A DNA stretch of 64,000 nt from positions 45,948 through 109,947 of the forward strand of contig CAVTZS010000009.1 of the NCBI GenBank assembly GCA_963739295.1, read 5' to 3'. The translations under genes were made by a program, and so were the position numbers. Positions 1 through 64,000 of this stretch are shown here, piece by piece. Below the pieces are notes generated by a model. The model was not told where the DNA came from. It saw only the letters and a list, made by a program, of their open reading frames with translations, and did not search any database. How positions within the stretch are numbered: the stretch's first letter is position 1; the number at the start of each line of letters is the position of its first letter. This DNA is from an uncultured delta proteobacterium (lineage in GTDB: Bacteria > Desulfobacterota > Desulfobaccia > Desulfobaccales > 0-14-0-80-60-11).

Positions 1-86
1 TCATCATCGGCCAGAAAGACAACCGGTCCATCCTGCTGGCCGTGGCCATAGGCAGGAAGTGTAGGCCTGGGGTTTTTAAGCAGTAA
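1..86 (+). CDS. 3' end of an unidentified CDS entering from the left edge (...IIGQKDNRSILLAVAIGRKCRPGVFKQ*)
   Basis: Frame 3 is open from the window edge to TAA at 84-86. Third codon positions are mostly G/C, as in the backbone genes. A competing minus-strand ATG at 91 has weaker GC3. No recognisable motif. Confidence 0.3.
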   Translation, partial: IIGQKDNRSILLAVAIGRKCRPGVFKQ

Positions 87-299
87 ATCCATGTCACCTG
101 ATAAGCGATGGTATGGTATCCTCTAAATCGATGAAAATTGACTTTTCCAAAATATTGCATGTTATTATATTTTCTAGCAAAAAGGTTGCCTTCCAAGAAG
201 AGGGGTGTTTGATGTTTGGTTTAAACTGCTAAAGGAAATTCCAAGCGCCAACTTGGGAAAGCCTCTACAAAGGCTACTGCATAATCTCCGTTTAGATGA

Positions 300-1727
300 G
301 TGAACATGACTGCCCAAAGTTCTTTTCCCATCTATGGGGTAATTCTGGCTGGAGGTTTTGGAACCCGTTTCTGGCCTCTGAGCCGTTCCCAGTACCCTAA
401 ACAGGTCCTGCGACTGATGGGTTCCGAATCCCTGATTCAATCCACCATCGAACGCCTCTTGCCCCGTATTCCCCTGGAGCGCCTGGCGGTGGTGACCAAC
501 GCCTCTCAGGCTGATGTCATTCGCCTGCAACTCCATCGCAAGGGCTGGGAGGATATCCGTCTCTGGCTGGAGCCCGAAGGCCGGAACACCGCCGCGGCGG
601 TGGGCTTGGCTGTGGTCCTCCTGGAACCGGAGGCCGGGGATTGCCTCCTGGGGGTCTTCCCCGCCGACCACTACATCCGGGACCAGGAGAGCCTGCTTAA
701 AGGGCTGGATATTGGGGCGATTTGGGCCCAGAAAGGCTACCTGGTGACCTTCGGGATTCCTCCCACCCGCCCGGAGACGGGCTATGGTTACATTAAACAA
801 GGCTCCCCGCTGGATGAGCAGGGGAGTGCCTACCGCTCCCTAAGATTCATGGAAAAACCCGATTTGGCCAGAGCCCAGGCCTTCCTCCAGGAGGGTGGAT
901 ATTATTGGAATAGCGGTATCTTTATGTTTCGCCGGGAGGTTTTGCTTAAGGCCTTCTCCCGGTATCTGCCGGAGCTCCATCAGGGGCTGGCCCGGCTCCG
1001 GGACGAGGAAAACCGGCTGCCCTTAGCTGAGGTCTATCGGCAGATTCCCAGCATCTCTTTAGATCGCGGCATCATGGAGCGGGCCGATAATGTGGCGGTG
1101 GTGCCGGTGGACATGGGGTGGAACGATGTGGGAACCTGGAGTGCCCTGCAGGATATCTTCCCCAGAGATGAGCGGGGGAATGTCATCTGTGGCCGGGCCC
1201 TGGATTTAGGCAGCCGGGACTGCATCATCTTCACCCAAAATCGCCTGGTGGCCACTATTGGCCTGGATAACACCATAGTGGTGGATACTCCTGATGCCAC
1301 CCTGGTATGTCACCGGGACCGGGTTCAGGAGGTTAAAGATCTGGTGGCGGAGTTGCACCGGCAACAGATGGCGGAGTCAGTGCAGCATACTACCGTGGAG
1401 CGCCCCTGGGGACGTTATACCGTGATGGATGAGGACGATGGTTACAAGGTAAAACAGATCGTGGTGGACCCGGGTCAAAAGCTCAGCTTGCAAATCCATC
1501 AACATCGGGCCGAGCACTGGGTGGTGGTCTCCGGCACGGCCCGGGTGACCATCGGCCAGGAGACCAAGCTGGTTACCAGTAACCAAAGCGTGTATATACC
1601 TTCTAAGACCGCGCATCGGTTGGAAAACCCGGACTCGGAGCCCCTCAGGATCATCGAGATCCAGACCGGAGCTTACCTGGAGGAGGATGATATCTTGCGT
1701 CTGGATGATGACTATTGGCGCAAGTGA
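300..1727 (+). CDS. manC: mannose-1-phosphate guanylyltransferase / mannose-6-phosphate isomerase (bifunctional ManC/CpsB type)
   Basis: 475 aa. N-terminal nucleotidyltransferase motif GVILAGGFGTRFWPLSR. C-terminal cupin region (WGRYTV...HRAEHWVVVSG...ENP). GTG start at 300, alternative ATG at 306. Confidence 0.9.
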   Translation: MNMTAQSSFPIYGVILAGGFGTRFWPLSRSQYPKQVLRLMGSESLIQSTIERLLPRIPLERLAVVTNASQADVIRLQLHRKGWEDIRLWLEPEGRNTAAAVGLAVVLLEPEAGDCLLGVFPADHYIRDQESLLKGLDIGAIWAQKGYLVTFGIPPTRPETGYGYIKQGSPLDEQGSAYRSLRFMEKPDLARAQAFLQEGGYYWNSGIFMFRREVLLKAFSRYLPELHQGLARLRDEENRLPLAEVYRQIPSISLDRGIMERADNVAVVPVDMGWNDVGTWSALQDIFPRDERGNVICGRALDLGSRDCIIFTQNRLVATIGLDNTIVVDTPDATLVCHRDRVQEVKDLVAELHRQQMAESVQHTTVERPWGRYTVMDEDDGYKVKQIVVDPGQKLSLQIHQHRAEHWVVVSGTARVTIGQETKLVTSNQSVYIPSKTAHRLENPDSEPLRIIEIQTGAYLEEDDILRLDDDYWRK

Positions 1728-1782
1728 GTAAGCTTGAGATCTAACTAACATTCATTAAACTCAAATCCTATGGCAAGGATCC

Positions 1783-2772
1783 ATGGTGATGCAAATTAGT
1801 CCAGTTATTTTATCCACTGGCAGTTTTGTGCCAGATACCATAATAACTAATGATGAGCTTAAACAATTTCCATCCGCTTTTCTTCCCATGATTGAGCTGA
1901 AAACCGGGGTTAAGGCCAGAAGATTTGCTGGCAAGAATCAATGCACCTCTGACCTTGCTATTCTGGCTGCCCGGCAATGTCTAAATAACATTAAGTTCGA
2001 CCCTAAAGACCTGGATGCGATAGTTCTGGCTACCTCCTCTCCCGATCGGATACAACCGGCAACTGCGACGAGAGTCCAACATGAGATCGGCGCCACTACG
2101 GCTTTTTGCTTCGACATCAATGCCGTCTGTAGCGGAGGAGTTTTTGCCTTGGCGGTTGCGGAGGCCTTCATCAGATCAAGATATTGTAAAAATGTTTTGG
2201 TAATCGCCTCTGAAATATATTCAATCTATCTAAATCCTTCAGATTTCAGCACTTTCCCATATTTTGGCGATGGTGCTGGGGCAGTCTTAGTTTCTGCCAT
2301 GGCTAATACCAATAAAGGCATAATTCAGAGCATCTTAAAAACTGATGGATCTAAGGCAGATGTTATTCAAATTCCTGCCGGCGGCACGATGCTGCCTTAC
2401 AAACAGTTAACTAATCCTAATGACATATATTTTAAGATGGTAGGAAGGGAAGTCTATGATTTTGCAATTAATAAAGGAGCTGAGATCATTAAAGAAATTA
2501 TTTTGAGATCGCATATTAGGACAGAAGAAATTAAATTTGTCATTTCACACCAAGCAAACATTAACATCATAAAAGAAATAGCATTGAGGACTGAGATTGC
2601 CTTGAGTAAATTTACCATAAATTTGGACAAATATGGGAACACTGCAGCTGCATCCGTATTTATCTCACTGGATGAACTTTTCCAGGCTAACAACGTAAAG
2701 AATGGCGACTTAATTCTAATAGTGACGTTTGGAGGCGGCCTATCTTGGGGAGCAATTTTAATAAGAATGTAA
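1783..2772 (+). CDS. 3-oxoacyl-ACP synthase III (FabH-like ketosynthase)
   Basis: 329 aa. Active-site context AVCSGGVFAL, SHQANINII and YGNTAAASV...GGGLSWG are typical of KAS III. Lies in an AT-rich block. Confidence 0.85.
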   Translation: MVMQISPVILSTGSFVPDTIITNDELKQFPSAFLPMIELKTGVKARRFAGKNQCTSDLAILAARQCLNNIKFDPKDLDAIVLATSSPDRIQPATATRVQHEIGATTAFCFDINAVCSGGVFALAVAEAFIRSRYCKNVLVIASEIYSIYLNPSDFSTFPYFGDGAGAVLVSAMANTNKGIIQSILKTDGSKADVIQIPAGGTMLPYKQLTNPNDIYFKMVGREVYDFAINKGAEIIKEIILRSHIRTEEIKFVISHQANINIIKEIALRTEIALSKFTINLDKYGNTAAASVFISLDELFQANNVKNGDLILIVTFGGGLSWGAILIRM

Positions 2773-2823
2773 TAATAAATATTGGACTGTCATAATCTTT
2801 GAAATAAGGGTTAAAAGAAACTC

Positions 2824-3126
2824 ATGAATAAATATGAAGAAGTTAAATCAGTTGTCTACGGTGCAATTGATGAACTAAATGAACAGTTATTGGAAGAGCA
2901 ACGGATAGAAAAATCCATGGATACCGTTCTCTTAGGAAGGCAGTCGAACCTGGATTCCATGGCTCTGGTTAATCTCATCATTATTGTGGAAGAGAAGATA
3001 GTGAACCAATTTGGGGTGAATTTTACATTGGTGGATGAGCGGGCGATGTCTGAGGAGGAAAGCCCCTTCAAAACTACGAGGACTTTAGTGGATTATATTT
3101 CAAAGATGCTTGAGGAAGTTAAATAA
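2824..3126 (+). CDS. acyl carrier protein
   Basis: 100 aa, acidic. Phosphopantetheine attachment motif LDSMALVNL (DSM). Sits between the KAS III and SDR genes. Confidence 0.8.
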   Translation: MNKYEEVKSVVYGAIDELNEQLLEEQRIEKSMDTVLLGRQSNLDSMALVNLIIIVEEKIVNQFGVNFTLVDERAMSEEESPFKTTRTLVDYISKMLEEVK

Positions 3127-3827
3127 TGGATACAAATAATGTTATGTTAATCACAGGGACAAGCAAGGGTATTGGAAAATACCTTGCCCATTACTACATT
3201 GAGCGTGGGTTTCAGGTAATTGGATGTAGCAGGAGCCTGGCTGATTATAATTTTGAGAATTACAGGCATTTTTGTTTGGATATAACTGATGAGAAAAAAG
3301 TCAAGGAAATGTTTTCTGCAATTTCCAAAGATTATGGTCGATTAGAAGTGCTCATAAATAACGCTGCAATTATGGCCACTAATCATGCACTTCTTACACC
3401 ACTTCTTACAGCCCAGGATATTTTAAATGTTAATGTTGGGGGAACTTTCTTATTATGTCGTGAGGCTGCCAAGATAATGCGAAAGAATAATTTCGGGCGA
3501 ATAATAAATTTCACCTCTATTAGTAGTATCTTAAAAGTCGAAGGGGAAAGCATCTATGCTGCTTCCAAGGCTGCAGTCGTCACCCTATCACAAATATTAG
3601 CAAGGGAGTTGGCAGCATTTAATATTACGGTAAATGTGGTAGGTCCCAATCCCATTCAAACGGATATATTAGCTTCCCTTTCCCAGAATAAAATCCAAGA
3701 GGTTGTTAACCGCCAGGCAATTAAGCGATATGGCGAATTTCGCGACGTTTCAAATGTGATTGATTTCTTCATAAAACCGGAGAGCGATTTTATTACGGGC
3801 CAAGTTATATTTCTAGGAGGAATTTAA
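3126..3827 (+). CDS. SDR-family oxidoreductase (FabG-like ketoreductase)
   Basis: 233 aa. Rossmann motif ITGTSKGIGKYLA, NNAA, catalytic YAASKAAV. The ATG overlaps the ACP stop codon (TAATG). Confidence 0.85.
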   Translation: MDTNNVMLITGTSKGIGKYLAHYYIERGFQVIGCSRSLADYNFENYRHFCLDITDEKKVKEMFSAISKDYGRLEVLINNAAIMATNHALLTPLLTAQDILNVNVGGTFLLCREAAKIMRKNNFGRIINFTSISSILKVEGESIYAASKAAVVTLSQILARELAAFNITVNVVGPNPIQTDILASLSQNKIQEVVNRQAIKRYGEFRDVSNVIDFFIKPESDFITGQVIFLGGI

Positions 3828-3897
3828 ACCATAATTAATATATTTCTATTTAACCACATAATCGTAATGAAATATCACCGAAAATAAATTAATAATA

Positions 3898-4866
3898 ATG
3901 GTAAAAATAATCAGAGTTATCAATCCTGATATCCAGAATTTGCGCGAGGCTTATCACTTTGCCCAACACCATTGGCGCGAGATAAAATCTCTAGATGAAA
4001 AAAGAGGTTTTAATGCTTTGAGTAAGCTTGGCGTTGAATTGATCTTAGCACAAGAAGAGGATATGCTGCAAGGGGTTTGCTTTGTTCTGCCTGATAGATA
4101 TAATAACGAAGGCGTGACAGATAATTTTGCATGGCTCTTTAACTTAGTTGTAACCAAGGAAGCTAAAAATTTGGCAGCATTAATGTTATTTAGGATTATG
4201 AACTGGTATCCAGCCATTATGTGTATCGGTGTAACGGATGGGGCAGCAAAACTTTACAATGCTATGCGTTGGAAAAAATACGAGGGAATATGGAGATGCG
4301 TCCATCCTATAAAATTATCCGCCATGGTAAAGCGATACAAAGAGCGCCTTAAGAATCCTTATAAAATATTAGTGTTAAAAGCTGTTGGTTTGATCTATGA
4401 TACTGTTATGCTATTTTTGGAATCGATCACCTTACTTGCTTCTAATATAAAGATGGCAAAATTTATCAGGAGTTCCGATTTGAATTTACGAAAGCCACCA
4501 TTAAATTATGGTAGCAAGTTAAAAATAATCTCGACCTACAGAGATATTTATGTGTTATTTTGGAGGAATAGAATTATAAAAGTGGTAGACTGGAATGGGA
4601 TTGGACGCGTAGTGCAGGATGATTTTGATGGTTTAATAAAATTTATTGCGCATCTAAAATTATGGCAAAAATTAAGAGAGGAAAATATTATTCTTAGTGA
4701 ATATATAGCAACTTCGAAAAAATCTAAAATAAAGGCTATGCTTTGTGGATATATTCCAATAAAGATGCCGATATATTTTTGGGATAAAAACATTAAACTA
4801 AACAATTTTATTAAAAATATTGAACAATCTAATTTTAATTTTGCATCATGTGATAAAATAATTTAG
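3898..4866 (+). CDS. hypothetical protein; possibly a GNAT/FemAB-like acyltransferase (weak)
   Basis: 322-aa uninterrupted ORF in the AT-rich block, same strand and spacing as its neighbours. No motif I can name. The acyltransferase idea rests on its position between acyl-ACP genes and a deacetylase. Confidence 0.5.
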   Translation: MVKIIRVINPDIQNLREAYHFAQHHWREIKSLDEKRGFNALSKLGVELILAQEEDMLQGVCFVLPDRYNNEGVTDNFAWLFNLVVTKEAKNLAALMLFRIMNWYPAIMCIGVTDGAAKLYNAMRWKKYEGIWRCVHPIKLSAMVKRYKERLKNPYKILVLKAVGLIYDTVMLFLESITLLASNIKMAKFIRSSDLNLRKPPLNYGSKLKIISTYRDIYVLFWRNRIIKVVDWNGIGRVVQDDFDGLIKFIAHLKLWQKLREENIILSEYIATSKKSKIKAMLCGYIPIKMPIYFWDKNIKLNNFIKNIEQSNFNFASCDKII

Positions 4867-4950
4867 TTATATTATAAAGTGCCCACATTAGATAGGCAAA
4901 TTCAGGCCATGATGGAATCTTCTGGATGATCATGCATAATCGGTAATATA

Positions 4951-5856
4951 ATGCCTTTCAAAAGTAATACGGTGAAAAATTTCAAAATAATAAATATTCT
5001 AACTATTGACTTGGAAGACTGGTATCATACATCGCGGTTAGATCCATTTATTGGCCCAAATAAATGGGAGGGAATGGAACCTAGATTGGCCCCCAATGTG
5101 CAACTTCTATTGGAGATATTAGATACTCACAAGACCCGAGGCACTTTTTTTATCCTTGGTTGGGTGGCCGAACGGTACCCTGAATTAGTTAAGGAAATAG
5201 ATGCGTGCGGACATGAGATCGCTAGCCATGGCTATCGCCATCGCCTTATTTATAATCTTTCTCCTGATACCTTTCGGGAGTATGTTTATCGGTCGAAACG
5301 CCACTTAGAAGACTTGATTGGAAAGTCAGTCCAGGGATACCGTGCCACCAGTTTTTCTATAGTCCGCACTACCCTATGGGCCCTGGAGGTGATTAAAGAG
5401 GCTGGATTTGTTTATGATTCCAGCATCTTTCCCATAAGGCATGACATTTATGGCATTGACGGGTTCCCCCGCTTTCCCTTTATTCATCACAATGGCCTAA
5501 TTGAGATTCCGCCCTCAACTTTACGGATATTTGGAAAAAATATTCCCATTGCCGGCGGCGGTTATTTTCGCCTTTACCCTTATTGGGTAACTGAGAAAGG
5601 TGTAAAAAAGATCAATAGCTTTGACCACCCGGCGGTGGTGTATTTGCATCCTTGGGAACTTGATCCGGCTTGTCCCCGAATTAAGAACGCTGACCGGCGG
5701 ACACAATTTTTTCAATATGTAAACTTGAAGAAAGCGAAAAGACGTCTTGAGAGACTGCTTTCGGACTTTAAGTTTGTCCCGGTGGGAGAGTATCTGAAAA
5801 ATCCACAATCAACCTCAAGAATTAAAAACCGGCAGTTAACTCGCGTGGCTAGGTAG
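4951..5856 (+). CDS. polysaccharide deacetylase (NodB-homology domain, exosortase/PEP-CTERM-locus type with DUF3473-like C-terminus)
   Basis: 301 aa. N-terminal ILTIDLEDWYH, then TFFILGWVAERYPELVKEI and GHEIASHGYRH. These match the deacetylase subfamily found in EPS/exosortase loci. Confidence 0.8.
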   Translation: MPFKSNTVKNFKIINILTIDLEDWYHTSRLDPFIGPNKWEGMEPRLAPNVQLLLEILDTHKTRGTFFILGWVAERYPELVKEIDACGHEIASHGYRHRLIYNLSPDTFREYVYRSKRHLEDLIGKSVQGYRATSFSIVRTTLWALEVIKEAGFVYDSSIFPIRHDIYGIDGFPRFPFIHHNGLIEIPPSTLRIFGKNIPIAGGGYFRLYPYWVTEKGVKKINSFDHPAVVYLHPWELDPACPRIKNADRRTQFFQYVNLKKAKRRLERLLSDFKFVPVGEYLKNPQSTSRIKNRQLTRVAR

Positions 5857-5969
5857 GGTACGATTATAAAACTAAATTATTACCCAGGAAAACTCAAAGC
5901 TCTCTATAGGTTATGATGCCCCATTTAAGAATATCTTGAGGTCTTACAACAATCTATGGAGTCCTTCAG

Positions 5970-8178
5970 TTGAAACAAGTTGTCCAGAGCTATAGAGACG
6001 GGAAAATCGCCCTTAACGAGGTGCCGGAACCGGCTTGCAAGCCGGGAGGGATTTTGGTGAGGAATGCAGCTTCCCTGATCAGTGTGGGCACGGAAAAGCT
6101 GATGATCGAAATGGGGAAGAAGAGCCTCCTGGGCAAAGCCAGAGCCCGGCCGGACCTGGTGCGCCAGGCCTGGGCCAAGGCCCAAAAGGAGGGCTTCCTC
6201 AGCGTCTATAAGGAAGCGATGAACCGTCTGGATGAGCCCATTCCCCTGGGGTACAGTGCCGCGGGGGTAGTTCTGGAAGTGGGATCGGGGGTGACGCGTT
6301 TTAAACCCGGCGATCGGGTGGCGGTGGCTGGCGCGGGTTATGCCTCCCACGCCGAGGTGGTGTGGGTGCCGGAAAACCTGGCCGTCACTATCCCTGAAGG
6401 AGTGGATTTTGAGAGCCGCGGCCTTTGTCATGCTGGGGGGCATTGCCCTGCATGGGGTGCGGGAGGCTGGCCTGACCCTGGGTGAAAGGGCGGTAGTCAT
6501 CGGCCTGGGCCTGTTAGGGCTGCTGTGCGTGCAATTCTTGAAGACGCAAGGCTGCAGAGTGATCGGGGTGGATCTCGATCCACAGAAAGGTGAGATAGCC
6601 AGGGAACTGGGAGCTGACCTGGCCCTGGTTCCTGGGAGGGAAAATATCGAAGAAACCGTGGCCAATTTCACCGGCGGACTGGGCGCGGATGCGGTAATCA
6701 TCGCCGCGGCCAGCAAGGACAACCGCCCTATCCTGTTGGCCGAGGCCATAGCCCGGGAGCGGGCCCGGTTGGTGCTGGTGGGGGTGGCGGACTTGAGCCT
6801 CACCCGCCAGGCCTTTTGGACTAAAGAGTTGAGCTTCTCCGTATCCAAGGCGGCCGGGCCGGGCAGCCTAGCCCCCCTCTATGAGGCCAAAGGATTTGAT
6901 TATCCTCTGGCCTATGTGCGCTGGACCGAGCGCCGCAACCTGGAGGCTTTCCTTGACCTAATCGCTCAAGGAAAGGTTCGGGTAGATCGGCTCATCACTC
7001 ATCGGTTCCCCATCCAGGAGGCTCTTAAGGCTTACGACTTAATCCTGGAGAATCGTGAACCTTATATCGGCGTGATCCTTTCCTATCCCAGGCCAGAAGT
7101 TGCCGAGCAGGAACCCCTCCCAGTCAGGAAAGTCTGGTTAGAGCCGGCTTCATCTCTGGATGCAAGCGCCAATCGCCTGGCGGTGGGGCTGATTGGTGGC
7201 GGCATGTTCACCAAGAATATCCTGATGCCGGCCCTGAAAAGGGTAGAGGGAGTGCAATTGGCGGGGGTGGCCACTACCACCGGCGTGACCTCCCAGCATA
7301 TGGCGAAAAAATATGGTTTTGCTTACGCGACCACCGATTATAGGCAACTCCTCAACGATGCCGCCATAGGCAGCGTGATCATCACCACCCGCCATGACCT
7401 GCATGGCCGCATGGTGTTGGCTGTCCTGGAAGCGGGAAAACATATTTTCGTGGAAAAACCCTTATGCCTAACCGAGGCAGAGTTGGCAGAAATAGAGAAG
7501 GCCTTCGATGGGTCCAGACTTTTAATGGTGGGCTTTAACCGTAGGTTTGCCCCCTTAGCCCAGGAAGTCAAGGCCTTCCTGGAAGGCCGCAGTACTCCCC
7601 TGGTCATGACTTACCGGGTGAATGCGGGATATATCCCGGAGGATAGCTGGGTACATGATCTTAAAGTGGGGGGCGGCAGGATACTAGGGGAAGTTTGCCA
7701 TTTTATCGATTTTCTACAATATATGGCTGCCTCCCCGCCTGTCCAGGTCAGCGCCGCGGCCATTACTGGGGCTACGGGGAAATACCGGCCGGATGATAAC
7801 CTTGTCCTGACCTTGACCTTCGAAGATGGTTCAATAGGCAATATTATTTACACGGCCAAGGGATCTAAGGCTTTTTCCCGGGAACGATTTGAGGTGTTCT
7901 GCGAGGATTCGGTGGCAGTCATTGAGGATTTTCGCCGGGTCCAAATCGTTAAAGGAGGTCGGGTACGCAAAATAAGCAAATTTTCCATGGACCTGGGCTA
8001 TCGAGCGGAAATGGAGTTTTTTTTGAGACCAAAGCTGAAAGATGTGGGTGACTATGGGAAGCTATTTAGCAGCTATATAAGCTCTACCCGGACCACCCTG
8101 AGAGCTGATGAGGCCTTGAGGCTAGGGCGACCCTTATCGATAGCGGCAGGCAGCGAAGCCGCTTTAGGGGACCCCTAA
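5970..8178 (+). pseudogene. bi-domain oxidoreductase (Zn-ADH/GroES-like N-terminal domain plus Gfo/Idh/MocA C-terminal domain), interrupted by a +1 frameshift near 6414-6417
   Basis: ORF 5970..6485 carries the ADH N-terminus up to EGVDFE. ORF 6340..8178 continues as AAFVMLGGIALHGVREAGL...VIGLGLLG, then the Gfo/Idh/MocA part (VGLIGGGMFTKN...EKP...GFNRRF). Deleting one base in GAGAGCCGCGGCC restores a single 735-aa reading frame. Confidence 0.8.
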
Positions 8179-8233
8179 TTTAATGAAGATATCCACCTCC
8201 GGAAATCTACCGTTTTAGATATTAATTTTCCAT

Positions 8234-9682
8234 ATGCTTAGCTTGCAAATTTCCAGATGGCCACTGCTATTGCTCTTCGGAGACATCGTGGTGTTTTGTT
8301 TGGCAGTGCCCCTGGGCTTATTCCTGAGTACCCCCGGGGTGTTTTGGGAATTTGTCGGCCAGTATTGGAACATTATCGCGTTAGTGGGGCTGACCTATCT
8401 GCTAGTACTTTATGTTGCCAATCTTTATGACCATTACCAGGACTTTCGCCAGCGGGAAAATATCAGCCGGATCATTCTCTCGGCCCTGCTGGGCACCTTG
8501 CTGGCCTTAATCCTGTTCTGCTATCCCGCCTGGAGATTTATCCCACGCAGTTTTATCGAATGGCAGGCCGTGGCCTTTGTGTGGCTGTTGGTCCTGTGGC
8601 GCTTCTTCTTTTCGGCCATTGCTTTGCCCGTGCGCCTGCAAAGACGGGCCTTGATCATCGGCGCCGGGCAGGCGGGACGCAGTATTTTACAGGCCCTGCG
8701 CCAGCGGCCCAATAGCGGTTTGGTAGTGGCGGGGTTTATCGATGACGACCCTAAAAGAGCGGGCGCCACGATTGATGAAGTGCCCGTGCTGGGGGATTCC
8801 AGCCGGCTGCCGGAATTTATCGTTCAGTACACCATCGGCCTGGTGGTCGTGGCCATCACCCATGAAAAATCTCCCACATTATTAGGCCATCTGACCCGAC
8901 TGTCCTTTAGCGGCTATCAGTTGGTGGACATGCCCAGCCTTTATGAGTCTTTGACCGGGAAGATTCCCACTGATCACATCTCCGACATCTGGCTGTTCCT
9001 CCATAATCTGAATAAGAGTATGTTGTATTATTACCATGTCAAGCGGCTCATGGATCTGGCCTTAGCCGTATTGGGACTGGTGATCACCTGGCCTTTTTGG
9101 ATTTTAATTGGCTTAGCCATCAAGCTGGACAGCCCCGGGCCGGCCTTCTTCCGGCAGGAGCGCCTGGGGCAGGATGGCAAGCCGTTTCAGATCATCAAGT
9201 TCCGGACCATGGTTCAGGATGCTGAAGAAGACGGGCCCCGATTTGCCTCCCTTCATGACCCGCGCATCACCCGGGTGGGCTGGATTCTGCGGAAACTGCG
9301 GGTGGATGAATTGCCCCAGTTATTGAATATCCTTAAAGGGGAGATGAGCTTTATTGGGCCGCGGCCGGAACGCGAAGAGTTTATCCGCCAATTCCAGGAG
9401 CCGGTTCCGGAAATGCGGCCAGGACGCCGGGCCAATGATCCGGTGGGCTTCCAGGTGGTATGTGGTTATAAAGAGCGCGTCCCCCATTACAGTTATCGAC
9501 TGCTGGTGAAGCCCGGCATTACCGGCTGGGCCCAAGTGATGCACAGCTATGCGGCCTCAATGGAGGAAACCAAAGAGAAACTCCAATATGACCTTTATTA
9601 TATTAAGAATATGGGATTTTTGTTGGATCTGGCCATTCTGTTAAAAACGATTCGCATAGTCCTCTTCGGCCGAGGCAGATAA
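8234..9682 (+). CDS. exopolysaccharide priming polyprenyl-phosphate glycosylphosphotransferase (WbaP/EpsB type)
   Basis: 482 aa. N-terminal transmembrane helices, a central Rossmann-like segment (LIIGAGQAGRS), and a C-terminal bacterial sugar transferase domain (KRLMDLALA...LDSPGPAFFRQERLGQDGKPFQIIKFRTM...DELPQLLNILKGEMSFIGPRP). Confidence 0.88.
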   Translation: MLSLQISRWPLLLLFGDIVVFCLAVPLGLFLSTPGVFWEFVGQYWNIIALVGLTYLLVLYVANLYDHYQDFRQRENISRIILSALLGTLLALILFCYPAWRFIPRSFIEWQAVAFVWLLVLWRFFFSAIALPVRLQRRALIIGAGQAGRSILQALRQRPNSGLVVAGFIDDDPKRAGATIDEVPVLGDSSRLPEFIVQYTIGLVVVAITHEKSPTLLGHLTRLSFSGYQLVDMPSLYESLTGKIPTDHISDIWLFLHNLNKSMLYYYHVKRLMDLALAVLGLVITWPFWILIGLAIKLDSPGPAFFRQERLGQDGKPFQIIKFRTMVQDAEEDGPRFASLHDPRITRVGWILRKLRVDELPQLLNILKGEMSFIGPRPEREEFIRQFQEPVPEMRPGRRANDPVGFQVVCGYKERVPHYSYRLLVKPGITGWAQVMHSYAASMEETKEKLQYDLYYIKNMGFLLDLAILLKTIRIVLFGRGR

Positions 9683-9718
9683 TTGTAACTAATTCCTGAC
9701 ATAACTTGGAGGTAAGGG

Positions 9719-10759
9719 ATGGATTATAAAGAGATATACGAAGGCAAGACCATTCTCGTGACCGGCGGGGCCGGGGCCATCGGCAGTAACCTGACCCAAG
9801 CCCTGGGGGCATTGGGGGCCAAGTTAATCATCGTTTTGGATGACCTGTCCTCCGCGGTCAGATGGAATGTGCCAGCGCTTCCTAATGTCTTGTTTGTGGA
9901 AGGCAGCATTCTGGATGAGGTGGAACTTAAACGCGTCTTTTTCGAAGGCCCGGAAATAGTCTTTCATCTGGCCGCCTTATTTGCCAACCAGAATTCCATT
10001 GATCATCCCGAAACCGACCTCATGGTCAATGGCCTGGGCACCTTGAAACTATTGCAATATTCCCTTCTGGCCCGGGTCAAGCGTTTTATTTATGCATCTT
10101 CCGGGTGCTCTATTTATGGCAGCGATGCCCCCTTGCCCTTAACCGAAGAATTCATGTCCTTGCATCTGAGCTCTCCCTACCAGATCACCAAAATGGTGGG
10201 GGAGCTTTATGGCAACTTTTTCCAGCATCACTACGGGCTGCCGGTGGTCAAGGCCAGGTTTTTTAATTCTTACGGTCCAGGAGAAGTTCCGGGTCAGTAT
10301 CGCAATGTAATTCCCAACTTTACCTATTGGGCCATGCAGGGTAGGCCGCTCCCGATCACCGGCACCGGCGAAGAGACCCGGGATTTCACCTACGTGGGAG
10401 ATATAGTCGATGGGCTGCTCCGGGCCGGATATTATGAGGCCGCAGTGGGTCAGGAATTCAATCTGGCCTCGGGGAAAGAGACCCGTATCGTCGATTTGGC
10501 CCAGATGATTAACGCCCAGGTGGGGAATAAGGCAGGAATCACTTTCACCGAGCGGCGTAAATGGGACACCAAACCGCGTCTTTTGGCCTCGGTGGATCGT
10601 GCCCAAAATCTTATCGGCTACCAACCCAAAACTCCTTTTGAGGAGGGTCTAAAAATCACCCTTGCCTGGTTTCGGGAGAATTGGGACCGGATCCAAATGG
10701 CAGCCCGGTTTGGCCCTGGTATTTCCTCTGCAGTGAGGGAGATCGTCACTAAGGAATAA
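9719..10759 (+). CDS. NAD-dependent nucleotide-sugar epimerase/dehydratase
   Basis: 346 aa. ILVTGGAGAIGSNL Rossmann motif, and a catalytic YxxxK in SPYQITKMVGE. Confidence 0.85.
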   Translation: MDYKEIYEGKTILVTGGAGAIGSNLTQALGALGAKLIIVLDDLSSAVRWNVPALPNVLFVEGSILDEVELKRVFFEGPEIVFHLAALFANQNSIDHPETDLMVNGLGTLKLLQYSLLARVKRFIYASSGCSIYGSDAPLPLTEEFMSLHLSSPYQITKMVGELYGNFFQHHYGLPVVKARFFNSYGPGEVPGQYRNVIPNFTYWAMQGRPLPITGTGEETRDFTYVGDIVDGLLRAGYYEAAVGQEFNLASGKETRIVDLAQMINAQVGNKAGITFTERRKWDTKPRLLASVDRAQNLIGYQPKTPFEEGLKITLAWFRENWDRIQMAARFGPGISSAVREIVTKE

Positions 10760-10886
10760 TCTGGAAGCTAAGAAAGATATAGGGTTTATGGACCATCGGG
10801 ATGGGTGGCCGCGGTAGCAAGCTTGGGCCAGGGAAGAAATCCCCTCGCAGCTATTACCCCGGGAATTGCCTTTCCTTAATTTTTGT

Positions 10887-12119
10887 ATGAAAAAAGTCCT
10901 CATCATCTTCGGGACCCGCCCTGAAGCCATCAAAATGGCGCCCGTGGTCCTCCGCTTTAGCGAAGTGGCCGACACCTTTGAGGCAAAGGTGGTGGTTACC
11001 GCCCAACACCGCCAGATGCTGGATCAGGTGCTAGATTTATTTAATATTAAGCCAGATTACGATCTGGACATCATGTCCCCGGACCAGGACCTTTTTGAAG
11101 TCACGGGGCGCGCCCTGACCGGGCTAAAAGAGGTGCTCCTCCAAGAGAAACCGGACTTAGTGCTGGTCCAAGGCGACACCACCACTGTCTTTATGGCGGC
11201 CCTGGCGGCCTTCTATCTTAAAGTACCGGTGGGACATGTAGAAGCCGGGCTGCGCACCCGGGATAAATACCAGCCCTTCCCGGAAGAGCTTAACCGGCAT
11301 CTGACCGCGGTTTTGGCCGATTACCACTTCGCTCCAACTGCCTGGGCCCGGGATAATCTAGTTGCCGAGGGAGTGTCGCTGGGCAACATCTGGGTGACCG
11401 GCAATACGGTGATAGACGCCCTGCAGATTGTGGCGGCCCAGGTCAACAAAGAAAAAGAGCGGTGGGAAGATTATTTTGCCCAACAGTACGGGTTATTCTT
11501 GGAAGATGGCAGACGCCTGATCCTGGTAACCGGCCACCGCCGGGAGAATTTTGGCCCTGGCTTTGAAAGTATCTGCCGGGCTTTGCGGGATATAGTGGAA
11601 CATTACCCCGAAGTCAATCTAGTTTATCCGGTTCACCTCAATCCCAACGTGCAACGCCCGGTTTATGAAATCCTCTCTGGGGGCTATAAGGCTGGAGCAG
11701 GGGGATCGGGAACCAGCATAATGAAGACCGCCCAGGGGGGTTGTTTATCGCTCCTGCCACCTCTGGAATATGCCCCCTTCATATATTTGATGAGCCAATG
11801 CTATCTGGTGTTAACGGATTCCGGAGGTATCCAGGAGGAGGCCCCGGCCCTGGGGAAGCCGGTGTTAGTGATGCGGGAGGTTACTGAGCGTCCAGAAGGT
11901 GTCTGGGCCCAGACGGTGAGGCTGGTGGGCACTGACCGAGAACGGATATTTCAAGAGGTCCGAAAGCTTATGGACAGCCCGGCCAGTTACCAGGCCATGG
12001 CCCAGGCCCGCAACCCCTATGGTGATGGCCAGGCTGCCAGTCGCATCGTGCAAATAATCGCGCAAATATTTGGGGTGCCGGCCCCTTTTAATCCTCCCGC
12101 CTTTTCGCCGCCCTTATAA
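10887..12119 (+). CDS. wecB: UDP-N-acetylglucosamine 2-epimerase (non-hydrolysing)
   Basis: MKKVLIIFGTRPEAIKMAPV..., HVEAGLRT, LTDSGGIQEEAPALGKPVLVMREVTERPE. I chose the ATG at 10887 over the upstream TTG at 10866. About 20 extra residues (GGYKAGAGGSGTSIMKTAQGG) lie before the LTDSGG block. Confidence 0.88.
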   Translation: MKKVLIIFGTRPEAIKMAPVVLRFSEVADTFEAKVVVTAQHRQMLDQVLDLFNIKPDYDLDIMSPDQDLFEVTGRALTGLKEVLLQEKPDLVLVQGDTTTVFMAALAAFYLKVPVGHVEAGLRTRDKYQPFPEELNRHLTAVLADYHFAPTAWARDNLVAEGVSLGNIWVTGNTVIDALQIVAAQVNKEKERWEDYFAQQYGLFLEDGRRLILVTGHRRENFGPGFESICRALRDIVEHYPEVNLVYPVHLNPNVQRPVYEILSGGYKAGAGGSGTSIMKTAQGGCLSLLPPLEYAPFIYLMSQCYLVLTDSGGIQEEAPALGKPVLVMREVTERPEGVWAQTVRLVGTDRERIFQEVRKLMDSPASYQAMAQARNPYGDGQAASRIVQIIAQIFGVPAPFNPPAFSPPL

Positions 12120-12198
12120 TTTCCAAGGCATTCCGAGTAAAAACTCCGCGCCCAGGCCGAGCCTTTATAACCTGGAGCGCGGAGAAAATGATCCCAGG

Positions 12199-14616
12199 CT
12201 AAGGTTTTTTCGTCCCGGGCAAACTCTCCAGCAGTTTCTCGGCTGCGGCTCGCTCCGGGAACCCCGCTTTAAAGGCCAGGGCCTTCTGCAGGGATTCCCG
12301 GGCGGTTTCTGGTTCACCCAATTTGGCCGCACACCAACCCAAATGATAGAGAGATGATGGGTGGTCGGGCAACTTCGCTATCGACTGTTCCAGATAGGTC
12401 TTGGCTTGGGCAAATTTACCTTGCTTGCAAAGGACCCAGCCCATAGTGTCCAGCAAATTGGCATCCTCAGGGAATTCCTCCACCGATTCAGAGATTAGTT
12501 TCTGGGCCTTATCCAGATTTTCTGGGGTGGGAAGGTGGTCGGCCAACAAGTAGGCCAGATTATTGCGAGCTAAATTCGGAAAAAGGCCACGGGATAGCAG
12601 GGTGTTGTAAACGGCCATGGCCTTATCAAATTTTTGCTGTTGCTCGTAGAGCATGGCCAAAATCAAGAAATAAACGGGGGGAGTTTTGGGATCTGCCACC
12701 CGTGCTTCTAGCTGCTGGGTGACCGCATCCCGATCAGGTAACTGTCGATACGCATAGGTCAACAGCCATAGAATAGTTGGGTTGGGATTGAGAGCGATAG
12801 CCCCTTCCAGGGCCGGGATAGCCTCCTGCGGATGCTTTTGAGATAAGAGAAGTTCGCCCAGCAGCAGATGGAGTTGAGGATTCTGGGGATTGTGGGCCAG
12901 GCTCTGGCGCACAACCTCCAGGGCTTTGTCAGGACGCTTTTGCTCCAGGTGTACGGCAACTATCTGTTGGAGGGCAGGCAAAAAGTTGGGCTGCTTGCTC
13001 AGGGCCGTCTCAAAATGCTTGAGAGCCTGGTCCGGCTGCCTTTGTTTCCAGCTTAGAAGTCCCAGTTTGTAGTAACCCAGCGGGTTCTGAGGCTCCAAAG
13101 CGATAATTTTTTGGAACGTGCTCCGGGCCTGGCCATAGTCACCTTTTTGCGCATAGACGTCTCCCAGGGCATTTAGGTTGAGAATATCTTTCTCGTTAAA
13201 CCGGAGATAACCTTTAATGGTCTGGATGGCCCCATCGTAATCTTTAGCCTGGAGATAGAGACCATAAAGGAATTTTCTGGCATCCAGGTAGTCGGCTTTC
13301 AGCTCCAGGGCCTTCTTGGCCTTTTCCTTGGCCAGCTCTGGTTCTTTATTTAGCAGGTGGGCCCGGGCCAGCAGCAGCCAGGTCTCTGCGTTCTGAGGCT
13401 GATCCTGGGTGATAATCCGAAAACTGCTAACCGCCTTCAGACCGTCTTTTTTGGCCAGGGCTATCAGTCCCTGGTTCAGGGTAGCTTGCATATCTTTGGG
13501 ATTGTCCTTGAGAACCTCGTTCACCAGTTTTTCGCTTTCCTCCAGGAGGCCCCGGGATAGGCGAAGGCGGGCCAATTGATTCTTGGCTTGCATTCCCTTA
13601 GGGCCATTGGGGTCCTTGGCAATAATCTCCTGGAGGACCTTCACCCCTTTCCCTTCCCTTCCCGAGCCGAGGTAGAACTCGGCCAGGGCAAAGCGGGCAG
13701 GAAAATTATCCGGATGTTGATTAACAAAATCCTGTAGAGTCTGCTCCGCCTCTTTGGGGCGCCTTAGCCGGGTGAGGAAGCGGGCCAGGTCCACGGCGTG
13801 AGTTTCTTTATCGGGCTCCAAACTCAGGTTGTGGCGCAGGGCCTGCTCCGCCTTGTCCCATTGTTGTGCCAAAATATAATGACGGGGGAGTTCTGCCTGG
13901 AGTCTGGGATTTTTGGGTTCCAGTTCAACCGCCTTAAGCAGAGCGGCCTCGCCCTGGTCAAACTGCTTTTGGTTGTCTGCCAGGTGGGCCTGGGCAATGT
14001 ATAGGTCCAGGGCTTTGGGATTAGCCTTTAGTCCAGCCGCTAAAGTAGCTGCCGCAGCTTCAGGTTGTTTTTGATTGGCCTCGATGCTGGATTGCATTAG
14101 ATAAGCAACGATCTTGCCAGGGTCCAGGCGCCGCACCTCTGCCAGGAGATCTAAGGCCTTCTGAGGCTGTTGCCGGGCCAGGGCTAGGGAGGCCGCCAGG
14201 AGCCAGGCATCGGGATTTTTAGGTTCTTGCTCAAGGGCCAGTTTTACCTTGGCTTCGGCGTCATCCGGTCTTCGAGCCAACAGCAGGATTTGGCCCAGGA
14301 GGATTTGGGCTTCGGTCAAGTCGGGCTTCAGTGTCGCCGCCTGGGTCAGGTTCCCATAGGCATTTCGGGGGTTGTTTAACCTGAGCTCTGCCTTTCCCAG
14401 CCAGAGATACGCCTCGGCCCATTTGGGGTCAATTTGTATGGCATTTCTGAATTCCAACCTGGCCCCAATGAAATCTCCCTTCTGGTACAGATCTTTCCCA
14501 TGCGCGACGAACTTGTCCCGTTTCTCCTCCATGGTGGCACAGCCGAACAGATATATGACCGTTAAAAGTAAGGCCAATCGTAACACAACGTTTCGACGCC
14601 GCAAATTTTCCAGCAT
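12199..14616 (-). CDS. TPR-repeat lipoprotein, PrsT-like (PEP-CTERM/exosortase-system type)
   Basis: 805 aa. Signal peptide with lipobox (LTVIYLFGC), then TPR repeats along the whole length (...AEAYLWLGKAELRLNN..., ...GDYGQARSTFQKIIALEPQNP...). Confidence 0.75.
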   Translation of the reverse strand: MLENLRRRNVVLRLALLLTVIYLFGCATMEEKRDKFVAHGKDLYQKGDFIGARLEFRNAIQIDPKWAEAYLWLGKAELRLNNPRNAYGNLTQAATLKPDLTEAQILLGQILLLARRPDDAEAKVKLALEQEPKNPDAWLLAASLALARQQPQKALDLLAEVRRLDPGKIVAYLMQSSIEANQKQPEAAAATLAAGLKANPKALDLYIAQAHLADNQKQFDQGEAALLKAVELEPKNPRLQAELPRHYILAQQWDKAEQALRHNLSLEPDKETHAVDLARFLTRLRRPKEAEQTLQDFVNQHPDNFPARFALAEFYLGSGREGKGVKVLQEIIAKDPNGPKGMQAKNQLARLRLSRGLLEESEKLVNEVLKDNPKDMQATLNQGLIALAKKDGLKAVSSFRIITQDQPQNAETWLLLARAHLLNKEPELAKEKAKKALELKADYLDARKFLYGLYLQAKDYDGAIQTIKGYLRFNEKDILNLNALGDVYAQKGDYGQARSTFQKIIALEPQNPLGYYKLGLLSWKQRQPDQALKHFETALSKQPNFLPALQQIVAVHLEQKRPDKALEVVRQSLAHNPQNPQLHLLLGELLLSQKHPQEAIPALEGAIALNPNPTILWLLTYAYRQLPDRDAVTQQLEARVADPKTPPVYFLILAMLYEQQQKFDKAMAVYNTLLSRGLFPNLARNNLAYLLADHLPTPENLDKAQKLISESVEEFPEDANLLDTMGWVLCKQGKFAQAKTYLEQSIAKLPDHPSSLYHLGWCAAKLGEPETARESLQKALAFKAGFPERAAAEKLLESLPGTKKP

Positions 14617-14855
14617 AGAAAATCTCCATCCTCCTGCGCTCTGCTTCTCTAAGAAAGAAACTTTTCATTGATATCATTTTCGCCCAGAGATTGCCATTCG
14701 TTTCTTAAGGTTGGCGTAAGCCCGCCAGCTCAGGGTTATATGGGAGTGGGGCTCTATTGACACCGGGATAGGCGACTCTGACCCCGATCATCTGCCACTT
14801 TGGTTTGATGGCGGCGAAGGTGGGCTGGTTATCTCACCAGAAAAATCTGGAAAGC

Positions 14856-15710
14856 TCAGGAAGTGGGTACGTTCCTTTTCCAGCGAGGGGCTGAGACCTT
14901 AACTTCCGGTTTGGCAATCTTCCAGTGCGGCGGGGGAACCTTCCATTTTAGCCCGGAGTCCCTGGGTGGGGGGCTCGAATTCTCACCCGAGGTTAAGAAA
15001 TTACGGGAGGCCAGCTTTAATCCTCTCAGGCTTTGCGGCTCGCCCGAATAATCTCGGATGACCGCGGCTACATAATTCAGCGTTTCGGGAAATGGCGGGC
15101 ACCCTTGATATTTAACCACATTCTCCGGGCCGGCGTTGTACGCGGCCAGGGCCAGGATGATATCCTGGTTAAACTGGCTCAGGCATATCTGGAGGTACTT
15201 AACGCCTCCGGCGATATTTTGTTCCACATCAAAAGGGTCACGCACTCCCAACAGGGCCGCGGTATCAGGCATAAGCTGCATCAGACCCATGGCGCCCTTG
15301 GGGGACACCGCCCCTGGATTGAAGCCCGACTCCTGGCGCATCACCGCCCACACCAGGTTTTCATCCACCCTGTGCAAACGGGCATATTTCCTGATAACCT
15401 GCTCTAATCTCTGAACTCCCGGGGAACTGGCAATCCAGGCCGGCTTCCCGGCAGCCTTGAATGAACGGGATGGGGCCACAGGATTCCACAACCTTGAGAA
15501 ATTTTCAAGGGCGAGTTGGGGGCGGGCTTGAGGGGCGCTTGAGCCGGAGTCTCCTGAAAGGAGTTGAGGCGTAGCATCTTCCTTGAGGCTCGGGGAGCTA
15601 TTGGGAGAGACGCTGGGGGTCAACGTTTGGCGGCCAGGTGGGGCCAGGAGCAGCAAGACCCCCAGGCACCCTAAGCCTAGCCACCTGATCATCCGCCATT
15701 CCTTAACCAT
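14856..15710 (-). CDS. lytic transglycosylase (SLT domain), secreted
   Basis: 284 aa. N-terminal signal sequence and a low-complexity S/P linker. SLT catalytic block VWAVMRQESGFNPGAVSPKGAMGLMQLMPDTA and AYNAGPENV. Confidence 0.85.
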   Translation of the reverse strand: MVKEWRMIRWLGLGCLGVLLLLAPPGRQTLTPSVSPNSSPSLKEDATPQLLSGDSGSSAPQARPQLALENFSRLWNPVAPSRSFKAAGKPAWIASSPGVQRLEQVIRKYARLHRVDENLVWAVMRQESGFNPGAVSPKGAMGLMQLMPDTAALLGVRDPFDVEQNIAGGVKYLQICLSQFNQDIILALAAYNAGPENVVKYQGCPPFPETLNYVAAVIRDYSGEPQSLRGLKLASRNFLTSGENSSPPPRDSGLKWKVPPPHWKIAKPEVKVSAPRWKRNVPTS

Positions 15711-15980
15711 CTACCTTTACTCACTGAGGACACCGGTTGTTGGACCGTGTCAGTAGATCGTTTAGCCCTGGAGGGTGCCCATCAAGGGAGGGTCTCACCT
15801 GAAGAGCCCGCTTTTGGGCAGCTATTTACGCTCCGGGGCCTAGTCCAGGCAGCAGGTTCTTAAACGATAATTACTATTGCCTAATAGTGCAACCGTTTTA
15901 GTGAAAAGGTCCCCTCCAGGAAGGTGGGGGGAGGCTGAGAATGATTATGAGATTTGGGCTAGGAAGCCTCTCAGGTTAAT

Positions 15981-16018
15981 AAAAAAGCCGGGCGTCCGCT
16001 TTCATAGGCAACCCGGCT
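15981..16018 (-). terminator. intrinsic terminator / expression platform of the riboswitch
   Basis: Minus strand reads AGCCGGG-(19 nt)-CCCGGCU followed by UUUUU. The 5' arm (16018-16012) is also the 3' strand of the aptamer's second helix. Confidence 0.6.
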
Positions 16019-16082
16019 ATCTCTCAGATCACTGAGACCCGTAGCTTTCCGTCCCCACCTTGCGATGGGTTTGGCTTTTTCT
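16005..16082 (-). promoter_or_regulatory. c-di-GMP-I (GEMM-I) riboswitch aptamer
   Basis: Minus-strand RNA: AGAAAAAGCCAAACCCAUCGCAAGGUGGGGACGGAAAGCUACGGGUCUCAGUGAUCUGAGAGAUAGCCGGGUUGCCUAUG. It aligns block for block with my recollection of the Vibrio Vc2 aptamer: GCAAACC; a GNRA-capped hairpin (here CCCAUC-GCAA-GGUGGG); GGGACGCAAAGCC; a second hairpin; UAGCGGGGUUACC. Vc2 G21/C46 are swapped to C/G here, which is compensatory. Confidence 0.7.
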
Positions 16083-16090
16083 AATAGATG

Positions 16091-16120
16091 ATAATAGCAT
16101 AATTTAAAGGACATTGTCAA
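16091..16120 (-). promoter_or_regulatory. sigma70-type promoter driving the riboswitch leader
   Basis: Minus strand: TTGACA (16120-16115), 18-nt spacer, TATTAT (16096-16091). The aptamer begins about 8-10 nt downstream. Confidence 0.55.
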
Positions 16121-16319
16121 GTATTTTTGTAATTAAAGAATATCAGAAATCTTGTAGCTCGAAATCAATGGCAAATCAGTCCATGCATGGCTTGCATATC
16201 TGTCCGGAGCGAGTCTTTAATGGCGCCAGGCCTGTTCGGTAAATTTGGGTCTTTTGATTCATTTATGCTAATTAAAATGGAACATCACCCGCTAAAAGTC
16301 CATTCATCCCGGAGAAGCT

Positions 16320-16988
16320 ATGCAAATAACCAGGGAAATATTCCAGGTGGGGGGAGGGCAACTCACGGCCTTGGAGGACGCCGCCATCTATCTGCTCAAT
16401 TTCGACGGCCACGCGGCCCTGGTGGACGCCGGCTGCGGCCACGCCCAGAAAGAACTGCTGGCCAATATCCAGGCCTGTGGGGTCAGGCCGGAGCAGATCG
16501 AGTACCTGCTGCTGACCCACTGCCACTTTGACCACACAGGGGGGGCCAAAGCCCTGAAGGACCTGCTTCGCTGCCAGGTGGTGGCCCATGCGCTGGACGC
16601 GCCCTTCCTGGAGGAGGGCGACAATGCGGTGACTGCCGCCAGGTGGTACGGGGCCGTGCTCCAGCCTTTTCAGGTGGACCTGAAGATATCCGGGGACCGG
16701 GAAGACATCCCTTTAGGAGGCAGGGCCATCCAGGCCATCCACACCCCCGGGCACTCTCCCGGGTCAGTGGTTTATTTGACCGAATCCGAGGGAAGGAAAA
16801 TACTTTTTGCCCAGGATGTCCATGGCCCGCTGCACCCGGACCTCAGGTCCGACGCCGAAGACTACCGGCGCTCCCTGGACCTGCTGCTCTCCCTGGAGGC
16901 AGACATCCTGTGCGAAGGCCATTATGGGGTGTATCAGGGGAAAAAAGAAGTGGCCGGTTTTATCAGGGAGTTTTTGACGGCCTGGTAA
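16320..16988 (+). CDS. MBL-fold metallo-hydrolase
   Basis: 222 aa. The HxHxDH motif is LLLTHCHFDHTGGA. Later conserved His (IHTPGHSPGS) and Asp/His residues are present. Confidence 0.85.
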   Translation: MQITREIFQVGGGQLTALEDAAIYLLNFDGHAALVDAGCGHAQKELLANIQACGVRPEQIEYLLLTHCHFDHTGGAKALKDLLRCQVVAHALDAPFLEEGDNAVTAARWYGAVLQPFQVDLKISGDREDIPLGGRAIQAIHTPGHSPGSVVYLTESEGRKILFAQDVHGPLHPDLRSDAEDYRRSLDLLLSLEADILCEGHYGVYQGKKEVAGFIREFLTAW

Positions 16989-17053
16989 ATAGTTTTGTGT
17001 GGGGGGAGGGCCAGGGACCTGAGGTCCCTGCCCTCTGATCCAAACAACCAAGA

Positions 17054-18664
17054 TCAACCTCTGGCGCTGGAGGGGGCCTGCCGGCGCTGTTCCTTGATCA
17101 TCCGGTCCAGGCCGAACTGTTTGACCCGGTAACCTATTTGCCTCAGGGTCAGGCCCAGTTCCATGGCGGCCTGGGACTGAATCCAGCGGTTGCGCTCCAG
17201 GGCGGCCAAGATCTCCCGTTTTTCCATCTTTTTTAAGCGGGACAGAAACGGATGGTCCTCCATTGCCACCTTTTGGCTGGCAGGAAGAAGATACGGCGGC
17301 AGGTCCGGGAGATCGATTTCCGAGCCTTCCACCACGATACCCAGGCGCTCCACCAGATTCTCCAGTTCTCGTACATTCCCGGGCCAGTCATATTCCCGCA
17401 AGACCTCTAAAGCCTTTTGGTTGACATAAAACCTGCGTCCGTATTCCTTGGAAACCTTATCCAGGAAATGATTGAGGAGCGCCGGCAGGTCTTCCGGGCG
17501 TTCCCTGAGGGGTGGCAAATTTATGGGCAAGACATTAAGCCGGTAGTAGAGATCGCCCCTGAACCGGCCTTCATTTACCGCCTCAGTGAGGTCTTTGCTG
17601 GCTGCCGCGAAGACGCGGACCTCAACCTTCCTGGTCTTGCGGCTACCCAGGCGCTCAAATTCCCGTTCCTGCAAAAATCTCAGGAGCTTGGCCTGGCAGG
17701 TGAGGGAAAGTTCCCCGACTTCCTCCAGGAAAACGCTGCCCCCATCCGCTTCTTCCAGCCGCCCGGGCTTGGCTTTGGTGGCTCCGGTAAAAGCGTCTTT
17801 CTCATACCCGAAAAGTTCTGTTTCCAGCAAGTCATCAGGCCTGGAGGCGCAATTTATTTTCACCAAAGGATATTTGGCCCTGGGGCTTAACTCGTGGATG
17901 ATCCGGGCCACCAGGGTCTTGCCGGTGCCGGATTCACCGGTTAGCAAGACGGGAGCTCTGCTTATGACACCTTTTTTAATCAACTGTTGGACTTCTATGA
18001 GGGCCGGACCTTTGCCGACGATAACCAGATTCTGAGATCTCTCCGAGAGTTCAGTCCGGAGAAAGAGATTCTCCCGCCGCAAATTTTCTTCTCGGGCGAG
18101 CACCTGTAGGTTGAGACTGACAAATTGGGCAATGAGCAGAGCCACTATGCTAAGGAACCTGACATCTTCTGCTAAAGAGATATCTTCGCCCCCAAGGCGA
18201 TCTACACTTAAAACTCCTATGGCCGTGCCCTGAAGGACGATGGGAACCCCGATAAAAGAAATCCGTCCTCTCTCCAGCCGGCGTGATTCGGTCTTATAGC
18301 GAAACAAAGGTTCTTTGCTGATGTCAGAAACTACCAGAGGCTGGGTGGTGTGAAAAATCAGGCTGGTAACCCTTTCATCCAGGAGATAGACCCCCCCAGT
18401 TTTTTCTTGCGGGGTGAGCCCGGAAGAGGCACTGAGGAGCAGGTGGCCGGTTTCGGCATCCTTGAGGGCAATAGTGGCCCGCTTCATGGACAGGGAATCG
18501 GAAAGAATCTCCAGGACCTTCTCCAGGGTCTGCTCCAGGTTAAGGGCCTGGCTAATGATCTGGCTGATCTCGTGCAGGACTTTTAATTCGAGCTCAGTGA
18601 TACCGGCGTCCATACCCTTATTGGGGAGCAAGAAATATGCCTGCTTTTCAGACAAACGGGGCAT
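17054..18664 (-). CDS. sigma54-dependent transcriptional activator with N-terminal GAF domain (NifA-like architecture)
   Basis: 536 aa. GAF-like N-terminus; AAA+ core with GESGTGKTLVARIIHELS, the GAFTGA-type loop (KDAFTGA) and ELFGYEK; C-terminal Fis-type HTH (AAMELGLTLRQIGYRVKQFGL). Confidence 0.9.
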   Translation of the reverse strand: MPRLSEKQAYFLLPNKGMDAGITELELKVLHEISQIISQALNLEQTLEKVLEILSDSLSMKRATIALKDAETGHLLLSASSGLTPQEKTGGVYLLDERVTSLIFHTTQPLVVSDISKEPLFRYKTESRRLERGRISFIGVPIVLQGTAIGVLSVDRLGGEDISLAEDVRFLSIVALLIAQFVSLNLQVLAREENLRRENLFLRTELSERSQNLVIVGKGPALIEVQQLIKKGVISRAPVLLTGESGTGKTLVARIIHELSPRAKYPLVKINCASRPDDLLETELFGYEKDAFTGATKAKPGRLEEADGGSVFLEEVGELSLTCQAKLLRFLQEREFERLGSRKTRKVEVRVFAAASKDLTEAVNEGRFRGDLYYRLNVLPINLPPLRERPEDLPALLNHFLDKVSKEYGRRFYVNQKALEVLREYDWPGNVRELENLVERLGIVVEGSEIDLPDLPPYLLPASQKVAMEDHPFLSRLKKMEKREILAALERNRWIQSQAAMELGLTLRQIGYRVKQFGLDRMIKEQRRQAPSSARG

Positions 18665-18862
18665 CTTGCCGGATTCTGAGAAAACCAGACCAGGCCTGGA
18701 TTTTACAATTGGTTAGATCAAATTTTGAAGTTTTAAAGTAAATTTCCCTCCAGGGGCTGATACATTTTTGTTAGATAATAAATTTAAATCTAGACATTCT
18801 TGTGGATATTTCCCTGTGGGAGGAAGAAGAAAGGGAAGGGACTGGCCAGAAATAGCGGGCGG

Positions 18863-18897
18863 CTTCTCTCCCAACCCTGATGCGGTTGGGAGAGAAG
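18863..18897 (-). other. perfect 14-bp stem hairpin (7-nt loop) between the PhoU-like gene and the sigma54 activator
   Basis: CTTCTCTCCCAACC-ctgatgc-GGTTGGGAGAGAAG. No clear U-tract on the minus strand. Role undetermined (second terminator or leader structure). Confidence 0.4.
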
Positions 18898-18926
18898 TTT
18901 AAAGACAGGCCAGAGAGGATAGGTGT

Positions 18927-18955
18927 AGAAAAATCCCCCGCTTCTGGGGGGATTA
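18927..18955 (-). terminator. intrinsic terminator after the 18988..19626 gene
   Basis: Minus strand: AAUCCCCC-(loop)-GGGGGAUU followed by UUU, about 35 nt after the stop codon. Confidence 0.55.
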
Positions 18956-18987
18956 CCCTGGGTTAGACCATGGTGCGGATGGCCTGC

Positions 18988-19626
18988 TCAAGACTCCGGC
19001 ATCAGGAGTCTGACGATGGCCAGGACATGCCGCCAAATGAGCCGCATGCGGTCGAGCATGGCCAGAAAGATCGGCGAGGCCTGGGGCATGCAGAGCCCTT
19101 CGATCATCCGGGTCTCATGTTCAGTGGCCACATCGAGGCATAACTGGATCAGGACCCGCCCTTCCTCCAATACATATTTCTTCAGGAAATCGTTGTCGGT
19201 TTTAATAATATCCAGAAGGGACCGCAGCATCCCCGTCTGATGATTAAAGAGATAATTGGTCTGAGAAAAAGCCTTATCAGTGAACAGCACCCCGTCCTGG
19301 ATTTTTTTCCGAATAGGTTCGGCCAGACCCGCGATATTTTCGCTCATGATCTCCAAATGGCTGAGGATACTGTGGAGCCGGAGAAGCGCAGTCTTTTCGG
19401 TTTCGGACTTGCCAGGTATAGCGGCCTCCATCTGGCTGGTGGCCTCTTTGATATCTCTATCCACTGCTTCCTTGATTTTCTTGAGTTCCTCCAGGTCAGT
19501 ACGGCTATTGCGGTTAAAGGCATTCCGGGCGGCCCCCACCATGATCCTCAACTCATCGACAATAGGGCCTAAGATTTCCTGGTGCTTTTTGACAATCTCT
19601 TCCACGGGGAGCCTCCTTTGTCTCAT
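18988..19626 (-). CDS. hypothetical helical protein (possibly PhoU-like)
   Basis: 212-aa ORF with coding-like composition and its own terminator. The heptad-rich helical sequence is faintly reminiscent of PhoU-domain proteins. No firm motif. Confidence 0.55.
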   Translation of the reverse strand: MRQRRLPVEEIVKKHQEILGPIVDELRIMVGAARNAFNRNSRTDLEELKKIKEAVDRDIKEATSQMEAAIPGKSETEKTALLRLHSILSHLEIMSENIAGLAEPIRKKIQDGVLFTDKAFSQTNYLFNHQTGMLRSLLDIIKTDNDFLKKYVLEEGRVLIQLCLDVATEHETRMIEGLCMPQASPIFLAMLDRMRLIWRHVLAIVRLLMPES

Positions 19627-20145
19627 GGTCTGGTTTGATTCCTCTTAAGCCTGCTTCTTGGGGGTTGGGGTCAGGGTGCGCTTAGCTCTAACTCCCGCGC
19701 CCTCCTCTTGAAGGGTTGAAATGGTGAAGGGATCAAGGTTTCTTCCCGCTTGACCTCCTCACCCTCTCTGCTAAAAGCCTACTCCAGTTTTTCCACTTTC
19801 AGCAACGGTAATATTTAGCATCTACTTATAATATAGTCATTCAAAAAACAAAAAAAACTAGGTTTTGCAACTAGTAAATGCAGAACGCGGCCCCGCCGGA
19901 TTTAACTTCAGAGGAACAAGTAGGACGGGCTTCCCCGGGCTAAACTCGGGAGAGTGAAAGATGATTTGGGGGATTGGCTGGCCCCTGACGGCTGAAGGAA
20001 AAGGAGGGAGCAAGCTCCCCCCAGACCTGGGTAATAAGCCGGATAATTGCGGTCTTTGACTCCCGGCTTTACCTGTCGAGAATTAAAGGGATAGAGGCAA
20101 GGGGCAGATGCGGTACCCCCTGCCCCCCTCAACCTGGCATCCTCC

Positions 20146-21003
20146 TTAAATTTTCTGGCTCTGGAAACGTTTGGTGCGAGCCGCTTCCTCCTTTGGAGGC
20201 GGAGCCTCACCCACCACGGCCTTCACCTTGGTCAGACGGTCGCCGGTGGGAGGATGGGTCTTGAAGATCCCTCCCGAGGTGCCTTTCTCTTTGGCGAGCA
20301 TCTTGGAAAGCAGCGCGGCCATGGCCCCCGGATCATATCCGGCATTCCTCAGGGTTTGCAGGGCGTCCCGGTCTGCGGCCTCCTCGGCGGTGCGGCTGTA
20401 ACCGTTGACCACGATGGTCTTGAAGACATCGTCGATGGAGCCTTCAAAGAGAGTGACCAGGTTTCCCGCCACCCCGCCGTATTGTTTGGCCGCCTTGGTT
20501 CCCATGGCGGTCACCACCTCGGTCCAGCGGGCCTTGCTGATGGAGTTGATGCCATCCTTGTTGCCCACGTGGGCCACTTCGTGGGCCAGCACGGCGGCCA
20601 GCTCATCTTCGTTGTCGCAGGTCTGGACCAAGGCCCGGGTGACAAAGATGATTCCCCCAGGGCAGGCGAAGGCGTTAATTTCGGTGGTATCCAGCACGGC
20701 AAAGTGGTAGCCCCGGAAGGTTTGGGGACGGGAAGACTTCCGGGCCACGGTCTGGCCCACCTGGTTCACGTACTGGGTGAGCCGGGCGTCCTGGTAGAGG
20801 GGATAAGTGGCGAGAAGGCGGGCCGCCACCGCCCGCCCCACGTAATATTCCTCGGTATCGGTGATGGGCCGGGACGCGTCCACCGCCTTGGAAACCCCTT
20901 TGGCGGCAATGGCCGCCACCGGGAGCACTTCCAGGCCGGTGCAACCCCCAACCCCGGTGAGGACCACAGCCAGCAAGACCAACCCTAGGTTTTGCCGCCT
21001 CAT
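20146..21003 (-). CDS. M48-family zinc metallopeptidase, lipoprotein
   Basis: 285 aa. Lipobox LTGVGGC. HEXXH in LAAVLAHEVAHV, with a downstream E in EEAADRDA and a THPPTGDR tail typical of M48/BepA-like peptidases. Confidence 0.85.
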   Translation of the reverse strand: MRRQNLGLVLLAVVLTGVGGCTGLEVLPVAAIAAKGVSKAVDASRPITDTEEYYVGRAVAARLLATYPLYQDARLTQYVNQVGQTVARKSSRPQTFRGYHFAVLDTTEINAFACPGGIIFVTRALVQTCDNEDELAAVLAHEVAHVGNKDGINSISKARWTEVVTAMGTKAAKQYGGVAGNLVTLFEGSIDDVFKTIVVNGYSRTAEEAADRDALQTLRNAGYDPGAMAALLSKMLAKEKGTSGGIFKTHPPTGDRLTKVKAVVGEAPPPKEEAARTKRFQSQKI

Positions 21004-21506
21004 GGCTTCAGCCCTCCTTCCTTGATGAAAGCTTGCAGCTTGGCGTCATCCACCCTGAGGGCCTCCACCTGGTCCACCTGGGCGAACTTCATTTCCGGGT
21101 GTTTCTGCCGGTAGGCCGACTCTACCTCGGGGGTGAAGCCCTTGCCTGCCAGGGCCACTTCGTCGCTTTTGGTTTCCTTCACCGGGGAGCCGAACAGGAG
21201 CCCCGGCAGGCTGAATTTTGCCGGGGCCTGGGCCTGGGGGAAGGCCTGGCGGTGCAGCCACCCGGATTTGTCCTGGTATTCCACCTTATACCAATCTCCC
21301 GCCTGCCTAAGGACGTTCACCTCGGCTCCCACCGGCACCGGGCTGATGGGGGTGCTGGCGAAATCCGGATCCGGGTATAGCTGCTGATCGGGCTGGGAAA
21401 CCTTCAGGGTCTCCGCCCCAACGGGCGCGGGTCCCAGGAGCAGCGCCAGCAGCCCCAGGGCTACCAGCCATATGGCAGGCCTTTTGAGTAAAACTGGCCG
21501 TCTCAC
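21000..21506 (-). CDS. secreted SH3-domain protein
   Basis: 168 aa. Signal peptide, then a bacterial SH3-like segment (VNVLRQAGDWYKVEYQDKSGWLHRQAF). Its stop overlaps the M48 start (ATGA), so the two form an operon. Confidence 0.65.
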   Translation of the reverse strand: MRRPVLLKRPAIWLVALGLLALLLGPAPVGAETLKVSQPDQQLYPDPDFASTPISPVPVGAEVNVLRQAGDWYKVEYQDKSGWLHRQAFPQAQAPAKFSLPGLLFGSPVKETKSDEVALAGKGFTPEVESAYRQKHPEMKFAQVDQVEALRVDDAKLQAFIKEGGLKP

Positions 21507-21757
21507 TACCGCCTCCTTTGCTATTTTTGTTTAATTTCGGAAAAACCGGAAAATAACTGAAACAGCTTGATTAATACTAACAGAATTTGCCCTGATTAGC
21601 CAAGCAGGTAGAGCGGCAGCCCTGGGGGGATGAGGCAGGCCCCAAGGGCCTGTCTCATCCCGCCAAACCAAATCATAAGGGGTTGGGGGTGGGGTTAGGG
21701 GAGGGGGCAGGGGGCTGCGACCCCTGGCCCCCTCCCCAAATCCTTTCCCTATCCTTA

Positions 21758-23904
21758 TCACTTCGCGTCCGGGCGGAAGACGCTGTCCCAGGCGGCAGGG
21801 GGCGGGGTCTCCTGGAACTCACGGCAACGGGTCAGGAAGGTCCGGGCGGGTCCGTCCTCCGGCTCTTTCTCCAGAATGGCCTCGAAGAGGGCGGCCGCCT
21901 GGGAGAACTGGCCCTGGCGGTAAAGGGAAAGGCCCTGGGCGAAGGTTTCCCTGAGTGCGACCTGTTCCGAGATTAGCTCCCCTTTCAGAGCCAGGACCTG
22001 GAATACCTTAACCGGAGCCTCCCGGCCTTTTACCGCCACCCGGTCCAGCTCGCGAAATTCCACCGCCTCGCCGCACTCGATAACAGTGGCCTCGCTGGCC
22101 AAAACGGAAGTGCCATAGAACTTGTTAAGTCCTTCCAGACGGGAAGCCAGGTTGACCGTGTCCCCGATCACCGTGTAGTCAAAGCGCTTCTGGGAGCCCA
22201 GATTGCCGACGATGGCCTCCCCCGTATGGAGGCCCATGCGAATGGCAAGGGGTGGCAGGTTTTGCCCGGCGAAATACTGGTTCAGGTCCCTCAAGGCCGC
22301 CAGCTGCCGGAGCGCGGCGCCACAGGCCAAGGCCGCCTGATCTTCCTGATCCAGGGGCGCGCCCCAGAAGGCCATGATGGCGTCGCCTTCAAACTTATCC
22401 ACCGTGCCCTCTGCGTCCAGGATGATCTCGGTCATGCGGGAGAGATAATCATTAAGGAGGGCTACCACGGTCTCCGGCGGCAGGCGCTCCGACAGGGTGG
22501 TGAACCCGGCCAGGTCGGAAAAAAACAGGGTGACCCGGCGGCGTTCCCCCCTAACTTCAGCTTTTCCGGGTGTTCCAGGAGGTGGCTGATCACCGTCTCG
22601 GACATGTATTGGGCAAACATGCGGCGGATGTATAGTTTCTGCCGGCCTTCCGTGGCGTAGCTGTAAGCCGCGGCCAGGGCGAAACTCAGGGTCAGGGTGA
22701 TTCCGGGCAGGACCGGATCGGCCCACCAACTGGCCCAGAAGACGAAGACCGCAAGCCCCAGATAAGCTAAAAGCAGAAGGACCAACGACCCCAGGGTGAC
22801 GAACAGGCTGGGGAGAAGAGCACCGCCAGGGTCATCCCCGCGGCCAGGACCACCACCCAGGCCCACCAGGCCCCACCAGGGCACCGGCCTGAGGAAATCC
22901 CCCTGGAGCAGGTTGTCCAGCAGGGTGGCGTGGATTTCCACCCCGGCATAGACCGCGCCCACCGGGGAGGCCTTCAGGTCCATAAGGCCCGGAGCGGTCA
23001 GGCCGATCAGGACCCACTTGCCGGCGAAGGCCTCGGGCGGATAGATGGGGGGAAGACCATGCTGGCAGCGAGCTTCGGACTGGATCACATTGGCCGCGGA
23101 AAAACGCGGGTGGCTGCGAGTGGGGCCGCGAAATTTGAGGAGAAATTGGCCCTGGCGGTCCAGGGGCAGACGCTTTTGTCCCAGCACCAGGGCCCCCACC
23201 TCAAAGCGCAGCGGCCCGGGTTGCTGAAATTGGTGATAAGCCGCGAAGGACAGGATGGGTAACCAGCGGTTTTGGAACGGCAACACCAGAGGCAGACGGC
23301 GATAGATGCCGTCCGGGTCGGGGCCGCACTCCACGTTTCCCAGGGCCTGGGCCGCGCTCAAAAAGGGGGGAATGGGGGTGATCACGGATCGGTACTGGGG
23401 CAGGCCCTGGGGGCTGGGTCCGGGAATGGCCAGGCCCGCCTTCTGAAGCAGGTCAGCTTCTCCGGGGTTGGGGGGCTTTTCTTCCCGGGACAAGAAGAAG
23501 GGCAAAGCCACTTGGCCGCCCCTCTTAAGCGCCTGGGCCAGGCGGCTGTCATCTTCCGGGCCATAGGATGAGGCCTCGGTGTACAGGATGTCGAAGATCA
23601 CGGCCCGGGCGCCGCCCCGGCGGCAGAAGTCGACGATGGGCCCGTAAAGCTGCCGGGGCCAGGGCCAGGTGACCCCCTGGTTTTTGAAGAAATCCAGATC
23701 GGGCTGGTCCACGGTGACCACCACCACCTGGGGGCTGGCCTGGGGCAGGGGCACATGGCGAAAGAGCAGGTCCAGGGTCTTGAGGCGGTAGGGGACAATG
23801 AGACCGGAGACCTCCAGGCCCAAAGCCAGGAGCAGCGCGGCCAAGAGGAGAATCCCTCCGGCATGAAGTTTGCTTTTGGGGGAGTAAATGGGAAAGTTGG
23901 CCAC
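21758..23904 (-). pseudogene. CHASE2 sensor - adenylate/guanylate cyclase (class III), reading frame broken at a G6 run
   Basis: ORF 22462..23904 gives the CHASE2 domain (VVVVTVDQPDLDFF...AVIFDILY), transmembrane helices and ...EHPEKLKLGG. ORF 21758..22729 continues as ERRRVTLFFSDLAGFTTLSE...KFEGDAIMAFWGAP...GDTVNLASRLE plus a TPR-like tail. The frames meet at the C6 run 22546-22551 (G6 on the coding strand). A G7 run would give one 715-aa protein. Confidence 0.8.
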
Positions 23905-24097
23905 TTAATGCATCAGTGCCGCATGGCTCCAGAGAAAAGTGTGGAGGGACCAGGGAGCATCTTCCTTGCCCCTGCCTCCAGGCCCTTCTGCCAAGCCGGG
24001 GAAGTAAGGTGGGACTTATTCAGACCCCAGGCCCGACTTCCCCGGAAAAGTGGTTGGGGGGAAGGGGCTAAAATTTATTATAGCAGACTTAAGAGTC

Positions 24098-24126
24098 TTG
24101 ACAATCGGCCAAAGAATCCTTATCAA
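24098..24126 (+). promoter_or_regulatory. candidate sigma70 promoter for the 24194 membrane-protein pair
   Basis: TTGACA (24098-24103), 17-nt spacer, TATCAA (24121-24126), about 65 nt upstream of the ATG. Confidence 0.35.
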
Positions 24127-24193
24127 AAATTAACAAGAATTTATCTATAAAAAATTTTGTCCAGGCTCACAAAAGGAGAGACGGAGGAGGAAG

Positions 24194-24655
24194 ATGCGAC
24201 CGGAATTAATGGTGTTATTCCACGTGGGTTTCGGGATGTTAGGTATTCTTACGGCTGTCTGGCTGTACGTGGAGGCCTTAAACTTAACTGAAGCCAATCA
24301 AGGCAGAATCAGGGTGGCCAGCCTCCTACTCGCCATATTCATCTGGCTCTCCTACTTAGTTGGCGGATATTATTATGTTAACTACTATGCGCCTTCCAAG
24401 GCGGTGATCCTGGCAGGCCCCTTTCCCTGGGCGCACAACTTTTTCATGGAAACCAAAGAGCATCTTTTCTTCATGCTGCTATTGTTGGCTACCTATGTGC
24501 CCATTGCCGCGTACAACCTAAAATTATTCCCTGAGAAAGGGGCCAGAAACGTGATGCTGGCAGTCGCCGGGATAACCCTGATCCTGGGCCTCATCATGGA
24601 TGGCTCGGGGGCCATGATCATCATGGGAGAAAAATGCGGGCTGATCGGGAGGTGA
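24194..24655 (+). CDS. hypothetical integral membrane protein (about 4 TM helices)
   Basis: 153 aa, strongly hydrophobic segments. An AGGAGG-type RBS lies 6 nt upstream (GGAGGAGGAAG-ATG). Confidence 0.6.
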   Translation: MRPELMVLFHVGFGMLGILTAVWLYVEALNLTEANQGRIRVASLLLAIFIWLSYLVGGYYYVNYYAPSKAVILAGPFPWAHNFFMETKEHLFFMLLLLATYVPIAAYNLKLFPEKGARNVMLAVAGITLILGLIMDGSGAMIIMGEKCGLIGR

Positions 24656-24659
24656 TGAA

Positions 24660-24980
24660 ATGACCAATCAAGTGACCGGAAAATATGCCAGCGGGTTCGG
24701 TTTGGCCCTTATGATTATGCTTGTGTTCAATGGGTTGGTGGTGATCGTCAAGGAGAAGGTCGATCCCCTTATGAAAGCTATGAAAGCGGCCACGGGACAT
24801 CACTGGATTACCCATGGCATCGTCGTTATCGTGCTATTCCTGATTCTGGGCCTAATCTTCTCCGCTCTCCAACCAGCCGAAAAGCCGTGGTTGGATGCGA
24901 AAAAGATCGTCACGGGCACTATTGTCTCAGCCATCATTGGCTATGTTTTAGTTGTCGGTTTTTATCTGTTTTTGGATTGA
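24660..24980 (+). CDS. hypothetical integral membrane protein (about 3 TM helices)
   Basis: 106 aa, hydrophobic. Starts 4 nt after the previous stop, so probably cotranscribed. Confidence 0.55.
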   Translation: MTNQVTGKYASGFGLALMIMLVFNGLVVIVKEKVDPLMKAMKAATGHHWITHGIVVIVLFLILGLIFSALQPAEKPWLDAKKIVTGTIVSAIIGYVLVVGFYLFLD

Positions 24981-25093
24981 GAAAACCATACCAGAAACTT
25001 CCGGGCCCGGCGTTGATTGTCAGGTCAACGCCGTCCCCGGTATGTTGGTGGACCGCTCTGCACCTCGAGGCCCTCGGCCCTGACTCACAGGTG

Positions 25094-25750
25094 TTATTGG
25101 TGGGTAAAAATTCTCCCCCGCTGCAAAAAGAGGGTGTGATCACTTAGCCTTTCCGCCTGGGCCGGATCGTGCGTAATCATAATAATGGTAGTCTTTCGGT
25201 CCCGTTTCATTTTCCGGATTATTTCTTCGATAATTTCGGTATTGGCCGGATCAATGTTGGCGGTGGGTTCATCGAGGAAAATGACCTCGGGATCGATCAC
25301 CATGGCCCGGGCCATCCCCAACCGCTTGGTCTCCCCGCTGGAAAGACTGATAGCCCGTTGCGACATTTTTTGGACTAACCCCACCAGGTCGAGGCTATGG
25401 TTCACCCTTTCTTTTATCTCGGCCTTTCCCACCCCTCTCAGCTTCAAGCCATAAGCCACGTTTTTGAAAACCGTGGTGTTGAAAACCCCGATTCGGGGGA
25501 GTACCAGGGTTATGCGTCGGCGCAGCTTGATGTCATCATGGATTATCTGCCCCCCATCGACATAGGTTACCCTCCCGGTGTCGGGTTTTTCCAGGAGGGC
25601 CAGGATCCTGAAGAGCGTAGACTTACCAGTGCCGTTGGGGCCTAATAACGCATAGGTTTGGCCACTGGCGAAGGAATAGGAGCAATCTTGAAGGACAGGG
25701 TTGCCGTTATAAGTCCTTGAGACCTGGGAGATTTCTAAACTTAATCCCAT
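25094..25750 (-). CDS. tupC: ABC transporter ATP-binding protein (tungstate/molybdate-type, TupC-like)
   Basis: 218 aa. Walker A LLGPNGTGKST, ABC signature LSSGETKRL, Walker B VIFLDEP. Overlaps the permease gene by 10 nt. Confidence 0.8.
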   Translation of the reverse strand: MGLSLEISQVSRTYNGNPVLQDCSYSFASGQTYALLGPNGTGKSTLFRILALLEKPDTGRVTYVDGGQIIHDDIKLRRRITLVLPRIGVFNTTVFKNVAYGLKLRGVGKAEIKERVNHSLDLVGLVQKMSQRAISLSSGETKRLGMARAMVIDPEVIFLDEPTANIDPANTEIIEEIIRKMKRDRKTTIIMITHDPAQAERLSDHTLFLQRGRIFTHQ

Positions 25751-26433
25751 ACAATGATTTCCGAGGCGCCGCCGCCCATCTTCTGCACGAAGCGCAGACC
25801 GATGTTCAACAACAGGGCGATGGCCAGCAGGACTACGCCCAGGACAATGCCCAGTTCGAAGTTGCCTTTATCCGTCTCCAGGGCGATGGTGGTGGTCATC
25901 ACCCGGGTATAGCCGGCGATGTTGCCCCCGACGATGAGAACCGCGCCCACCTCCGCGGTGGCTCGGCCCAAAGCGGCAATCACTCCGGACATGATGCCAA
26001 ACCTGGCCTCGTTAATGACCGTAAGGGCTAGCTGCAAGGGGGTGGCTCCCAGGGTCATGGAGGACTGCCGGATAACCGGGTCCACATTGACAATGGCGGC
26101 ATAGGAGAGGGAGGCCACAATGGGAAAGGCCAGGATGGTTTGAGCCACAATCATGGCCGAAGGGGTATAAAGCAAGGCCAGGAAACCCAAAGCCCCCTGG
26201 CGGGACAGGAGAAGATAGATTATCAGGCCCACCACCACCGGCGGCAGGCCCATGCAGGTGTTCAAGATATTGATTATGGCCCCCCTTAGGGGAAAGCGTT
26301 TCAAACCCAGGAGGGCCGCCACCGGCAGGCCCACGGCGGTGGCGATAATTAACGAGGACCCGGAAACTTTCAGGGACAGCCAGATGATGCCCCAGAGTTC
26401 CCCGAGATCGAGGTTAAGGAAGCTTGCGGCCAT
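25741..26433 (-). CDS. tupB: ABC transporter permease (TupB-like)
   Basis: 230 aa, multi-TM, with a binding-protein-dependent permease fold (EAA-like loop ...SSMTLGATPLQLALTVINEARFG...). Confidence 0.75.
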   Translation of the reverse strand: MAASFLNLDLGELWGIIWLSLKVSGSSLIIATAVGLPVAALLGLKRFPLRGAIINILNTCMGLPPVVVGLIIYLLLSRQGALGFLALLYTPSAMIVAQTILAFPIVASLSYAAIVNVDPVIRQSSMTLGATPLQLALTVINEARFGIMSGVIAALGRATAEVGAVLIVGGNIAGYTRVMTTTIALETDKGNFELGIVLGVVLLAIALLLNIGLRFVQKMGGGASEIIVWD

Positions 26434-26498
26434 TGGTCAAGGTATGCATAAAAAATTGATAATCATCCCTTCCGGTAACCGGCCTGAATACCGCTGGC

Positions 26499-27320
26499 TC
26501 ATTTGGCATTAGGGGTAAAGAGTTGATTGCCGTGTTTATCTTTAAAAGAGGCAATGGCCTGCTGGCCTTCCGGCGAGATGAGCCAGTCCACGAACTGCAT
26601 GGCCTCTTTATATTTTGCCTGGGGGTGCTTTTCGGGGTTCACCGCCATCACTCCGTATTGGTTGAACAGGGTGGGGTCGCCCTCCAGGGCCACGATCATC
26701 TCCAGCCGGTCCTTGTCCTTGGTGGCCAGCCAGGTCCCCCTATCGGTAAGGGTGTAGGCCTGCTTTTCGTTGGCCAGGCGCTGGGTCTTTTCCATGCCCT
26801 GACCCACCTCCAGGTACCACTTCTGCCCCTTGGGATCGATTCCCGCCTTCTTCCAGATGGCCAACTCTTTAGTATGGGTGCCGGATTTATCCCCCCGGGA
26901 GACAAAGGGGAAGCCTTTTTCGGCAATCTTGCGAAAGGCCTCCGCCGCCGACTTCATGCCTTTGATCTTCAAGGGGTCGTTGGCCGGGCCGATAATGACG
27001 AAATCGTTATACATAACGTCGTGGCGATTAACGAAATATCCCTCTTCCACGGCCTTCAGTTCCAGATCCCGGGCATGGACCAGGACGACATCCGCGTCAC
27101 CCCGCTTGCCGATCTCAATGGAGGCTCCGGTGCCCACGGCCACCACATCCACCTTGATCCCGGTCTTTTTCTCAAACATGGGCAAAATATAATCAAATAA
27201 TCCCGAATTCTGGGTGCTGGTGGTGGAGGCACAGCGGAGGCGGGTTTCGGCCGAGCCCGCCACCGGGGCCAACCCCAGGAAGAGAAGGACTAATACCAAG
27301 GATCCTTTAATTAATTTCAT
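26499..27320 (-). CDS. tupA: tungstate-binding periplasmic protein (TupA-like)
   Basis: Start chosen at MKLIKGSLVLVLLFLGLAPVAGSA (signal peptide). STTSTQNSGL, VAVGTG and VSRGDKSGTHTKE blocks are typical of TupA-type oxyanion binding proteins. The longer ORF to 27476 overlaps the upstream regulator. Confidence 0.75.
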   Translation of the reverse strand: MKLIKGSLVLVLLFLGLAPVAGSAETRLRCASTTSTQNSGLFDYILPMFEKKTGIKVDVVAVGTGASIEIGKRGDADVVLVHARDLELKAVEEGYFVNRHDVMYNDFVIIGPANDPLKIKGMKSAAEAFRKIAEKGFPFVSRGDKSGTHTKELAIWKKAGIDPKGQKWYLEVGQGMEKTQRLANEKQAYTLTDRGTWLATKDKDRLEMIVALEGDPTLFNQYGVMAVNPEKHPQAKYKEAMQFVDWLISPEGQQAIASFKDKHGNQLFTPNAK

Positions 27321-27360
27321 TATTATGCTCCTTAATAGCATCAGAACCGGCCAAACCGAT

Positions 27361-27744
27361 TCAGGGGGTCTGGTTTTGCAACCATTCCCGAAAGTCTTCC
27401 ACCAATCGCCAGAAATGGACCACGGCGTCTTCGCCGGCCGGGGTGAGCCAGGCCCGGCCCCCCTGGCGGCCGCCAAAGGTGCGGGCCACCAGGTCCTGTC
27501 CGGCCAGACGGTTCATGCTGGCCACCAGCGACCAGGCGTGGCTGTAGGCCATGTCCATGGAGCGGGCGGCGGCGGCGATGGAGCCCAGGTCCCGGATGCG
27601 CTCCAAGAGCACCACCCGGCCCCAACTCAAGTAAGTCTCCCCCTCCTTCTCCAGCCAGAGGCGCCCTTTGATCGTAAGCCCAGCCGCAGGGGAGCTTTCC
27701 GCCAGGGCCGTGCCCCGCTGATGGTCACGTTTTTTACCCTTCAT
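27361..27744 (-). CDS. ModE-N-terminal-like winged-helix regulator
   Basis: 127 aa. LERIRDLGSIAAAARSMDMAYSHAWSLV...GGRQGGRAWLTPAG matches the ModE/LysR-type HTH module without TOBE domains. First gene of the tup operon. Confidence 0.7.
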   Translation of the reverse strand: MKGKKRDHQRGTALAESSPAAGLTIKGRLWLEKEGETYLSWGRVVLLERIRDLGSIAAAARSMDMAYSHAWSLVASMNRLAGQDLVARTFGGRQGGRAWLTPAGEDAVVHFWRLVEDFREWLQNQTP

Positions 27745-28019
27745 AGCGCTATCCTTTAAAAAGAATAGCCAAATAATTACCTTAAGACAAGCCTTTTTTT
27801 GCCAGGATTTCGAGTCGGCTATGCTGGGATATTAAAGGAGGTTCGATACAAGCGGGGTTCCCGTCCATCTCCCCTGGCATGCTCTTTAATCCCTTTGTTA
27901 CTTGCCCGGGAGGTGGCAGTCCCCAGCTGTCACCCCTGAATCCCCGGGTTTTTCTTCAGATAAGCCCTGAACTTGCCTGGCACCTATGGAAATTTGGGTG
28001 TCCACGAATTATGTTTTGA

Positions 28020-28244
28020 CAGAGTCAAGTTTTAAGGGCATTTGGTTTCCAGTCATGCTCGGTCTTTAGCCTGGGCTTGCTGGCCACGGTGGGCAGTCTC
28101 AGCGTTCTGCTGGCTTCTTTAAGTGTCCTGCCCGCGTTACTTCACCTTCTTAAGAAAAGTTATCCCGGCCCGGAACCGGAGATTCACCCCATTCTCGGGC
28201 TGCGACGCTGGATCTGGCACATGGTGAGAAAGGAGGCCCAATGA
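28020..28244 (+). pseudogene. C-terminal remnant of an MMPL/RND-type membrane transporter
   Basis: A 74-codon open frame without a start: ...FGFQSCSVFSLGLLATVGSLSVLLASLSVLPALLHLLKKSYPG... This looks like the last TM helix of MMPL/HpnN-like exporters. Its stop overlaps the mlaC-like ATG (ATGA). Nothing upstream (27745-28019) encodes the rest of the protein. Confidence 0.4.
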
Positions 28245-28843
28245 AGACTAAGCTCTGGATTTTCTGGATAATTCTTATGGCTCTGGGCTTAGGCCCAGCC
28301 CCGGCCCGGGCCGAGACCCCTACGGATTATGTGCGAGGGATTCTGGATAAAGTGATGGCTATTCAAAACAACCCGGCTCTGGCTGGGGCGGCCCATGAGG
28401 CGGCGCGGGGTAAGCTCATCCATGAGATTATTGAGAAGAACTTCGATTTTCCCTTGATGGCCAAAACTTCCCTGGGGCCAACCTATGACCAAATCAGCTC
28501 CAGCCAGCGCCGGGAGTTCACGGACATCTTCAGCTATCTTTTCCAGGACTCTTACACCCGCCTGGTCCTGAACTTTCTCAAGCAGGAAACCATAAAATAC
28601 CAACAGGAGCGCCAGGAAAATGGAAAGGCCCAGGTGGATACTATCCTCCTGAGAAAAAATGAGTCTATCCCGGTAAATTACCTCATGCACCGTCAGCGGC
28701 AGGGGTGGGTGCTCTTTGATGTCATGGTGGATGGGGTGAGCATTCTGGAAAACTATAAAAACCAGTTCGCCCGGGTCATCCAAACCCAATCCTTCCAGGC
28801 CCTTCTGAACAAGATGCAGACCCAGCAGCGGGCCATAAAGTAG
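28241..28843 (+). CDS. MlaC/Ttg2D-family phospholipid-binding periplasmic protein
   Basis: 200 aa. Signal peptide, then the family pattern ...FDFPLMAKTSLGPTYDQISSSQRREFTDIFSYLFQDSYTRL...W.VFDVMVDGVSILENYKNQF. Confidence 0.8.
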   Translation: MKTKLWIFWIILMALGLGPAPARAETPTDYVRGILDKVMAIQNNPALAGAAHEAARGKLIHEIIEKNFDFPLMAKTSLGPTYDQISSSQRREFTDIFSYLFQDSYTRLVLNFLKQETIKYQQERQENGKAQVDTILLRKNESIPVNYLMHRQRQGWVLFDVMVDGVSILENYKNQFARVIQTQSFQALLNKMQTQQRAIK

Positions 28844-29146
28844 AGAGGGAGACCTGCAAGTCTCAGGCGAGGGTCTCTAGGGGCGGGGGTTAAAACCGCC
28901 CCCATGCCCCCCGGCTCAGCCCTTGATCCAAAACTCACTCAGCCCTTATCCTTGCTGGTTTTCCCCTTTCTGCCGGACCACAGTTTTCGCCTCAAGTTTA
29001 TTGACAAAGAAAAGTCGGGTCTTAATTTTAAGGCAGCCTTTAAGATTTAGAGGAGAAATCAACTAATCGAGATTTGGGGCAAAGCAGTCCCTCTCAAGGG
29101 TCTGGCCCAAGAGGGGGGCCTTAGAAAATTTTAAAGAGGGTCAAAG

Positions 29147-29437
29147 ATGATCGTCTTGGTAACTGAATATGGTTCTGATTATAAGGAGCTTATGGAAGCT
29201 TTACGCGAGGAAAGCGTTTCTTTCCAAGCCACCAGAATGGAGGCCGTCAGGGAACTGGGTAGCGGCTCTTACCAGCTCCTCAAGGTGGAAGCCAACCTGC
29301 CGGAGGTAAAGGTGCCCTCCGCATATACCGGGACTGTCGGGACGGTAGATGCCAGGGCCTGGCGCCTGCCTTCCGGCCGCCTGATCATTACCGATATGGA
29401 AGGGAACCTGGAGCAGATAGCTCCCCCGTTACCCTGA
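29147..29437 (+). CDS. hypothetical protein
   Basis: 96-aa ORF with an upstream GAGGG RBS-like element, followed by a strong hairpin terminator. Confidence 0.45.
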   Translation: MIVLVTEYGSDYKELMEALREESVSFQATRMEAVRELGSGSYQLLKVEANLPEVKVPSAYTGTVGTVDARAWRLPSGRLIITDMEGNLEQIAPPLP

Positions 29438-29460
29438 AAGATGCTCTATGGATTGGCGGG

Positions 29461-29491
29461 TAGGGCCGGGGGTCCAGAAGCCCCGGCCCTA
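29461..29491 (+). terminator. GC-rich hairpin terminator after 29147..29437
   Basis: TAGGGCCGGGG-(9 nt)-CCCCGGCCCTA, an 11-bp perfect stem followed by a T-rich tract (TTCCTCAATTT). Confidence 0.5.
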
Positions 29492-29561
29492 TTCCTCAAT
29501 TTCCCTCCGCTCCTTCCTTTCCCCAAGTCAGCCTGGGGTCCCTTCTTAGACTTTCTATTCC

Positions 29562-29768
29562 TTAATCTTTCAAGCAAGGCGGGACGGTCTGGGTAAGCTT
29601 GTCTGGCCAACTGTAGCCGCAGTAGTAGAAATAAGCAGAGTCACAAAAACAGACGTCCGTTTCCCCGTATAAGAGGTAAATGCAAGCCAGGCAGCAATGA
29701 GGGAGCTCGTCGGCATCGGCAAAGGACAGCGCCAATTGGCCGATGCGAAAGTCTTCCAAGCTAAACAT
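29562..29768 (-). CDS. small cysteine-rich hypothetical protein (68 aa, 8 Cys)
   Basis: ORF starts 46 nt downstream of the DraG-like gene on the same strand. Codon third positions look coding. Sequence includes HCCLACIYLLYGETDVCFCDSAYFYYCGY. No known family recognised. Confidence 0.35.
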   Translation of the reverse strand: MFSLEDFRIGQLALSFADADELPHCCLACIYLLYGETDVCFCDSAYFYYCGYSWPDKLTQTVPPCLKD

Positions 29769-29814
29769 AGCCGCAGAGGTAAATTCTCCTTAAAAACGTC
29801 TGGGAAAGTGGCCC

Positions 29815-30738
29815 TCATCCAAGCAAAGATAAGGCACGACCTTCGATAAGCTCCCGGTTTTCCAGTTTTTCCCGCCAGGCGGCGGGAATAGCGTCAATCC
29901 CCAGATAGGCGCCGGATAGAGCCCCGGCCATGGCCCCCAGGGTGTCTCTATCGCCGCCGCTGAGCACGGCGCAAAAAAGGCAGTCCATGAAGGATTGGGG
30001 ATGCTTGAGGAAAGCATAGATGGCAAAGGGCAGGGACTCATAGATAGTGACCGATCTGCCCAAGGCTTTGGCCGCTTCCAGGCACGGCGCCTGTCTTTCC
30101 AGGAGCGATTGCACCTGGCGCAATTTCCTTTGGATCTCGTAAGTTCGGGAAAACCCGAGAAGTTCCTTTAGAAAGATGTCCCCGGCCAAGGGTTTTGGGG
30201 GGGCCAGTTTCACGCCTTGGGCCACGGCCAAGGCCTGGACTGCGGCCCCATCCTGGGCCAGGGGGTGGGCATGGGTGACCGTCGCGGACGCCGCGGCCTG
30301 GTCGTAAAGATCCGGAGCATCATGAAAGAACAATCCCAGGGGCGCCACTCGCATGGCGGCGCCATTACCGAAAGACCCCTCGCCGCCAAACAGCCGCCGG
30401 GCCGCCTCAGCGTAGGATATTCCCGCATATTCCACCATTTGGAAGATAGTGGGGGGGCCGGCCGCATAACCTCGCCACGGTTCTTGTCGATAATTCCGGT
30501 GAAAGGTGCGGCCCAGGTGCTCCTGGTCCAGGAACCCTTTTTCTGCCAGCGATTCCGCCAGGCCCAGGGCCATGGCGGTGTCGTCAGTGTATCGCAAGGG
30601 CGCGGTCTTCTCGATTATGGATCGCAGCTGGCTCTCTTGGGGATGCTGGAAAGCCAGCTCCCCGATGGCGTCCCCTAAGGCGCTTCCCACCATGCAGCCC
30701 AGATATTTAGCCCTTAAGGAACCTTCCGGTTCGGACAC
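29815..30738 (-). CDS. ADP-ribosylglycohydrolase family protein (DraG-like)
   Basis: 307 aa. GSALGDAIGE and YTDDTAMAL motifs, plus C-terminal GGDRDTLGAMAGALSGAY (metal-binding Asp cluster). Confidence 0.85.
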   Translation of the reverse strand: MSEPEGSLRAKYLGCMVGSALGDAIGELAFQHPQESQLRSIIEKTAPLRYTDDTAMALGLAESLAEKGFLDQEHLGRTFHRNYRQEPWRGYAAGPPTIFQMVEYAGISYAEAARRLFGGEGSFGNGAAMRVAPLGLFFHDAPDLYDQAAASATVTHAHPLAQDGAAVQALAVAQGVKLAPPKPLAGDIFLKELLGFSRTYEIQRKLRQVQSLLERQAPCLEAAKALGRSVTIYESLPFAIYAFLKHPQSFMDCLFCAVLSGGDRDTLGAMAGALSGAYLGIDAIPAAWREKLENRELIEGRALSLLG

Positions 30739-30790
30739 GGCTTTCCCTTTTCCTTAACTGGCTGCTCGCTTAAAGACAGATGATTAGTTC

Positions 30791-31237
30791 TTAAGGTTCT
30801 GGGGGTGGTTCCCCGTGACCTGGCGTCTTCGGGGGGCTCAGCAGTTGGCAGAGCTCCCCGGTGATCAGCCGCTTTAGGTCTTCCCTGGTCTGCCGGTACA
30901 ACTCCAGGCTGCCGCCGTAGGGGTCCAGCACGGGCCGGTGGATTAACACCCCTTTGAAGGCAGGGGGCAGAAAGGGTTCCAAGCGGCGATCCGCCAGGTT
31001 GACAATTACCTGGCATTCTTCTAGATTTATCTCTGCCAGCCCTTTGGAGTAAAGCCCTTCCGTGGCCAGGCCTATCTCCGCCAATACCTGCAAGGTTTCC
31101 CGGGTTACCCAGCCCAGTGGGTTAGTGCCGCCCGAGGCCACCCCCCAAGTATCCCCGAGAAAGTGCCGGGCCAGGGCTTCGGCCATGATACTGCGGCAGG
31201 AATTCCCCAGGCAGATGAAAACCACCCTCTTTTTCAC
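30791..31237 (-). CDS. low-molecular-weight phosphatase family protein (LMW-PTP / ArsC-type)
   Basis: P-loop VVFICLGNSCRSIMAEA (CX5R-S). Start set at the GTG giving MKKRVVFICLGN. The longer ORF to 31687 would overlap the upstream ADH gene. Confidence 0.75.
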   Translation of the reverse strand: MKKRVVFICLGNSCRSIMAEALARHFLGDTWGVASGGTNPLGWVTRETLQVLAEIGLATEGLYSKGLAEINLEECQVIVNLADRRLEPFLPPAFKGVLIHRPVLDPYGGSLELYRQTREDLKRLITGELCQLLSPPKTPGHGEPPPEP

Positions 31238-31311
31238 TTTTTGCCTGTCATCGTCTTGGGGGTCGTGACCCAGCCTAGTACCCCCCCCAACGTGACAAAT
31301 TTCCCAGAGAA

Positions 31312-32334
31312 TCAAGGAAGATCCGGGGTAGCCACGGCCAGCACCGCGGCGCCCTGGAGTTGGCCGCGGCGCAACCTCTCCAGGGCCTCGTTTGCCTGCC
31401 CCAGGGGAAAGACCTGCACCTCGGTTTTCACCGGCACTTGGGGCGCGATCTGGAGAAATTCTTCGCCGTCCTGCCGGGTCAGGTTGGCCACCGAGCGAAT
31501 CACCCGCTCTCCCCAGAGAATGTGGTAGGGGAAGGAGGGAATATCGCTCATATGAATGCCGCCGCAGACCACGGTGCCGCCTTTGGCGGTGGCCTTGAGC
31601 GCCGCTGGCACCAGGGCACCCAACGGGGCAAAGATGATGGCCGCGTCCAGTTCTTCGGGAGGCGCTTGGGTGGAATCCCCCGCCCAAGAGGCCCCCAGCC
31701 GGCGGGCAAAGGCCTGGGCCTCAATATCTCCGGGTTTGGTGAAGGCATAAATCCGCTTACCCTGGTACACCGCAATCTGGGCGGCAATGTGAGCCGCCGC
31801 GCCAAATCCGTAAATCCCCAGCCGTTCCACCCCTTCCCCCGCCAGACGGTAGGAGCGGTAGCCGATCAACCCGGCGCATAATAGGGGAGCGGCTTCCGTG
31901 TCCTGGTACGCCGGGGGCAGATGGAAAATGTAGCGCTGATCCGCCACCGTGTATTCGCTGTAGCCGCCGTCCCGAGTATAACCGGTGAAAAGCGGGTGGT
32001 CGCAAAGATTCTCCTGGCCCTTACGGCAGTAACGGCACTGGCCGCAGGTATAGCCCAGCCACGGCACGCCAACGCGGTCGCCCACGCTGAATTTCTCCAC
32101 TTGCGCCCCGGTCTTAATGATCGTGCCCACTATTTCATGTCCCAGAATCAGGGGCAGTTTGGGATCCGGAAGCTCACCGTCGACAATGTGTAAATCCGTG
32201 CGGCATACCCCGCAGGCCTGAACCCGGATCAGAACCTCCCCCGGGTCTGGTTGCGGCACCGGGACCTCCATGGCTTTAAGCGGGCTTTTCGGTGCGGTAA
32301 ACACCATGGCCCGCATCTCTTCCGGCATTACCAT
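31312..32334 (-). CDS. zinc-dependent alcohol dehydrogenase
   Basis: 340 aa. GVCRTDLH, GHEIVGTIIKTG, structural-zinc CGQCRYCRKGQENLC, and the Rossmann motif GIYGFGAAAH. Confidence 0.88.
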   Translation of the reverse strand: MVMPEEMRAMVFTAPKSPLKAMEVPVPQPDPGEVLIRVQACGVCRTDLHIVDGELPDPKLPLILGHEIVGTIIKTGAQVEKFSVGDRVGVPWLGYTCGQCRYCRKGQENLCDHPLFTGYTRDGGYSEYTVADQRYIFHLPPAYQDTEAAPLLCAGLIGYRSYRLAGEGVERLGIYGFGAAAHIAAQIAVYQGKRIYAFTKPGDIEAQAFARRLGASWAGDSTQAPPEELDAAIIFAPLGALVPAALKATAKGGTVVCGGIHMSDIPSFPYHILWGERVIRSVANLTRQDGEEFLQIAPQVPVKTEVQVFPLGQANEALERLRRGQLQGAAVLAVATPDLP

Positions 32335-32493
32335 CTTAAACGCTCCAGGGATCTTTTCTCGGGGCTATAGGGCTCCAGCCAATAAACTCTAAATAAATTT
32401 AACATATGAAATTCACTCCGTAAATTTGGAAAATTTATTTTTCTTAAGATAGAATGAGTGACTTCCACTCCCCGCTTTTAAACTGGGGGAATC

Positions 32494-32509
32494 TGGTCCC
32501 CATGTTGCT
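32494..32509 (+). promoter_or_regulatory. possible sigma54 (-24/-12) promoter
   Basis: TGGTCC-CCATG-TTGCT with correct GG/GC spacing, about 180 nt upstream of the CoA-transferase start. Weaker match than the two other candidates in this window. Confidence 0.3.
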
Positions 32510-32681
32510 GCCACCCCCTCAACCGGAAAAAAGTTTTATTGCCCTGCCTGGCCTATCTAAGGTAACCTCTTCAACGTCCGGTATTTTCCAAGGTAAATGA
32601 GAGCCAAGGTCCAGACTCCCGATAGGACACCAGCGCATTTCAGATTTCCCTGATCTGGTCGATGATTTTTAAAAAAATTCT

Positions 32682-34004
32682 TTGAAGATGGGGACCTTTC
32701 AGATGTACCGCCAGGAATACGAGAGAAAGCTGACCGCTCCGGAAAAGGCCGTGGCCTGCATCCAAGACTCCGACACCATCGTCCATGGTATGGCCGCGGG
32801 TGAGCCCCCGGCCTTGCTGGGCGCGATCGCTAACCGGGTGAGAGCGGGCCTTCTTACCGATATCAAGGTCTTTTCGCTTCTGCCCATGGAGCACGCGGCC
32901 CAAACCATCCTAGCTCTTGACCTCAGCGACCGCATTCATCCTTATTGCTGGTTCTTAAGCAGTGCCGACCGAGACTTGGTCAAGGGTGGGAAAAATTATT
33001 TCGTGCCCAATGAATTCCACCAGATTCCCAGGTTATGCCGGGATTTCATGAAGATCGACGTCGTGGTCACCACGGTGTCGCCCATGGACCGAGCCGGCTT
33101 TTTCACCTTTGGGGTCGTCAATGATTACATCTCCACGGCGGCCCGGCACTGCAAAAGGCTCCTGGTAGAAGTCAATTCCCACATGCCCCGGGTTTTCGGG
33201 GACTCCCTGTTGCACGTCTCCGAGGTGGACGCCGTCGTGGAACATGAAGCGCCCCTTCTGGAAATCGTCCCAGCGCCACCCAGGCCCGAAGCCGAGACCA
33301 TCGGCCGCCAGATCGCGGCGCTGGTCCCTGACGAGGCCACCCTCCAGCTGGGTATCGGAGCCATACCCAACGCGGTGTGCCGGTATCTGGAAGGCCATCA
33401 GGATTTAGGCATACACACCGAACTCCTGTGTCCCGGCATGGTCCACCTGATCAAAGAGGGGGTGATCACGGGACGTAAGAAGAACCTGCATGCCCGGAAA
33501 CACGTTTTTACCAATGCCATGGGAGACCGGGAGATGTATGAATTCCTGAACGATAACCCCAGCATGGAAAGCTACCCGGTTAGCTATACCAACCTACCCC
33601 AGGTCATCGCCCAAAACGATAAGATGATCTCCATTAACTCCACCCTGGAAGTGGATCTCCTGGGGCAATGTAACTCCGAGTATCTGGGAGGCTTTGAATT
33701 TAGCGGTACCGGCGGCCAGCTGGACTATGTGCGGGGCGCCTTTAATTCCAAAGGGGGCAAGTCCATCATTGCTTTTTACTCTACGGCGCACCATGGCGAG
33801 GTGTCCCGGGTAGTGCCGCGCTTTACCCCCGGCACCGTGGTCACCACGCCCCGGATGGACACCCATTATCTGGCCACCGAGTACGGGGTGGTGAACTTGA
33901 TGGGAAAATCCACCCGGGAAAGAGCCCTGGACATTATCAGCCTGGCCCATCCCCAATTCCGGGAGGATTTGCTGCAAGAGGCCCAGAAAATGCACCTGCT
34001 CTAA
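32682..34004 (+). CDS. acetyl-CoA hydrolase/transferase family protein (4-hydroxybutyrate / butyryl-CoA:acetate CoA-transferase-like)
   Basis: 440 aa. Family blocks ...ATLQLGIGAIPNAV..., HTELL, INSTLEVDLLGQCNSE, GTGGQLDYVRGA. TTG at 32682; ATG alternatives at 32688 and 32703. Confidence 0.85.
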   Translation: MKMGTFQMYRQEYERKLTAPEKAVACIQDSDTIVHGMAAGEPPALLGAIANRVRAGLLTDIKVFSLLPMEHAAQTILALDLSDRIHPYCWFLSSADRDLVKGGKNYFVPNEFHQIPRLCRDFMKIDVVVTTVSPMDRAGFFTFGVVNDYISTAARHCKRLLVEVNSHMPRVFGDSLLHVSEVDAVVEHEAPLLEIVPAPPRPEAETIGRQIAALVPDEATLQLGIGAIPNAVCRYLEGHQDLGIHTELLCPGMVHLIKEGVITGRKKNLHARKHVFTNAMGDREMYEFLNDNPSMESYPVSYTNLPQVIAQNDKMISINSTLEVDLLGQCNSEYLGGFEFSGTGGQLDYVRGAFNSKGGKSIIAFYSTAHHGEVSRVVPRFTPGTVVTTPRMDTHYLATEYGVVNLMGKSTRERALDIISLAHPQFREDLLQEAQKMHLL

Positions 34005-34198
34005 GGCCCGCGGCTGGTGAAGTTTATCGGTTGCCCTGGAGAAATGGCAACTTTCTGATTCCCAGTCCCCACCCCATCCATGGCGGTGGCTATTTTCAGC
34101 CCAACAGTCTCCTTTTCTTTAAGCCGCGGCTGGGGAATCTTTAACGGTAAGAGGTTAGCGGCTGGCCCTAAAAGGATGTTACCCGGATAAAGGCCGAT

Positions 34199-34235
34199 GA
34201 GGGGCGAGCGGTCGGGTCGCCCCTCCATCTTTTTC
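34199..34235 (+). terminator. hairpin terminator between convergent genes
   Basis: GAGGGGCGA-(9 nt)-TCGCCCCTC, a 9-bp perfect stem, then CATCTTTTT. Lies between the CoA-transferase (+) and the low-complexity lipoprotein (-). Confidence 0.5.
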
Positions 34236-34383
34236 AGCCCGGGAAAAAGCATTGCCCCCAAATTTCGGCCTATTCCCCAGCTAACACCGAGGTGAAGGCT
34301 TTGCCACCTGGGTCAAGCTGCGAGGAATCGAATTCTTACCTCTATTTTACCGGGGTCGCCATTATCCCAAAGAAAGCTTGCAC

Positions 34384-35490
34384 CTAAGGTCCCATCACCC
34401 CAGGGCCGGGTCGAGCCTGAGCCCCAGGGCCGGGTCGAGCCTGACCTCCTTGAGCAGGTCCAGGTCGGGCCTGCATCCCCGGACCAGGTCCAGCTCGACC
34501 TTGCATCATTGGCCCAGCTCCAGGTCGAGTCTGCATCCCTGGACCAGGTCCAGGGCGGCCGCCTTGCATCGCCATACCCCCAGGTCGGGCCTGCATCCCC
34601 GGACCAAAGCCAGGCTGGCCCATTCCAGCGCCAGGGCCTTGCCGGGGGCCAGCCATGGGAGACCGGGAGGCATTCCCGGGAGAGCCAGACATCATCGATT
34701 GACCTTGCACGGATGAGCGCTGCGACTGCCCCCCACGTTGCTGACCGAATTGCTGGTCGGTCCCCCCACGCTGTTGGCCGAATTGCTGATTAGCCCCCCC
34801 ACGTTGCTGGCCGAATTGCTGATTAGGTCCGCCGTTTTGTTGGCTGAATGACTTATTAGGTCCGCCGTTTTGCTGGTTGAAGGGCCCGTTTTGTTGATTA
34901 GGTCCACCGTTTTGTTGCCCGAATTGCTGATTGGAGCCGTTTTGTTGATTAGGCCCACCGTTTTGTTGGCTGAATGACTTATTAGGTCCGCCGTTTTGCT
35001 GGTTGAAGGGCCCGTTTTGTTGATTAGGTCCACCGTTTTGTTGCCCGAATTGCTGATTGGAGCCACTTTGCTGATTAGGCCCACCATTTTGTTGACTGAA
35101 CTGCTGGTTGGTCGAAAGTGGGTTGTTAGTTAGCTGGCCCGATTGCTGATTTAATTGCTCCGTCGCAACTGGCAATTGGCTTGCCTGCTCACCAGGTGGG
35201 GGTGGTGGAGGGGGGGTAACCAGAACCACCCCTCCAGAGTTATTTGAGGAGTACCCCCCACCGTACGACGTCTCATAGCCGTAAGGCAGGAAAAAAGGAA
35301 AAGACCCGGAAGACCCGGAAGACCCGGAAGACCCGTTATACCCATAAGATCCGCCGTATCCCGAGCCGTACATGCCACCGTAGCCGCCACCGTTGCCGCC
35401 ACCGTAGCCGGAATACCCGGGATATCCCCCGCATCCTCCCAGGGTCAGAACGACCAGAAGCAGGGGCACCGCCCCACGCATGATAGCCAT
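34384..35490 (-). CDS. secreted low-complexity lipoprotein (G/S/Y-rich, poly-Pro, Q/N-rich repeats, then G/P/M/Q/R-rich tail)
   Basis: 368 aa. Signal peptide with lipobox (LTLGGC). The rest has almost no ordinary sequence: GGYGGMYGSGYGGSYGYNGSSGSSGSSGS..., PPPPPPP, repeated QQNGGPNQQ units, then GPGMQARPG-type repeats. The frame stays open through all DNA repeats. Confidence 0.75.
   Translation of the reverse strand: MAIMRGAVPLLLVVLTLGGCGGYPGYSGYGGGNGGGYGGMYGSGYGGSYGYNGSSGSSGSSGSFPFFLPYGYETSYGGGYSSNNSGGVVLVTPPPPPPPGEQASQLPVATEQLNQQSGQLTNNPLSTNQQFSQQNGGPNQQSGSNQQFGQQNGGPNQQNGPFNQQNGGPNKSFSQQNGGPNQQNGSNQQFGQQNGGPNQQNGPFNQQNGGPNKSFSQQNGGPNQQFGQQRGGANQQFGQQRGGTDQQFGQQRGGQSQRSSVQGQSMMSGSPGNASRSPMAGPRQGPGAGMGQPGFGPGMQARPGGMAMQGGRPGPGPGMQTRPGAGPMMQGRAGPGPGMQARPGPAQGGQARPGPGAQARPGPGVMGP
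34826..35077 (-). repeat. 2 x 126-nt near-identical tandem duplication inside the lipoprotein gene
   Basis: Units 34826-34951 and 34952-35077 differ at only a few positions near their ends. Each encodes a 42-aa unit (FSQQNGGPNQQNGSNQQFGQQNGGPNQQNGPFNQQNGGPNKS). Shorter degenerate repeats flank them. Confidence 0.85.
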
Positions 35491-35960
35491 GATACCTCCC
35501 TTCTCAGGTTAGCCACTCTACAAACTCAGGGCTTAAGTACGCATCCCCCACTAAAGCAAATTAATAATTCCGGATTGGCTGCTGAAGCTTAAATCCCACG
35601 GTGCTTTCCTGTATTTCCCGACCAACCCTGATCACCCCCGGCTTGCGCCTCGGATTGACCTTTCGCCCCCTGGCCAGGCTTCTTAAGCCTTCCGGTTCAA
35701 GAACTATGACTCAAAGGTTTGTTACCCCTCAGTAGATTAGATAAATCCCCAGGGCAAAAGTTAGCCGGCTTCCTTGCCTGGCTAAAAATTTTTAGCGCCA
35801 GTTTTTGTGGGTGAATCGGGGAGGAATTCCTCTTTATTCCTCCTGGCCGTCCCTAGATATTGGCTGGAAGAAGGAAAGAGGGCGCCGTAGCCTGGGGGGG
35901 TCAATACTCCAAGGTGCCACTGCTAGAGGCGACAGGCAGGGAGGGGTTTCTGAGTTTCGA

Positions 35961-37025
35961 TTACTGCCATCTGCCGGGCAAGGGGGTGGCACAGGCCGGG
36001 CAACAACCCCCTTTAAGCTTCATGGCAGTGATGCTGAAGATCTGGCGGGTAATTACCTCCCGGCCACATCCGGGGCAGAAGGTATTTTCTCCAGGATGGC
36101 CCGGCACATTGCCCAGGTAAGGGAAGGGCAGCCCTGCCTCCTGGGCCTTTTTTCTGGCCGCCTCCAGAGTTTTAAGGGGCGTGGCCGGGATCTGATGCCA
36201 TTGGCAGGCGGGATGAAAGCGGGTCAAGTGCCAGGGAGTGTGTGGGCCCAAATCCGTCCCTAGCCAGGAGGCGATCCCCTCCAGGGTGGCGAGATCATCA
36301 TTGAGCCCGGGGATGATATTGGTGACCACCTCCACCCATATCCCCCAACGGCGCCGGGCCCGCACCGCCGCGGCCCGGATGGCCTCGGGCTCAGGCAGAT
36401 GCGCCAGGGCCTCATAGGTCTGAGGGGCATAGCCCTTGATATCCACCCGATAGACATCCAAATGGGGCCCCAAGGCGTCCACCGCATCTAAGGTCAGGGC
36501 CCCATTGGTGACGATATTGGTATATAACCCGGCCTGCCGGGCCAGGGGCGCGGTATCCAGGATGTATTCCAGCCACAGGGCCGGCTCATTGAAGGTCCAG
36601 GAAAGGCCCGCGGCGTGGTGGCGCACCGCCAGGGCCACCAGCTCCTGAGGGCTGACGTACCGGGTGCCGGGCAATTCCTGGTCAATATTAGCATGGGCCA
36701 GTTCCCAGTTTTGACACCCCGGACAGCGAAAATTACAGCCCAAGCTTCCCAAAGAAAGCCAGGTGCTACCCGGAAGGAAATGAAATACCGGCTTTTTCTC
36801 GATGGGATTAAGGGAAATAGAGGCCACCTGGCCGTAAATCAGGCTGACCAGGGTGCCGTCCCGATTTTCCCGGGTATGGCACCACCCCCGGCCCCCGGGC
36901 AGGATGACGCACCGCCGGAGGCAGGTGAGGCAGCGCACCCTACCTTCCGAAAGCCCTTCAACCAGAAGGGCTGGATATCCGCGCGCAGGTCTGGAGGGAT
37001 TGGCGACCATGGCTAGATCTTTCAA
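35961..37025 (-). CDS. radical SAM enzyme, AmmeMemoRadiSam-type / PFL-activase-like
   Basis: 354 aa. N-terminal Cys cluster (CLTCLRRC...C), IEKKPVFHF, radical SAM CX3CX2C in GCNFRCPGCQNWE, and a C-terminal CPGC...CCPAC zinc-ribbon-like end. Confidence 0.75.
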   Translation of the reverse strand: MKDLAMVANPSRPARGYPALLVEGLSEGRVRCLTCLRRCVILPGGRGWCHTRENRDGTLVSLIYGQVASISLNPIEKKPVFHFLPGSTWLSLGSLGCNFRCPGCQNWELAHANIDQELPGTRYVSPQELVALAVRHHAAGLSWTFNEPALWLEYILDTAPLARQAGLYTNIVTNGALTLDAVDALGPHLDVYRVDIKGYAPQTYEALAHLPEPEAIRAAAVRARRRWGIWVEVVTNIIPGLNDDLATLEGIASWLGTDLGPHTPWHLTRFHPACQWHQIPATPLKTLEAARKKAQEAGLPFPYLGNVPGHPGENTFCPGCGREVITRQIFSITAMKLKGGCCPACATPLPGRWQ

Positions 37026-37084
37026 AAAATCAGGCCCTTAATTAAAAATTTTGGTTATATTTTAACATAGGGAGAGAAGTTTGG

Positions 37085-37831
37085 ATGTACCACCCGGTGG
37101 AATTGGCCCGGCACACTGCCGAGATGGTGTGCCGCCAAAAGCAGCGGAAATATTATCGCTTCCGGCCAGCCCGGTTTTATGGCGGCATTGCCACGGCCGA
37201 TTGCCTGGGATGCAACCTGCGCTGCGCCTTCTGTTGGGCTTGGGGCCAGCTCCATCAGGCCCACCGTTTAGGCCGGGCCTATCTGCCCCAGGAAGTAGCC
37301 TGGCGGTTGGGAGAAATCGCCCGGGGAAAGACCTTCTCCCAGGTGCGCCTCAGTGGTAACGAGCCCACCTTGGCCATGGCCCATCTCCTGGAAGTCCTGA
37401 GTCACTTACCCCCAGGGCTGGATTTCATCTTGGAAACCAATGGCATCCTCCTGGGGGCTGAATCCCGGTGGGCCAGGGAATTGGCCGCCTTCCCCCAAGT
37501 TTTTGCCCGGGTCAGCCTCAAAGGTTGCACTCGGGAAGAATTCTCCTGCCTCACGGGGGCGGTGCCAGAGGGGTTTGACCTGCAGCTCCAGGCGCTGGAG
37601 AACCTGCTGGCCGCCGGCGTGGAATGCCACCCCGCGGTCATGGTGAGCTTTTCTCCTCCAGAATCCCGAGAAAGCCTGAGGCGTCGCCTCGCCCTCATTC
37701 ACCCGGCATTTGGCGATTTCGAGGTGGAGGAACTTATCCTCTATCCGGCGGTGGTGCAGCGGTTAAACCGCCAGGGTCTCTCTTACTTTGGCGGTTATCC
37801 TCCTTCGGAACTGCCGCCGGAGCAAATCTGA
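37085..37831 (+). CDS. radical SAM protein (small, unassigned subfamily)
   Basis: 248 aa. CX3CX2C in LGCNLRCAFCWAW, then SGNEPTL and ETNG blocks. Confidence 0.7.
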   Translation: MYHPVELARHTAEMVCRQKQRKYYRFRPARFYGGIATADCLGCNLRCAFCWAWGQLHQAHRLGRAYLPQEVAWRLGEIARGKTFSQVRLSGNEPTLAMAHLLEVLSHLPPGLDFILETNGILLGAESRWARELAAFPQVFARVSLKGCTREEFSCLTGAVPEGFDLQLQALENLLAAGVECHPAVMVSFSPPESRESLRRRLALIHPAFGDFEVEELILYPAVVQRLNRQGLSYFGGYPPSELPPEQI

Positions 37832-37915
37832 GGCCGGCCCGCTAAAAAATAATAAGGGGTTTCTTTATTGGCTTACCCGCGTTGGCCCTGGGAAAGAGAT
37901 TACTAGGAGGCGCTG

Positions 37916-38215
37916 ATGAAGCTGGTAATCAAGGTGATAGAGATCAAAGGCAACTGCCCGGTATATAAAGTGGGCGACCAAATAGTCCTGAGAGATGGCT
38001 ACATTTTGGACCCTGGGGCAACCGACCCGGTATGCATGAATTCCTTGGCTTCTCTAATGCCCTATTATGTCGCCCTGTCCAGAGGCATGAAACCCAAAGA
38101 CCTGGGCCTGGCCCGAGGAGACTCGGAAGAAGCCTACTTGCAGTGCCTGGATCCCTGCGAGATTACCGGCGGGGGTACGGTGCTCCTGGAGGTTAGCCGG
38201 GTAAGCGAAACGTAG
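37916..38215 (+). CDS. small conserved hypothetical protein (resembles the TIGR04076 family)
   Basis: 99 aa. IKGNCPVYKVGD...VCMNSLASLMPYY...CLDPCE pattern. Family name is from memory only. Confidence 0.5.
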   Translation: MKLVIKVIEIKGNCPVYKVGDQIVLRDGYILDPGATDPVCMNSLASLMPYYVALSRGMKPKDLGLARGDSEEAYLQCLDPCEITGGGTVLLEVSRVSET

Positions 38216-38227
38216 CATCGGACTTTC

Positions 38228-38968
38228 ATGGAAATCTCAGAGATAACCGCCAAGACCGCCCTGGTCAGGTCGAGAATCCCAGGAGTGGATTATGTGATCA
38301 ACCCGTATCTGGGTTGCGGCCATGGCTGCCGGTACTGCTATGCGGTTTTCATGCGGAAATACTCTCGCCATCATCCCAGGGCCCCCTGGGGAAGCTTTGT
38401 AGAGGTAAAGATAAATCTCGTCGAGGTCCTGCGTTCCGAACTCCAAAGAAAAAGGGCGCGGGGCCGGGCCTTTCTTTGTAGTGTCTGCGATCCCTATCAG
38501 CCAGTTGAGCTCAGATACCGGTTGACCCGGAGATGCCTGGAAACCTTAAAAGAGTTTGGCTGGGGTATCAATATCCTGACCCGATCTCCTCTGGTCACCC
38601 GGGATCTTGATATTCTGTCGGCTACCCCCCATGTGACCGTGGGGTTTTCCATCCCCACGGACCGGGAGGAGGTGCGGAAGATTCTGGAGCCCAATTCTCC
38701 CCCCATCGGGGCTCGCCTGAGCACTTTAAAAAGATTGCATGAGGCAGGCATCCATACCTGGGTATTCATTGCGCCGATGCTGCCCATGAATCCCCTCAGG
38801 CTGATGGAAGCTATAAAGCCATATATAAATCATTTAATGGTCGATTCCCTGAACTACCGGCACCAAGTCAAAGAGATCTTCCGCCGGAACCAGTGGGATT
38901 ACGCCCTTACTGACCAGTATGCTTCGGAGACGGGCGCTGCCTTGCTCCGCATGTGGGAGGAGAAGTAA
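38228..38968 (+). CDS. radical SAM protein, SplB/DNA-photolyase-like (COG1533 type)
   Basis: 246 aa. INPYLGCGHGCRYCYA motif near the N-terminus, typical of this subgroup. Confidence 0.75.
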   Translation: MEISEITAKTALVRSRIPGVDYVINPYLGCGHGCRYCYAVFMRKYSRHHPRAPWGSFVEVKINLVEVLRSELQRKRARGRAFLCSVCDPYQPVELRYRLTRRCLETLKEFGWGINILTRSPLVTRDLDILSATPHVTVGFSIPTDREEVRKILEPNSPPIGARLSTLKRLHEAGIHTWVFIAPMLPMNPLRLMEAIKPYINHLMVDSLNYRHQVKEIFRRNQWDYALTDQYASETGAALLRMWEEK

Positions 38969-39044
38969 GGTGGCCTCATCTTTGCAAGCTTTGAGATTTA
39001 ATCCTCCGCTACTTCACCTGGTGGTTGTTTGGAGGTAACCTAGC

Positions 39045-39248
39045 ATGACTCTCAGGGGCCGGGAAGGCTTCAGACTAACCGTCACTGATCCGGGCTATCT
39101 GGTGGCCAATGCTACCGATAAGTTAAGTAAGAATAAGACCTGGCTGAGACAGGTCAATGAGTCCTTGGATGAAGAGTTTAAAGGTCTAGCACCCGGATTG
39201 AAAGCCGAGGGGAAGGTGATTTTCGTCAGCTCCGCAGTAAATTTCTAG
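39045..39248 (+). CDS. hypothetical small protein
   Basis: 67-aa ORF in an intergenic gap. No motif. Weak support. Confidence 0.3.
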   Translation: MTLRGREGFRLTVTDPGYLVANATDKLSKNKTWLRQVNESLDEEFKGLAPGLKAEGKVIFVSSAVNF

Positions 39249-39355
39249 CTGTCCTTTCTTCGGCATTTTGTTACAATTTTTGCATGGTGGTTCCTTCATG
39301 CCAGATTCTCTCGAATCGGTAGGATGAACCGCCAGCCGTTCCTTAGAGATACCTT

Positions 39356-40378
39356 ATGAATCTTGCCCGGGAAAATCTGCTCCAAGACCTAGGTCGGCTA
39401 GTCATCTGGTACCCGTTTCGCTGGCTCACCAGATTTTTACCTGTGCCGGCTAACCTGGCCATTTACGAAGCTTTCGGAGACCTGGCTTATCATATTTATT
39501 CACCCAAGCGGGCTTTGATTACCCGGCGTCTGGCCCAAGCATTTCCCCAAATGGGGTCGGCGGCGCAGTCGGCTGAGGTCCGGGCCAGTTTTCGCAACTA
39601 TTTCGTGGATCGCTTTATTATCAACCTGTTACCGAGCCTGGACCGCACTCACATTGATCGCTTGGCCGTTTTGGAAGGGGAGGAGCATCTCCGCCAAGCG
39701 CAAGCCCGGGGCCGCGGGGTAATCTTAATCCATGCCCATTTTGGGATCAGCCAGTTACCCTTGATATACCTGGGTTACAAAGGCTACCCCATGGCCCAAA
39801 TGGGGTTGCGGGTCGATATGGGCACCAGTGTTATCGGCAAGAGAACCCAAAGGTTGCGCATAAAGATCGAAGAGCAGATGCCCGTGACCCATTTTTACGC
39901 GGATAATTATCTCCGCCCGGTTCTTCGCTGGCTGGAGAATGGCAATATCCTCATGACCGCGGGAGATGGGACCGGCGGGGGACGCTACATCGGCAAGTTC
40001 CACCAGGCTTCCCTTCTGGGCCACCCCCTGGACATGCCCCTGGGGCCCTACCGCCTGGCGGCGGCGCAACAATCCCCCATCCTCCCCATAATTGCCCTGC
40101 GCCAGGGCCGGGGATTTTACCGCATAATCATCCATCCGCCGCTGCCCTTGGAACGTAATGCCGAATCTACCCAGAGACGTTTCGTCACGTGGTTTGAACA
40201 TTATCTCACTCTCGCTCCTGGACAATGGCACTTTTGGGATGAATGGGACCTGGAGCACCCGCCAGATTATTCTAGACCACCCCAAGAACAAGGGGAAGAC
40301 AGGCCAGCCAAAGCCCGAATGGTCCCCGAGACCTTACCCCCAATGGAAGATATGCAAAAAATTATCAATGCAGGCTGA
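39356..40378 (+). CDS. LpxL/HtrB-like (lysophospholipid/lipid A) acyltransferase family protein
   Basis: 340 aa. Layout and the GRGVILIHAHFGISQ (HX4-type) block resemble lauroyl acyltransferases. Clear paralog of 50789..51832. Confidence 0.65.
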   Translation: MNLARENLLQDLGRLVIWYPFRWLTRFLPVPANLAIYEAFGDLAYHIYSPKRALITRRLAQAFPQMGSAAQSAEVRASFRNYFVDRFIINLLPSLDRTHIDRLAVLEGEEHLRQAQARGRGVILIHAHFGISQLPLIYLGYKGYPMAQMGLRVDMGTSVIGKRTQRLRIKIEEQMPVTHFYADNYLRPVLRWLENGNILMTAGDGTGGGRYIGKFHQASLLGHPLDMPLGPYRLAAAQQSPILPIIALRQGRGFYRIIIHPPLPLERNAESTQRRFVTWFEHYLTLAPGQWHFWDEWDLEHPPDYSRPPQEQGEDRPAKARMVPETLPPMEDMQKIINAG

Positions 40379-41528
40379 CCCGGCTCTCAATTCACCAAGT
40401 AATTTAAAGAAAATAATCTTTGCCTTATTAGACAGAGGATTTCGCTCTTTCCCTCCGGCCAGATTTTTCCCCTGTCTCTCTCCCCCTACCCACCTTTTTT
40501 TGTTGCGTACCCATGCCATCGGTGATGTCTTGCTCACCACCCCGGTTATCCGGGCCCTAAAGCAGGCCTGGCCCCAAACCCGGCTAACCATGCTGGTGGG
40601 TGAGAAGTCCCGCCCGATCCTGGAAGGCAACCCCTATATTGATAGGCTATTGTCCTTTCCCGAATCCTGGTGGTTTAATCACCAATTTAGCCAGGTCTGG
40701 CGCCTGACCCGGACTCTGCGCCAATATCCCAAGGATGGTCTGATCCTTTTCCACGCCTCCCCCTTATTGCACCTCTGGGGCTTCCTGCTCAAAGCCCCCC
40801 TCCGGGTAGGTTTTGATAACCAGGGATCCGGTTTTTCCTTGACCCACAGAGTACCCCTGAGCACCCAGAGCCAACGTTACCTCGGAGATATAAATCTCGA
40901 TCTGGTCCGGATCTTAGGCCTGCCGGGGGGAAGTCTGGAATTGGACCTATTTATCCAGGGACCGGAGCTTCAGGCGGTAAAGCGATTCCTGCCCCGCCAG
41001 AACAAGCGGCAGTTGCTGGTGGGCATTGCGCCAGGGGGAGGCCAAAATCCCCTGGAACAAATCTCGGTCAAACAATGGCCAATGGACCACTATGTAAAAT
41101 TGCTCTTGGCCTTGTCACGATTATATCCCGTGGATTTCCTATTGCTCGGCGACCAGTATGATACCCAGGTCGATGAAATTGCTGCCCAGGTCTCTCAAGG
41201 AGGGGCCAAAGTAATTAACCTCAAGGGCCAAACTACCCTTCGAGAACTGGCCGCGCTGATTCATCACCTGGATCTCCTGATTACTAATGACTCTTCCCCC
41301 CTCCACATCGCGGTGGCCTTAAAGAAACCGGTCGTGGGACTGTTCGGCCCCACGGCGGCCAGGGCGCTTTTCCCTGGGGGACCTAATCGAGTGGCCCTGC
41401 AGAGCCCAGCCGCATGCAGCCCCTGTTACGCCTTTGGCCGTTTCCCCGGATGTTCCGCCCCTACCTGCATGGCCGCGATTACTGTGGAAAGCGTCACTCA
41501 GGCAGTGGAAGCTATTCTTGGCGAGTAA
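40368..41528 (+). CDS. glycosyltransferase family 9 (heptosyltransferase-like)
   Basis: Start taken at the ATG at 40368 (MQADPALN...), overlapping the previous gene by 11 nt. LLRTHAIGDVLLTTPVIRALKQAWP and LITNDSSPLHIAVAL blocks are typical of GT9. Confidence 0.8.
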   Translation: MQADPALNSPSNLKKIIFALLDRGFRSFPPARFFPCLSPPTHLFLLRTHAIGDVLLTTPVIRALKQAWPQTRLTMLVGEKSRPILEGNPYIDRLLSFPESWWFNHQFSQVWRLTRTLRQYPKDGLILFHASPLLHLWGFLLKAPLRVGFDNQGSGFSLTHRVPLSTQSQRYLGDINLDLVRILGLPGGSLELDLFIQGPELQAVKRFLPRQNKRQLLVGIAPGGGQNPLEQISVKQWPMDHYVKLLLALSRLYPVDFLLLGDQYDTQVDEIAAQVSQGGAKVINLKGQTTLRELAALIHHLDLLITNDSSPLHIAVALKKPVVGLFGPTAARALFPGGPNRVALQSPAACSPCYAFGRFPGCSAPTCMAAITVESVTQAVEAILGE

Positions 41529-42497
41529 GCCAGGCCAACATCTACTCCCCCCGGGACAACTTTATTTTCCTTGACAGAAGGGCTTTTGCTGGATAAATTT
41601 TCTTATCCTTTCGTTTTGATTAAAAGCTCCAGAAGAATTAAGGGAAAAGATAGAGCTGACCACTGCGGTCAAGTAATCCCCTCCGAGAAGGTGTAAAAAA
41701 CAATCCCCTTAGTAAAGGAACCACCTCTCAGGAGATGCATCCTTCCCTCCTTTTTTCAATGCAAAGCTAACCGTCCAGATGGAGAATCCAGTTGCGGCGC
41801 GATATTTCTAAGATAGCCAGTAGAATGTAAGCAGCTGGGAAAGTGCGGCCTTAAGCCCGTGACTTATACGCTACAATGGGGCCCTGAGGCCAACAAGCCG
41901 GCGGCCTTTTATATTATCAAAAACCTGCCCCAAGCCGATAACTAGGTTAAGGACATGAGGCCAGGGGCTCCGTCAAGGAGCCGTCGCTATGACTCGATAA
42001 AATCAGCAATATTTCCCGACCAGAGCCCTGGGTCAGCCAGGCCGTGCTTACTAAGCGGGATTTTCGATTTCCACCAGATTTTTTTTGATAATGGACTGGG
42101 CGACAACTTGAGCAAGATTGGAGTTCCTTTTCCCAGATTTTTTGCGCGCCCCCGGATGCCTTAATTTCTCCTAAAGAGCGGAAAGTTCGATAATTAAACA
42201 TTGAGATGGTATACCAATGACCGTCTGGAAAACTACCTCATGGGTCATAAGGTGCGGATGGCTCGCCCTAGCGTTCGCCATTTTCTCTGCCAGCTCTATG
42301 GGAGACGATGCCCGAGAATTTTGACCTTGGTGCGGGAAGTCCTACAGGAGCGCCATGTTTAGGGCAACGGACTTACCCCTGCCCAGCTTTGTTTAATTTT
42401 TTTGCCAACATGTTCCACTAGTTAAACCTCCACCTCTAAACAAAAGGTTATAAATAGCTAAGTATATAAATTTGCCAGATATTTTATTTCATACATC

Positions 42498-42513
42498 TGG
42501 TATGGCCCTTGCT
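42498..42513 (+). promoter_or_regulatory. candidate sigma54 (-24/-12) promoter of the AOR operon
   Basis: TGGTATG-GCCC-TTGCT. GG and GC are at the consensus spacing (TGGCACG-N4-TTGCW). Lies 265 nt upstream of the AOR ATG. Confidence 0.5.
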
Positions 42514-42778
42514 TCTCTGACTTGTAAGGCCTCGAGCGCTGGGGTCTCTATACCCTCAGCGACTGAACCTGGAATGGTGAGGTCAGGTTTCAGAACCTTC
42601 AACTACTAGAAGAGATTAGTTATACGGGGGAAAAGGAAAAAAGTGGCGCCGTATTGACCTTTTCCCTTGCCGTTTATACTGAAATTTGTTTAAACTTTAT
42701 AAGGGGGAAAGGAAGCATTATTACAGCAGCTTTTTTAGATGTAATTGGTATCTCCCTCCTGGGTGGGGGGGTGAATAA

Positions 42779-44671
42779 ATGTTGGACCGTCAAAAGATCT
42801 GCCATATAGATTTAGCCAAAGAAGAAAGTAAAGAAGAAGATATTACCGATGAATTGCGTTCTCAGTTTCTTGGTGGCAGAGGTATCAATATTTATCTTCT
42901 CTATACTCACACTACCTCTCAAACAAAAGCTCTTGATCCGGACAACCCCCTGATTGTCGGCGCTGGCTTACTTTCCGGTACTCCCGCTCCATGTGCTGCC
43001 CGCTGCTCCATCGCGGGCAAATCACCCGAGACAGGACTGTTGGGAGATTCAAATATCGGGGGGTTCTTTGCCGCCCAATTAAGGAAAACCGGCTATGACC
43101 ACCTATTGATTAAAGGGCAGTCACCCGAACCGATCTACATTTATTTAGAGAGAGGAAAAGTCGAAATCCGAGATGCTTCTCATCTATGGGGCAGAGATAC
43201 CTTAGAGACCATGAACTTCCTTAAGGAGGCGCATGGTAAATCAAGTGAATCCTTAGTGATCGGGCCCGCGGGAGAAAATCTGGTTAGGTTTGCTACAGTG
43301 AGGCATGGGAGGAAGAATACCGCGGGCAGAACCGGTCTCGGGTGTCTCATGGGGTCCAAGAAGGTTAAGGCTATCGTGGTCAAAGGAGACCGACCCCCGC
43401 TCCTGAAGTATCCCAAGGAGATGATCCCCTATTGCCGGGAGCTCACGCAAATCATTAAAGGAACCAGGACCACTGAAGTATTGCATCGCTACGGCACCCC
43501 GGTTCTCTTCGATTTGCATAACTTACGCGGCATTTTGAGAACCTTGAATGGCCAACTCAATCAGTTCCAAGAGGGACGCGGCTTAAGATCATCTCATCTT
43601 AAGACTTACTATACCAGGGCGAGCGGATGTTTTTCTTGTCCCATCAGATGCCAACATGGTTATAAGTTTCAAGATGGAGATAAGAGGGAGTTTGTTGGGG
43701 ACGGTTTGGAATATGGGGTAATTGGCGCCTTGGGACCAATCTGCGGCCTTAATAATTTGGCAAGTATTTTCGAAATTAATGATCTCCTTAATCGTTATGG
43801 GCTCGATGCCAGTTCTACGGGGAATATTATTGCCTGGGTGACGGAACTCTTTCAAAGGAGGATTATTACCGAAAGAGAGACTGGAGGATTATCATTAAAC
43901 TGGGGAGACGAAAAAGTTATTATTGAACTCATTAAACAAATGGTCGAGAGAAGGGGTTTTGGAAATTTACTGGCCCAGGGGGCAAAGGAGGCCTCAGAAA
44001 AATTAGGAGAGGCATCTAAAAAGTATTTAATCTGGTCCAAGTATCTTCCTCAGTCGGATTCGGTGGACTTAAGGGCCTATAGAGGATTCGCTCTGGGAGT
44101 TGCCACCTCTACCCGGGGAGCTGATCATTTGCGGAGTCGTCCTACCCTGGAGGCGCTGAATTTATCAAATGAGGAGTTACTCAAGGTCTACGGTAAGAGC
44201 GTCCCCAATGATCCCACCGCCTATCAAGAAAAGCCTTACATGGTCTGGTGGTCTGAGATTAATTTTGTTCTGGGAGACGCTTTGGGCATATGTCGATTTG
44301 CTCAGAAATTCAATAATATCAATCACCTGGGCATAGAGGAATTTTCCCAGTTAATTTATTACGCTACCGGGTTGTCTTTGTCATCGGAGGATCTTATCAG
44401 GATAGGAGAGAGAATTATAACCCTGGAAAGGATGTTTCTTAAGCGGGAGGGCATCGATCGGAGGAGCGATAGCCTCCCTGATAGATACTTCGATGAGCCT
44501 ATGCCCTCGGGACCGTTCCAGGGGGAGAGACTAGATCGGGATGCCTTTAACCAGATGTTAGATGATTATTATAGAATCCACCACTGGAATTTAGCTACGG
44601 GGAACCCCACGCCAGATGTAGTCAAGAGTTTAGGCTTGGCGGCGGTAGTGAAAGAGGAGGAAATGTGGTAA
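42779..44671 (+). CDS. aldehyde:ferredoxin oxidoreductase family (tungstopterin enzyme)
   Basis: 630 aa. N-terminal FLGGRGINIYLLY...DPDNPLIVGAGLLSGTPAP...SIAGKSPETG...IRDASHLWG. [4Fe-4S] ligands CFSCPIRC plus a later LGICRF. C-terminal DSLPDRYFDEPMPSGP. Confidence 0.9.
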   Translation: MLDRQKICHIDLAKEESKEEDITDELRSQFLGGRGINIYLLYTHTTSQTKALDPDNPLIVGAGLLSGTPAPCAARCSIAGKSPETGLLGDSNIGGFFAAQLRKTGYDHLLIKGQSPEPIYIYLERGKVEIRDASHLWGRDTLETMNFLKEAHGKSSESLVIGPAGENLVRFATVRHGRKNTAGRTGLGCLMGSKKVKAIVVKGDRPPLLKYPKEMIPYCRELTQIIKGTRTTEVLHRYGTPVLFDLHNLRGILRTLNGQLNQFQEGRGLRSSHLKTYYTRASGCFSCPIRCQHGYKFQDGDKREFVGDGLEYGVIGALGPICGLNNLASIFEINDLLNRYGLDASSTGNIIAWVTELFQRRIITERETGGLSLNWGDEKVIIELIKQMVERRGFGNLLAQGAKEASEKLGEASKKYLIWSKYLPQSDSVDLRAYRGFALGVATSTRGADHLRSRPTLEALNLSNEELLKVYGKSVPNDPTAYQEKPYMVWWSEINFVLGDALGICRFAQKFNNINHLGIEEFSQLIYYATGLSLSSEDLIRIGERIITLERMFLKREGIDRRSDSLPDRYFDEPMPSGPFQGERLDRDAFNQMLDDYYRIHHWNLATGNPTPDVVKSLGLAAVVKEEEMW

Positions 44672-46167
44672 CCCTGGTGGAAATGTTAGAAAAAAATGCC
44701 ATGAATATCCCCGATAAGGTGGCCATAATCCATCATGATCTGAGGATAACCTATGGCGAGCTAAATAATCAGGTAAATCGATTGGCCCATGCCTTATTAA
44801 GTCTAGGGCTGAAGAAGGAAGATCGGATCGGTTTAATGTTACCCAGGATACCTGAATTAGTTATTACTTTCCTGGCCGCGGCAAAAGCCCAAGGTATAGT
44901 GGCTCCAATAAATTTTGAATTAAATAGTAGAGAAATCACAGCTCTCTTAGAAAATCTTTCTCCGAGTTTTTTAATTATTCACGAATTTTTTCTTGACCTT
45001 GCGAAGAAGACTCTTCCCCAGAACCTGAAAATACCAGTTATTGTGGTGGGGAATAAATGTGACGATAATTTTTACTGCTGGGATGATATTTTAAAAGATC
45101 GTAATCAACATAACCTTTCTCTGGAAGTTAAAGAAGATGATGTAGTTTATCTTAATTACACTTCTGGAACCTCAGGGGCTCCTAAAGGCGCCATTACCAC
45201 CCATTCTAATATCTTATGGAATACCTTGGCGTCAGTGGAAACCTTGAAGCTTACCCCTGACGACATCCATTTGTGTATGTTTGCCCCCTTTGCGCATCCC
45301 CACGAGCTTTTTGCCAGGCCTCTCTATTTAGGGGGGACCTTCGTTTTGCTGGAAACGATAAGACCAAAGTCCATCGCCAGGAGCATCTCTGAAAATGAAG
45401 TTACCTGTTTAATGGCCATAGCCCCCATACTTATGACCCTCATGGAAATTGCCAGATCAGGCCAATATGACCTAAGTTCTTTAAGGATTCCAGAGAGTGG
45501 CGGAATGCACACCCGGGTAGAACTTATTAAGCAATTTGAGCAGAGATTTGGAGTACCTATTCTGCCGGTCTGGGGCAGCACCGAAACCACGGGTATAGCC
45601 ATTGCCAATTCCCCTGATAAAGGAGTGGTATACGGTTCGGTAGGAAGACCCTGCAAATCTTATGAGGTGAAGATTGTGGGCGAGGACGGGAAAGAATTGC
45701 CTCCTCATAAGACTGGAGATTTGATTTTCAGAGGACCAGGTATAGTTAGCGGATATTATAATAATAGCGGGAATCCGGATTCTTTTAAAAATGGCTGGTA
45801 TTTTAGTGGAGATCTGGCGAAGAAAGATGAGGAAGGCAATTTTTACTTTGTTGAAAGAAAAAGCGGAATGTTGAAGGTGGCGGGCCTCCAGGTTTATCCT
45901 TTGGAAATTGAGTTAACCCTATTGCGCCACCCTGCTATAAAAGAAGCTGCAGTAATTGGTGTCGAAGATAATCTGAGGGGTGAGGTACCTAAAGCCATAG
46001 TTGTCCCAAATAATGAACATAAGCTAAAAGAGAGAGAGATAATCCAGTATTGTCTGGATAATATGGCTCATTATAAAGTACCCCGGGTAATTGAGTTTCG
46101 GGAAGAGTTACCCAAGATAGGAAGCGGGAAAATTAATAAAAAGGCGCTAAAATTGGAGATAACATGA
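44665..46167 (+). CDS. AMP-dependent acyl-CoA/acyl-ACP synthetase (ANL superfamily)
   Basis: 500 aa. AMP-binding motif YTSGTSGAPKGA, WGSTET, GDL...DEEGNFYFVERKS, and a terminal GKINKK. The GTG start overlaps the AOR stop by 7 nt (AGGAGG 8 nt upstream); an alternative ATG lies at 44683. Confidence 0.88.
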   Translation: MVTLVEMLEKNAMNIPDKVAIIHHDLRITYGELNNQVNRLAHALLSLGLKKEDRIGLMLPRIPELVITFLAAAKAQGIVAPINFELNSREITALLENLSPSFLIIHEFFLDLAKKTLPQNLKIPVIVVGNKCDDNFYCWDDILKDRNQHNLSLEVKEDDVVYLNYTSGTSGAPKGAITTHSNILWNTLASVETLKLTPDDIHLCMFAPFAHPHELFARPLYLGGTFVLLETIRPKSIARSISENEVTCLMAIAPILMTLMEIARSGQYDLSSLRIPESGGMHTRVELIKQFEQRFGVPILPVWGSTETTGIAIANSPDKGVVYGSVGRPCKSYEVKIVGEDGKELPPHKTGDLIFRGPGIVSGYYNNSGNPDSFKNGWYFSGDLAKKDEEGNFYFVERKSGMLKVAGLQVYPLEIELTLLRHPAIKEAAVIGVEDNLRGEVPKAIVVPNNEHKLKEREIIQYCLDNMAHYKVPRVIEFREELPKIGSGKINKKALKLEIT

Positions 46168-47333
46168 AGGCTCTAGTAGTTGACTGCGAATGGAAACCTC
46201 GGGAAGGCTACACCTTAACCGAAGAGGAACGCCTTAACAAGAAAGCTTTCTCTGGCAGCCAGGTATGGAGAAATCCGCATTTCGAGATAAAGGAAGTCCC
46301 GACTCCCAATATAAATGACGACGAAGTTCTCATCAGAGTTAAGGCCTGTGGCATTTGCGGTTCCGATAGCCATCTCTATGAAACAGATAAAGAAGGCTAT
46401 ATTATCTTTTCTGGTCTAGTAAAACTACCCTGCATTTTGGGTCATGAGTTCTCTGGAATTGTTGAAGACGTTGGGGAAAAGGTGGCGAATTTAAAGGTTG
46501 GTGATGTAGTAGCGGTGGAAAGTATTCAATGGTGCGGTTTATGTACTTCCTGCCGCAGCGGCGCGCTAAACCAGTGCAGAAATATAGAGCTCATGGGGTT
46601 AAGTTCTAATGGGGCCTTTGCAGACTACATCGCCGTAAAAGAAAAGTACTGCTGGAAACTAAATAGCTTAAGAGAGCGTTACTCCCATGAAGAGATTTTT
46701 GAAATAGGAGCTCTGATAGAGCCTATTGGCTGTGGGTATAATGGCATATTCATAAGTGGTGAGGGCTTCAAGCCTGGCGAGACCATGGTGGTATATGGCC
46801 TGGGTCCCATTGGCCTAGCCTCCATTGCCTTGGCCAAAATTGCCGGAGCCAGCAAGATCATAGCCTTTGACAAACTTGCCCCGCGCTTGGAGTTAGCCAA
46901 AAGTATGGGGGCGGATTTCGTATTTAATATTGAAGGGTTAGTTAGTGAAAACTCTGGGCCTGGTTACAAGGTTCTGGAATTAACCCACGGGGAAGGAGCT
47001 GATATCCAAATAGAGGCAGCAGGTGATGCCCCGTACACCATTCCAGAGATGGAGAAGGCTACTGCCCCTAACGGAAGGATAATTTATCTGGGCCGGGCCC
47101 AAAGGTCTACTCCCATGTTCTTGGATGCCCTGGTTTCCGGCGCCAATAAAATTGTGGGTGCCCGGGGACACTCCGGATATGGGATATTTCCGAATATCAT
47201 CAGGCTTATTGCCTCGGGTAGACTTGAAGTTAGAGAAATGATTACTGCCAGATATCCCTTTGACAACGTCATAGAGGCGATAGAGAGGTCTTCGCAGAGG
47301 ATTGATGGAAAAATTATGATAAAGATGTCTTAA
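46164..47333 (+). CDS. zinc-dependent medium-chain dehydrogenase (sorbitol/threonine-dehydrogenase-like)
   Basis: 389 aa. GICGSDSHLY, GHEFSGIVEDVG, structural-zinc CGLCTSCRSGALNQC, and VVYGLGPIGLA. ATGA overlap with the ligase gene. Confidence 0.85.
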   Translation: MKALVVDCEWKPREGYTLTEEERLNKKAFSGSQVWRNPHFEIKEVPTPNINDDEVLIRVKACGICGSDSHLYETDKEGYIIFSGLVKLPCILGHEFSGIVEDVGEKVANLKVGDVVAVESIQWCGLCTSCRSGALNQCRNIELMGLSSNGAFADYIAVKEKYCWKLNSLRERYSHEEIFEIGALIEPIGCGYNGIFISGEGFKPGETMVVYGLGPIGLASIALAKIAGASKIIAFDKLAPRLELAKSMGADFVFNIEGLVSENSGPGYKVLELTHGEGADIQIEAAGDAPYTIPEMEKATAPNGRIIYLGRAQRSTPMFLDALVSGANKIVGARGHSGYGIFPNIIRLIASGRLEVREMITARYPFDNVIEAIERSSQRIDGKIMIKMS

Positions 47334-47372
47334 GCGAGGAACAAGTAATCCATACTACGCAGATATATTATT

Positions 47373-48842
47373 ATGCATATACTTCTCCTTAATCCGTCAT
47401 TCTTGAGCCAATATGGCAAATTTTCACGGGAACAGAGGAGTCCTGCTATTACCAAAAGTGGGACACTTTATTATCCCATGTGGCTTTCTTATGCCACAGG
47501 CGTTCTGGAAAAAAATGACTTCCACGCCACATTATTTGATTGCCCTGCTGATAATATCCAAACAAGTGATATAAAAGTATTTGTGAAAAACCATAAACCA
47601 CGCTTAGTAGTAATTGATACCAGTACACCCAGTATTTACGACGACCTGCAGATAGGTGAAATCATAAAGTCAATCAATCCAGATACCTTCATAGTACTTG
47701 TGGGTCCGCACGTTTCAGCACTTCCTGAGGATACCTTGAATTGTAGCCTAGACGTAGATGCGGTGGCAATGCATGAATATGAATACACCCTCTTAGATTT
47801 GGCCAATTCCCTCAAAAATAATACGGATTGGCGAAGCATTCCAGGGCTCTGTTATCGGGTCAATGGAAAGATTATAAGAAACCCCAAGAGAGAATTTATC
47901 AAAGATTTGGATTCCATACCTTTTGTGAGCTCCGTTTACAAAAGGCATCTCAATTACAAAAATTATTTCTACGCTCACAGCCGCTACCCCATCTTAACCA
48001 TAATCACCGGTAGGGGGTGCCCTTACCAATGTATCTACTGCGTCTATCCTCAAACTTTTAGTGGCCGAAAAGTACGATACCGAAGTATAGAAAATGTTGT
48101 GGAAGAAATCGAATTTATCTTAAAGGAGTTCCCAGATGTAAAGGAAGTGATGTTTGAGGACGATACCTTGACTCTTAATAAGAAGAGATGTTTTGAATTT
48201 GCTGAGGAAATTCTGAGACGAAACATTAGATTTAACTGGTCTGCCAATTCGAGAGCCGATGTTGATTTGGAAACCCTGAAGATTTTAAAACGGGCTGGAG
48301 CCAGACTCTTATGCGTGGGAATTGAAAGTGGGGATCAGTTGTTACTGGATAAAATGAAAAAGAATCTTAAATTGGAGCAGGTCAGGCAATTTTTTCAAGA
48401 CGCAAAAAAAGCGGGGATTTTGATTCATGGCTGTTTCTTAGTGGGAGTTCCCGGGGAGACGAAGGAAAGCTTGCAAAAAACTCTCTCCCTGGCAAAGGAA
48501 CTAAATCCCGATACCGCCCAATTCTTTCCGATAATGGTTTATCCTGGTACCGAAGCTTACCACTGGGCCCAGGAGCAAAATTATTTAATAACCAATGACT
48601 TTCGCCAGTGGGTTACTGAAGATGGATTGCATAATTGTGTGATAAGCCGGCCAGGCCTTAGTAATAAAGATTTAGTGGAATTTTGTGATAACTCCAGGAG
48701 AGAATTTTACCTGAGACCTTCTTATATCACTAAAAAGATAATGATGAGCCTTACAAGCTATCATGAGTTTAAAAGGCTAGTTAAAGGAGCTCGATCATTG
48801 TCAAAATTTATTCTTAGAGGAACTACTCAAAGGGAAGGTTAG
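47373..48842 (+). CDS. B12-binding-domain radical SAM protein
   Basis: 489 aa. N-terminal cobalamin-binding-like domain (ILLLNP...VVIDTSTPS...VGPHVSALPE). Radical SAM CX3CX2C in GRGCPYQCIYCVYP. Confidence 0.85.
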   Translation: MHILLLNPSFLSQYGKFSREQRSPAITKSGTLYYPMWLSYATGVLEKNDFHATLFDCPADNIQTSDIKVFVKNHKPRLVVIDTSTPSIYDDLQIGEIIKSINPDTFIVLVGPHVSALPEDTLNCSLDVDAVAMHEYEYTLLDLANSLKNNTDWRSIPGLCYRVNGKIIRNPKREFIKDLDSIPFVSSVYKRHLNYKNYFYAHSRYPILTIITGRGCPYQCIYCVYPQTFSGRKVRYRSIENVVEEIEFILKEFPDVKEVMFEDDTLTLNKKRCFEFAEEILRRNIRFNWSANSRADVDLETLKILKRAGARLLCVGIESGDQLLLDKMKKNLKLEQVRQFFQDAKKAGILIHGCFLVGVPGETKESLQKTLSLAKELNPDTAQFFPIMVYPGTEAYHWAQEQNYLITNDFRQWVTEDGLHNCVISRPGLSNKDLVEFCDNSRREFYLRPSYITKKIMMSLTSYHEFKRLVKGARSLSKFILRGTTQREG

Positions 48843-48944
48843 GCACTAATTAACCTTATTTCTGATCTTCTCAATAATCTGAGCAGAGAGGACAGTCACC
48901 GCTTGCCTGACTCCGGGGAGAGCCAGAGCGCATAATTTAGGGTA

Positions 48945-49925
48945 ATGATGATTTCAGTGGTCATACCTGCTCATAATGAGGAAAAAACTATCGGCAATTG
49001 TCTAAAAGGTTTAATAACGCAAACCATTGACAAAGATAAATACGAAATAATTGTGGTAGACGACGGCTCAACAGATAATACATCCAATATCGTAAGTAAT
49101 TTTCGCGGGGTCAGGCTAATCAGGCAAAATAATCAAGGGCCGGCTGCCGCAAGGAATAAAGGAGCCCAAGAAGCAAAGGGAGAAATTATTTTATTTACTG
49201 ATTCAGATTGTGTCCCTTTCGATAATTGGATTGAAGAGATGGTAAGACCTTTTGACCCAAATTCTGAAGTAGTTGGCGTCAAAGGTGCCTACGAGACAAA
49301 CCAGAGAGAATTAATAGCTCGTTTCGTGCAAATCGAATATGAAGATAAATATGATAAATTAAAAAAGCAAACCTACATTGATTTTATCGACACTTACGCA
49401 GCAGGCTTTAGGCGGAATGTTTTTCTTCAAGCCAATGGATTTAATATGGAATTCCCGATAGCCTGTGCTGAAGATGTAGAACTATCTTACCGTTTAGCAA
49501 ACCGCGGCTATAAAATGGTATTTAACCCGAAGGCCAAAGTGAGTCATTTGCACCCAAGATCCCTTATGGATTATGTAAAGAAGAAATATAAATTTGCATA
49601 TTGGCGGATGTTAGCGATAAAGAAACATCCTAATAAGATATTGAACGATACACATACCCCTCAATCGATGAAAATTCAATTATTGTTCATTCCCTTTCTG
49701 GTAGCTTCTTTTGCTTTTCTTTTTCTTTCTCCAATATCTCTAAAAATAATAATTTCCTTATTAGTTTTATTTTATTTAACAACAATCCCTTTTATCATAA
49801 AAGCAGTAAGAAGGGACTTTGCTATAGGGGTCTTATCACCTTTTTATCTTCTCGTAAGGTCCAGCTCCCAATTTTTGGGAGTAACTAAAGGATTGATGGA
49901 CAACTTATTAAAAATTAAGAAATAA
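48945..49925 (+). CDS. family 2 glycosyltransferase with C-terminal TM segments
   Basis: 326 aa. SVVIPAHNEE, VVDDGSTDNT, and FTDSDC (DxD). Confidence 0.85.
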   Translation: MMISVVIPAHNEEKTIGNCLKGLITQTIDKDKYEIIVVDDGSTDNTSNIVSNFRGVRLIRQNNQGPAAARNKGAQEAKGEIILFTDSDCVPFDNWIEEMVRPFDPNSEVVGVKGAYETNQRELIARFVQIEYEDKYDKLKKQTYIDFIDTYAAGFRRNVFLQANGFNMEFPIACAEDVELSYRLANRGYKMVFNPKAKVSHLHPRSLMDYVKKKYKFAYWRMLAIKKHPNKILNDTHTPQSMKIQLLFIPFLVASFAFLFLSPISLKIIISLLVLFYLTTIPFIIKAVRRDFAIGVLSPFYLLVRSSSQFLGVTKGLMDNLLKIKK

Positions 49926-49941
49926 TTCTGACGTAAAATCA

Positions 49942-50538
49942 ATGTTTAAAAGATCGTTGGATATTATTTTAGCTACCTTTGGGCTGATATTTTTTTCACC
50001 CATTTTTATATTATGTAGTATAATAATATACTTTGGATCACCTGGGCCAATATTCTTTAGGCAAGAAAGATTGGGTAAGGATGGTAAGACTTTCAAAATC
50101 ATAAAATTTAGAACAATGGCAAAAAATGCGGAAAAGATTGTGAGGAACGATCCAGAATTGTACAATCTGTATAAAAAACAATACAAAATCCCCGAGGAAC
50201 AAAATTCATTAATGACTCCTTGGGGGAAAATCATGCGTAAAACCAGTATGGATGAACTACCTCAATTGTTTAATATTTTGAAGGGCAATATGAGTATTGT
50301 AGGGCCCCGGCCGATAGTGCCGGAGGAGATTATGGAATACGGAGCACATGGCCAGAAATTCCTTTCCGTAAAACCAGGGTTAACTGGATATTGGCAGGTT
50401 TCCGGAAGAAATCTGGTAGGCTACCCCCAAAGGGTCTTTTTAGATATGTATTACATCGATCATCAGTCCTTCTGGCTTGATCTTCAAATTATCTTGAAGA
50501 CCTTTCCGGTGGTATTAAAAATGAGAGGCACTCATTAG
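49942..50538 (+). CDS. small monotopic sugar phosphotransferase (PglC/WecA-unrelated 'bacterial sugar transferase' family)
   Basis: 198 aa. KRSLDIILATFGLIFFSPIF...GSPGPIFFRQERLGKDGKTFKIIKFRTM...DELPQLFNILKGNMSIVGPRP. Confidence 0.88.
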   Translation: MFKRSLDIILATFGLIFFSPIFILCSIIIYFGSPGPIFFRQERLGKDGKTFKIIKFRTMAKNAEKIVRNDPELYNLYKKQYKIPEEQNSLMTPWGKIMRKTSMDELPQLFNILKGNMSIVGPRPIVPEEIMEYGAHGQKFLSVKPGLTGYWQVSGRNLVGYPQRVFLDMYYIDHQSFWLDLQIILKTFPVVLKMRGTH

Positions 50539-50788
50539 ATACAATTTCGTAAAGAGATTCCAAAGCATCTTTTACGTCATCTATTAAATTTAAAGCTGCC
50601 TGCGCATAAGATAAATTCAGCTAATATTCCGGTTCTGGCATAAATCCAATAAGAACCAGAGGAGATGCCATTTTCGGTGAAGGTTTCGAGTTAGAGAGAA
50701 TTGTCGATTCGGGTTTGAAGGCTGCCGCTACCTCCTATCTGCCAGCACCACGGTCTCCAGTTTTAACTTATCCCGGGAAATGGTTTGA

Positions 50789-51832
50789 ATGGAGATGATA
50801 ACGGACTCCAGGTTGGTTCCCACTGGCTCTTTGGCCCTGGCCCTAGTTGAGTTGGCGCGGGATTGCCGCCGCTGGTGCTATTGGTACCCCTGGCGGCGTT
50901 TGGTTCAGGTTCTGCCTCATCCCACCCGGCTGGCTGTGGCCCGTGTTCTAGGAAGCCTGTTCTATTGGTCCTCCCCTGCCTGGCGAACCATAACTATGTC
51001 CGAGCTGGACGCCAGCTTTCAACATTGCCCCCCACCTCAGGCCTTTTCGCGCCTGAGCCAATGGGGGGCCAGGCAATTCTACCAGTATCAGCTGGAAGTC
51101 TTTGCCTATCCTTGTCTTAAGCCCAGGGAGATGGAAAAATACTTTCCCCTTGAGGGTCAAAAGCACCTGGACCACGCCCAGCGCCAGGGCCGGGGAGTAT
51201 TGATCCTTCTGTCGCATCTGGGGGCCAATCAAATGATTATGCCGGCCCTGGGTTATCGGGGCTACCACCTCCACCAGATTAGCCGGCCGGCCCGGGCCGA
51301 TAACGATGAGTATGCCGGCCGGCGACTATCCCCTTGTTTCTTGAAAATCATCAATCTCCAGCGCTCCTATGAAGAGTCTTTGCCAGCCCAGCATATCGAT
51401 GTCACCCGGGGCCTGCTGCCAGCGTTTCGCAAGCTAAAGGCCAATGGCATGGTGGCCGTGGCTGGAGATGGCCGTTACGGGTCCGACTGGACGCCGCACC
51501 CTTTTTTAGGGCGGCCCGCCACCTTTTCCCCCGGTCCCTGGCTCATCGCCCATCGCACCGGGGCACCGGTGCTGCCCACTTTTGTCTTGCGGCCCATCCG
51601 CGGGAATATTTATCGAGTGATTATTGAACCGCCGTTGCCCTTGCCCTACGGGGCCGCGATTGAGGAATTTCTGGCTGCTGGCCTGGAGGCTTACATTGGC
51701 CGGCTGGAAGAGTATTTCTATCGCTATCCCTGGCAATACGTGCCGTTTCTGTATCTGGCCCGGCGCTACACCCAAGGCCGGGAAAACCAGTTTTTTCTGG
51801 ATTACCCCTCCGGGGAGATGCCTCAGCCCTAG
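50789..51832 (+). CDS. LpxL/HtrB-like acyltransferase family protein (paralog of 39356..40378)
   Basis: 347 aa. Alignable by eye with the 39356 protein (YPWRRLVQVLPHP vs YPFRWLTRFLPVP; GRGVLILLSHLGANQ vs GRGVILIHAHFGISQ). Confidence 0.65.
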   Translation: MEMITDSRLVPTGSLALALVELARDCRRWCYWYPWRRLVQVLPHPTRLAVARVLGSLFYWSSPAWRTITMSELDASFQHCPPPQAFSRLSQWGARQFYQYQLEVFAYPCLKPREMEKYFPLEGQKHLDHAQRQGRGVLILLSHLGANQMIMPALGYRGYHLHQISRPARADNDEYAGRRLSPCFLKIINLQRSYEESLPAQHIDVTRGLLPAFRKLKANGMVAVAGDGRYGSDWTPHPFLGRPATFSPGPWLIAHRTGAPVLPTFVLRPIRGNIYRVIIEPPLPLPYGAAIEEFLAAGLEAYIGRLEEYFYRYPWQYVPFLYLARRYTQGRENQFFLDYPSGEMPQP

Positions 51833-52087
51833 GCTTTCCCTTGAGACTTCCGAATTTTATCCAGTCTTCTTGGATCGGCCCTGTTGGCAAGTAAATTTTT
51901 TTATATAATAATTCTTAAATTGCCCACCCCACCAGGGGGTGATAGGACTGACTTTGGAGAAATCTCCGGTTAAAGGGAATCTGCAGAGAGGAGATCCTAA
52001 ACTTTATTCTTTTTCCTGCTTTTGGCCCTTGGATGGAAGCTTTGAATCAAGACGAAAACTGCTAAAGGAAGCAACTTCGGGAGTCCT

Positions 52088-53662
52088 ATGCGTGTTCTGC
52101 TGATTCGCCCTCCGTATTCCCGCCTCCGGGGAACTGGCCATCCGGCCTATTTCCCTTTGGGCTTGGGTTATCTGGCCGCGGTCTTGGAGGAGGCGGGATT
52201 TGAGGTAAGTATTTATAACATGGAGCTTGAGGCCAGCCCTGGCAGAACCGAGATTATCAACGACGCCGAGGCCACCTTTTATCAGCGCTCTCAGGAACAG
52301 AAACGCTATTATCAGGCCGTGGCCCAAGATGACCTCCCGGTCTGGAAGGAACTGCAAGGAGTCTTAAATAGCTATAAGCCGGATCTGGTAGGGGTTACCC
52401 TGCTGTCCCCGGAAGTAGCCTCGGCCCGCAAGGTCTCTCAAATAGTCAAAGCCTGGCGGCCAAATTGTTGGGTGATCTGGGGGGGTAACCACCCCACCTT
52501 TCTGCCGGTGGAGTGCCTGGCCTATCCCGAGGTCGATATTGTCGGCCGAGGCGAAGGAGAATACACCCTACTGGAGGTGTCCCAGCGCCTGTCGAAGGGC
52601 CAGGGCCTCAGCGGGGTGGAGGGCATATCCTTCAAATCCAATGGGGATGTCTGTCATAACCCTAACCGCGCCCTGATTCAGAATTTAGATGAGATTCCTT
52701 TCCCGGCCAGGCATCGGCTATTATTCTATGACGAGTTTGACCACAAAAATCTAGGTTGTATGATCATCACCCGGGGCTGTCCCTGGCGTTGCGCTTTTTG
52801 CTCCTCCCGCAATTTCTGGGAGAAAAGAGTTCGATTCCGCTCCGCGGACAATGTGGTGGCCGAACTGCGTCAATTTCAGCAGACTTACGGCATCCGCTTC
52901 ATTATGTTCTGGGACGATTCCTTCAGCATCAATCGGGATATTGTCTGGCAGTATTGTCAGGCGATAATCGACAGCGGCATAGAAGTCATGTGGCGCACCG
53001 CCACTCGGGCCGACCTGGTGACCGAAGAACTGCTGCCTTGGATGAAGCGGGCCGGCTGCACCAAATTGGAGATCGGGGTCGAGACCGGCTCCCCCCGCAT
53101 ACAACGTTTGATTCACAAGGATATTGACAATGCCGACGTGGTCCGGGCCTTCAAGTTGCTAAAAAAAGGGGGTATCCCCGCCGGGGCCTTTTTTATGGCT
53201 GGATTTCCGGAGGAGACCATCGATGACTTGCAGCAGACTTTTGAGCTGATGAAATCCATCCCCTGCCTGGAGATCGCCTTCAACATTTTTGATCCCATGC
53301 CCGGCAGTGAACTTCTGGATACCTGTCAGAACTTAGGGCTGGTTTCGCCTCATCCCGATTGGAGCAATTTCTTGTTCTGGCCTGATAGTCACTTTATGAA
53401 ATACGTCAGCCCGGAAGAGTTTAACCGGCAGGCCTATGCCATGGCAGCCTGGATCTTTGCCCATAATAATCGCTGGATCAATCTGTTGCTCAAACAGGGC
53501 TACTTGGCTTGGTTTCTCCTGAGAAACGACCCCCGATTCCTATTTAAAAAGATCCTCCAGCGATTGAAAAAACGCCTCCAGGTACAGTTCTTGAAAAAAA
53601 CTACAGCCACTTGCCCAGCCGAGACCTTTTGCCTGCCCGGCGGGAGCAGGGAAAGAAAATAG
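52088..53662 (+). CDS. B12-binding-domain radical SAM protein
   Basis: 524 aa. MRVLLIRPPY...FPLGLGYLAAVLEEAGFEV and WGGNHPTF. CX3CX2C in TRGCPWRCAFCSS. Confidence 0.85.
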   Translation: MRVLLIRPPYSRLRGTGHPAYFPLGLGYLAAVLEEAGFEVSIYNMELEASPGRTEIINDAEATFYQRSQEQKRYYQAVAQDDLPVWKELQGVLNSYKPDLVGVTLLSPEVASARKVSQIVKAWRPNCWVIWGGNHPTFLPVECLAYPEVDIVGRGEGEYTLLEVSQRLSKGQGLSGVEGISFKSNGDVCHNPNRALIQNLDEIPFPARHRLLFYDEFDHKNLGCMIITRGCPWRCAFCSSRNFWEKRVRFRSADNVVAELRQFQQTYGIRFIMFWDDSFSINRDIVWQYCQAIIDSGIEVMWRTATRADLVTEELLPWMKRAGCTKLEIGVETGSPRIQRLIHKDIDNADVVRAFKLLKKGGIPAGAFFMAGFPEETIDDLQQTFELMKSIPCLEIAFNIFDPMPGSELLDTCQNLGLVSPHPDWSNFLFWPDSHFMKYVSPEEFNRQAYAMAAWIFAHNNRWINLLLKQGYLAWFLLRNDPRFLFKKILQRLKKRLQVQFLKKTTATCPAETFCLPGGSRERK

Positions 53663-53672
53663 ACCTAGAGCA

Positions 53673-54980
53673 ATGAAAGTTCTGCTACTGCAGCCATACC
53701 TAGGCCGGCGGGAGCTTCCCATCTTTCCCTTAGGCCTGGCCTGCCTGGCAACCCATCTGCCGGAGCACGAACTGCAGTCCCTTGATCTGAACGTGACTTC
53801 CCAGCCCCGGGAAGCCCTGTCCCAGGCCCTTAAGACCTTTGGTCCTGAAGTAGTGCTGATCTCCTTGCGCAATGTTGACACCACCTGGTATGGCGACCCC
53901 TTTTATTATTTTCCCACCTTTCAGGATCAGGTTCGCCAGGTCCGGGCCGCGGCTCCGAAGGCGCGGATCATCGTGGGCGGCTCCGGCTTCAGCATCTTTG
54001 CCCGGGAAATCATGATCCGCACCCCGGAGATTGACCTGGGCGTCGTCGGGGAGGCTGAAGAGGTTATCGTCGACCTGCTGACCCAGCCATTAACCCTTCC
54101 CAATGTTCTCTACCGGGAAGAAGCCGCCTTGGGGGGGAGCGCCCGGGCGGGCATTTCCTCTTTGGAGCATTATCTCCCTCCCCGCTATGATCTTTTCCCC
54201 CTGGGACCATATTTAAATAACCCCATAGGGGTGGGAGTGGAGACCAAAAGAGGTTGTCCCTTAACCTGTTCCTATTGTACCTATCCCCATCTAAACGGTC
54301 AGCGCTTCCGTCTCATCCGGCCGTCGGTTATCGTCAGCCTGTTGGGTGAACTTAAGGAGCGGCACGGGGTAACGAGATTTACCTTTACTGATTCCATCTT
54401 TAATATGCCCCGGGCTCATGCGGAAAAGGTGCTCCAACTGCTTATTGCCGCCAAACTGGGGCTTAAGTGGGAGGCCTACTTCCATGAGAGCCATTTTGAC
54501 GCGGACTTCTTAAACTTGAGCCTAGAGGCGGGTTGCGACAAATTCTGGTTTTCCCCGGATGGGCTTACCTCCCATGCTTTGCGGGCCCTGGGAAAAGAGC
54601 AAACTGCCGCGGAAGTCAGGCGGACCTGGCGTTTGGTCACCGCCAGGAAAGAAGTTAGCTCCAATTTCAGTTTCTTTTGGCAATATCCCGGAATGCGTTG
54701 GCGGGACTTTGGGGCCCTGGTGAGCTTTTACCTGTGGCATCGCCTCCACGGCCGCCAGGGCACGGTCATAACTTTTAACAAAATTCGCATCGAACCTGGG
54801 ACTTCCATTAGAGCCCAAGCGGTGGCCGAGGGATTGATCGGGGCTGATGACCCCCTTTTGCCAAGGCAACCCTCTGAGATGCTGGGAATGTTTTATCACC
54901 AGCCGCGGCCTGGATTTATCGATTGGAGTTATGATTTGTTACTGATGTTAAAGCGGTGCCACTTAGCTAACTCTCCATGA
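53673..54980 (+). CDS. B12-binding-domain radical SAM protein
   Basis: 435 aa. MKVLLLQPY...FPLGLACLATHL and VGGSGFSIF. CX3CX2C in KRGCPLTCSYCTYP. Confidence 0.8.
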   Translation: MKVLLLQPYLGRRELPIFPLGLACLATHLPEHELQSLDLNVTSQPREALSQALKTFGPEVVLISLRNVDTTWYGDPFYYFPTFQDQVRQVRAAAPKARIIVGGSGFSIFAREIMIRTPEIDLGVVGEAEEVIVDLLTQPLTLPNVLYREEAALGGSARAGISSLEHYLPPRYDLFPLGPYLNNPIGVGVETKRGCPLTCSYCTYPHLNGQRFRLIRPSVIVSLLGELKERHGVTRFTFTDSIFNMPRAHAEKVLQLLIAAKLGLKWEAYFHESHFDADFLNLSLEAGCDKFWFSPDGLTSHALRALGKEQTAAEVRRTWRLVTARKEVSSNFSFFWQYPGMRWRDFGALVSFYLWHRLHGRQGTVITFNKIRIEPGTSIRAQAVAEGLIGADDPLLPRQPSEMLGMFYHQPRPGFIDWSYDLLLMLKRCHLANSP

Positions 54981-55015
54981 GGCGGCTTTTTTCTTTGTTA
55001 AGGGCCTAAAGGGAC

Positions 55016-56395
55016 ATGGGCATGAAAATCTTGTTAACCGTGCCATTGCCGAGCTTGATCTCGGGGCCCTTTCCGATTCTTCCCGACCTGGGTCTGGGTT
55101 ACCTGGCCACCCACCTGGAAACCCAGGGCCATGATGTGACCATCCATGACTGGAATAGTCTCCTTTCACCCCAGGAGTTTAAATCCTACCTCGGACGACT
55201 GGCACCCATAGTTGTGGGTATTAAGGTTTTTACCTTCAATATTCCTGCGGTTATTGCTACCCTGGAGCTAATTCGCCAAGCCTGCCCCACGGCCCAGATC
55301 GTTCTGGGAGGCCCCCATATTTCTGCGACTGACCCGGAAGAAATCTTCGTTGATTTTCCTCAGGCTTCCTATGCCTTCCGGGGAGAAGCGGAAACTAGCC
55401 TGCCCCGATTGGTGGCTTATCTGGAGGGAAAACCAGAAAACCTCGAGGCCATACCTGGATTAATATGGCAACAAGATGGACAACTAAAGAGCAATCAGAT
55501 CTGCTGGGAAGACCATCTTGACCTATTGGGTCTTCCAGCTTGGCCTAAGATCGATCCACGTCGCTATCGCCCAGATCCCATAATGCCAGGGGTGAGCGGA
55601 CCAAATGCACCCGTCATCATGACCCGGGGCTGCCCGGGCAGTTGTGGCTTTTGTAGTGTTCACCGCATCAGCGGGAAAAAAGTCCGGACCAGATCGCCAG
55701 ACAGGCTATTGGACGAGATCGAATATCTGGTAAAAGAATTCCAAATTCGCCAACTCATGTTTATGGATACTAACTTTCTTTATAACCGTGATCTTGCCGC
55801 CTTGGTGTGCGAAGGACTTATCCGCCGCGGGCTTAACCTCGAGTGGGACTGCGTAAGCGATGTCTCCTGGTATAAATGTGATCCCAGCCTTTATCACCTC
55901 ATGGCGCGGGCTGGCTGCCAAATGATGCAAATTGGCATTGAGTCCGGCTCTGACCGGATACGTCAGTTGATTGGACAGTATGAAACCGTCCAGGAGGTGC
56001 GACGACAAATTGATCATATTAAGCAGGCCGGGATCAAGGTCCGGGGGTGGTTTTTGCTGGGCTTTCCTGAGGAAACCAGGGAAGATATGTGGCAGACCAT
56101 CAGATTGGCCTTCTCTCTGAAGCTCTTTGCCTTCGATATTAATCTTTGTTATCCTTTACCGGGAACTAATATCTATAATTGGCTCAGGGAGCATTATCAG
56201 ATTCCCCGAATAGACTGGGCAACCTTTGATATCCGAACGTCTCCTTACCCTCTCAGTCGCCTTTCTTCCAGCGAGTTGACCCGGTTATGGCGAACGGTGC
56301 AAATGCGAATTTTCTGGAATCCTCGAACCCTGATGCGAAAGGTGGCCTCCCGGATTCGCACTAAACTGCCGGTAGTTAATACTTTAAGGCATTAG
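55016..56395 (+). CDS. B12-binding-domain radical SAM protein
   Basis: 459 aa. LGLGYLATHLETQGHDV and LGGPHISA. CX3CX2C in TRGCPGSCGFCSV. Confidence 0.85.
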   Translation: MGMKILLTVPLPSLISGPFPILPDLGLGYLATHLETQGHDVTIHDWNSLLSPQEFKSYLGRLAPIVVGIKVFTFNIPAVIATLELIRQACPTAQIVLGGPHISATDPEEIFVDFPQASYAFRGEAETSLPRLVAYLEGKPENLEAIPGLIWQQDGQLKSNQICWEDHLDLLGLPAWPKIDPRRYRPDPIMPGVSGPNAPVIMTRGCPGSCGFCSVHRISGKKVRTRSPDRLLDEIEYLVKEFQIRQLMFMDTNFLYNRDLAALVCEGLIRRGLNLEWDCVSDVSWYKCDPSLYHLMARAGCQMMQIGIESGSDRIRQLIGQYETVQEVRRQIDHIKQAGIKVRGWFLLGFPEETREDMWQTIRLAFSLKLFAFDINLCYPLPGTNIYNWLREHYQIPRIDWATFDIRTSPYPLSRLSSSELTRLWRTVQMRIFWNPRTLMRKVASRIRTKLPVVNTLRH

Positions 56396-56506
56396 AGAAC
56401 CAAAGATAGGACAGTTGGTTTCCACAACATTGACAACCTTTGCATCGTATTTATTAAGATCCTTTGGTGTAAAGATCAGTCTTAATTTATGGTCTGGGAG
56501 TTACCG

Positions 56507-57060
56507 ATGAAATTTACCTTTATCTCCCTTGGAATTTCTACTGATGCCATTGGCCGCCGCATTCTCTTGTCATTGCTCAAGCAAAACGGGCATCAGTGCC
56601 ATTTGGTGTTTCTGCCCACCAGAGAAGATATCCAAAGGAGAACCACCCGATCTGGGTATCGCTACAGTGATCGCGTTATCAGCCAACTCACTGAAGTTTG
56701 TAGAGATTCTAACCTGGTAGGCTTATCCTTGATGACCCATCATTATTCGGTGGCGGTGGAACTGACCCGAAAGCTTCAGAAAAGCTTATCTGCTCCGGTC
56801 ATCTAGGGCTGTATTCATCCTACGGTGTGTCCCGAAGATTGCCTGGAAGTTGCCGACATGGTCTGCGTGGGGGAGGGGAGACCTCCATAATCGAATTGGC
56901 TGGGCACCTGCAAAGCTTCCAGGAAGTGCGGCAACAGATTGATAATATGAAACAGGCGGGACTTAAGGTCAGGGGCTGGTTTTTGCTGGGTTTTCCTGAC
57001 GAAACCCGGCAAGATATGCAATAAACTATCGAACTGGCCTTGCTCGGAAGTCATCTTCAT
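56507..57060 (+). pseudogene. decayed B12-binding radical SAM paralog
   Basis: The B12-domain N-terminus (MKFTFISLG...SAPVI) runs into an in-frame TAG where paralogs have Trp (VIW-GG-IH), then GCIHPTVCPEDCLEVADMVCVGEG. The radical SAM core is missing. The frame then shifts into a segment about 80% identical at DNA level to 55990-56100 (QEVRQQIDNMKQAGLKVRGWFLLGFPDETRQDM), followed by further stops. Confidence 0.75.
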
Positions 57061-57127
57061 CTATAATTTCAAAAAATTCTTTGTGCGAATAGTCTTATGG
57101 TCAAATGATCTTAATCGGTATTGAAAA

Positions 57128-58156
57128 TTGATAATGCGAACTATGTTTAAATTCTTCTCATTCTTTTTGTATCTAATTTTAATAATATTTATTTTATTAG
57201 AAATTCTGGTACGATTTTTTGGTTATTCTAAGATGTATCTTTATGACCCTATCTATATGCCTTTCTCCAAAAATAAGGAAATACCTTTCGTTTTAAAACT
57301 AAATCTGAAAGATGCTCGGGCCCAAAGCAATACCCGCATCAATACGGATGAGTTCGGCCTGCGCTGCCTGATTCCCGGCGCTCACTATGAGGCAAAGAGG
57401 CCGGATGAATACCGCATCGCCTTTTTTGGGGATTCTTTCACTTTCGGCCAGGGGGTGGCGAACAATGAAACGTTCCCACAAATTGTGGAAAACGAATTAA
57501 CTACTTTACCATCACGATATACTGTAAAGGTGTTTAATTTCGGGGTCTCCGGTTATAATGTGAAAACCATGACTGATACACTGCGTTACCGGGCTCTCGG
57601 TCTCAAACCTGATTTAGCTATTATGTGCATTATCTATGATGATTTCGATATAAAGAGAACCGGCGTGGTTGATAAATACGGCTATACTGTGAGCCGGTAC
57701 AGCACCAACATTGTCGGGAGCTTCACAAAATCATTCATGCGGAATCTTCATGTAAGCTATGTAATCCGGGATATGTTCTTTAAAATAAGCTCCGCAGCAA
57801 AATCACAGGGGGCGCCTGGTGCTAATTCTGCCGAAGTCCTGCCTACCTCTTATCAATATGTTTTGGATTTCAGGGATTTCGCCCAGGCCCACGGCATAGA
57901 CTATCTCATCGTCACCCTGCCGGCAAAGTCTCCCGAGGATGCGCACATTGTTACGGTCCAGAAACAATTCAATAAAGATAAGATCAAATATTATGATCTC
58001 TTCTTCCTGGCCCAATCCATAAGTCTCGAAGATTTTGGCGTCAGCTCCTCGGATGGGCACCCCTCACCCCTAGTGCAAAAGAAGATAGGGGAGCTATTGA
58101 GTGGGTATATCCTGGAGAATTATCTAAAGGCTCGGAAGGCGGGGGGCCGCCCTTGA
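57128..58156 (+). CDS. SGNH/GDSL-family hydrolase or O-acyl-modifying enzyme, membrane anchored
   Basis: 342 aa. N-terminal TM helix. GDSL block IAFFGDSFTFGQGV, and a later GHPS near the C-terminus (catalytic His context). AT-rich gene. TTG at 57128 or ATG at 57134. Confidence 0.75.
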   Translation: MIMRTMFKFFSFFLYLILIIFILLEILVRFFGYSKMYLYDPIYMPFSKNKEIPFVLKLNLKDARAQSNTRINTDEFGLRCLIPGAHYEAKRPDEYRIAFFGDSFTFGQGVANNETFPQIVENELTTLPSRYTVKVFNFGVSGYNVKTMTDTLRYRALGLKPDLAIMCIIYDDFDIKRTGVVDKYGYTVSRYSTNIVGSFTKSFMRNLHVSYVIRDMFFKISSAAKSQGAPGANSAEVLPTSYQYVLDFRDFAQAHGIDYLIVTLPAKSPEDAHIVTVQKQFNKDKIKYYDLFFLAQSISLEDFGVSSSDGHPSPLVQKKIGELLSGYILENYLKARKAGGRP

Positions 58157-58449
58157 CTGCTGGCTGGAGGGTGGCCAGCACGACCGCGTCGCAGGGAGGC
58201 TACCCGGCCCCTTCCGTGCAAAAGCCCCCAGGCGGTAAAGTTACCTGAGCTTATCCAGCGCTTTCCCGCCCCTGGTGTCAGTCGCCGCGGGGTTTCCTAC
58301 TTGGCTCTCTCTCGCTTTTCTATCCTGCTGCCCAGGTATTTGCCAATATAAATATAGCTGATGAACATGGGATCCCTTATCTAATCTTGACGTTACCCTC
58401 GATAGGTTTAGATGGATCGCAGTTTTGCAATATTCTCAAGGAATTTAAC

Positions 58450-58494
58450 CCAGGATTATGCAGTGCGCCACGATGGCGCACCGCATAATCCTGG
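58450..58494. terminator. 20-bp (one mismatch) inverted repeat between convergent genes
   Basis: CCAGGATTATGC-AGTGCGCCA-cga-TGGCGCACC-GCATAATCCTGG. Lies about 80 nt beyond the stop of the minus-strand repeat protein and about 300 nt after the SGNH gene. Confidence 0.45.
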
Positions 58495-58575
58495 ATCAAA
58501 GGTCTGACCTGACTCCAGATTCTACTCAGGTTGCCCGATTTGGGACAACTGCCCATGAGCTATCGATTAAAAATA

Positions 58576-60849
58576 TTAATAAAAAGACGCTGAGTGATAT
58601 GGGTCAAAATACCCAACAGTCCAGCCATAGATCGCATAGCCCCACTCGTAGCTGAAAGAACGATCGCCCACGTAAATAGAACCAGCTGTTAAAGACCCAT
58701 CACTATTCACTCCTAGCCAACCAAAAGAAGAGTCATAGTACCAGGTAACCCAAGATCTTTTGTCATATGTAGAGGGATAGTAGTATTCCTTATTGGAAAT
58801 ATAGTAATATCCGTTTAAAGCAGCTCCACCCATTGATTGAGGTTGGTTATAGATGTATTCTCCTACATACAATAAATAAGATGGTGCATAGATATAGCCT
58901 CCATAATAATCTCCGCTGCCATCATTATAATAATAATAGAAGTCAAAGCGGCTGTAAGAGTAGATGCGGCTAAATGGGTCAAAGTAGCCCGGTTGGGAAT
59001 CGTAGATAGCAAAGCCAGATTCCTGACCTGTGGAGCGGTCTGCCACATAAATAGAGGTAGCAGTTAAGGAACCGTCACTGTTAACGCCGAGCCAGGATCC
59101 TAATGAGTAGTAATAGTAGGAGGTAATATAACTTTTCTTATCGTAAGAAGAGTCAAATCCATCGGTAATGTTGGTTATATAGTAATATCCGCCCCCAAGA
59201 CTGACCCCACCCATCCCTTCAGGGTCATTATATATAGTTTGCCCCAATGTTAAATATGGCGAGGAAGTCTGAAAATATGTAGGGGCATAGACATGACCTT
59301 TATAGTAATCTCCACTCCCATCATTGAGGTAATAGATGAAATCGTAGCGGCTGTAGCTGCCCACATCGGCTTCATAGTATCCATCCCCGAAATAGAATCC
59401 AGGGACCCCGGATTTGATGATATAGTCGTGCTCGCTGTCCAGGTAGCTGCTGCCCACCGCCGTACCGTTGCTCACCGGGGTGTAAGTATTGCCGCTTTCC
59501 TGGTCATAATAGCTGGTCACATAGACCTGGCCCGCCATGCTGCCATCACTGCCTAAATCTGTGGCCCCGGTAATTTCATAGTATCCGGTCTGCCCGTTCT
59601 CATCTGTGGTAGTCTGCTTGTAACCAACAGCATAATCATGATAACCGGTTGGCGCATAGACATAACCGGTGTAATAATCGCCGTTACCGTTGTTATAAGA
59701 ATAGACAAAGTCATACCGAGTGAACTCGCCAGATTGGGTCGGTGTTGCCTCATAAATTACAAGATTGTCACCTTCATAAGCAAACCAGACAATCTGCCCG
59801 CGGGCGTTGATCATCGGCTCATAGTTGTTATATGAAGTGTTGGTAATCTGGGTAATAGTGCCATCGCTATACGCAAAGATCTGGTCAAACTGGCCGTCTC
59901 CCCCAACCCAGAAAATCTGGCCGTTATCGTTAATCTGCGGACCAAAGTTATCGTAGTTGCTATTGGTGATCTGGCGCACGATGCTATCGTTATATAAATA
60001 AATTTCATCGTTATGTCCGTCGGAACCAAACCAGACGACCTGTCCCCGATCGTTGATACGGGGACCGCCGTTATCAGAACTATTATTGCTAAGCTGGATG
60101 ATGGTTGCGTTTTTATAGAGATAGATTTGAAAATCGTTACCATCAGCTCCGAACCAGACAATCTCCCCATGGTCGTTGATCTGAGGGAAACTATTGTCAT
60201 GCCCGCTATTGGTGATTTGGTTAATGCTGCCCTCATCATACAAATAAACATTCCAATTCTGGCCATCAAGTGCAGTCCAGACAATCTGCCCGTAGTCGTT
60301 ATTATCAGGCCGAAAATTGCTAAAGTTATTCGTGATCTGAGTAATTATCCCATCTGCGTATGAATATATCTCACCGCTGGGACCTCGGGAATACCACACA
60401 ATTTGGCCGGAGTCGTTGATCGCCGGAGTTTCGTCATCAAAAGCGTTATTGGTAATTTGGGTGATGCTTCCGTTATTGTAGAGGTAAATTTGCGAGTGAA
60501 GATTCGCATCTAACCCTTTCCACAAGAATTGACCACGATCATTGATCATGGGATATCCACCGCCAAAAGGATTATCAGTGATTTTGGTGGTCGTCCCCTG
60601 ACTATAAAAATAAATTTGATAATCACCCCCTACCCAGACAATCTGTCCACTGCCGTTGATCTGGGGATGCCCATCATCTAATCCCAGTTTCCCATACCCC
60701 CGCCAGATCTCGGTGATAGTGTAGTCCACTGCGCCAGCTGACGGCACCGCGACGCCTAGAATTACTACAAGAGACCAAAATATAGACCAAATCGATTTAG
60801 TCCCGGTCATCTTGGCAAGCCATGGTTTCAGTCTCATCTCTGTCTCCAC
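58576..60849 (-). CDS. secreted tandem-repeat protein: 8 x ~41-aa 'ITQITN...IND.GQIVW' repeats plus 3 x ~120-aa Tyr/Gly-rich modules
   Basis: 757 aa. N-terminal signal/anchor (IWSIFWSLVVILGVAVPSAGA). Repeats end in INGSGQIVW, INDRGQFLW, INDSGQIVW, NNDYGQIVW, INDHGEIVW, INDRGQVVW, INDNGQIFW and INARGQIVW. The C-terminal half has three modules, each with RYDF.Y..N.G.GDYY.G..YAP. The last two modules also end in WLGVNSDGSLTA.SIYV.DRS. Confidence 0.8.
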   Translation of the reverse strand: METEMRLKPWLAKMTGTKSIWSIFWSLVVILGVAVPSAGAVDYTITEIWRGYGKLGLDDGHPQINGSGQIVWVGGDYQIYFYSQGTTTKITDNPFGGGYPMINDRGQFLWKGLDANLHSQIYLYNNGSITQITNNAFDDETPAINDSGQIVWYSRGPSGEIYSYADGIITQITNNFSNFRPDNNDYGQIVWTALDGQNWNVYLYDEGSINQITNSGHDNSFPQINDHGEIVWFGADGNDFQIYLYKNATIIQLSNNSSDNGGPRINDRGQVVWFGSDGHNDEIYLYNDSIVRQITNSNYDNFGPQINDNGQIFWVGGDGQFDQIFAYSDGTITQITNTSYNNYEPMINARGQIVWFAYEGDNLVIYEATPTQSGEFTRYDFVYSYNNGNGDYYTGYVYAPTGYHDYAVGYKQTTTDENGQTGYYEITGATDLGSDGSMAGQVYVTSYYDQESGNTYTPVSNGTAVGSSYLDSEHDYIIKSGVPGFYFGDGYYEADVGSYSRYDFIYYLNDGSGDYYKGHVYAPTYFQTSSPYLTLGQTIYNDPEGMGGVSLGGGYYYITNITDGFDSSYDKKSYITSYYYYSLGSWLGVNSDGSLTATSIYVADRSTGQESGFAIYDSQPGYFDPFSRIYSYSRFDFYYYYNDGSGDYYGGYIYAPSYLLYVGEYIYNQPQSMGGAALNGYYYISNKEYYYPSTYDKRSWVTWYYDSSFGWLGVNSDGSLTAGSIYVGDRSFSYEWGYAIYGWTVGYFDPYHSASFY

Positions 60850-60887
60850 TCTTGACTGAAATTATGCGTCAGCCTTAGCTGGGGCTG

Positions 60888-60903
60888 TGCAAAATTGGTG
60901 CCT
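60888..60903 (-). promoter_or_regulatory. near-consensus sigma54 (-24/-12) promoter for the repeat protein
   Basis: Minus strand AGGCAC-CAATT-TTGCA (consensus TGGCAC-N5-TTGCA). The -12 element lies about 40 nt upstream of the ATG at 60849. Confidence 0.6.
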
Positions 60904-61289
60904 GGGACCTTTTTATCAGGTTTGAACGCTGAACACCCCTGCCTCAGGGTGACATATGGAGGAATCATTGTTTTTCTACAACCAGTTCGGGGAAGCACTT
61001 TGGGACCCGAAAATCTTTAGAGTCCCAGAAGGTAAGACAGACTTGGGAACCTCTTCTCTTCCTAAAGGAAAATCTTTCCAGAATCCCTCTTTGCTGTCAA
61101 ATCAATTGCGAGCGGTTCATTACGATGGGAGTTGCCCGGCAAGAGGGAACCGTCTGTCGGTTTCCCTTGACGGCAGGGATTCTCTTGCCGTGGCGTGGGG
61201 TGCCCTCAACAGAATCGGGCATTACGAACCATGATAACTGACCGACGAAGGTAACCTGGAGGCCGTCAATTCGGCCTCAGCCCTTTCCT

Positions 61290-62660
61290 TTACATGGCGG
61301 AAGCGGACGACCTCACAGTGATACTCTGGACAATTCTGTCCGCCGCCTCAATGGCGCTTTGCACTGCCCCCGGGGTGGTGACATATAAAAACCGACCCTG
61401 TCTTCCGGCCAGCTGCACTCTCTCAGACTCCACTTCTTTAATAATCGCGTCTACCTTTTCTTCAAAACCCAGGCTATAAATGGGATAGGCGTGGTGCACG
61501 ATCTTGGAATGTCTGAGCATTATCTCCTCAACCTCAAAGAGTTTCAGTTCCTCAGTCAATTGCTTAATAACCAGATCCTCCACATCGTCATGGAGGCGAT
61601 TGACTTTGGGATTAAAGGCGATCTCGATGGTGACCGTATTCAAACCGCTCGGCTGAGCCAAGCTGAGCAGCCTCTTCCATGGGTGATGATTCTCCAGGGA
61701 ATATAAGATAAAAAATTTATGAAAGATAAGTGGACGCTTGACCACCAGAAAAATCAGTTTTAAATCGATATATTCCAGCTGCCGGGCATAGGCGCGAGAC
61801 TTTTCCGAGAGTGGCGGTTTATATGCCGAAACTAATTCCTCTAAAGGAATGGTGGAGATGGCAAAGTCGGTGTGGTACACCGCCGGGCCGGCGGAGCTGT
61901 CATAGTGAATGGCGACACCGCCGGTATCCTCTCGGATCAGCTCCTTGACTTGAGCGCCGTAAACCATCCTGACCCCCTTGGTCTGGCAAAGCTCCGCCAG
62001 TTTCCAGGAAATCTTTCCCACTCCGCCACCGTAGGGATAGACGACCGGATCGCTTTTAACTTTCATCTCTTTTATCTTCCGGGGTGACGCAAAGATGGCC
62101 GACAGCATCCGCCCTGGCCTGGTTATCTCGTGCACATTTCGCAACCGCAACTCACCTAGCCGCGGTGACAGTTTCGTTGGCGGCAGCCCCTGTAATTTGG
62201 TGACATAGGTCTCCAAATGACTCAGTTTCAGCAAGTGAGACGTCAGGCGGTAACGGAGCCAGTCATGCAAATTATCGCCATCCCACCCCAAAGTGCACCT
62301 GATATAAGAATAAAGATAATCAAAGGCGCTCCCCAATAAGGCAAATTTGGATTCCTTCAGTAATAAGCTCTTGGCAAGGGGAAAATCGTAGATCCCACCT
62401 TTTAGCCAAGCTTTTTGGGCGATGTCTTCTGGGGGTCGGAAGAGGTCAGGAAATAATTGGCATAAGTAGTTGGATTGGAGGAAGAAAAACACCCCGTTAT
62501 CCCACCAATAACCATTCTGGTTGGTAGTCTGGAAGAGGCCGCCAGGATAATCCTGCTCTTCCAAGATGACGATTTCCGAGACTCCTGGAAGATTTGCTTC
62601 TTTCAGGCGTAACGCGGCGCTTAAGCCGGTCAGACCTCCGCCGATTATTGCGATCTTCAA
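61290..62660 (-). CDS. FAD/NAD(P)-dependent oxidoreductase (amine-oxidase / phytoene-desaturase / protoporphyrinogen-oxidase-like fold)
   Basis: 456 aa. N-terminal dinucleotide motif KIAIIGGGLTGLSAALRL..E. C-terminal ...LAGRQGRFLYVTTPGAVQSAIEAA, typical of this flavoprotein fold. Confidence 0.75.
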   Translation of the reverse strand: MKIAIIGGGLTGLSAALRLKEANLPGVSEIVILEEQDYPGGLFQTTNQNGYWWDNGVFFFLQSNYLCQLFPDLFRPPEDIAQKAWLKGGIYDFPLAKSLLLKESKFALLGSAFDYLYSYIRCTLGWDGDNLHDWLRYRLTSHLLKLSHLETYVTKLQGLPPTKLSPRLGELRLRNVHEITRPGRMLSAIFASPRKIKEMKVKSDPVVYPYGGGVGKISWKLAELCQTKGVRMVYGAQVKELIREDTGGVAIHYDSSAGPAVYHTDFAISTIPLEELVSAYKPPLSEKSRAYARQLEYIDLKLIFLVVKRPLIFHKFFILYSLENHHPWKRLLSLAQPSGLNTVTIEIAFNPKVNRLHDDVEDLVIKQLTEELKLFEVEEIMLRHSKIVHHAYPIYSLGFEEKVDAIIKEVESERVQLAGRQGRFLYVTTPGAVQSAIEAADRIVQSITVRSSASAM

Positions 62661-62701
62661 AAGCTTTAACCTCCGTTACCTGCAAGGGCTGTCTCAGACC
62701 T

Positions 62702-64000
62702 TTACGCGGCTCTATCTCCCAGGGCTATGGGCCGTCTTTGCCGGAGCAGCAGCCGAACCTTGAGTTGTCGTAATCTGGCAAGTAGTGAGAGCATTACGGG
62801 ACGGTTGAACCATTCCAGCAGTTTGGGATGGGCCAGCAGCCTGAGGAGAGGCAAGGGGCAACGACTGCCAGTCAGATTGAGGAGTAACTTCAAGTAAATG
62901 TTTCCCGCGACGTGGAACTGCTTGCGATATACCTGCCGCCTTTCATCCTCAATTAAGCCTTCTTGGGCCGCCCGGGTGTAGAGGTCGGTACCGGGAATGA
63001 AGACTAGGGAAAATTGCTGCACCTGGTAGGGCGGGGGAATTTGCATCAAGAGTTTCAAGGTATCCTGGATATCTTTCTGATTTTCATAGGGATTATCGAT
63101 GATAATATCGTATTTGGGTGGCTCCAGAGGGGGGATGAAACGGGCCAAAATCTTCCCCGCCTCGATTACCTGAGACGAGGACCCCTCGCGTTGATACAGA
63201 CGGCGGGTGCGGTCACTCCCGGTCTGGATACCGATTTGCAGGCCTCTGAGCCCCACCTTGGTGAGGAGGGTCAGTTTTTTCTCCGTAATGGCCAGGGGGC
63301 TGGCTAAACAGCGAAACGGCAAAGCAATCTCCTGAGCGTATACTTTGGCAAATTTTTCCAGCCAGGGCAGGGGAGCCGAAAAAAAAGAATCGTCAGAAAA
63401 GACGATGACATTGAGAAAGGGAAAGCTGGCCTTTATCTCCTGGAGCTCGGAGATTAAGGTATCAACCTTTAAAAACCGGACATATTTCTGACGCGGGTAA
63501 AGCTGCCGTAAAAAGTTGTTGCAGCAATAGGCGCAATGGTACGGGCAGCCGCGACTGGCCATGGTTTGGTACACGATTTCTCCCCGAGTGGGATTTGACA
63601 ACGGGTTGGAAGCCATCAGGGATTTAAAGGCAGCCATATCCATGGGCCTGAGGGGCGGCTGGGCCAGCGGGGCATAATAATGATCACGCATATCATAATC
63701 CGGTCGCGGGTACTGATCGAGATTCTGCACCAACGGAGCTACGGGATTGTGAACCACCTGGCCGTCTTGCCGGAAGGTGAGGTTGGCAATGTCAGTGGTG
63801 GGTTGCCCGGTTTCCAGGGCCTGGGCGAGCTTCGCCAAGGCCTCTTCACCCTCTCCCCGGCAGACAAAGTCTGCGTGCGTCAGGCACTCCTCCGGGCGAA
63901 TGGTGGCATGGATTCCACCCCAAATAACCGGAATCTCCAGTTGCTGGCGCAGATAATCGCTCAGGTGAGCCACCCTTTCAAAACAGTAGGTCATCAGGGA
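62702..64000 (-). CDS. B12-binding-domain radical SAM protein (N-terminus beyond the window edge)
   Basis: The frame remains open to the right edge. Visible part starts inside the B12 domain (IPVIWGGIHATIRPEECL..ADFVCRGEGE). CX3CX2C in SRGCPYHCAYCCNN. Followed 42 nt later by the FAD oxidoreductase on the same strand. Confidence 0.8.
   Translation of the reverse strand, partial: SLMTYCFERVAHLSDYLRQQLEIPVIWGGIHATIRPEECLTHADFVCRGEGEEALAKLAQALETGQPTTDIANLTFRQDGQVVHNPVAPLVQNLDQYPRPDYDMRDHYYAPLAQPPLRPMDMAAFKSLMASNPLSNPTRGEIVYQTMASRGCPYHCAYCCNNFLRQLYPRQKYVRFLKVDTLISELQEIKASFPFLNVIVFSDDSFFSAPLPWLEKFAKVYAQEIALPFRCLASPLAITEKKLTLLTKVGLRGLQIGIQTGSDRTRRLYQREGSSSQVIEAGKILARFIPPLEPPKYDIIIDNPYENQKDIQDTLKLLMQIPPPYQVQQFSLVFIPGTDLYTRAAQEGLIEDERRQVYRKQFHVAGNIYLKLLLNLTGSRCPLPLLRLLAHPKLLEWFNRPVMLSLLARLRQLKVRLLLRQRRPIALGDRAA

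Follow-up and report, generated by a model that had tools for sequence, protein, structure and literature searches.

A predicted c-di-GMP-I riboswitch with a dedicated promoter and a terminator overlapping the aptamer, upstream of a lytic transglycosylase gene in an uncultured Desulfobaccales relative

In Geobacter, many GEMM-Ib riboswitches switch transcription on by way of a terminator that overlaps the aptamer. In the c-di-GMP-I aptamer Vc2, the ligand contacts are G20, A47 and C92 (PMC5888326, PMC4744006), and in Methylophaga nitratireducenticrescens GP59 c-di-GMP riboswitches were described upstream of PEP-CTERM genes at an exopolysaccharide locus (PMC12530212). A link between a GEMM riboswitch and a lytic transglycosylase was not found in the literature searched, an absence that applies to that search alone. 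In this study, we analyzed a 64-kb stretch of DNA (the window) from an uncultured Desulfobaccales relative, and we consider it very likely that its minus strand carries a canonical c-di-GMP-I riboswitch, equipped with a promoter of its own and with a terminator that overlaps the aptamer, acting as an ON control of an SLT-domain lytic transglycosylase gene and possibly of prsT.

Rfam cmscan returned a single gathering-level match in the 64 kb, at 16003-16084 on the minus strand, to the model RF03167 (c-di-GMP-I-GGC) of clan CL00126, with 74.7 bits against a cut-off of 59 bits, an E-value of 6.9e-16 and a span of model positions 1-80 of 80. A second, lower-scoring CL00126 model was also above its own cut-off at the same place. 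The original prediction, which had assigned this RNA to the GEMM-I / c-di-GMP-I class, is supported by the clan match; its further expectation of a significant match to RF01051 (cut-off 35 bits) held at the clan level only, the top model being RF03167, which outscored RF01051. The sequence blocks on which it had relied (AAAGCCAAACC, CCCAUC-GCAA-GGUGGG, GGGGACGGAAAGCU, UCUCAG-UGAU-CUGAGA and AUAGCCGGGUUGCC), together with the terminator AGCCGGG...CCCGGCU-U6 and the promoter TTGACA-18-TATTAT, were all recovered on the minus strand, and the aptamer core pattern occurred once in the window against 0.00 expected occurrences.

The consensus lines of RF01051, RF03167 and RF03168 served to assign the positions. 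On this mapping, P1 is formed by 16083-16081 with 16007-16005; P1a consists of the pairs C16074-G16049 and C16073-G16050, followed by 16069-16064 with 16059-16054, and is closed by the GNRA loop GCAA at 16063-16060; and P1b is formed by 16046-16034 with 16023-16010. For the UCUCAG/CUGAGA hairpin the letters are present, but comparison across the family prefers the register GUCUC/GAGAU for distal P1b. Both nucleotides of the inter-helix pair (Vc2 C44-G83) are present as C16051 and G16017, and their pairing is predicted from the sequence. Adjacent to G20 and the binding pocket, the exchange proposed at Vc2 positions 21-46 proved real: C16074 pairs with G16049 where Vc2 has G21-C46, so that the pair is kept by a two-sided swap, and this is the sole departure near the pocket.

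The flipped C21-G46 subtype is common and widespread. A pattern scan of metagenome contigs, in which the C-G flip was fixed and positions 20, 47 and 92, P1, P1a and distal P1b were left free, found it on at least 120 contigs. The matches listed, including the window and L001, a closed MAG chromosome, gave a set of 135 aptamers. Among these, position 47 was A in 135/135, position 20 was G in 132 and A in 3, and the junction was GCC in 109. The three aptamers with A20 (L075:810-890(-), L107:1889-1969(+) and L083:3964-4049(-)) are candidate 3'3'-cGAMP-type variants. Tandem arrays of 3-5 aptamers, 15-100 nt apart, were also seen in L050 (558-1013, -), L080 (1001-1359, -) and L103 (106-495, +), with no terminators between the aptamers and each array upstream of a single gene.

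For the covariation analysis, 128 distinct homologues among the matches listed were aligned and scored against the expected structure. In this alignment, 94.4% of the cells were paired, compared with 81.3% in shuffles and 27-51% when the pairing partners were slid, and the covariation score was 0.389 against 0.136 after shuffling, with none of 500 shuffles as high. Changes on both sides occurred in 10 pairs, and the four P1a pairs each took 4-6 standard pair types. P1a and upper P1b are therefore strongly backed by covariation. In the same 128 homologues the G and A positions of the GNRA loop were invariant, and so were the nucleotides of the inter-helix pair, corresponding to C16051 and G16017, in 128/128.

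The names of the clan models correspond to Vc2 positions 20/47/92, a logic that we derived from the three consensus lines: G/A/C in RF01051, whose consensus reads ...aG/GC...GC/A...UgCC, U/A/U in RF03168 and G/G/C in RF03167. The ligand-contact equivalents in the window are G16075 (G20), A16048 (A47) and C16008 (C92), that is, the canonical G/A/C site of c-di-GMP aptamers without the GGC signature. This combination predicts c-di-GMP over cGAMP as the ligand, in line with what had been proposed from the G at the G20 position. The c-di-GMP-I-UAU type (RF03168) does not fit, with G16075 and C16008 standing in place of U20 and U92.

That the window should hold a true c-di-GMP-I-GGC variant with altered ligand recognition, as its best clan model (74.7 bits, cut-off 59) would propose, appears very unlikely, since the variant is defined by G47 in Vc2 numbering (position 37 of the model, with an upper-case consensus letter), where the window has A16048, and A47 is found in all 135 aptamers of the subtype among the matches listed. 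Moreover, 20 metagenome loci of the same subtype, all with A47, were split between RF03167 (most), RF01051 (61-69 bits) and RF03168; because aptamers with one and the same A47 are divided in this way, the GGC label seems to arise because the clan models compete with one another, a competition that is probably driven by overall sequence similarity. Slightly less probable still is that the aptamer senses 3'3'-cGAMP in the manner of GEMM-Ib. The cGAMP riboswitches belong to the same fold family and were described from Geobacter, which also belongs to the former Deltaproteobacteria, and three aptamers of the subtype among the matches listed do have A20. However, A20 is reported to be the main determinant of cGAMP selectivity (Kellenberger 2015, Nelson 2015), and the c-AMP-GMP type is contradicted by G16075 at this position, where 132 of the 135 listed aptamers also have G. 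For annotation, this means that the best CL00126 match gives no statement on the ligand-binding nucleotides, and that canonical G/A/C aptamers routinely carry GGC or UAU variant labels in Rfam.

Upstream of the c-di-GMP-I aptamer, a sigma-70-type promoter is predicted at 16120-16091 on the minus strand, with the -35 box TTGACA (16120-16115), a spacer of 18 nt, an extended -10 TG (16099-16098) and the -10 box TATTAT (16096-16091), giving 11/12 matches to the consensus in addition to the TG. The pattern TTGACA-N16-18-TAWWAT matched once in 64 kb against 0.11 expected, so that the promoter assigned to this unit is near-consensus and unique in the window. It ends approximately 6-7 nt upstream of the 82-nt aptamer, and transcription would be expected to start near 16085-16083. 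The -35 hexamer is kept in the relative L151. Between the promoter and a divergent MBL-fold gene, the segment 16121-16319 is 82% identical to L151 over approximately 185 nt, and the MBL-fold gene itself is 93.7% identical between the two.

Downstream, RNAfold found an intrinsic terminator at 16018-15981 on the minus strand, in which an 8-bp stem with 6 G-C pairs joins 16018-16011 (AGCCGGGU) to 15993-15986 (GCCCGGCU) and is followed by a U tract at 15986-15981 (U6). The hairpin has a free energy of -16.8 kcal/mol and is also present in the centroid structure. A simple terminator scanner missed it, apparently because the 17 nt between the arms exceed its loop limit of 3-8 nt. The 5' arm lies inside the aptamer and takes up 6 of the 7 nucleotides of the lower P1b 3' strand together with the conserved AG bulge, whose G belongs to the inter-helix pair. 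The claimed identity of the terminator 5' arm with the aptamer 3' strand (AGCCGGG) is thus borne out, and because the strand is shared, the aptamer and the terminator are mutually exclusive. By secondary structure alone, the terminator conformer reaches -33.0 kcal/mol and the aptamer conformer -19.5 kcal/mol; termination is therefore taken as the default state, the terminator conformer being 13.5 kcal/mol more stable. These folds point to a transcriptional ON switch, as the original prediction had inferred, which is presumably under kinetic control because just 17-22 nt or so lie between the end of the aptamer and the U tract. Against the ON model stands the large and imperfect loop, with 17 nt between the 8-bp arms and only 2 internal pairs, and the terminator of the window is weaker than that of many homologues.

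Among the matches listed, 132 family members had enough downstream sequence to be compared. The overlapping terminator design was found in 51 of them (approximately 40%), a separate downstream hairpin in 34 and no simple terminator in 45. All three units of L001 have the overlapping aptamer-terminator design. An alternative platform, GCCGAAGCAAAAGAAAUUUUGC...CCCGUGG...CCACGGGCUUUUU, lies downstream of the aptamer in L033, L037, L042, L051, L052, L092, L097, L125, L133, L145 and others; there, the 5' arm of the terminator is complementary to the 5' strand of P1b, and this suggests that an OFF-type design also occurs in the C21-G46 subtype.

The first gene downstream of the riboswitch, at 14856-15710 on the minus strand, encodes an SLT-domain lytic transglycosylase (Pfam PF01464, 3.3e-30) of 284 aa with a hydrophobic N-terminus. 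Most of its homologues have no informative name; those that do are annotated as soluble lytic murein transglycosylase-like or as lytic transglycosylase domain-containing protein. An exact-protein look-up found no identical protein on record. The next gene (12199-14616, minus strand) encodes the XrtA/PEP-CTERM system TPR-repeat protein PrsT of 805 aa, with 337.9 bits on TIGR02917, above the curated equivalog cut-off of 312.2. Both genes had been named correctly beforehand. Other genes of the window encode nucleotide-sugar enzymes, priming sugar transferases and a polysaccharide deacetylase of the XrtA system that scores above the TIGR03006 cut-off; convincing PEP-CTERM proteins were not found in the 64 kb. 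Control of PrsT by the riboswitch is plausible, and it is uncertain because the SLT-PrsT spacer of 239 nt is poorly conserved and because the relative L150 keeps the riboswitch and SLT with no PrsT in the approximately 480 nt that follow SLT. Elsewhere in the window, at 47373-56395 on the plus strand, 4-5 B12-binding radical-SAM genes (HpnJ-like, BzaD-like and TIGR04072-like, all below curated cut-offs) are clustered together with glycosyltransferase and priming sugar-transferase genes, with an acyl-CoA ligase and a scyllo-inosose dehydrogenase-like gene just upstream (44665-47333); this cluster may serve an unusual modification of lipids or polysaccharides.

The nearest genomes were Desulfobaccales/Desulfobacca-type MAGs with an SLT identity of 50-63%, and three closer relatives, L149, L150 and L151, were retrieved through the SLT protein. 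L151 (SLT 76% identical at the amino acid level) has the same order as the window, namely the divergent MBL-fold gene, the promoter, the aptamer (77.5 bits), the terminator, the leader and SLT. The contig of L150 (80%) starts inside the aptamer, and from there on the aptamer, the terminator, the leader and SLT are kept, while that of L149 (96%) starts just before SLT and keeps PrsT. DNA identity to L151 is 92.5% for the aptamer, 90.9% for the rest of the terminator, 88.3% for the leader, 85.2% for the SLT coding sequence and 69.6% for the SLT-PrsT spacer. The terminator arms and the U tract are kept in L150 and L151, and the loop varies. Within the L151 aptamer, the P1 pair U16083-A16005 is changed to C-G, which is compensatory, and G16038-U16019 is changed to G-C.

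SLT-PrsT synteny extends to L001-L007 and L149. On the plus strand, the L001 chromosome has three complete units of the C21-G46 subtype (1083-1157, 1506-1583 and 1685-1762). After them come two genes, 2041-2730 and 2788-3528, each for a protein with a C-terminal PEP-CTERM signal, and then SLT and PrsT. In the more distant L002-L007, which keep SLT-PrsT, no riboswitch was found even at E <= 0.1; for this reason, the riboswitch-SLT link is real but lineage-specific. When the first downstream ORF was tallied for the 135 aptamers listed, most were spurious short ORFs, and within that limit no SLT gene was seen downstream of other metagenome aptamers among the matches listed. A test for PEP-CTERM tails was used instead, and these were present in 9 of 95 complete downstream ORFs of the metagenome set (among the matches listed).

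A non-coding leader of 270 nt (15711-15980, minus strand) separates the terminator from the start codon of SLT. Its identity is 88.3% to L151 and 89.6% to L150, compared with 85-87% for the SLT coding sequence and approximately 70-73% for the SLT-PrsT spacer, so that the leader is conserved at least as strongly as the SLT coding sequence. A conserved small ORF was considered for the leader and is ruled out by single-base indels between the relatives. The fold z-score of the leader is -1.8, and its Rfam search gave chance-level matches only (Hrs1 on the plus strand, E 0.036, and NEAT1). Scans for a sigma-54-like site were negative for both the leader and the SLT-PrsT spacer, and the minus strand of the leader showed no additional sigma-70 site. 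The leader could carry a second promoter or regulatory element, which would make SLT partly independent of the switch. As a more speculative proposal, to which we give a rather low probability, the leader might be a second, undescribed cis-regulatory RNA and, separately, the C21-G46 subtype might differ from the Vc2 type in affinity or kinetics; were the former true, SLT would integrate c-di-GMP with another signal.

The conserved leader also bears on what the unit produces. Bdellovibrio merRNA, a c-di-GMP sponge, is the model for a reading in which the unit mainly makes a terminated RNA of approximately 105 nt that acts alone, for example as such a sponge, with SLT transcribed from a promoter inside the leader. 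The promoter, aptamer and terminator do form a self-contained cassette, three such cassettes lie 100-420 nt apart in L001, at least two of them with their own TTGACA box, and the unusually conserved leader could conceal a promoter. We nevertheless regard this as improbable, since the minus strand of the leader showed no second consensus site for sigma-70 or sigma-54, the cassette, the leader and SLT remain together in L150 and L151, and an overlapping aptamer and terminator is a classical cis-acting design. It is far less probable again that the switch of the window works as an OFF switch, or at the level of translation. Other members of the subtype do appear to have the separate downstream terminator whose 5' arm complements the 5' strand of P1b and which is probably of OFF type, but the only hairpin with a U tract in the window uses the 3' strand of the aptamer itself, so that ligand binding would exclude termination, and the ribosome-binding site is 270 nt away from the aptamer.

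Considering transcriptional ON control of SLT as the preferred reading, we have proposed a probable model for this locus. Transcription would start from the promoter at 16120-16091 on the minus strand, and the first 82 nt or so of the transcript would fold as a class-I c-di-GMP aptamer. When c-di-GMP is scarce, AGCCGGGU (16018-16011) would pair with GCCCGGCU (15993-15986) to form the terminator which, with its U6 tract, would stop transcription near 15981. When c-di-GMP is bound, the strand 16018-16011 would be held in P1b and in the C16051-G16017 contact, the terminator would be blocked, and RNA polymerase would read through the 270-nt leader into the SLT gene and possibly prsT. In this way, an XrtA/PEP-CTERM exopolysaccharide locus would have one of its enzymes, which opens peptidoglycan locally, coupled to the high-c-di-GMP (biofilm) state. 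The lytic transglycosylase, and perhaps PrsT, of such a locus would thus join the predicted direct targets of c-di-GMP, with an uncultured Desulfobaccales relative as the host, and control of SLT by c-di-GMP would fit the general link between c-di-GMP and the biofilm matrix.

Compared with described systems, the locus resembles that of strain GP59 in its setting. As there, a c-di-GMP riboswitch of the window is predicted inside a PEP-CTERM/exopolysaccharide neighbourhood, and L001 and 9 of 95 units (among the matches listed) pair the riboswitch with PEP-CTERM genes; unlike in GP59, the next gene in the window is the SLT transglycosylase and then PrsT, not a gene for a PEP-CTERM substrate protein. 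With the c-di-GMP-I-GGC type (RF03167) the aptamer shares its top covariance-model score of 74.7 bits, its overall length and the short P1b, but it is without G47 (A16048), and the pair 21-46 is C-G instead of G-C. The c-AMP-GMP riboswitches (GEMM-Ib) of Geobacter have the same fold, and the host of the window is also a former deltaproteobacterium; in contrast, A20 in theirs is G16075 in the window. Like Vc2 of Vibrio cholerae (RF01051), the aptamer of the window folds into two hairpins, with a short P1 and with a GNRA tetraloop capping P1a, and it keeps G20, A47, C92 and the inter-helix C-G nucleotides. Unlike Vc2, it has C-G for G21-C46 and a shorter distal P1b, the platform is predicted to be a transcriptional ON terminator and the regulated gene a lytic transglycosylase. 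Therefore, the riboswitch class is already known, and the window represents a further example of the common C21-G46 subtype.

What the first reader, a model, noticed from the sequence alone, without database searches (positions are those of the whole stretch)
34384..35490. Lipoprotein made almost entirely of four different low-complexity zones, including prion-like Q/N repeats and a FUS-like G/S/Y region
After a lipobox signal peptide (Cys20), the protein has four successive zones:
- GGYPGYSGYGGGNGGGYGGMYGSGYGGSYGYNGSSGSSGSSGS, with the (SSG)n stretch encoded by 9-nt DNA repeats at about 35297-35330.
- A PPPPPPP hinge.
- About 150 residues of QQ(N/F)GG(P)NQQ repeats, including two near-identical 126-nt units.
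- About 110 residues of GPGMQARPG-type Gly/Pro/Met/Arg/Gln repeats.

No globular domain is visible. Such composition is typical of phase-separating, amyloid-prone or hydrogel-forming eukaryotic proteins and is unusual for a bacterial outer-leaflet lipoprotein. The perfect tandem DNA repeats also make the gene length-variable by slippage or recombination. Possible roles are a matrix or periplasmic gel component, a spacer, or a metal-binding (Met-rich) tail.
Basis: partly seen in the sequence, partly recalled or inferred. Interest (0 to 1): 0.65.

Follow-up and report, generated by a model that had tools for sequence, protein, structure and literature searches.

The report
Fully disordered repeat lipoprotein, transcribed in wetlands
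This is a real, transcribed gene of an uncultured wetland anaerobe that encodes a lipid-anchored envelope protein with no folded domain, built from four kinds of low-complexity repeats whose copy number differs between strains; its function is unknown.

Summary
ORF 34384-35490 (minus strand, 368 aa) has a strong ribosome-binding site and a signal peptide with a lipobox (Cys20). Four low-complexity zones follow: Gly/Ser/Tyr, Pro7, an 11-residue Gln/Asn/Gly/Pro repeat, and an Arg/Gly/Pro/Met/Gln tail.

It is a gene, not a chance frame:
- It is the only open frame of six.
- A syntenic orthologue (94% identical) differs only by in-frame indels, with dN/dS about 0.34.
- At least two more lineages keep the frame, the lipobox or both.
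- Repeat units differ far more at synonymous than at non-synonymous sites.
- Two soil metatranscriptomes give their longest and deepest contigs of about 60 kb of the window on this gene.

AlphaFold finds no fold. No family, PDB or real homologue match exists, but the protein collections omit even its known orthologues, so that absence is weak evidence.

Best reading: an outer-membrane-tethered, intrinsically disordered polymer with an aromatic proximal part and a cationic Arg-rich distal tail, forming a length-tunable brush or gel at the envelope. "Prion-like" holds by composition only; Gly or Pro occurs at least every 12 residues. Unlike other disordered lipoproteins noted in this scan, it has no partner barrel gene.

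The parts
34384..35490 (-). Complete ORF, 368 codons plus TAG stop; product P0001.
   Evidence: It is the only open frame of six. dN/dS against orthologue L001:3604-4698 is 0.34 in this frame.
35495..35500 (-). Shine-Dalgarno GGGAGG, 4 nt before the ATG at 35490.
   Evidence: GAAGGGAGGTA(T/C)CATG is conserved in the diverged lineage L005/L006, where the rest of the upstream region is only about 70% identical.
35434..35490 (-). Signal peptide, residues 1-19 (MAIMRGAVPLLLVVLTLGG).
   Evidence: It is the only helix in the AlphaFold model. It is conserved in L001, L003, L004, L005 and L006.
35431..35433 (-). Cys20 codon, the predicted lipidation site of lipobox L-G-G-C. It is the only Cys in the protein.
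   Evidence: PS51257 rule met. Invariant in all orthologue fragments.
35302..35433 (-). Zone 1, residues 20-63: Gly/Ser/Tyr low complexity with [G/S]Y[G/S] motifs. Contains the 12-nt and 9-nt DNA arrays.
   Evidence: Other populations lack 9 nt at 35301 and 12 nt at 35383.
35215..35301 (-). Residues 64-92: short aromatic/hydrophobic patch FPFFLPYGYETSYGGGYSSNNSGGVVLVT.
   Evidence: pLDDT below 50 for residues 21-88.
35194..35214 (-). Pro7 hinge, residues 93-99.
   Evidence: One codon shorter in L001 and in run X3. The 10-residue block 91-100 containing it has the highest confidence in the model (mean pLDDT 72).
35113..35193 (-). Residues 100-126: Gln/Leu/Ser/Asn-rich non-repetitive linker.
34702..35112 (-). 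Zone 3, residues 127-263: Gln/Asn/Gly/Pro 11-mer repeats with one Phe per unit. It ends in three QQRGG units. Includes the 126-nt x 2.3 array (34816-35100) and 33-nt units (34729-34826).
   Evidence: Unit gains and losses between lineages: +102/-108 nt; net -60 and -93 nt; net +36 nt.
34387..34701 (-). Zone 4, residues 264-368: cationic Gly/Pro/Met/Gln/Arg tail with GPGMQARPG-type 9-10-mers. Arg recurs every 10 residues (302-352) and the zone holds 12 of the 13 mature Met.
   Evidence: +33 nt, -6 nt and -3 nt variants occur in other lineages.
35491..35960 (-). 470-bp upstream intergenic region, presumed to hold the gene's own promoter and leader.
   Evidence: Blocks are conserved between diverged lineages. 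No Rfam family matches here. The fold is no more stable than shuffles, z = 0.16. No promoter was identified with confidence.

Best explanation
This is a real, lineage-restricted, well-transcribed gene. It encodes a lipoprotein whose whole mature chain (349 aa, about 35 kDa, pI about 10) is intrinsically disordered.

Inferred pathway:
1. Sec export.
2. Lipidation and cleavage at Cys20.
3. Lol-type transfer to the outer membrane of a diderm, LPS-bearing bacterium. This follows from Gly at +2/+3 and a disordered N-terminal stretch, as in E. coli outer-membrane lipoproteins.

Inferred action: the lipid holds one end of a flexible polymer about 126 nm in contour length (random-coil Rg about 6 nm).
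- The membrane-proximal part carries Tyr/Phe 'stickers' in Gly/Ser.
- The middle is a neutral, hydrated Gln/Asn/Gly/Pro spacer with one Phe per 11 residues.
- The distal third is a Lys-poor, Arg-rich polycation.

Through many weak contacts it forms a tethered brush or gel at the envelope. These contacts would be Arg with aromatic residues, and Arg with anionic envelope polymers such as LPS, peptidoglycan or exopolysaccharide. Gain and loss of repeat units sets its length.

Which face of the outer membrane it occupies is unresolved.

Shown: gene reality, purifying selection, transcription, lipobox, lack of a detectable fold, and repeat-number variation. Inferred: localisation and the brush/gel role.
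For: Gene reality:
- It is the only open frame of six, in both the window and the orthologue.
- SD plus ATG are conserved across lineages.
- A syntenic orthologue lies between the same radical-SAM and acetyl-CoA hydrolase genes.
- All indels are multiples of 3: 3, 102, 108, 3.
- Substitutions: 18 synonymous and 19 non-synonymous, dN/dS 0.34. The only other frame with a low ratio is the wobble-sharing antisense frame, which has 21-24 stops.
- In metagenome contigs, indels inside the ORF (3, 3, 9, 12, 6, +33 nt) and the net changes at rearranged repeat joints (-60, -93, +36, -27 nt) are multiples of 3. Indels just outside the ORF are 5 and 1 nt.
- Units encoding the same peptide motif differ at 50-64% of synonymous sites but only 15% of non-synonymous sites.

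Expression:
- Study P15 holds a relative about 92% identical across the locus in DNA (depth 5-9).
- The two RNA runs of that study give 547- and 496-nt contigs at depth 6.7 and 19.2 on this gene, carrying the same variants as the DNA.
- No other organism-specific RNA contig over about 60 kb of the window exceeds 252 nt or depth 4.7.
- Codon choice differs from 32 other window genes in the direction typical of highly expressed genes: TTC 0.79 vs 0.38, TAC 0.58 vs 0.37, AAC 0.55 vs 0.36, GCT 0.59 vs 0.17, CGT+CGA 0.72 vs 0.17.

Lipoprotein:
- PS51257 rule met. The lipobox and Cys are invariant in five fragments, including a lineage 74% identical at the N-terminus.
- Diderm host: MlaC, a lipid A acyltransferase and a heptosyltransferase are in the window.
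- About half of E. coli outer-membrane lipoproteins have a disordered N-terminal linker that Lol needs for optimal sorting (bioRxiv 10.1101/2021.01.05.425367).

Disorder:
- Mean pLDDT 43, pTM 0.12, and no secondary structure beyond the signal helix.
- 74% disorder-promoting residues. Mean hydropathy 0.37 is below the Uversky boundary of 0.425.
- No Pfam, NCBIfam or PDB match.

Grammar:
- 7 [GS]Y[GS], 3 RGG and 6 RPG motifs.
- Phe every 11-17 residues and Arg every 10-11 residues.
- Net charge +11, all of it in the last 146 residues.
Against: - No experiment or proteome shows the protein, its lipidation or its location.
- RNA evidence comes from assembler contigs without strand information. Residual DNA cannot be excluded, although DNA would cover all genes evenly.
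- The RNA belongs to a relative about 92% identical, not to the window's own strain.
- AlphaFold was run with only four sequences, so low confidence is weak evidence for disorder.
- The unit-level pN/pS is biased downward, because units were picked by their peptide motif.
- Codon counts are inflated by repeated units.
- The +2 sorting rule is taken from E. coli and is not validated for this lineage.
- No neighbouring gene hints at a partner or a pathway.
- The brush/gel role rests on composition alone.
Confidence: 0.55

Rival explanations
1. It is a surface-exposed, size-variable shield or adhesin. The lipoprotein would be flipped to the cell surface. Its repeat-number changes would alter how far the coat extends, modulating attachment, aggregation with partner cells, or access of phages and predators. 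The models are the Mycoplasma Vsa/Vlp lipoproteins and the Neisseria H.8 (Lip) repeat lipoprotein.
For: - Repeat number differs among every lineage sampled.
- Between the window and L001, the gene and its intergenic flanks are 3-4 times more diverged than the flanking genes: 96.3% identity against 99.0-99.4%, and dS 0.076 against 0.019-0.023. Contact-exposed genes often show this pattern.
- Vsa length set by tandem repeats controls shielding and adherence (PMC6080569).
- Disordered N-terminal linkers have been proposed as devices to reach the surface.
Against: - dN/dS is 0.34, not above 1.
- There is no sign of a multigene family, silent cassettes or phase-variation tracts at the locus.
- No surface-lipoprotein exporter or barrel gene lies nearby.
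- Against the P15 lineage the gene is no more diverged in substitutions than its flanks.
Confidence: 0.2
2. It is a functional amyloid or prion-like matrix protein. The Q/N repeats would stack into cross-beta fibres outside the cell, as curli does, to build a biofilm matrix.
For: - 44 Q/N in the best 80-residue window. As I recall, the classic Q/N-rich criterion is 30 per 80.
- The repeat is regular with a conserved aromatic residue.
- The organism lives in sediments and peat, where aggregates are common.
Against: - Gly-Gly-Pro interrupts every unit. The longest stretch free of Gly or Pro is 11 residues.
- No match to Curlin or any amyloid family.
- No curli-like secretion or nucleator genes lie nearby.
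- A lipid anchor is not a feature of known secreted amyloid subunits (general knowledge).
Confidence: 0.07
3. It is a Met-rich redox or metal buffer. The tail, with 12 Met in 105 residues, would scavenge oxidants or bind Cu(I)/Ag(I) in the periplasm of an anaerobe exposed to oxygen pulses.
For: Met makes up about 11% of residues 264-368, including MAM and MM pairs. Wetland redox conditions fluctuate (general knowledge).
Against: - There is no His or Cys, no MxxM or MxM arrays of the kind seen in known Cu-binding Met motifs, and no nearby copper or Msr genes.
- This explains only one of the four zones.
Confidence: 0.05
4. It is a young orphan ORF with little or no specific function, or a repeat-rich RNA whose open frame is incidental.
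For: - No homologue outside a narrow lineage.
- It is absent from the syntenic position in the six closest species-level genomes.
- Its composition could arise by repeat expansion.
Against: - The frame, SD, signal peptide and lipobox are kept in at least three lineages.
- Purifying selection acts between orthologues and between units.
- It is the best-represented gene of the window in two metatranscriptomes.
Confidence: 0.08

Closest known systems
Neisseria H.8 antigen (Lip), an outer-membrane lipoprotein carrying AAEAP pentapeptide repeats
   Same: Both are Gram-negative lipoproteins carrying a simple peptide repeat (PMC3916388). That Lip consists essentially only of the repeat, with no globular domain, is from my memory.
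   Different: Lip is small and has one Ala/Glu/Pro repeat type. This protein is 349 aa and has four chemically distinct zones: aromatic/Gly, Pro7, Gln/Asn/Gly/Pro, and cationic Arg/Gly/Pro/Met. There is no sequence relationship.
Mycoplasma Vsa/Vlp variable surface lipoproteins
   Same: Both are lipid-anchored proteins dominated by tandem repeats. In Vsa the copy number changes and sets the length of a surface shield (PMC6080569). In-frame copy-number differences are seen here too.
   Different: Vsa has a conserved 242-aa N-terminal part, belongs to a multigene family with site-specific recombination, and occurs in wall-less bacteria. Here there is a single stand-alone gene in a diderm, with no cassette system visible.
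Disordered N-terminal linkers of E. coli outer-membrane lipoproteins (RcsF, NlpD, Pal, LpoB)
   Same: Both have a flexible, sequence-tolerant stretch directly after the lipidated Cys. In E. coli this stretch supports Lol sorting and spans periplasmic distance (bioRxiv 10.1101/2021.01.05.425367).
   Different: In those proteins the linker (over 22 residues, tens at most) ends in a globular domain that does the work. Here the 'linker' is the whole protein.
Disordered Tyr/Gly-plus-Arg lipoproteins encoded beside FadL-type barrels
   Same: Both have a lipobox, no fold, an aromatic/Gly block followed by an Arg-rich, Lys-poor cationic tail, and conserved composition rather than conserved sequence (unchecked AI notes).
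   Different: Those proteins always sit next to a FadL-type outer-membrane barrel and occur in Bacteroidota or soil lineages. This gene stands alone between cytoplasmic enzyme genes, has a long Gln/Asn/Gly/Pro middle zone, and comes from a Syntrophobacterales-like anaerobe.
Eukaryotic low-complexity and elastomeric proteins: FUS-family LC plus RGG regions, spider dragline/flagelliform silk GPGXX modules, wheat HMW glutenin repeats, resilin (from memory)
   Same: Shared features are [G/S]Y[G/S] motifs, RGG motifs, evenly spaced aromatic and Arg residues, and Gly/Pro/Gln-rich turn-forming repeats.
   Different: There is no homology. The protein is extracytoplasmic and lipid-anchored, has no RNA-binding or terminal domains, and its phase behaviour or elasticity is untested.

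Membership tests
Bacterial lipoprotein (PROSITE PS51257 / lipobox) | K/R in the first 7 residues; an uncharged hydrophobic stretch; [LIVMFWSTAG](2)-[LIVMFYSTAGCQ]-[AGS]-C with the Cys at position 15-35. | tested here: met
   Match LLLVVLTLGGC, Cys20, Arg5. The rule was written from memory of the PROSITE pattern. The Cys and lipobox are invariant in orthologues.
Bacterial lipoprotein (PROSITE PS51257 / lipobox) | The host encodes Lgt, LspA and Lnt, plus Lol for outer-membrane delivery. | not testable with these tools
Only indirect support exists: diderm/LPS genes in the window.
Bacterial lipoprotein (PROSITE PS51257 / lipobox) | Actual acylation and signal peptidase II cleavage. | not testable with these tools
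   Needs globomycin or lipid-labelling experiments.
Q/N-rich prion-like domain | At least 30 Gln+Asn in an 80-residue window (criterion recalled from memory). | tested here: met
   44 per 80 residues starting at residue 129.
Q/N-rich prion-like domain | Ability to form self-propagating amyloid; long stretches free of beta-breakers. | tested here: inconclusive
   The longest stretch without Gly or Pro is 11 residues, and 9 within the Q/N zone. This argues against long cross-beta cores but does not exclude short zippers. No experiment is available.
FUS-family low-complexity / RGG proteins | Sequence homology or shared domain architecture (LC + RGG + RRM + zinc finger). | tested here: not met
   No Pfam or PDB match. 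The 5 weak hits among 1.84 billion representatives are unrelated repeat proteins; the four sequences inspected are clearly so. Only the motif grammar is shared: 7 [GS]Y[GS] and 3 RGG.
Curli / functional amyloid subunits | Curlin repeat (Pfam) and neighbouring secretion or nucleator genes. | tested here: not met
   No family hit even at E <= 10. The neighbours are radical SAM, acetyl-CoA hydrolase and dehydrogenase genes.
Bacterial collagen-like proteins | A long uninterrupted (Gly-X-Y)n run. | tested here: not met
   The longest run is 5 triplets, in the GSS repeat.
Disordered aromatic/Arg lipoprotein + FadL-type barrel module (earlier scan notes) | An adjacent, co-oriented FadL-fold outer-membrane barrel gene. 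| tested here: not met
   The flanking genes are a radical SAM enzyme (upstream, same strand, 470 bp away) and an acetyl-CoA hydrolase/transferase (convergent). No barrel family was found among the 13 neighbouring proteins scanned. The rest of the genome could not be searched.
Braun's lipoprotein (Lpp)-type OM-peptidoglycan tether | Helical coiled coil and a C-terminal Lys for covalent attachment. | tested here: not met
   No helix beyond the signal peptide. The C-terminus is ...GVMGP or ...GAMGL, with no conserved Lys.

The most novel reading that the evidence does not exclude
The protein would form a condensate or hydrogel outside the cytoplasm, tethered to the outer membrane. It has the same two-part grammar as eukaryotic FUS-type proteins: Tyr/Phe stickers in Gly/Ser/Gln/Asn spacers, plus an Arg-rich Gly tail. 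It is strongly expressed in situ. Together with the barrel-associated Tyr/Gly + Arg lipoproteins that this scan keeps finding in Bacteroidota, it would belong to a widespread, unrecognised class of disordered 'sticker-spacer' lipoproteins that organise the material state of the bacterial envelope.
Probability: 0.15. Interest if true: 0.8.

Novelty: new variant of a known kind. Interest (0 to 1): 0.45.

Why it matters
Lipoproteins are usually viewed as a lipid anchor, a flexible tether and a folded working domain. Here the tether is the whole protein, yet it is under purifying selection and is among the best-transcribed genes of its neighbourhood in natural samples. So the disordered chain itself must do something. 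If that is to form a brush or gel at the outer membrane, it would extend low-complexity 'material' proteins, known mostly from eukaryotic cells and extracellular matrices, to the envelope of an environmental anaerobe.

There is also a practical point. The protein and its orthologues are absent from the large protein collections searched here, and composition-corrected searches return nothing. Proteins of this type are therefore systematically under-counted.

Tried and rejected
Searches that found nothing useful:
- Pfam and NCBIfam gave no family.
- Two word-indexed homology searches, one full-length and one on residues 1-110, gave nothing.
- An exhaustive phmmer against 1.84 billion representatives gave 5 weak hits (best E = 4e-9). 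The four hit sequences inspected are unrelated repeat proteins matched by composition.
- PDB phmmer gave nothing.
- Exact look-ups showed that neither this protein nor its orthologue fragments are in the protein collection. These negatives therefore say little.

Limits on distribution:
Paralogues, Lol/Lgt genes and distribution in relatives could not be checked.
- The metagenome pattern scan found only the already known L005 contig.
- The six closest species-level genomes, labelled Syntrophobacterales or Deltaproteobacteria MAGs (neighbouring radical SAM 68-76% identical), have no such gene next to their radical SAM orthologue.

Regulatory elements:
- No sigma-54 promoter: no TGG-N8-TTGC match upstream of the gene, and window-wide matches are at chance level.
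- Sigma-70 and terminator scans were at background.
- No Rfam family in 33900-36100, and the leader is not unusually stable.

Readings rejected:
- Collagen-like.
- Curli-like.
- Antisense gene.
- A partner FadL-type barrel.

Literature searches found no described protein of this build.
Full report
**What is there.** The minus strand of 34384-35490 carries a 368-codon ORF. GGGAGG lies 4 nt before the ATG. The product begins MAIMRGAVPLLLVVLTLGG-C. This meets the PROSITE PS51257 lipoprotein rule as I coded it: Arg5, an uncharged hydrophobic core, L-G-G-C, Cys20.

The mature 349 residues are 26% Gly, 17% Gln, 12% Pro, 9.5% Ser and 9% Asn, with no His, Ile or Trp. They fall into these zones:
- Residues 20-63: Gly/Ser/Tyr.
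- Residues 64-92: a short aromatic/hydrophobic patch.
- Residues 93-99: Pro7.
- Residues 100-126: a non-repetitive Gln/Leu/Ser linker.
- Residues 127-263: 11-residue NQQFGQQNGGP-type repeats, ending in three QQRGG units.
- Residues 264-368: GPGMQARPG-type repeats.

Tandem Repeats Finder confirms the 9-nt (35301-35335, 100% matches), 12-nt, 33-nt, 126-nt (34816-35100, 94%) and 24/30/60-nt arrays.

**Is it a gene?** Yes.
- The sense frame has only its terminal stop. The other five frames carry 6-21 stops, and the same holds in the orthologue.
- Shuffles of the surrounding 2 kb never reach 300 open codons.
- A JGI wetland contig (L001) has the same gene between the same neighbours, a radical SAM enzyme and an acetyl-CoA hydrolase/transferase. 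Its product is 94% identical.
- The two genes differ by 37 substitutions, 18 synonymous and 19 non-synonymous. That gives dN/dS 0.34, similar to the neighbouring radical SAM gene (0.34).
- They also differ by four indels of 3, 102, 108 and 3 nt, all in frame.
- The only other frame with a low ratio is the antisense frame that shares wobble positions, and it is full of stops.
- Fragments from four more contigs keep the start, signal peptide and Cys. These include a lineage only 74% identical over the first 56 residues, whose Gly/Tyr zone is similar in composition but not in sequence. SD and ATG are conserved there although the upstream region is about 70% identical.
- Metagenome contigs from wetland, peat and freshwater-sediment runs show further indels inside the ORF of 3, 3, 9, 12, 6 and +33 nt, and net changes at rearranged repeat joints of -60, -93, +36 and -27 nt. 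All are multiples of three. Indels just downstream of the stop are 5 and 1 nt.
- Within the gene, units encoding the same peptide motif differ at 64% (Q/N 11-mers) or 50% (tail 9-mers) of synonymous sites, but at 15% of non-synonymous sites. The peptide repeat is therefore old and maintained at the protein level, not a fresh DNA slippage product. One caveat applies: units were selected by motif, which lowers pN.

**Expression.** One study (coded P15) has DNA runs holding a relative about 92% identical across the whole 20 kb examined, at depth 5-9. Its two metatranscriptomic runs give 547- and 496-nt contigs on this gene at depth 6.7 and 19.2. These carry exactly the variants seen in that study's DNA.

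Over about 60 kb of the window, other organism-specific RNA contigs exist. They are at most 252 nt long and depth 4.7 or less, for example at 17192-17432 and 19426-21218. This gene is therefore the best-represented one of the window in both runs.

Codon choice also departs from 32 other window genes towards TTC, TAC, AAC, GCT and CGT/CGA. In many bacteria this pattern marks highly expressed genes. Repeats inflate these counts. Contigs carry no strand information and residual DNA cannot be strictly excluded.

**Structure.** AlphaFold2 on the four-sequence alignment gives mean pLDDT 43 and pTM 0.12, with no secondary structure except the signal-peptide helix. The alignment is shallow, so this is weak evidence. 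It agrees with the composition: 74% disorder-promoting residues, GRAVY -1.17, and a position on the unfolded side of the charge-hydropathy boundary.

**Relatives.**
- No Pfam, NCBIfam or PDB match.
- Homology searches returned nothing credible.
- The exact sequences of this protein and of its demonstrable orthologues are not in the protein collection at all. 'No homologue' therefore largely reflects a blind spot.
- The neighbouring radical SAM gene finds its closest species-level relatives (68-76% identical) in MAGs labelled Syntrophobacterales or Deltaproteobacteria. None of the six has this gene at the syntenic site.
- The gene is thus confined, as far as can be seen, to a narrow wetland, peat and sediment lineage.

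**Host and neighbourhood.** The window encodes MlaC, a lipid A acyltransferase and a heptosyltransferase, so the host is a diderm with LPS. The gene stands alone. It lies 470 bp downstream of the co-oriented radical SAM gene and is convergent with the acetyl-CoA hydrolase gene. No transporter, barrel or envelope gene is adjacent. No promoter, riboswitch or structured leader could be assigned, although several upstream blocks are conserved between lineages.

**How it most likely works.**

Shown:
- A selected, transcribed gene.
- A lipoprotein signal.
- No detectable fold.
- Variable repeat number.

Inferred:
- Export and lipidation at Cys20.
- With Gly at +2/+3 and a disordered stretch after the Cys, transfer to the outer membrane, as for E. 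coli lipoproteins whose disordered linkers aid Lol sorting.

The mature chain would then be a tethered polymer about 126 nm in contour length with Rg about 6 nm. Its chemistry is graded:
- Near the membrane: 7 [GS]Y[GS] motifs and an aromatic patch.
- In the middle: a rigid Pro7, then a neutral hydrated Gln/Asn/Gly/Pro spacer with one Phe every 11-17 residues.
- At the far end: a polycation with all 13 Arg (three RGG, six RPG, spacing 10-11), only 2 Lys in the whole protein, and net charge +11.

This is the sticker-and-spacer arrangement known from phase-separating eukaryotic proteins. It also resembles Gly/Pro/Gln-rich elastomeric repeats (from memory). My best reading, at 0.55, is an envelope brush or gel held together by many weak contacts: Arg with aromatic residues, and Arg with anionic polymers. 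Repeat gain and loss would tune its length. The face of the membrane is unresolved.

**Rivals.**
- A surface-exposed, size-variable shield or adhesin like Mycoplasma Vsa or Neisseria Lip (0.2). Supporting points are the copy-number variation and the 3-4-fold higher divergence of the gene and its intergenic flanks between the window and L001. Against it are dN/dS below 1 and the absence of a cassette system.
- A curli-like amyloid (0.07). Gly or Pro occurring at least every 12 residues argues against it.
- A Met-rich redox or metal buffer (0.05).
- An orphan ORF of no specific function (0.08). Conservation and expression argue against it.

**Comparison and novelty.** Repeat-only lipoproteins and disordered lipoprotein tethers are known. 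A 35-kDa, four-zone, FUS-like or elastomer-like lipoprotein with no folded domain is not described in the literature I could search.

Earlier notes of this scan describe compositionally similar Tyr/Gly + Arg disordered lipoproteins in Bacteroidota. Those are always paired with a FadL-type barrel, which is not the case here.

I class it as a new variant of a known kind. Interest is moderate: the biology is suggestive and testable, but the function is inferred from composition alone.

Noticed in passing
window 34005-35960 versus L001 3134-5071: Between the window and contig L001, the lipoprotein gene (96.3% identity) and both of its intergenic flanks (96.6% and 97.6%) are 3-4 times more diverged than the flanking genes (99.0% and 99.4%). 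dS is 0.076 against about 0.02. This could be a recombination tract from a more distant strain or a locally raised mutation rate. The numbers are small.
   Followed up: partly
window 35491-35960; L005 2494-3187; L006 1135-1828: The upstream intergenic region keeps several blocks between lineages that are otherwise about 70% identical: TCCGGAATTATT, GCCTGGCCA-GG-G-GAAAGGTCAA, CTAACTTTTGC and ATCTAAT. The L005/L006 lineage carries about 225 bp of extra sequence just after the radical SAM gene. These are candidate promoter or regulator sites. No known RNA family matches and there is no unusual fold.
   Followed up: partly
window 32682-34004 and 35961-37025: The mechanical ORF starts are probably too early. 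Gene calls on related contigs use ATG 32703 for the acetyl-CoA hydrolase/transferase (433 aa). Close relatives of the radical SAM enzyme are 349 aa rather than 354.
   Followed up: partly
window 30791-31687: This 298-aa ORF overlaps the alcohol dehydrogenase gene (31312-32334), and its LMW phosphotyrosine phosphatase domain covers only residues 155-275. The related contig L089 calls a 148-aa product. The long ORF is an over-extension.
   Followed up: no
window 17192-17432 and 19426-21218: The two metatranscriptomes also contain short, 93-97% identical contigs on the sigma-54 activator gene and on genes around 19.4-21.2 kb. The related organism is therefore transcriptionally active in those samples.
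   Followed up: no
P0001, P0006-P0009 (protein look-ups): Neither this protein nor its called orthologues are present in the 15-billion-protein collection, although a gene call for one exists on a JGI contig. Low-complexity proteins of this type seem to be missing from, or invisible to, the standard homology resources.
   Followed up: partly

Follow-up and report, generated by a model that had tools for sequence, protein, structure and literature searches.

B12-binding radical SAM families gathered with acyl- and glycosyltransferases in a probable tailoring cassette for an exported surface glycan

Gene content of the locus

The window, which is the whole stretch of 64,000 nucleotides analysed, belongs to an uncultured bacterium of the sulfate-reducer type. 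ORF calls and Pfam searches recovered every gene named in an earlier note on this DNA, each in its place. The following features were assigned between 39 and 64 kb (rSAM, radical SAM).

39356-40378, + strand: LPLAT1, LpxL/PatA-superfamily acyltransferase, 340 aa (PF03279, 79.3 bits)
40368-41528, + strand: GT9-family glycosyltransferase (PF01075, 93.4 bits); ORF from 40158, with ATG 40368 as the probable start
41529-42778: spacer of 1.25 kb, 46% GC, between two transcription units
42779-44671, + strand: aldehyde:ferredoxin oxidoreductase (AFOR) family, tungstopterin type, 630 aa (AFOR_N 246 bits, AFOR_C 351 bits)
44665-46167, + strand: AMP-forming acyl-CoA ligase, 500 aa (AMP-binding, 273 bits), overlapping its neighbours by 4-7 bp
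46164-47333, + strand: IolM-family Zn-dependent polyol/cyclitol dehydrogenase, 389 aa (NF041097)
47373-48842, + strand: B12_1, HpnJ-like B12-binding rSAM, 489 aa (PF02310, PF04055)
48945-49925, + strand: GT2 glycosyltransferase, partner of B12_1, 326 aa (PF00535, 133 bits)
49942-50538, + strand: small polyprenyl-phosphate phosphoglycosyl transferase (Bac_transf), 198 aa (PF02397, 216.7 bits)
50789-51832, + strand: LPLAT2, second LpxL/PatA-superfamily acyltransferase, 347 aa (PF03279, 58.4 bits)
52088-53662, + strand: B12_2, B12-binding rSAM, 524 aa (PF02310, PF04055)
53673-54980, + strand: B12_3, B12-binding rSAM, 435 aa, relative of BzaD and TIGR04072 (PF02310, PF04055)
55016-56395, + strand: B12_4, B12-binding rSAM, 459 aa, lineage-specific branch (PF02310, PF04055)
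56489-57042, + strand: decayed chimeric B12-rSAM remnant, with matches in two frames and an in-frame stop
57128-58156, + strand: SGNH/GDSL hydrolase with N-terminal hydrophobic segment, 342 aa (PF00657, 29.8 bits, cutoff 23.6)
58576-60849, - strand: secreted repeat protein, 757 aa, with signal-peptide-like N-terminus and internal repeats; membership of the system uncertain
61290-62660, - strand: amine-oxidase-fold FAD flavoprotein (AmOx), 456 aa (PF01593, 70.9 bits)
62702-64000 (ORF 62702-63994), - strand: B12_5, B12-binding rSAM, about 505 aa in full (PF02310, PF04055), N-terminus past the window end

Three of these genes (42779-47333), encoding the AFOR, the AMP-forming ligase and the Zn-dehydrogenase, were absent from the earlier list; they lie between the LPLAT1/GT9 pair and B12_1. 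The spacer holds no ORF longer than 84 aa and gave neither a tblastx match to any fetched locus nor an Rfam family at gathering score. The 757-aa protein had no Pfam match and no homolog in the related loci (L numbers below), where sequence-level conservation of the SGNH hydrolase was likewise not detected; GDSL-type genes are present in L002, L004, L005 and L093, too divergent for tblastn linkage to the 57128 gene. Three more radical SAM genes, lacking the B12 domain, were found at 35961-38968 and appear unrelated to the cassette.

The B12-binding radical SAM enzymes

Both PF02310 and PF04055 were detected in all five intact proteins, in agreement with the cobalamin-type domain claimed for them, and each gene encodes exactly one CX3CX2C motif (CPYQCIYC, CPWRCAFC, CPLTCSYC, CPGSCGFC and CPYHCAYC at 47373, 52088, 53673, 55016 and 62702, respectively). 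A motif scan revealed DxHxxG in none of the five. Since some enzymes with a B12-like domain, AprD4 among them, bind no cobalamin (PMC12931638), the domain does not by itself establish B12-dependent methylation. The earlier note considered a RiPP pathway less likely, and we too regard it as unlikely.

Pairwise identities of 22-28% justify the description "highly diverged", and no B12-rSAM of the locus reaches a curated NCBIfam cutoff. The locus is not an expansion of paralogs, as had been proposed, but a gathering of five anciently separate subfamilies, four of which (B12_1, B12_2, B12_3 and B12_5; not B12_4) are each represented by separate relatives in the related loci of other genomes. Recent duplication was observed only for B12_4 and B12_6 (66% identity), the latter being a further intact B12-rSAM, the sixth, which encodes 465 aa just past the window end. 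It was found at 589-1986 of L001, a second assembly, 99.87% identical, which also supplied the N-terminus of B12_5. The pseudogene reported at 56507 is indeed a decayed copy, though a chimeric one: 56489 to about 56870 aligns at 40% identity with B12_5-type residues 1-124 and is interrupted by an in-frame stop, while 56872-57042 matches residues 310-366 of B12_4 (61%) in another frame. The remnant contains no rSAM cluster motif.

B12_1 scored 420.6 bits against the HpnJ model (cutoff 577.6; next-best family 181) and is 37% identical to annotated HpnJ over 480 aa. Its homologs with at least 59% identity make up more than 120 clusters, in several phyla. The best NCBIfam model for B12_2 was ApyD (191 bits, cutoff 750); its orthologs fall at 71-86%, then at 42-57% in Nitrospinae, Nitrospirota, Magnetococcales and Desulfatirhabdium butyrativorans. 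B12_3 matched BzaD (245.6 bits, cutoff 450) and TIGR04072 (199.9 bits, cutoff 360), and has about 37 orthologous clusters at 59-89%, the next relatives being at 41% or less. Among 1.84 billion proteins, the nearest other representative of B12_4 is 45% identical, and no ortholog of it was found in L007, L093 or L094.

Related loci in other genomes

The gene set is also kept in other anaerobes: it recurs in a Thermodesulfobacteriota MAG (L007), a 63-kb metagenome contig (L002 and L094) and cultured D. butyrativorans DSM 18734 (L093). L007 has the order AFOR-ligase-ADH-B12_1-GT2-PGT-LPLAT1-GT9-LPLAT2-B12_3-GT-C-B12_5-AmOx-B12_2-Wzx-B12, at 56-78% identity. On the metagenome contig, B12_1, B12_2, B12_3, two B12_5, AmOx, the AFOR module and both LPLATs are interspersed with Wzx, Wza, Wzc and two GT-C genes. 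In L093 the order is Wzc-Wzx-Wzy-GT-C-...-GDSL-GH39-LPLAT-B12_2-B12_5'-B12_5'-B12_3-LPLAT-GT9-DUF362/Fer4-B12_1-GT2, at 28-54% identity. L021 holds Wza-ligase-IolM-like-Wzc-Wzx-LPLAT-B12_5'-B12_3' in one tight operon, and in L005/L006 the B12_3 ortholog adjoins exosortase EpsH/EpsI, GNVR and Wzm/Wzt genes. The cassette is deeply co-conserved within polysaccharide-export loci. Because independent genomes group the same subfamilies, at amino-acid identities of 35-82%, the grouping of the B12-rSAM genes goes beyond chance. The undescribed modification system proposed earlier is supported in that the genes are conserved together as an uncharacterised tailoring set, and the enzymes do not fall into families of known function with a documented product for this arrangement.

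Several sub-modules are conserved. The triad of HpnJ-like rSAM, GT2 and phosphoglycosyl transferase occurs in at least four phyla, including Wzx/Wzy loci of WOR-3, Elusimicrobia, Nitrospirota and others; B12_1 is followed by the other two genes in seven of eight diverse loci. Plasmid 1 of Lawsonia intracellularis encodes a B12_1 homolog (47.6% identity) within a glycan cluster. Orthologs of the GT2 (54-62%) stand directly 3' of B12_1 in L002, L007, L010 and L011. The phosphoglycosyl transferase, with orthologs at 59-60% in L002 and L007, aligns with the EPS_sugtrans and WbaP models over their C-terminal, catalytic part.

An acyltransferase followed by B12_2 or B12_3 forms another sub-module: LPLAT2 immediately precedes the B12_3 ortholog in seven of eight informative loci, and stands upstream of B12_2 in L093. 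B12_2 is 78-82% identical in L007 and L094 and 54% in L093. The flavoprotein starts 41 bp after the B12_5 stop on the same strand, and this pair is conserved as well. B12_5 orthologs reach 73-74% in L007 and L094, and relatives at 36-40% adjoin LPLAT and B12_3-like genes in L019, L021, L024 and L093. For the flavoprotein, orthologs were found in L002 (67%) and L007 (56%), with decayed fragments in L094; its match to CrtI, UGM and PPOX structures is limited to the N-terminal FAD motif.

The AFOR, ligase and dehydrogenase are likewise conserved together. AFOR orthologs (62-63%) occupy the same operon position in L002/L015 and L007; those of the ligase (58-61%) and dehydrogenase (62-68%) are in L002, L007 and L021. 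The best NCBIfam match of the ligase was long-chain-fatty-acid-CoA ligase (394 bits, cutoff 476). The dehydrogenase exceeded the cutoff of NF041097, scyllo-inosose 3-dehydrogenase (537.4 bits, cutoff 450), and scored 283 bits against PDB 3ip1. A tungstate transporter, TupA/TupB, is encoded at 25741-27476.

Lipid A or surface glycan

A lipid A reading of the LPS/lipid-like locus suggested in the earlier note was not supported. LPLAT1 and LPLAT2 (32% identical to each other) gave at most 61 bits with LpxL/LpxM models, whose cutoffs are at least 298, and LPLAT1 stayed far under the cutoffs of all LpxL/LpxM/PatA NCBIfam models. Neither has HX4D/E; both carry HX4Q (H128-x4-Q133 in LPLAT1, H143-x4-Q148 in LPLAT2). 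The GT9 scored 113-120 bits with heptosyltransferase II/III models, under their cutoffs of 135-170, and lpx and waa genes are absent. LPLAT1 orthologs occur in L002 and L007 (58-65%) and in D. butyrativorans (37%); a GT9 gene adjoins LPLAT1 in L007 (61% identity) and follows it in L093. The related loci are of the Wzx/Wzy/Wza/Wzc type with a polyprenyl-phosphate phosphoglycosyl transferase. This kinship, the low LpxL scores, HX4Q and the missing lpx/waa genes together make an exported surface glycan, not lipid A, the best description of the target. Sugar-acylating LPLATs are known from capsule loci, as for VexE (PMC9597891).

The cassette, which combines five B12-type radical enzyme families with sugar- and fatty-acyl-transferases, is probably a set for the acylation and radical tailoring of an exported cell-surface glycan assembled on polyprenyl phosphate. 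An exopolysaccharide, capsule or O-antigen-like polymer is the likely target, possibly with a lipid anchor. In favour of this reading, XrtA/PEP-CTERM markers were found in the first 15 kb of the window (PrsT, 338 bits vs cutoff 312; XrtA deacetylase, 355 vs 276), and radical SAM ring contraction of lipid-linked sugars is described for HpnJ and Cds (PMC13459092). Several observations weigh against it. Between 39 and 64 kb the window lacks Wzx, Wzy, Wza and Wzc, and a distance of 25 kb, filled with unrelated genes, separates this part from the closest polysaccharide genes upstream. The nearest named relatives of B12_3, true TIGR04072 members at 32-36%, are in FabD/FabG/FabF/LPLAT/RND lipid clusters, which argues for lipid rather than sugar substrates. 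B12_1 shares no more than 37% identity with HpnJ, its GT2 partner is unrelated to HpnI (E = 0.21), and no HpnK-like deacetylase is adjacent. Finally, no related locus has a known product, and the SGNH hydrolase and the 757-aa protein lack conservation in sequence. The polysaccharide literature searched contained neither B12-rSAMs in such loci nor tailoring chemistry of this kind.

Proposed pathway

In the surface-glycan pathway that we infer, substrates and reactions alike, the phosphoglycosyl transferase (49942) would load the first sugar phosphate onto the carrier and the GT2 (48945) would add the next sugar. B12_1 (47373) may then perform a radical reaction on the reducing-end unit: by analogy to HpnJ, a rearrangement of the carbon skeleton, for instance contraction of a pyranose ring to a cyclitol, or alternatively C-alkylation. 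The IolM-family dehydrogenase would oxidise the sugar or cyclitol at a secondary hydroxyl. The AFOR and acyl-CoA ligase could turn an aldehyde into an activated carboxylate or else provide acyl-CoA as the donor, and the AFOR may also provide reduced ferredoxin to the rSAM clusters. Like PatA and VexE, both LPLATs would link fatty acyl groups to sugar hydroxyls as esters. B12_2, B12_3, B12_4/B12_6 and B12_5 with the flavoprotein may subsequently act on unactivated carbons in the acyl chains or sugars by methylation, cross-linking or desaturation, and the GT9 would extend the glycan. Wzx, a GT-C transferase, the SGNH hydrolase and Wzy/Wza/Wzc would flip, finish and export it, the genes for this step being placed outside the segment in the window genome and inside the related loci.

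Gene content and organisation of the cassette

All the genes named in the earlier note were recovered by the ORF listing and the Pfam scans. In the list below, LPLAT denotes acyltransferases of the LpxL/PatA superfamily and B12_1 to B12_5 the B12-binding radical SAM (rSAM) enzymes.

Features of the cassette (coordinates in the window, strand, description)
39356-40378 (+): LPLAT1 (PF03279, 79.3 bits)
40158-41528 (+): GT9 glycosyltransferase, ORF with probable start at 40368 (ORF listing, Pfam)
41529-42778: spacer of 1.25 kb without ORFs, 46% GC, between GT9 and AFOR
42779-44671 (+): aldehyde:ferredoxin oxidoreductase (AFOR), tungstopterin family (Pfam)
44665-46167 (+): AMP-forming acyl-CoA ligase (Pfam)
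46164-47333 (+): Zn-dehydrogenase, IolM family (NF041097)
47373-48842 (+): B12_1 (Pfam)
48945-49925 (+): GT2 glycosyltransferase (Pfam)
49942-50538 (+): phosphoglycosyl transferase (PGT), 198 aa (Bac_transf, 216.7 bits)
50789-51832 (+): LPLAT2 (PF03279, 58.4 bits)
52088-53662 (+): B12_2 (Pfam)
53673-54980 (+): B12_3 (Pfam)
55016-56395 (+): B12_4 (Pfam)
56489-57042 (+): remnant of a B12-binding rSAM gene
57128-58156 (+): SGNH hydrolase (Pfam)
58576-60849 (-): secreted repeat protein, 757 aa, no Pfam family
61290-62660 (-): amine-oxidase-fold flavoprotein, AmOx (Pfam)
62702 to beyond 64000 (-): B12_5 (Pfam)

The plus-strand genes form three units with internal gaps of -7 to 102 bp, which indicates operons. 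A second assembly from this population, 99.87% identical (L001), reaches past the window end; it completes B12_5 (approximately 505 aa) and reveals a sixth intact gene, B12_6, which is divergently transcribed. In the remnant, which is a chimera, the 124 initial codons of B12_5 type, interrupted by an in-frame stop, are joined to a 57-codon piece of B12_4 type. Two base pairs at 63385-63386 are absent from L001 (position 3444), causing a frameshift in B12_5 there; the gap is either an error of assembly or a null allele that segregates.

The spacer at 41529-42778 gave no Rfam match and no tblastx match to any related locus or gene remnant. A cobalamin riboswitch or other RNA element was considered for it and rejected, given that Rfam returned only a c-di-GMP riboswitch elsewhere and that promoter and terminator scans stayed at background. 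Since the LPLAT1-GT9 pair is placed elsewhere in L007, a locus from a Thermodesulfobacteriota metagenome-assembled genome, a past rearrangement may have left the spacer as a scar, or it may be a long leader.

For the SGNH hydrolase and the 757-aa protein, tblastn detected no homolog in the related loci, though GDSL-domain genes occur there. The 757-aa protein consists of about nine repeats of the type QITNN..P.IND.GQIVW followed by three Tyr/Gly-rich repeats. The cassette is immediately preceded by three rSAM genes that lack a B12 domain (35961-38968), namely one AmmeMemoRadiSam-system enzyme (265.6 bits, cutoff 220) and two small rSAMs. They were dropped from the system, to which they appear unrelated.

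Divergence and family assignment of the radical SAM enzymes

In all five window genes, and also in B12_6, an N-terminal B12-binding domain (PF02310) is followed by the rSAM core (PF04055). The CX3CX2C motif is found once per rSAM and DxHxxG in none, an absence that is usual among cobalamin-dependent (class B) rSAM enzymes. What had been read as an expansion of paralogs is instead a set of five old subfamilies: the pairwise identities are 22-28%, and only B12_4 and B12_6 are closer (66%).

Over 120 clusters hold homologs of B12_1 with at least 59% identity, those named being from Thermodesulfobacteriota, Nitrospirota, Elusimicrobia and WOR-3. B12_2 has orthologs at 71-86% and a next tier at 42-57% in Nitrospinae, Nitrospirota, Magnetococcales and Desulfatirhabdium, while about 37 orthologous clusters of B12_3 lie at 59-89%, after which identity falls to 41%. 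In a search of 1.84 billion representatives, the best relative of B12_4 outside its own cluster was only 45% identical. From these tiers and the pairwise identities, recent gene turnover is limited to B12_4, B12_6 and the remnant. The relatives of B12_4 include giant proteins of 1,500-2,300 aa which carry three to five tandem B12-rSAM stretches (P0373, P0376, P0378, P0403 and others).

None of the five window enzymes reached a curated NCBIfam cutoff. The best family match by far for B12_1 was the HpnJ model (TIGR03471), with a full-length alignment at 420.6 bits, below the cutoff of 577.6; against an annotated HpnJ it is 37% identical over 480 residues, end to end (E 3e-107). The nearest curated families of B12_3 are BzaD and TIGR04072. 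TIGR04072 was the best or second-best model for both B12_3 (199.9 bits) and B12_5 (97.2 bits), with a cutoff of 360. The rSAMs other than B12_1 and B12_3 gave diffuse family matches only.

The nearest solved structures were AprD4 (6fd2), 9ccb (an entry that a paper about the methyl-coenzyme M reductase glutamine methyltransferase cites), TokK, CysS and TsrM, all of them remote (91 bits or less). PDB sequence searches gave no match for B12_5 or LPLAT2. Those of the flavoprotein cover its FAD-binding N-terminus only, so that a desaturase-like and a mutase-like role are not separable from them. In tblastn against the PLSDB plasmids, B12_3 had no match at 1e-30.

Weak matches to the RiPP maturase models ApyD and TIGR03975 raise the option that the enzymes modify peptides or proteins, either as part of a RiPP pathway or by methylating and glycosylating secreted or PEP-CTERM proteins such as the 757-aa repeat protein. 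The presence of that protein within the cluster, of XrtA/PEP-CTERM markers in the window and of PMT_2-type GT-C genes in related loci would fit. However, the scores are far under the cutoffs (no more than 191 bits for ApyD, cutoff 750, and 89 for TIGR03975, cutoff 282), and no conserved small precursor ORF was found in the window or across the related loci, nor a protease or peptide exporter. These loci have no counterpart of the repeat protein, and the partners that they do conserve are sugar- and acyltransferases. A RiPP pathway had already seemed less likely from the sequence, which agrees with these results; protein modification of any kind is considered extremely improbable.

Related loci and conserved modules

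Scanned with the B12_3 alignment, whose patterns were very specific, 185,579 species genomes gave just two loci, and the larger numbers came from the metagenome scan. L007 was the sole close match among the species genomes. Its order is AFOR-ligase-ADH-B12_1-GT2-PGT-LPLAT1-GT9-LPLAT2-B12_3-GT-C-B12_5-AmOx-B12_2-Wzx-B12, at 56-78% identity. On a 63-kb metagenome contig (L002 and L094), the same rSAM subfamilies, both LPLATs, AmOx and the AFOR module flank two GT-C genes, Wzx, Wza and Wzc. The cultured Desulfatirhabdium butyrativorans DSM 18734 (L093; AUCU01000024.1, about 24.5-46 kb) has, at 28-54% identity, the order Wzc-Wzx-Wzy-GT-C-...-GDSL-GH39-LPLAT-B12_2-B12_5'-B12_5'-B12_3-LPLAT-GT9-DUF362/ferredoxin-B12_1-GT2, where the primes denote more distant relatives. 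Wza, ligase, IolM-like dehydrogenase, Wzc, Wzx, LPLAT and two rSAMs form a single operon in L021, and L016 is a further related cassette with polysaccharide export genes inside. In L005 and L006 the B12_3 ortholog adjoins exosortase EpsH/EpsI. L094 adds to the signs of gene turnover in such cassettes: at 7647-7975, between two B12_5-type genes, the flavoprotein gene survives in fragments only, while the contig has an intact copy at another place. L008, with a 37% relative of B12_3, was dropped as a guide to context because its neighbours, a molybdopterin oxidoreductase and other rSAMs, belong to a different system.

The B12_1-GT2-PGT triad occurs in the window, L002/L015, L007, L009, L010, L095 and L096, while the immediate neighbourhood of B12_1 in L011 is without the PGT. 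Outside the window, all these loci, L011 included, are of Wzx/Wzy type; they span several phyla, with an orthologous partner GT2 throughout (54-62%). Since B12_1 travels with an initiating transferase and a first glycosyltransferase, its substrate would most simply be the reducing-end unit on the lipid carrier. A B12_1 homolog (47.6%) was also detected in Lawsonia intracellularis, a cultured pig pathogen, on the 27-kb plasmid 1 (L012, NC_008012.1, 16055-17518); the remainder of the plasmid carries GT2, GalE, SIS/HAD/GHMP-kinase (heptose-type) and methyltransferase genes.

LPLAT2 is followed by B12_3 in seven of the eight informative orthologous loci, and again in the 37-41% relatives; B12_2 intervenes between them in the window and in L093. 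At deeper divergence B12_5 stays with LPLAT and B12_3-like genes (L019, L021, L024 and L093), and the B12_5-flavoprotein pair is seen in the window and L007.

AFOR, ligase and dehydrogenase are translationally coupled. The whole trio is kept in L002 and L007, and ligase plus dehydrogenase in L021. The dehydrogenase scored 537.4 bits over the full length of the IolM scyllo-inosose 3-dehydrogenase model NF041097, above the cutoff of 450. The IolM family acts on cyclitol secondary alcohols. Genes of an inositol catabolic operon (iolG, iolN, iolO, kinase) are not found beside the dehydrogenase; its neighbours are AFOR, the acyl-CoA ligase and B12_1, and this neighbourhood is the same in L002, L007 and L021. 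The IolM-family assignment fits a sugar or cyclitol substrate and agrees with the HpnJ-type chemistry proposed below for B12_1. The operon from AFOR to PGT has a GC content of 36-47%, against 50-59% from LPLAT2 to B12_4, which suggests that the former was acquired as a cassette. At 25094-27476 (-), 15 kb from the cassette AFOR, is a TupA/TupB-type tungstate ABC transporter; TupA and TupB score below their equivalog cutoffs and a generic ABC permease model above its own.

This mosaic GC could also mean that the genes share a location without a common pathway, the glycan loci of anaerobes gathering unrelated rSAM genes via horizontal transfer. The gene order that varies among genomes, the pseudogene and the lineage-specific duplicate would be expected under such a process. 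On the other hand, the association of four subfamilies with both LPLATs and GT9/GT2 persists from 82% identity down to 28-54% in at least two Thermodesulfobacteriota lineages, and the adjacencies LPLAT2-B12_2/B12_3 and B12_1-GT2 are conserved. Co-location of this kind is regarded as highly improbable.

Probable surface-polysaccharide context

The locus had been described as an LPS/lipid-like one. A reading along these lines is lipid A or LPS-core tailoring, in which LpxL-like enzymes would add secondary acyl chains, GT9 would add core heptose and the rSAMs would methylate or cross-link the acyl chains. PF03279, present in both LPLATs, and GT9 are indeed best known from LPS assembly, and a GT9 gene follows LPLAT1 in the window, L007 and L093. 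The family-level comparison speaks against this reading. The best LpxL-type scores (LpxL/LpxM) were 60.6 and 33.7 bits, against cutoffs of 298-540, and the heptosyltransferase models were also below cutoff. The LPLATs have H128-x4-Q133 and H143-x4-Q148, with HX4D/E nowhere in either, and neither lpxA/C/D/B/K nor waaA is found in the 64 kb. The partners are instead a polyprenyl-phosphate PGT and, in related loci, Wzx, Wzy, Wza and Wzc, which makes a lipid A role quite improbable.

The cassette contains an initiating polyprenyl-phosphate PGT together with GT2 and GT9 glycosyltransferases, as in Wzx/Wzy-dependent loci. Wzx, Wzy, Wza and Wzc do not occur at 39-64 kb of the window; they are found inside L007 (Wzx), L094/L002 (Wzx, Wza, Wzc), L093 (Wzc, Wzx, Wzy), L021 and L016. 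The initial 15 kb of the window encodes GDP-mannose, UDP-GlcNAc-epimerase and FabH/ACP/SDR genes and a long phosphoglycosyl transferase, as well as two XrtA/PEP-CTERM markers, PrsT (337.9 bits, cutoff 312.2) and an XrtA-system deacetylase (354.6 bits, cutoff 276.2); no exosortase gene was found in the window. Judged by its genes, the context is most likely a surface-polysaccharide system and not a lipid A system.

XrtA/PEP-CTERM EPS loci share PrsT and the XrtA deacetylase with the window, and EpsH/EpsI stand beside B12_3 orthologs in L005/L006. Such loci are known to have an acyl-CoA ligase as an accessory; that of the window reaches 247 bits on TIGR03098 (cutoff 592). The cassette, however, is 25 kb away from the XrtA markers, and no B12-rSAM genes in XrtA/PEP-CTERM loci were found in the literature. 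Of the open papers searched, one alone, a Geobacter transcriptome study, names PEP-CTERM, exosortase and radical SAM jointly.

Several further elements were noted in this part of the window. Inside the XrtA EPS block, at 1783-3827 (+) and approximately 38% GC, are FabH (KAS III), a 100-aa ACP-like ORF (2824-3126, motif LDSMAL) and an SDR reductase, a trio that is likely a dedicated acyl side-chain module; FabH with a 78-aa ORF is also present in the B12_1 locus L095. At 16003-16084 (-), Rfam detected a c-di-GMP-I-GGC riboswitch (RF03167, 74.7 bits, gathering score 59). Its position upstream of an SLT transglycosylase (14856-15710) and PrsT (12199-14616) suggests c-di-GMP control of the XrtA/PEP-CTERM genes. 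A CHASE2 sensor with adenylate/guanylate cyclase pair and a GAF-sigma54 activator (21758-23904 (-) and 17054-18664 (-)) lie between the XrtA genes and the cassette, and sigma54 activators flank the B12_1 loci L011 and L096 as well.

Proposed pathway

From the architecture and co-conservation observed here, we infer the substrates and reactions in the following scheme, which is regarded as the most likely one. Synthesis would begin with initiation and a first extension on polyprenyl phosphate, and B12_1 would then rearrange or alkylate that lipid-linked unit by radical chemistry. Oxidation steps could be carried out by the IolM-like enzyme and AFOR, and acyl activation by the ligase. By analogy with PatA and VexE, the two LPLATs may O-acylate the sugars, with B12_2 to B12_5 and the flavoprotein performing further radical tailoring; extension, flipping, periplasmic finishing and export would come last. 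More speculatively, AFOR could have an extra role in providing reduced ferredoxin for the six rSAM clusters; in D. butyrativorans a DUF362/ferredoxin gene occupies the equivalent position.

The closest parallels for B12_1 are the HpnJ/HpnI/HpnK system, which makes the bacteriohopanepolyol cyclitol ether, and the archaeal calditol synthase Cds. B12_1 likewise adjoins a GT2 gene and would act on a lipid-attached sugar. A true hpnI-hpnJ-hpnK locus was retrieved for comparison: unlike it, the B12_1 locus has a GT2 unrelated to HpnI (E 0.21), and no hpnK, shc, hpnH or other hopanoid genes are present in the 64 kb. In place of a hopanoid, a polyprenyl-PP carrier would be the lipid, and the setting a Wzx/Wzy locus. 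For HpnJ, the ring contraction from glucosamine to the cyclitol ether is itself only proposed (PMC13459092).

VexE (Vi-antigen capsule) and PatA (phosphatidylinositol mannosides) are LPLAT-fold enzymes encoded with glycan genes, whose acceptor is a sugar hydroxyl and not lipid A; the product of VexE is the glycolipid that anchors an exported polysaccharide (PMC9597891). The window LPLATs differ in scoring 47-50 bits on the PatA model (cutoff 209), in having HX4Q instead of HX4D/E and in giving no match to solved LPLAT structures.

The kinship of B12_3 with the TIGR04072 clusters points to acyl chains as substrate for at least this enzyme. It also raises the alternative of a free membrane lipid or glycolipid, akin to these "ladderane-like" clusters ("ladderane"-type in antiSMASH, non-anammox), in which the rSAMs and the flavoprotein build branched, cyclised or cross-linked alkyl chains and the LPLATs attach them to a small glycolipid retained in the membrane. 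Besides the ranking of TIGR04072 for B12_3 and B12_5, this is consistent with the finding that the 32-36% relatives are true members of the family (L031, 384 bits, cutoff 360), clustered with LPLAT, more B12-rSAMs, FabD/FabG/FabF and an HpnN-like RND transporter. TIGR04072 clusters often have an XrtA-type polysaccharide deacetylase, and such clusters are known in Desulfobacterota (PMC9902471); the pairing of a phytoene-desaturase-like enzyme with a B12-rSAM has been proposed for ladderane synthesis (PMC13459092). The cassette shares several B12-rSAMs and an LPLAT with them, the latter as the only neighbour in common, but both scores miss the cutoff, and ACP, FabD, FabG, FabF, FabZ and an RND exporter are absent at 39-64 kb. 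The window has glycosyltransferases and a PGT instead, and the related loci are embedded in polymer-export genes (Wzx, Wzy, Wza, Wzc). A membrane-retained lipid is accordingly held to be unlikely.

The class B C-methyltransferases GenK/GenD1, MoeK5 and Fom3, several of which act on carbohydrate carbons, share the two-domain architecture and the CX3CX2C motif with the window rSAMs. Known class B enzymes act on small-molecule antibiotics or proteins, however, and the window matches to solved members are remote. AprD4 has a B12-like domain yet binds no cobalamin (PMC12931638).

A bolder reading is cobalamin-type rSAM tailoring of a bacterial surface polysaccharide, which would be the first of its kind and to which we give a real but clearly less than even chance. 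In this reading, the HpnJ-related enzyme would turn the reducing-end sugar into a carbocyclic, ether-linked residue, PatA/VexE-like LPLATs would install acyl groups, and the four further subfamilies would C-alkylate or cross-link acyl groups or sugars; the product would be a hydrolysis-resistant lipo-polysaccharide matrix synthesised without O2. It would also make B12_1-GT2-PGT an unrecognised sugar-modifying module that spans phyla (Nitrospirota, Elusimicrobia, WOR-3 and Thermodesulfobacteriota, with a homolog in Lawsonia).

Relation to known radical SAM chemistry

Few pools of enzyme chemistry without an assignment are as large as that of the rSAM enzymes with a B12 domain. The substrates known for them comprise antibiotics, cofactors, proteins, hopanoids and archaeal lipids. 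No polysaccharide-tailoring member is listed in two recent reviews of lipid-modifying and B12-dependent rSAM enzymes (PMC13459092, PMC12931638), and the 2026 review of the superfamily does not mention polysaccharide, glycan or lipopolysaccharide substrates (PMC12931638). In the open full-text literature, no paper combined "radical SAM", "B12", "Wzx" and "polysaccharide", the arrangement is not described there, and literature searches for B12-rSAMs in EPS, capsule, O-antigen and PEP-CTERM contexts gave nothing relevant.

The present analysis adds that at least four distinct subfamilies travel with two sugar-type acyltransferases in the polysaccharide export loci of anaerobes, and that one subfamily sits in a three-gene module with initiating transferases in several phyla. 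This is a well-supported lead, rather than a solved function, to a surface-glycan locus whose set of tailoring enzymes has no precedent. If the inferred chemistry is right, the surface-glycan repertoire would gain an oxygen-independent tailoring that forms C-C bonds, with consequences for the properties of biofilm matrices, for sediment organic matter and possibly for biomarkers, and the HpnJ family would get a second setting open to experiment. As the cassette is present in the cultured D. butyrativorans DSM 18734, the question is directly testable.
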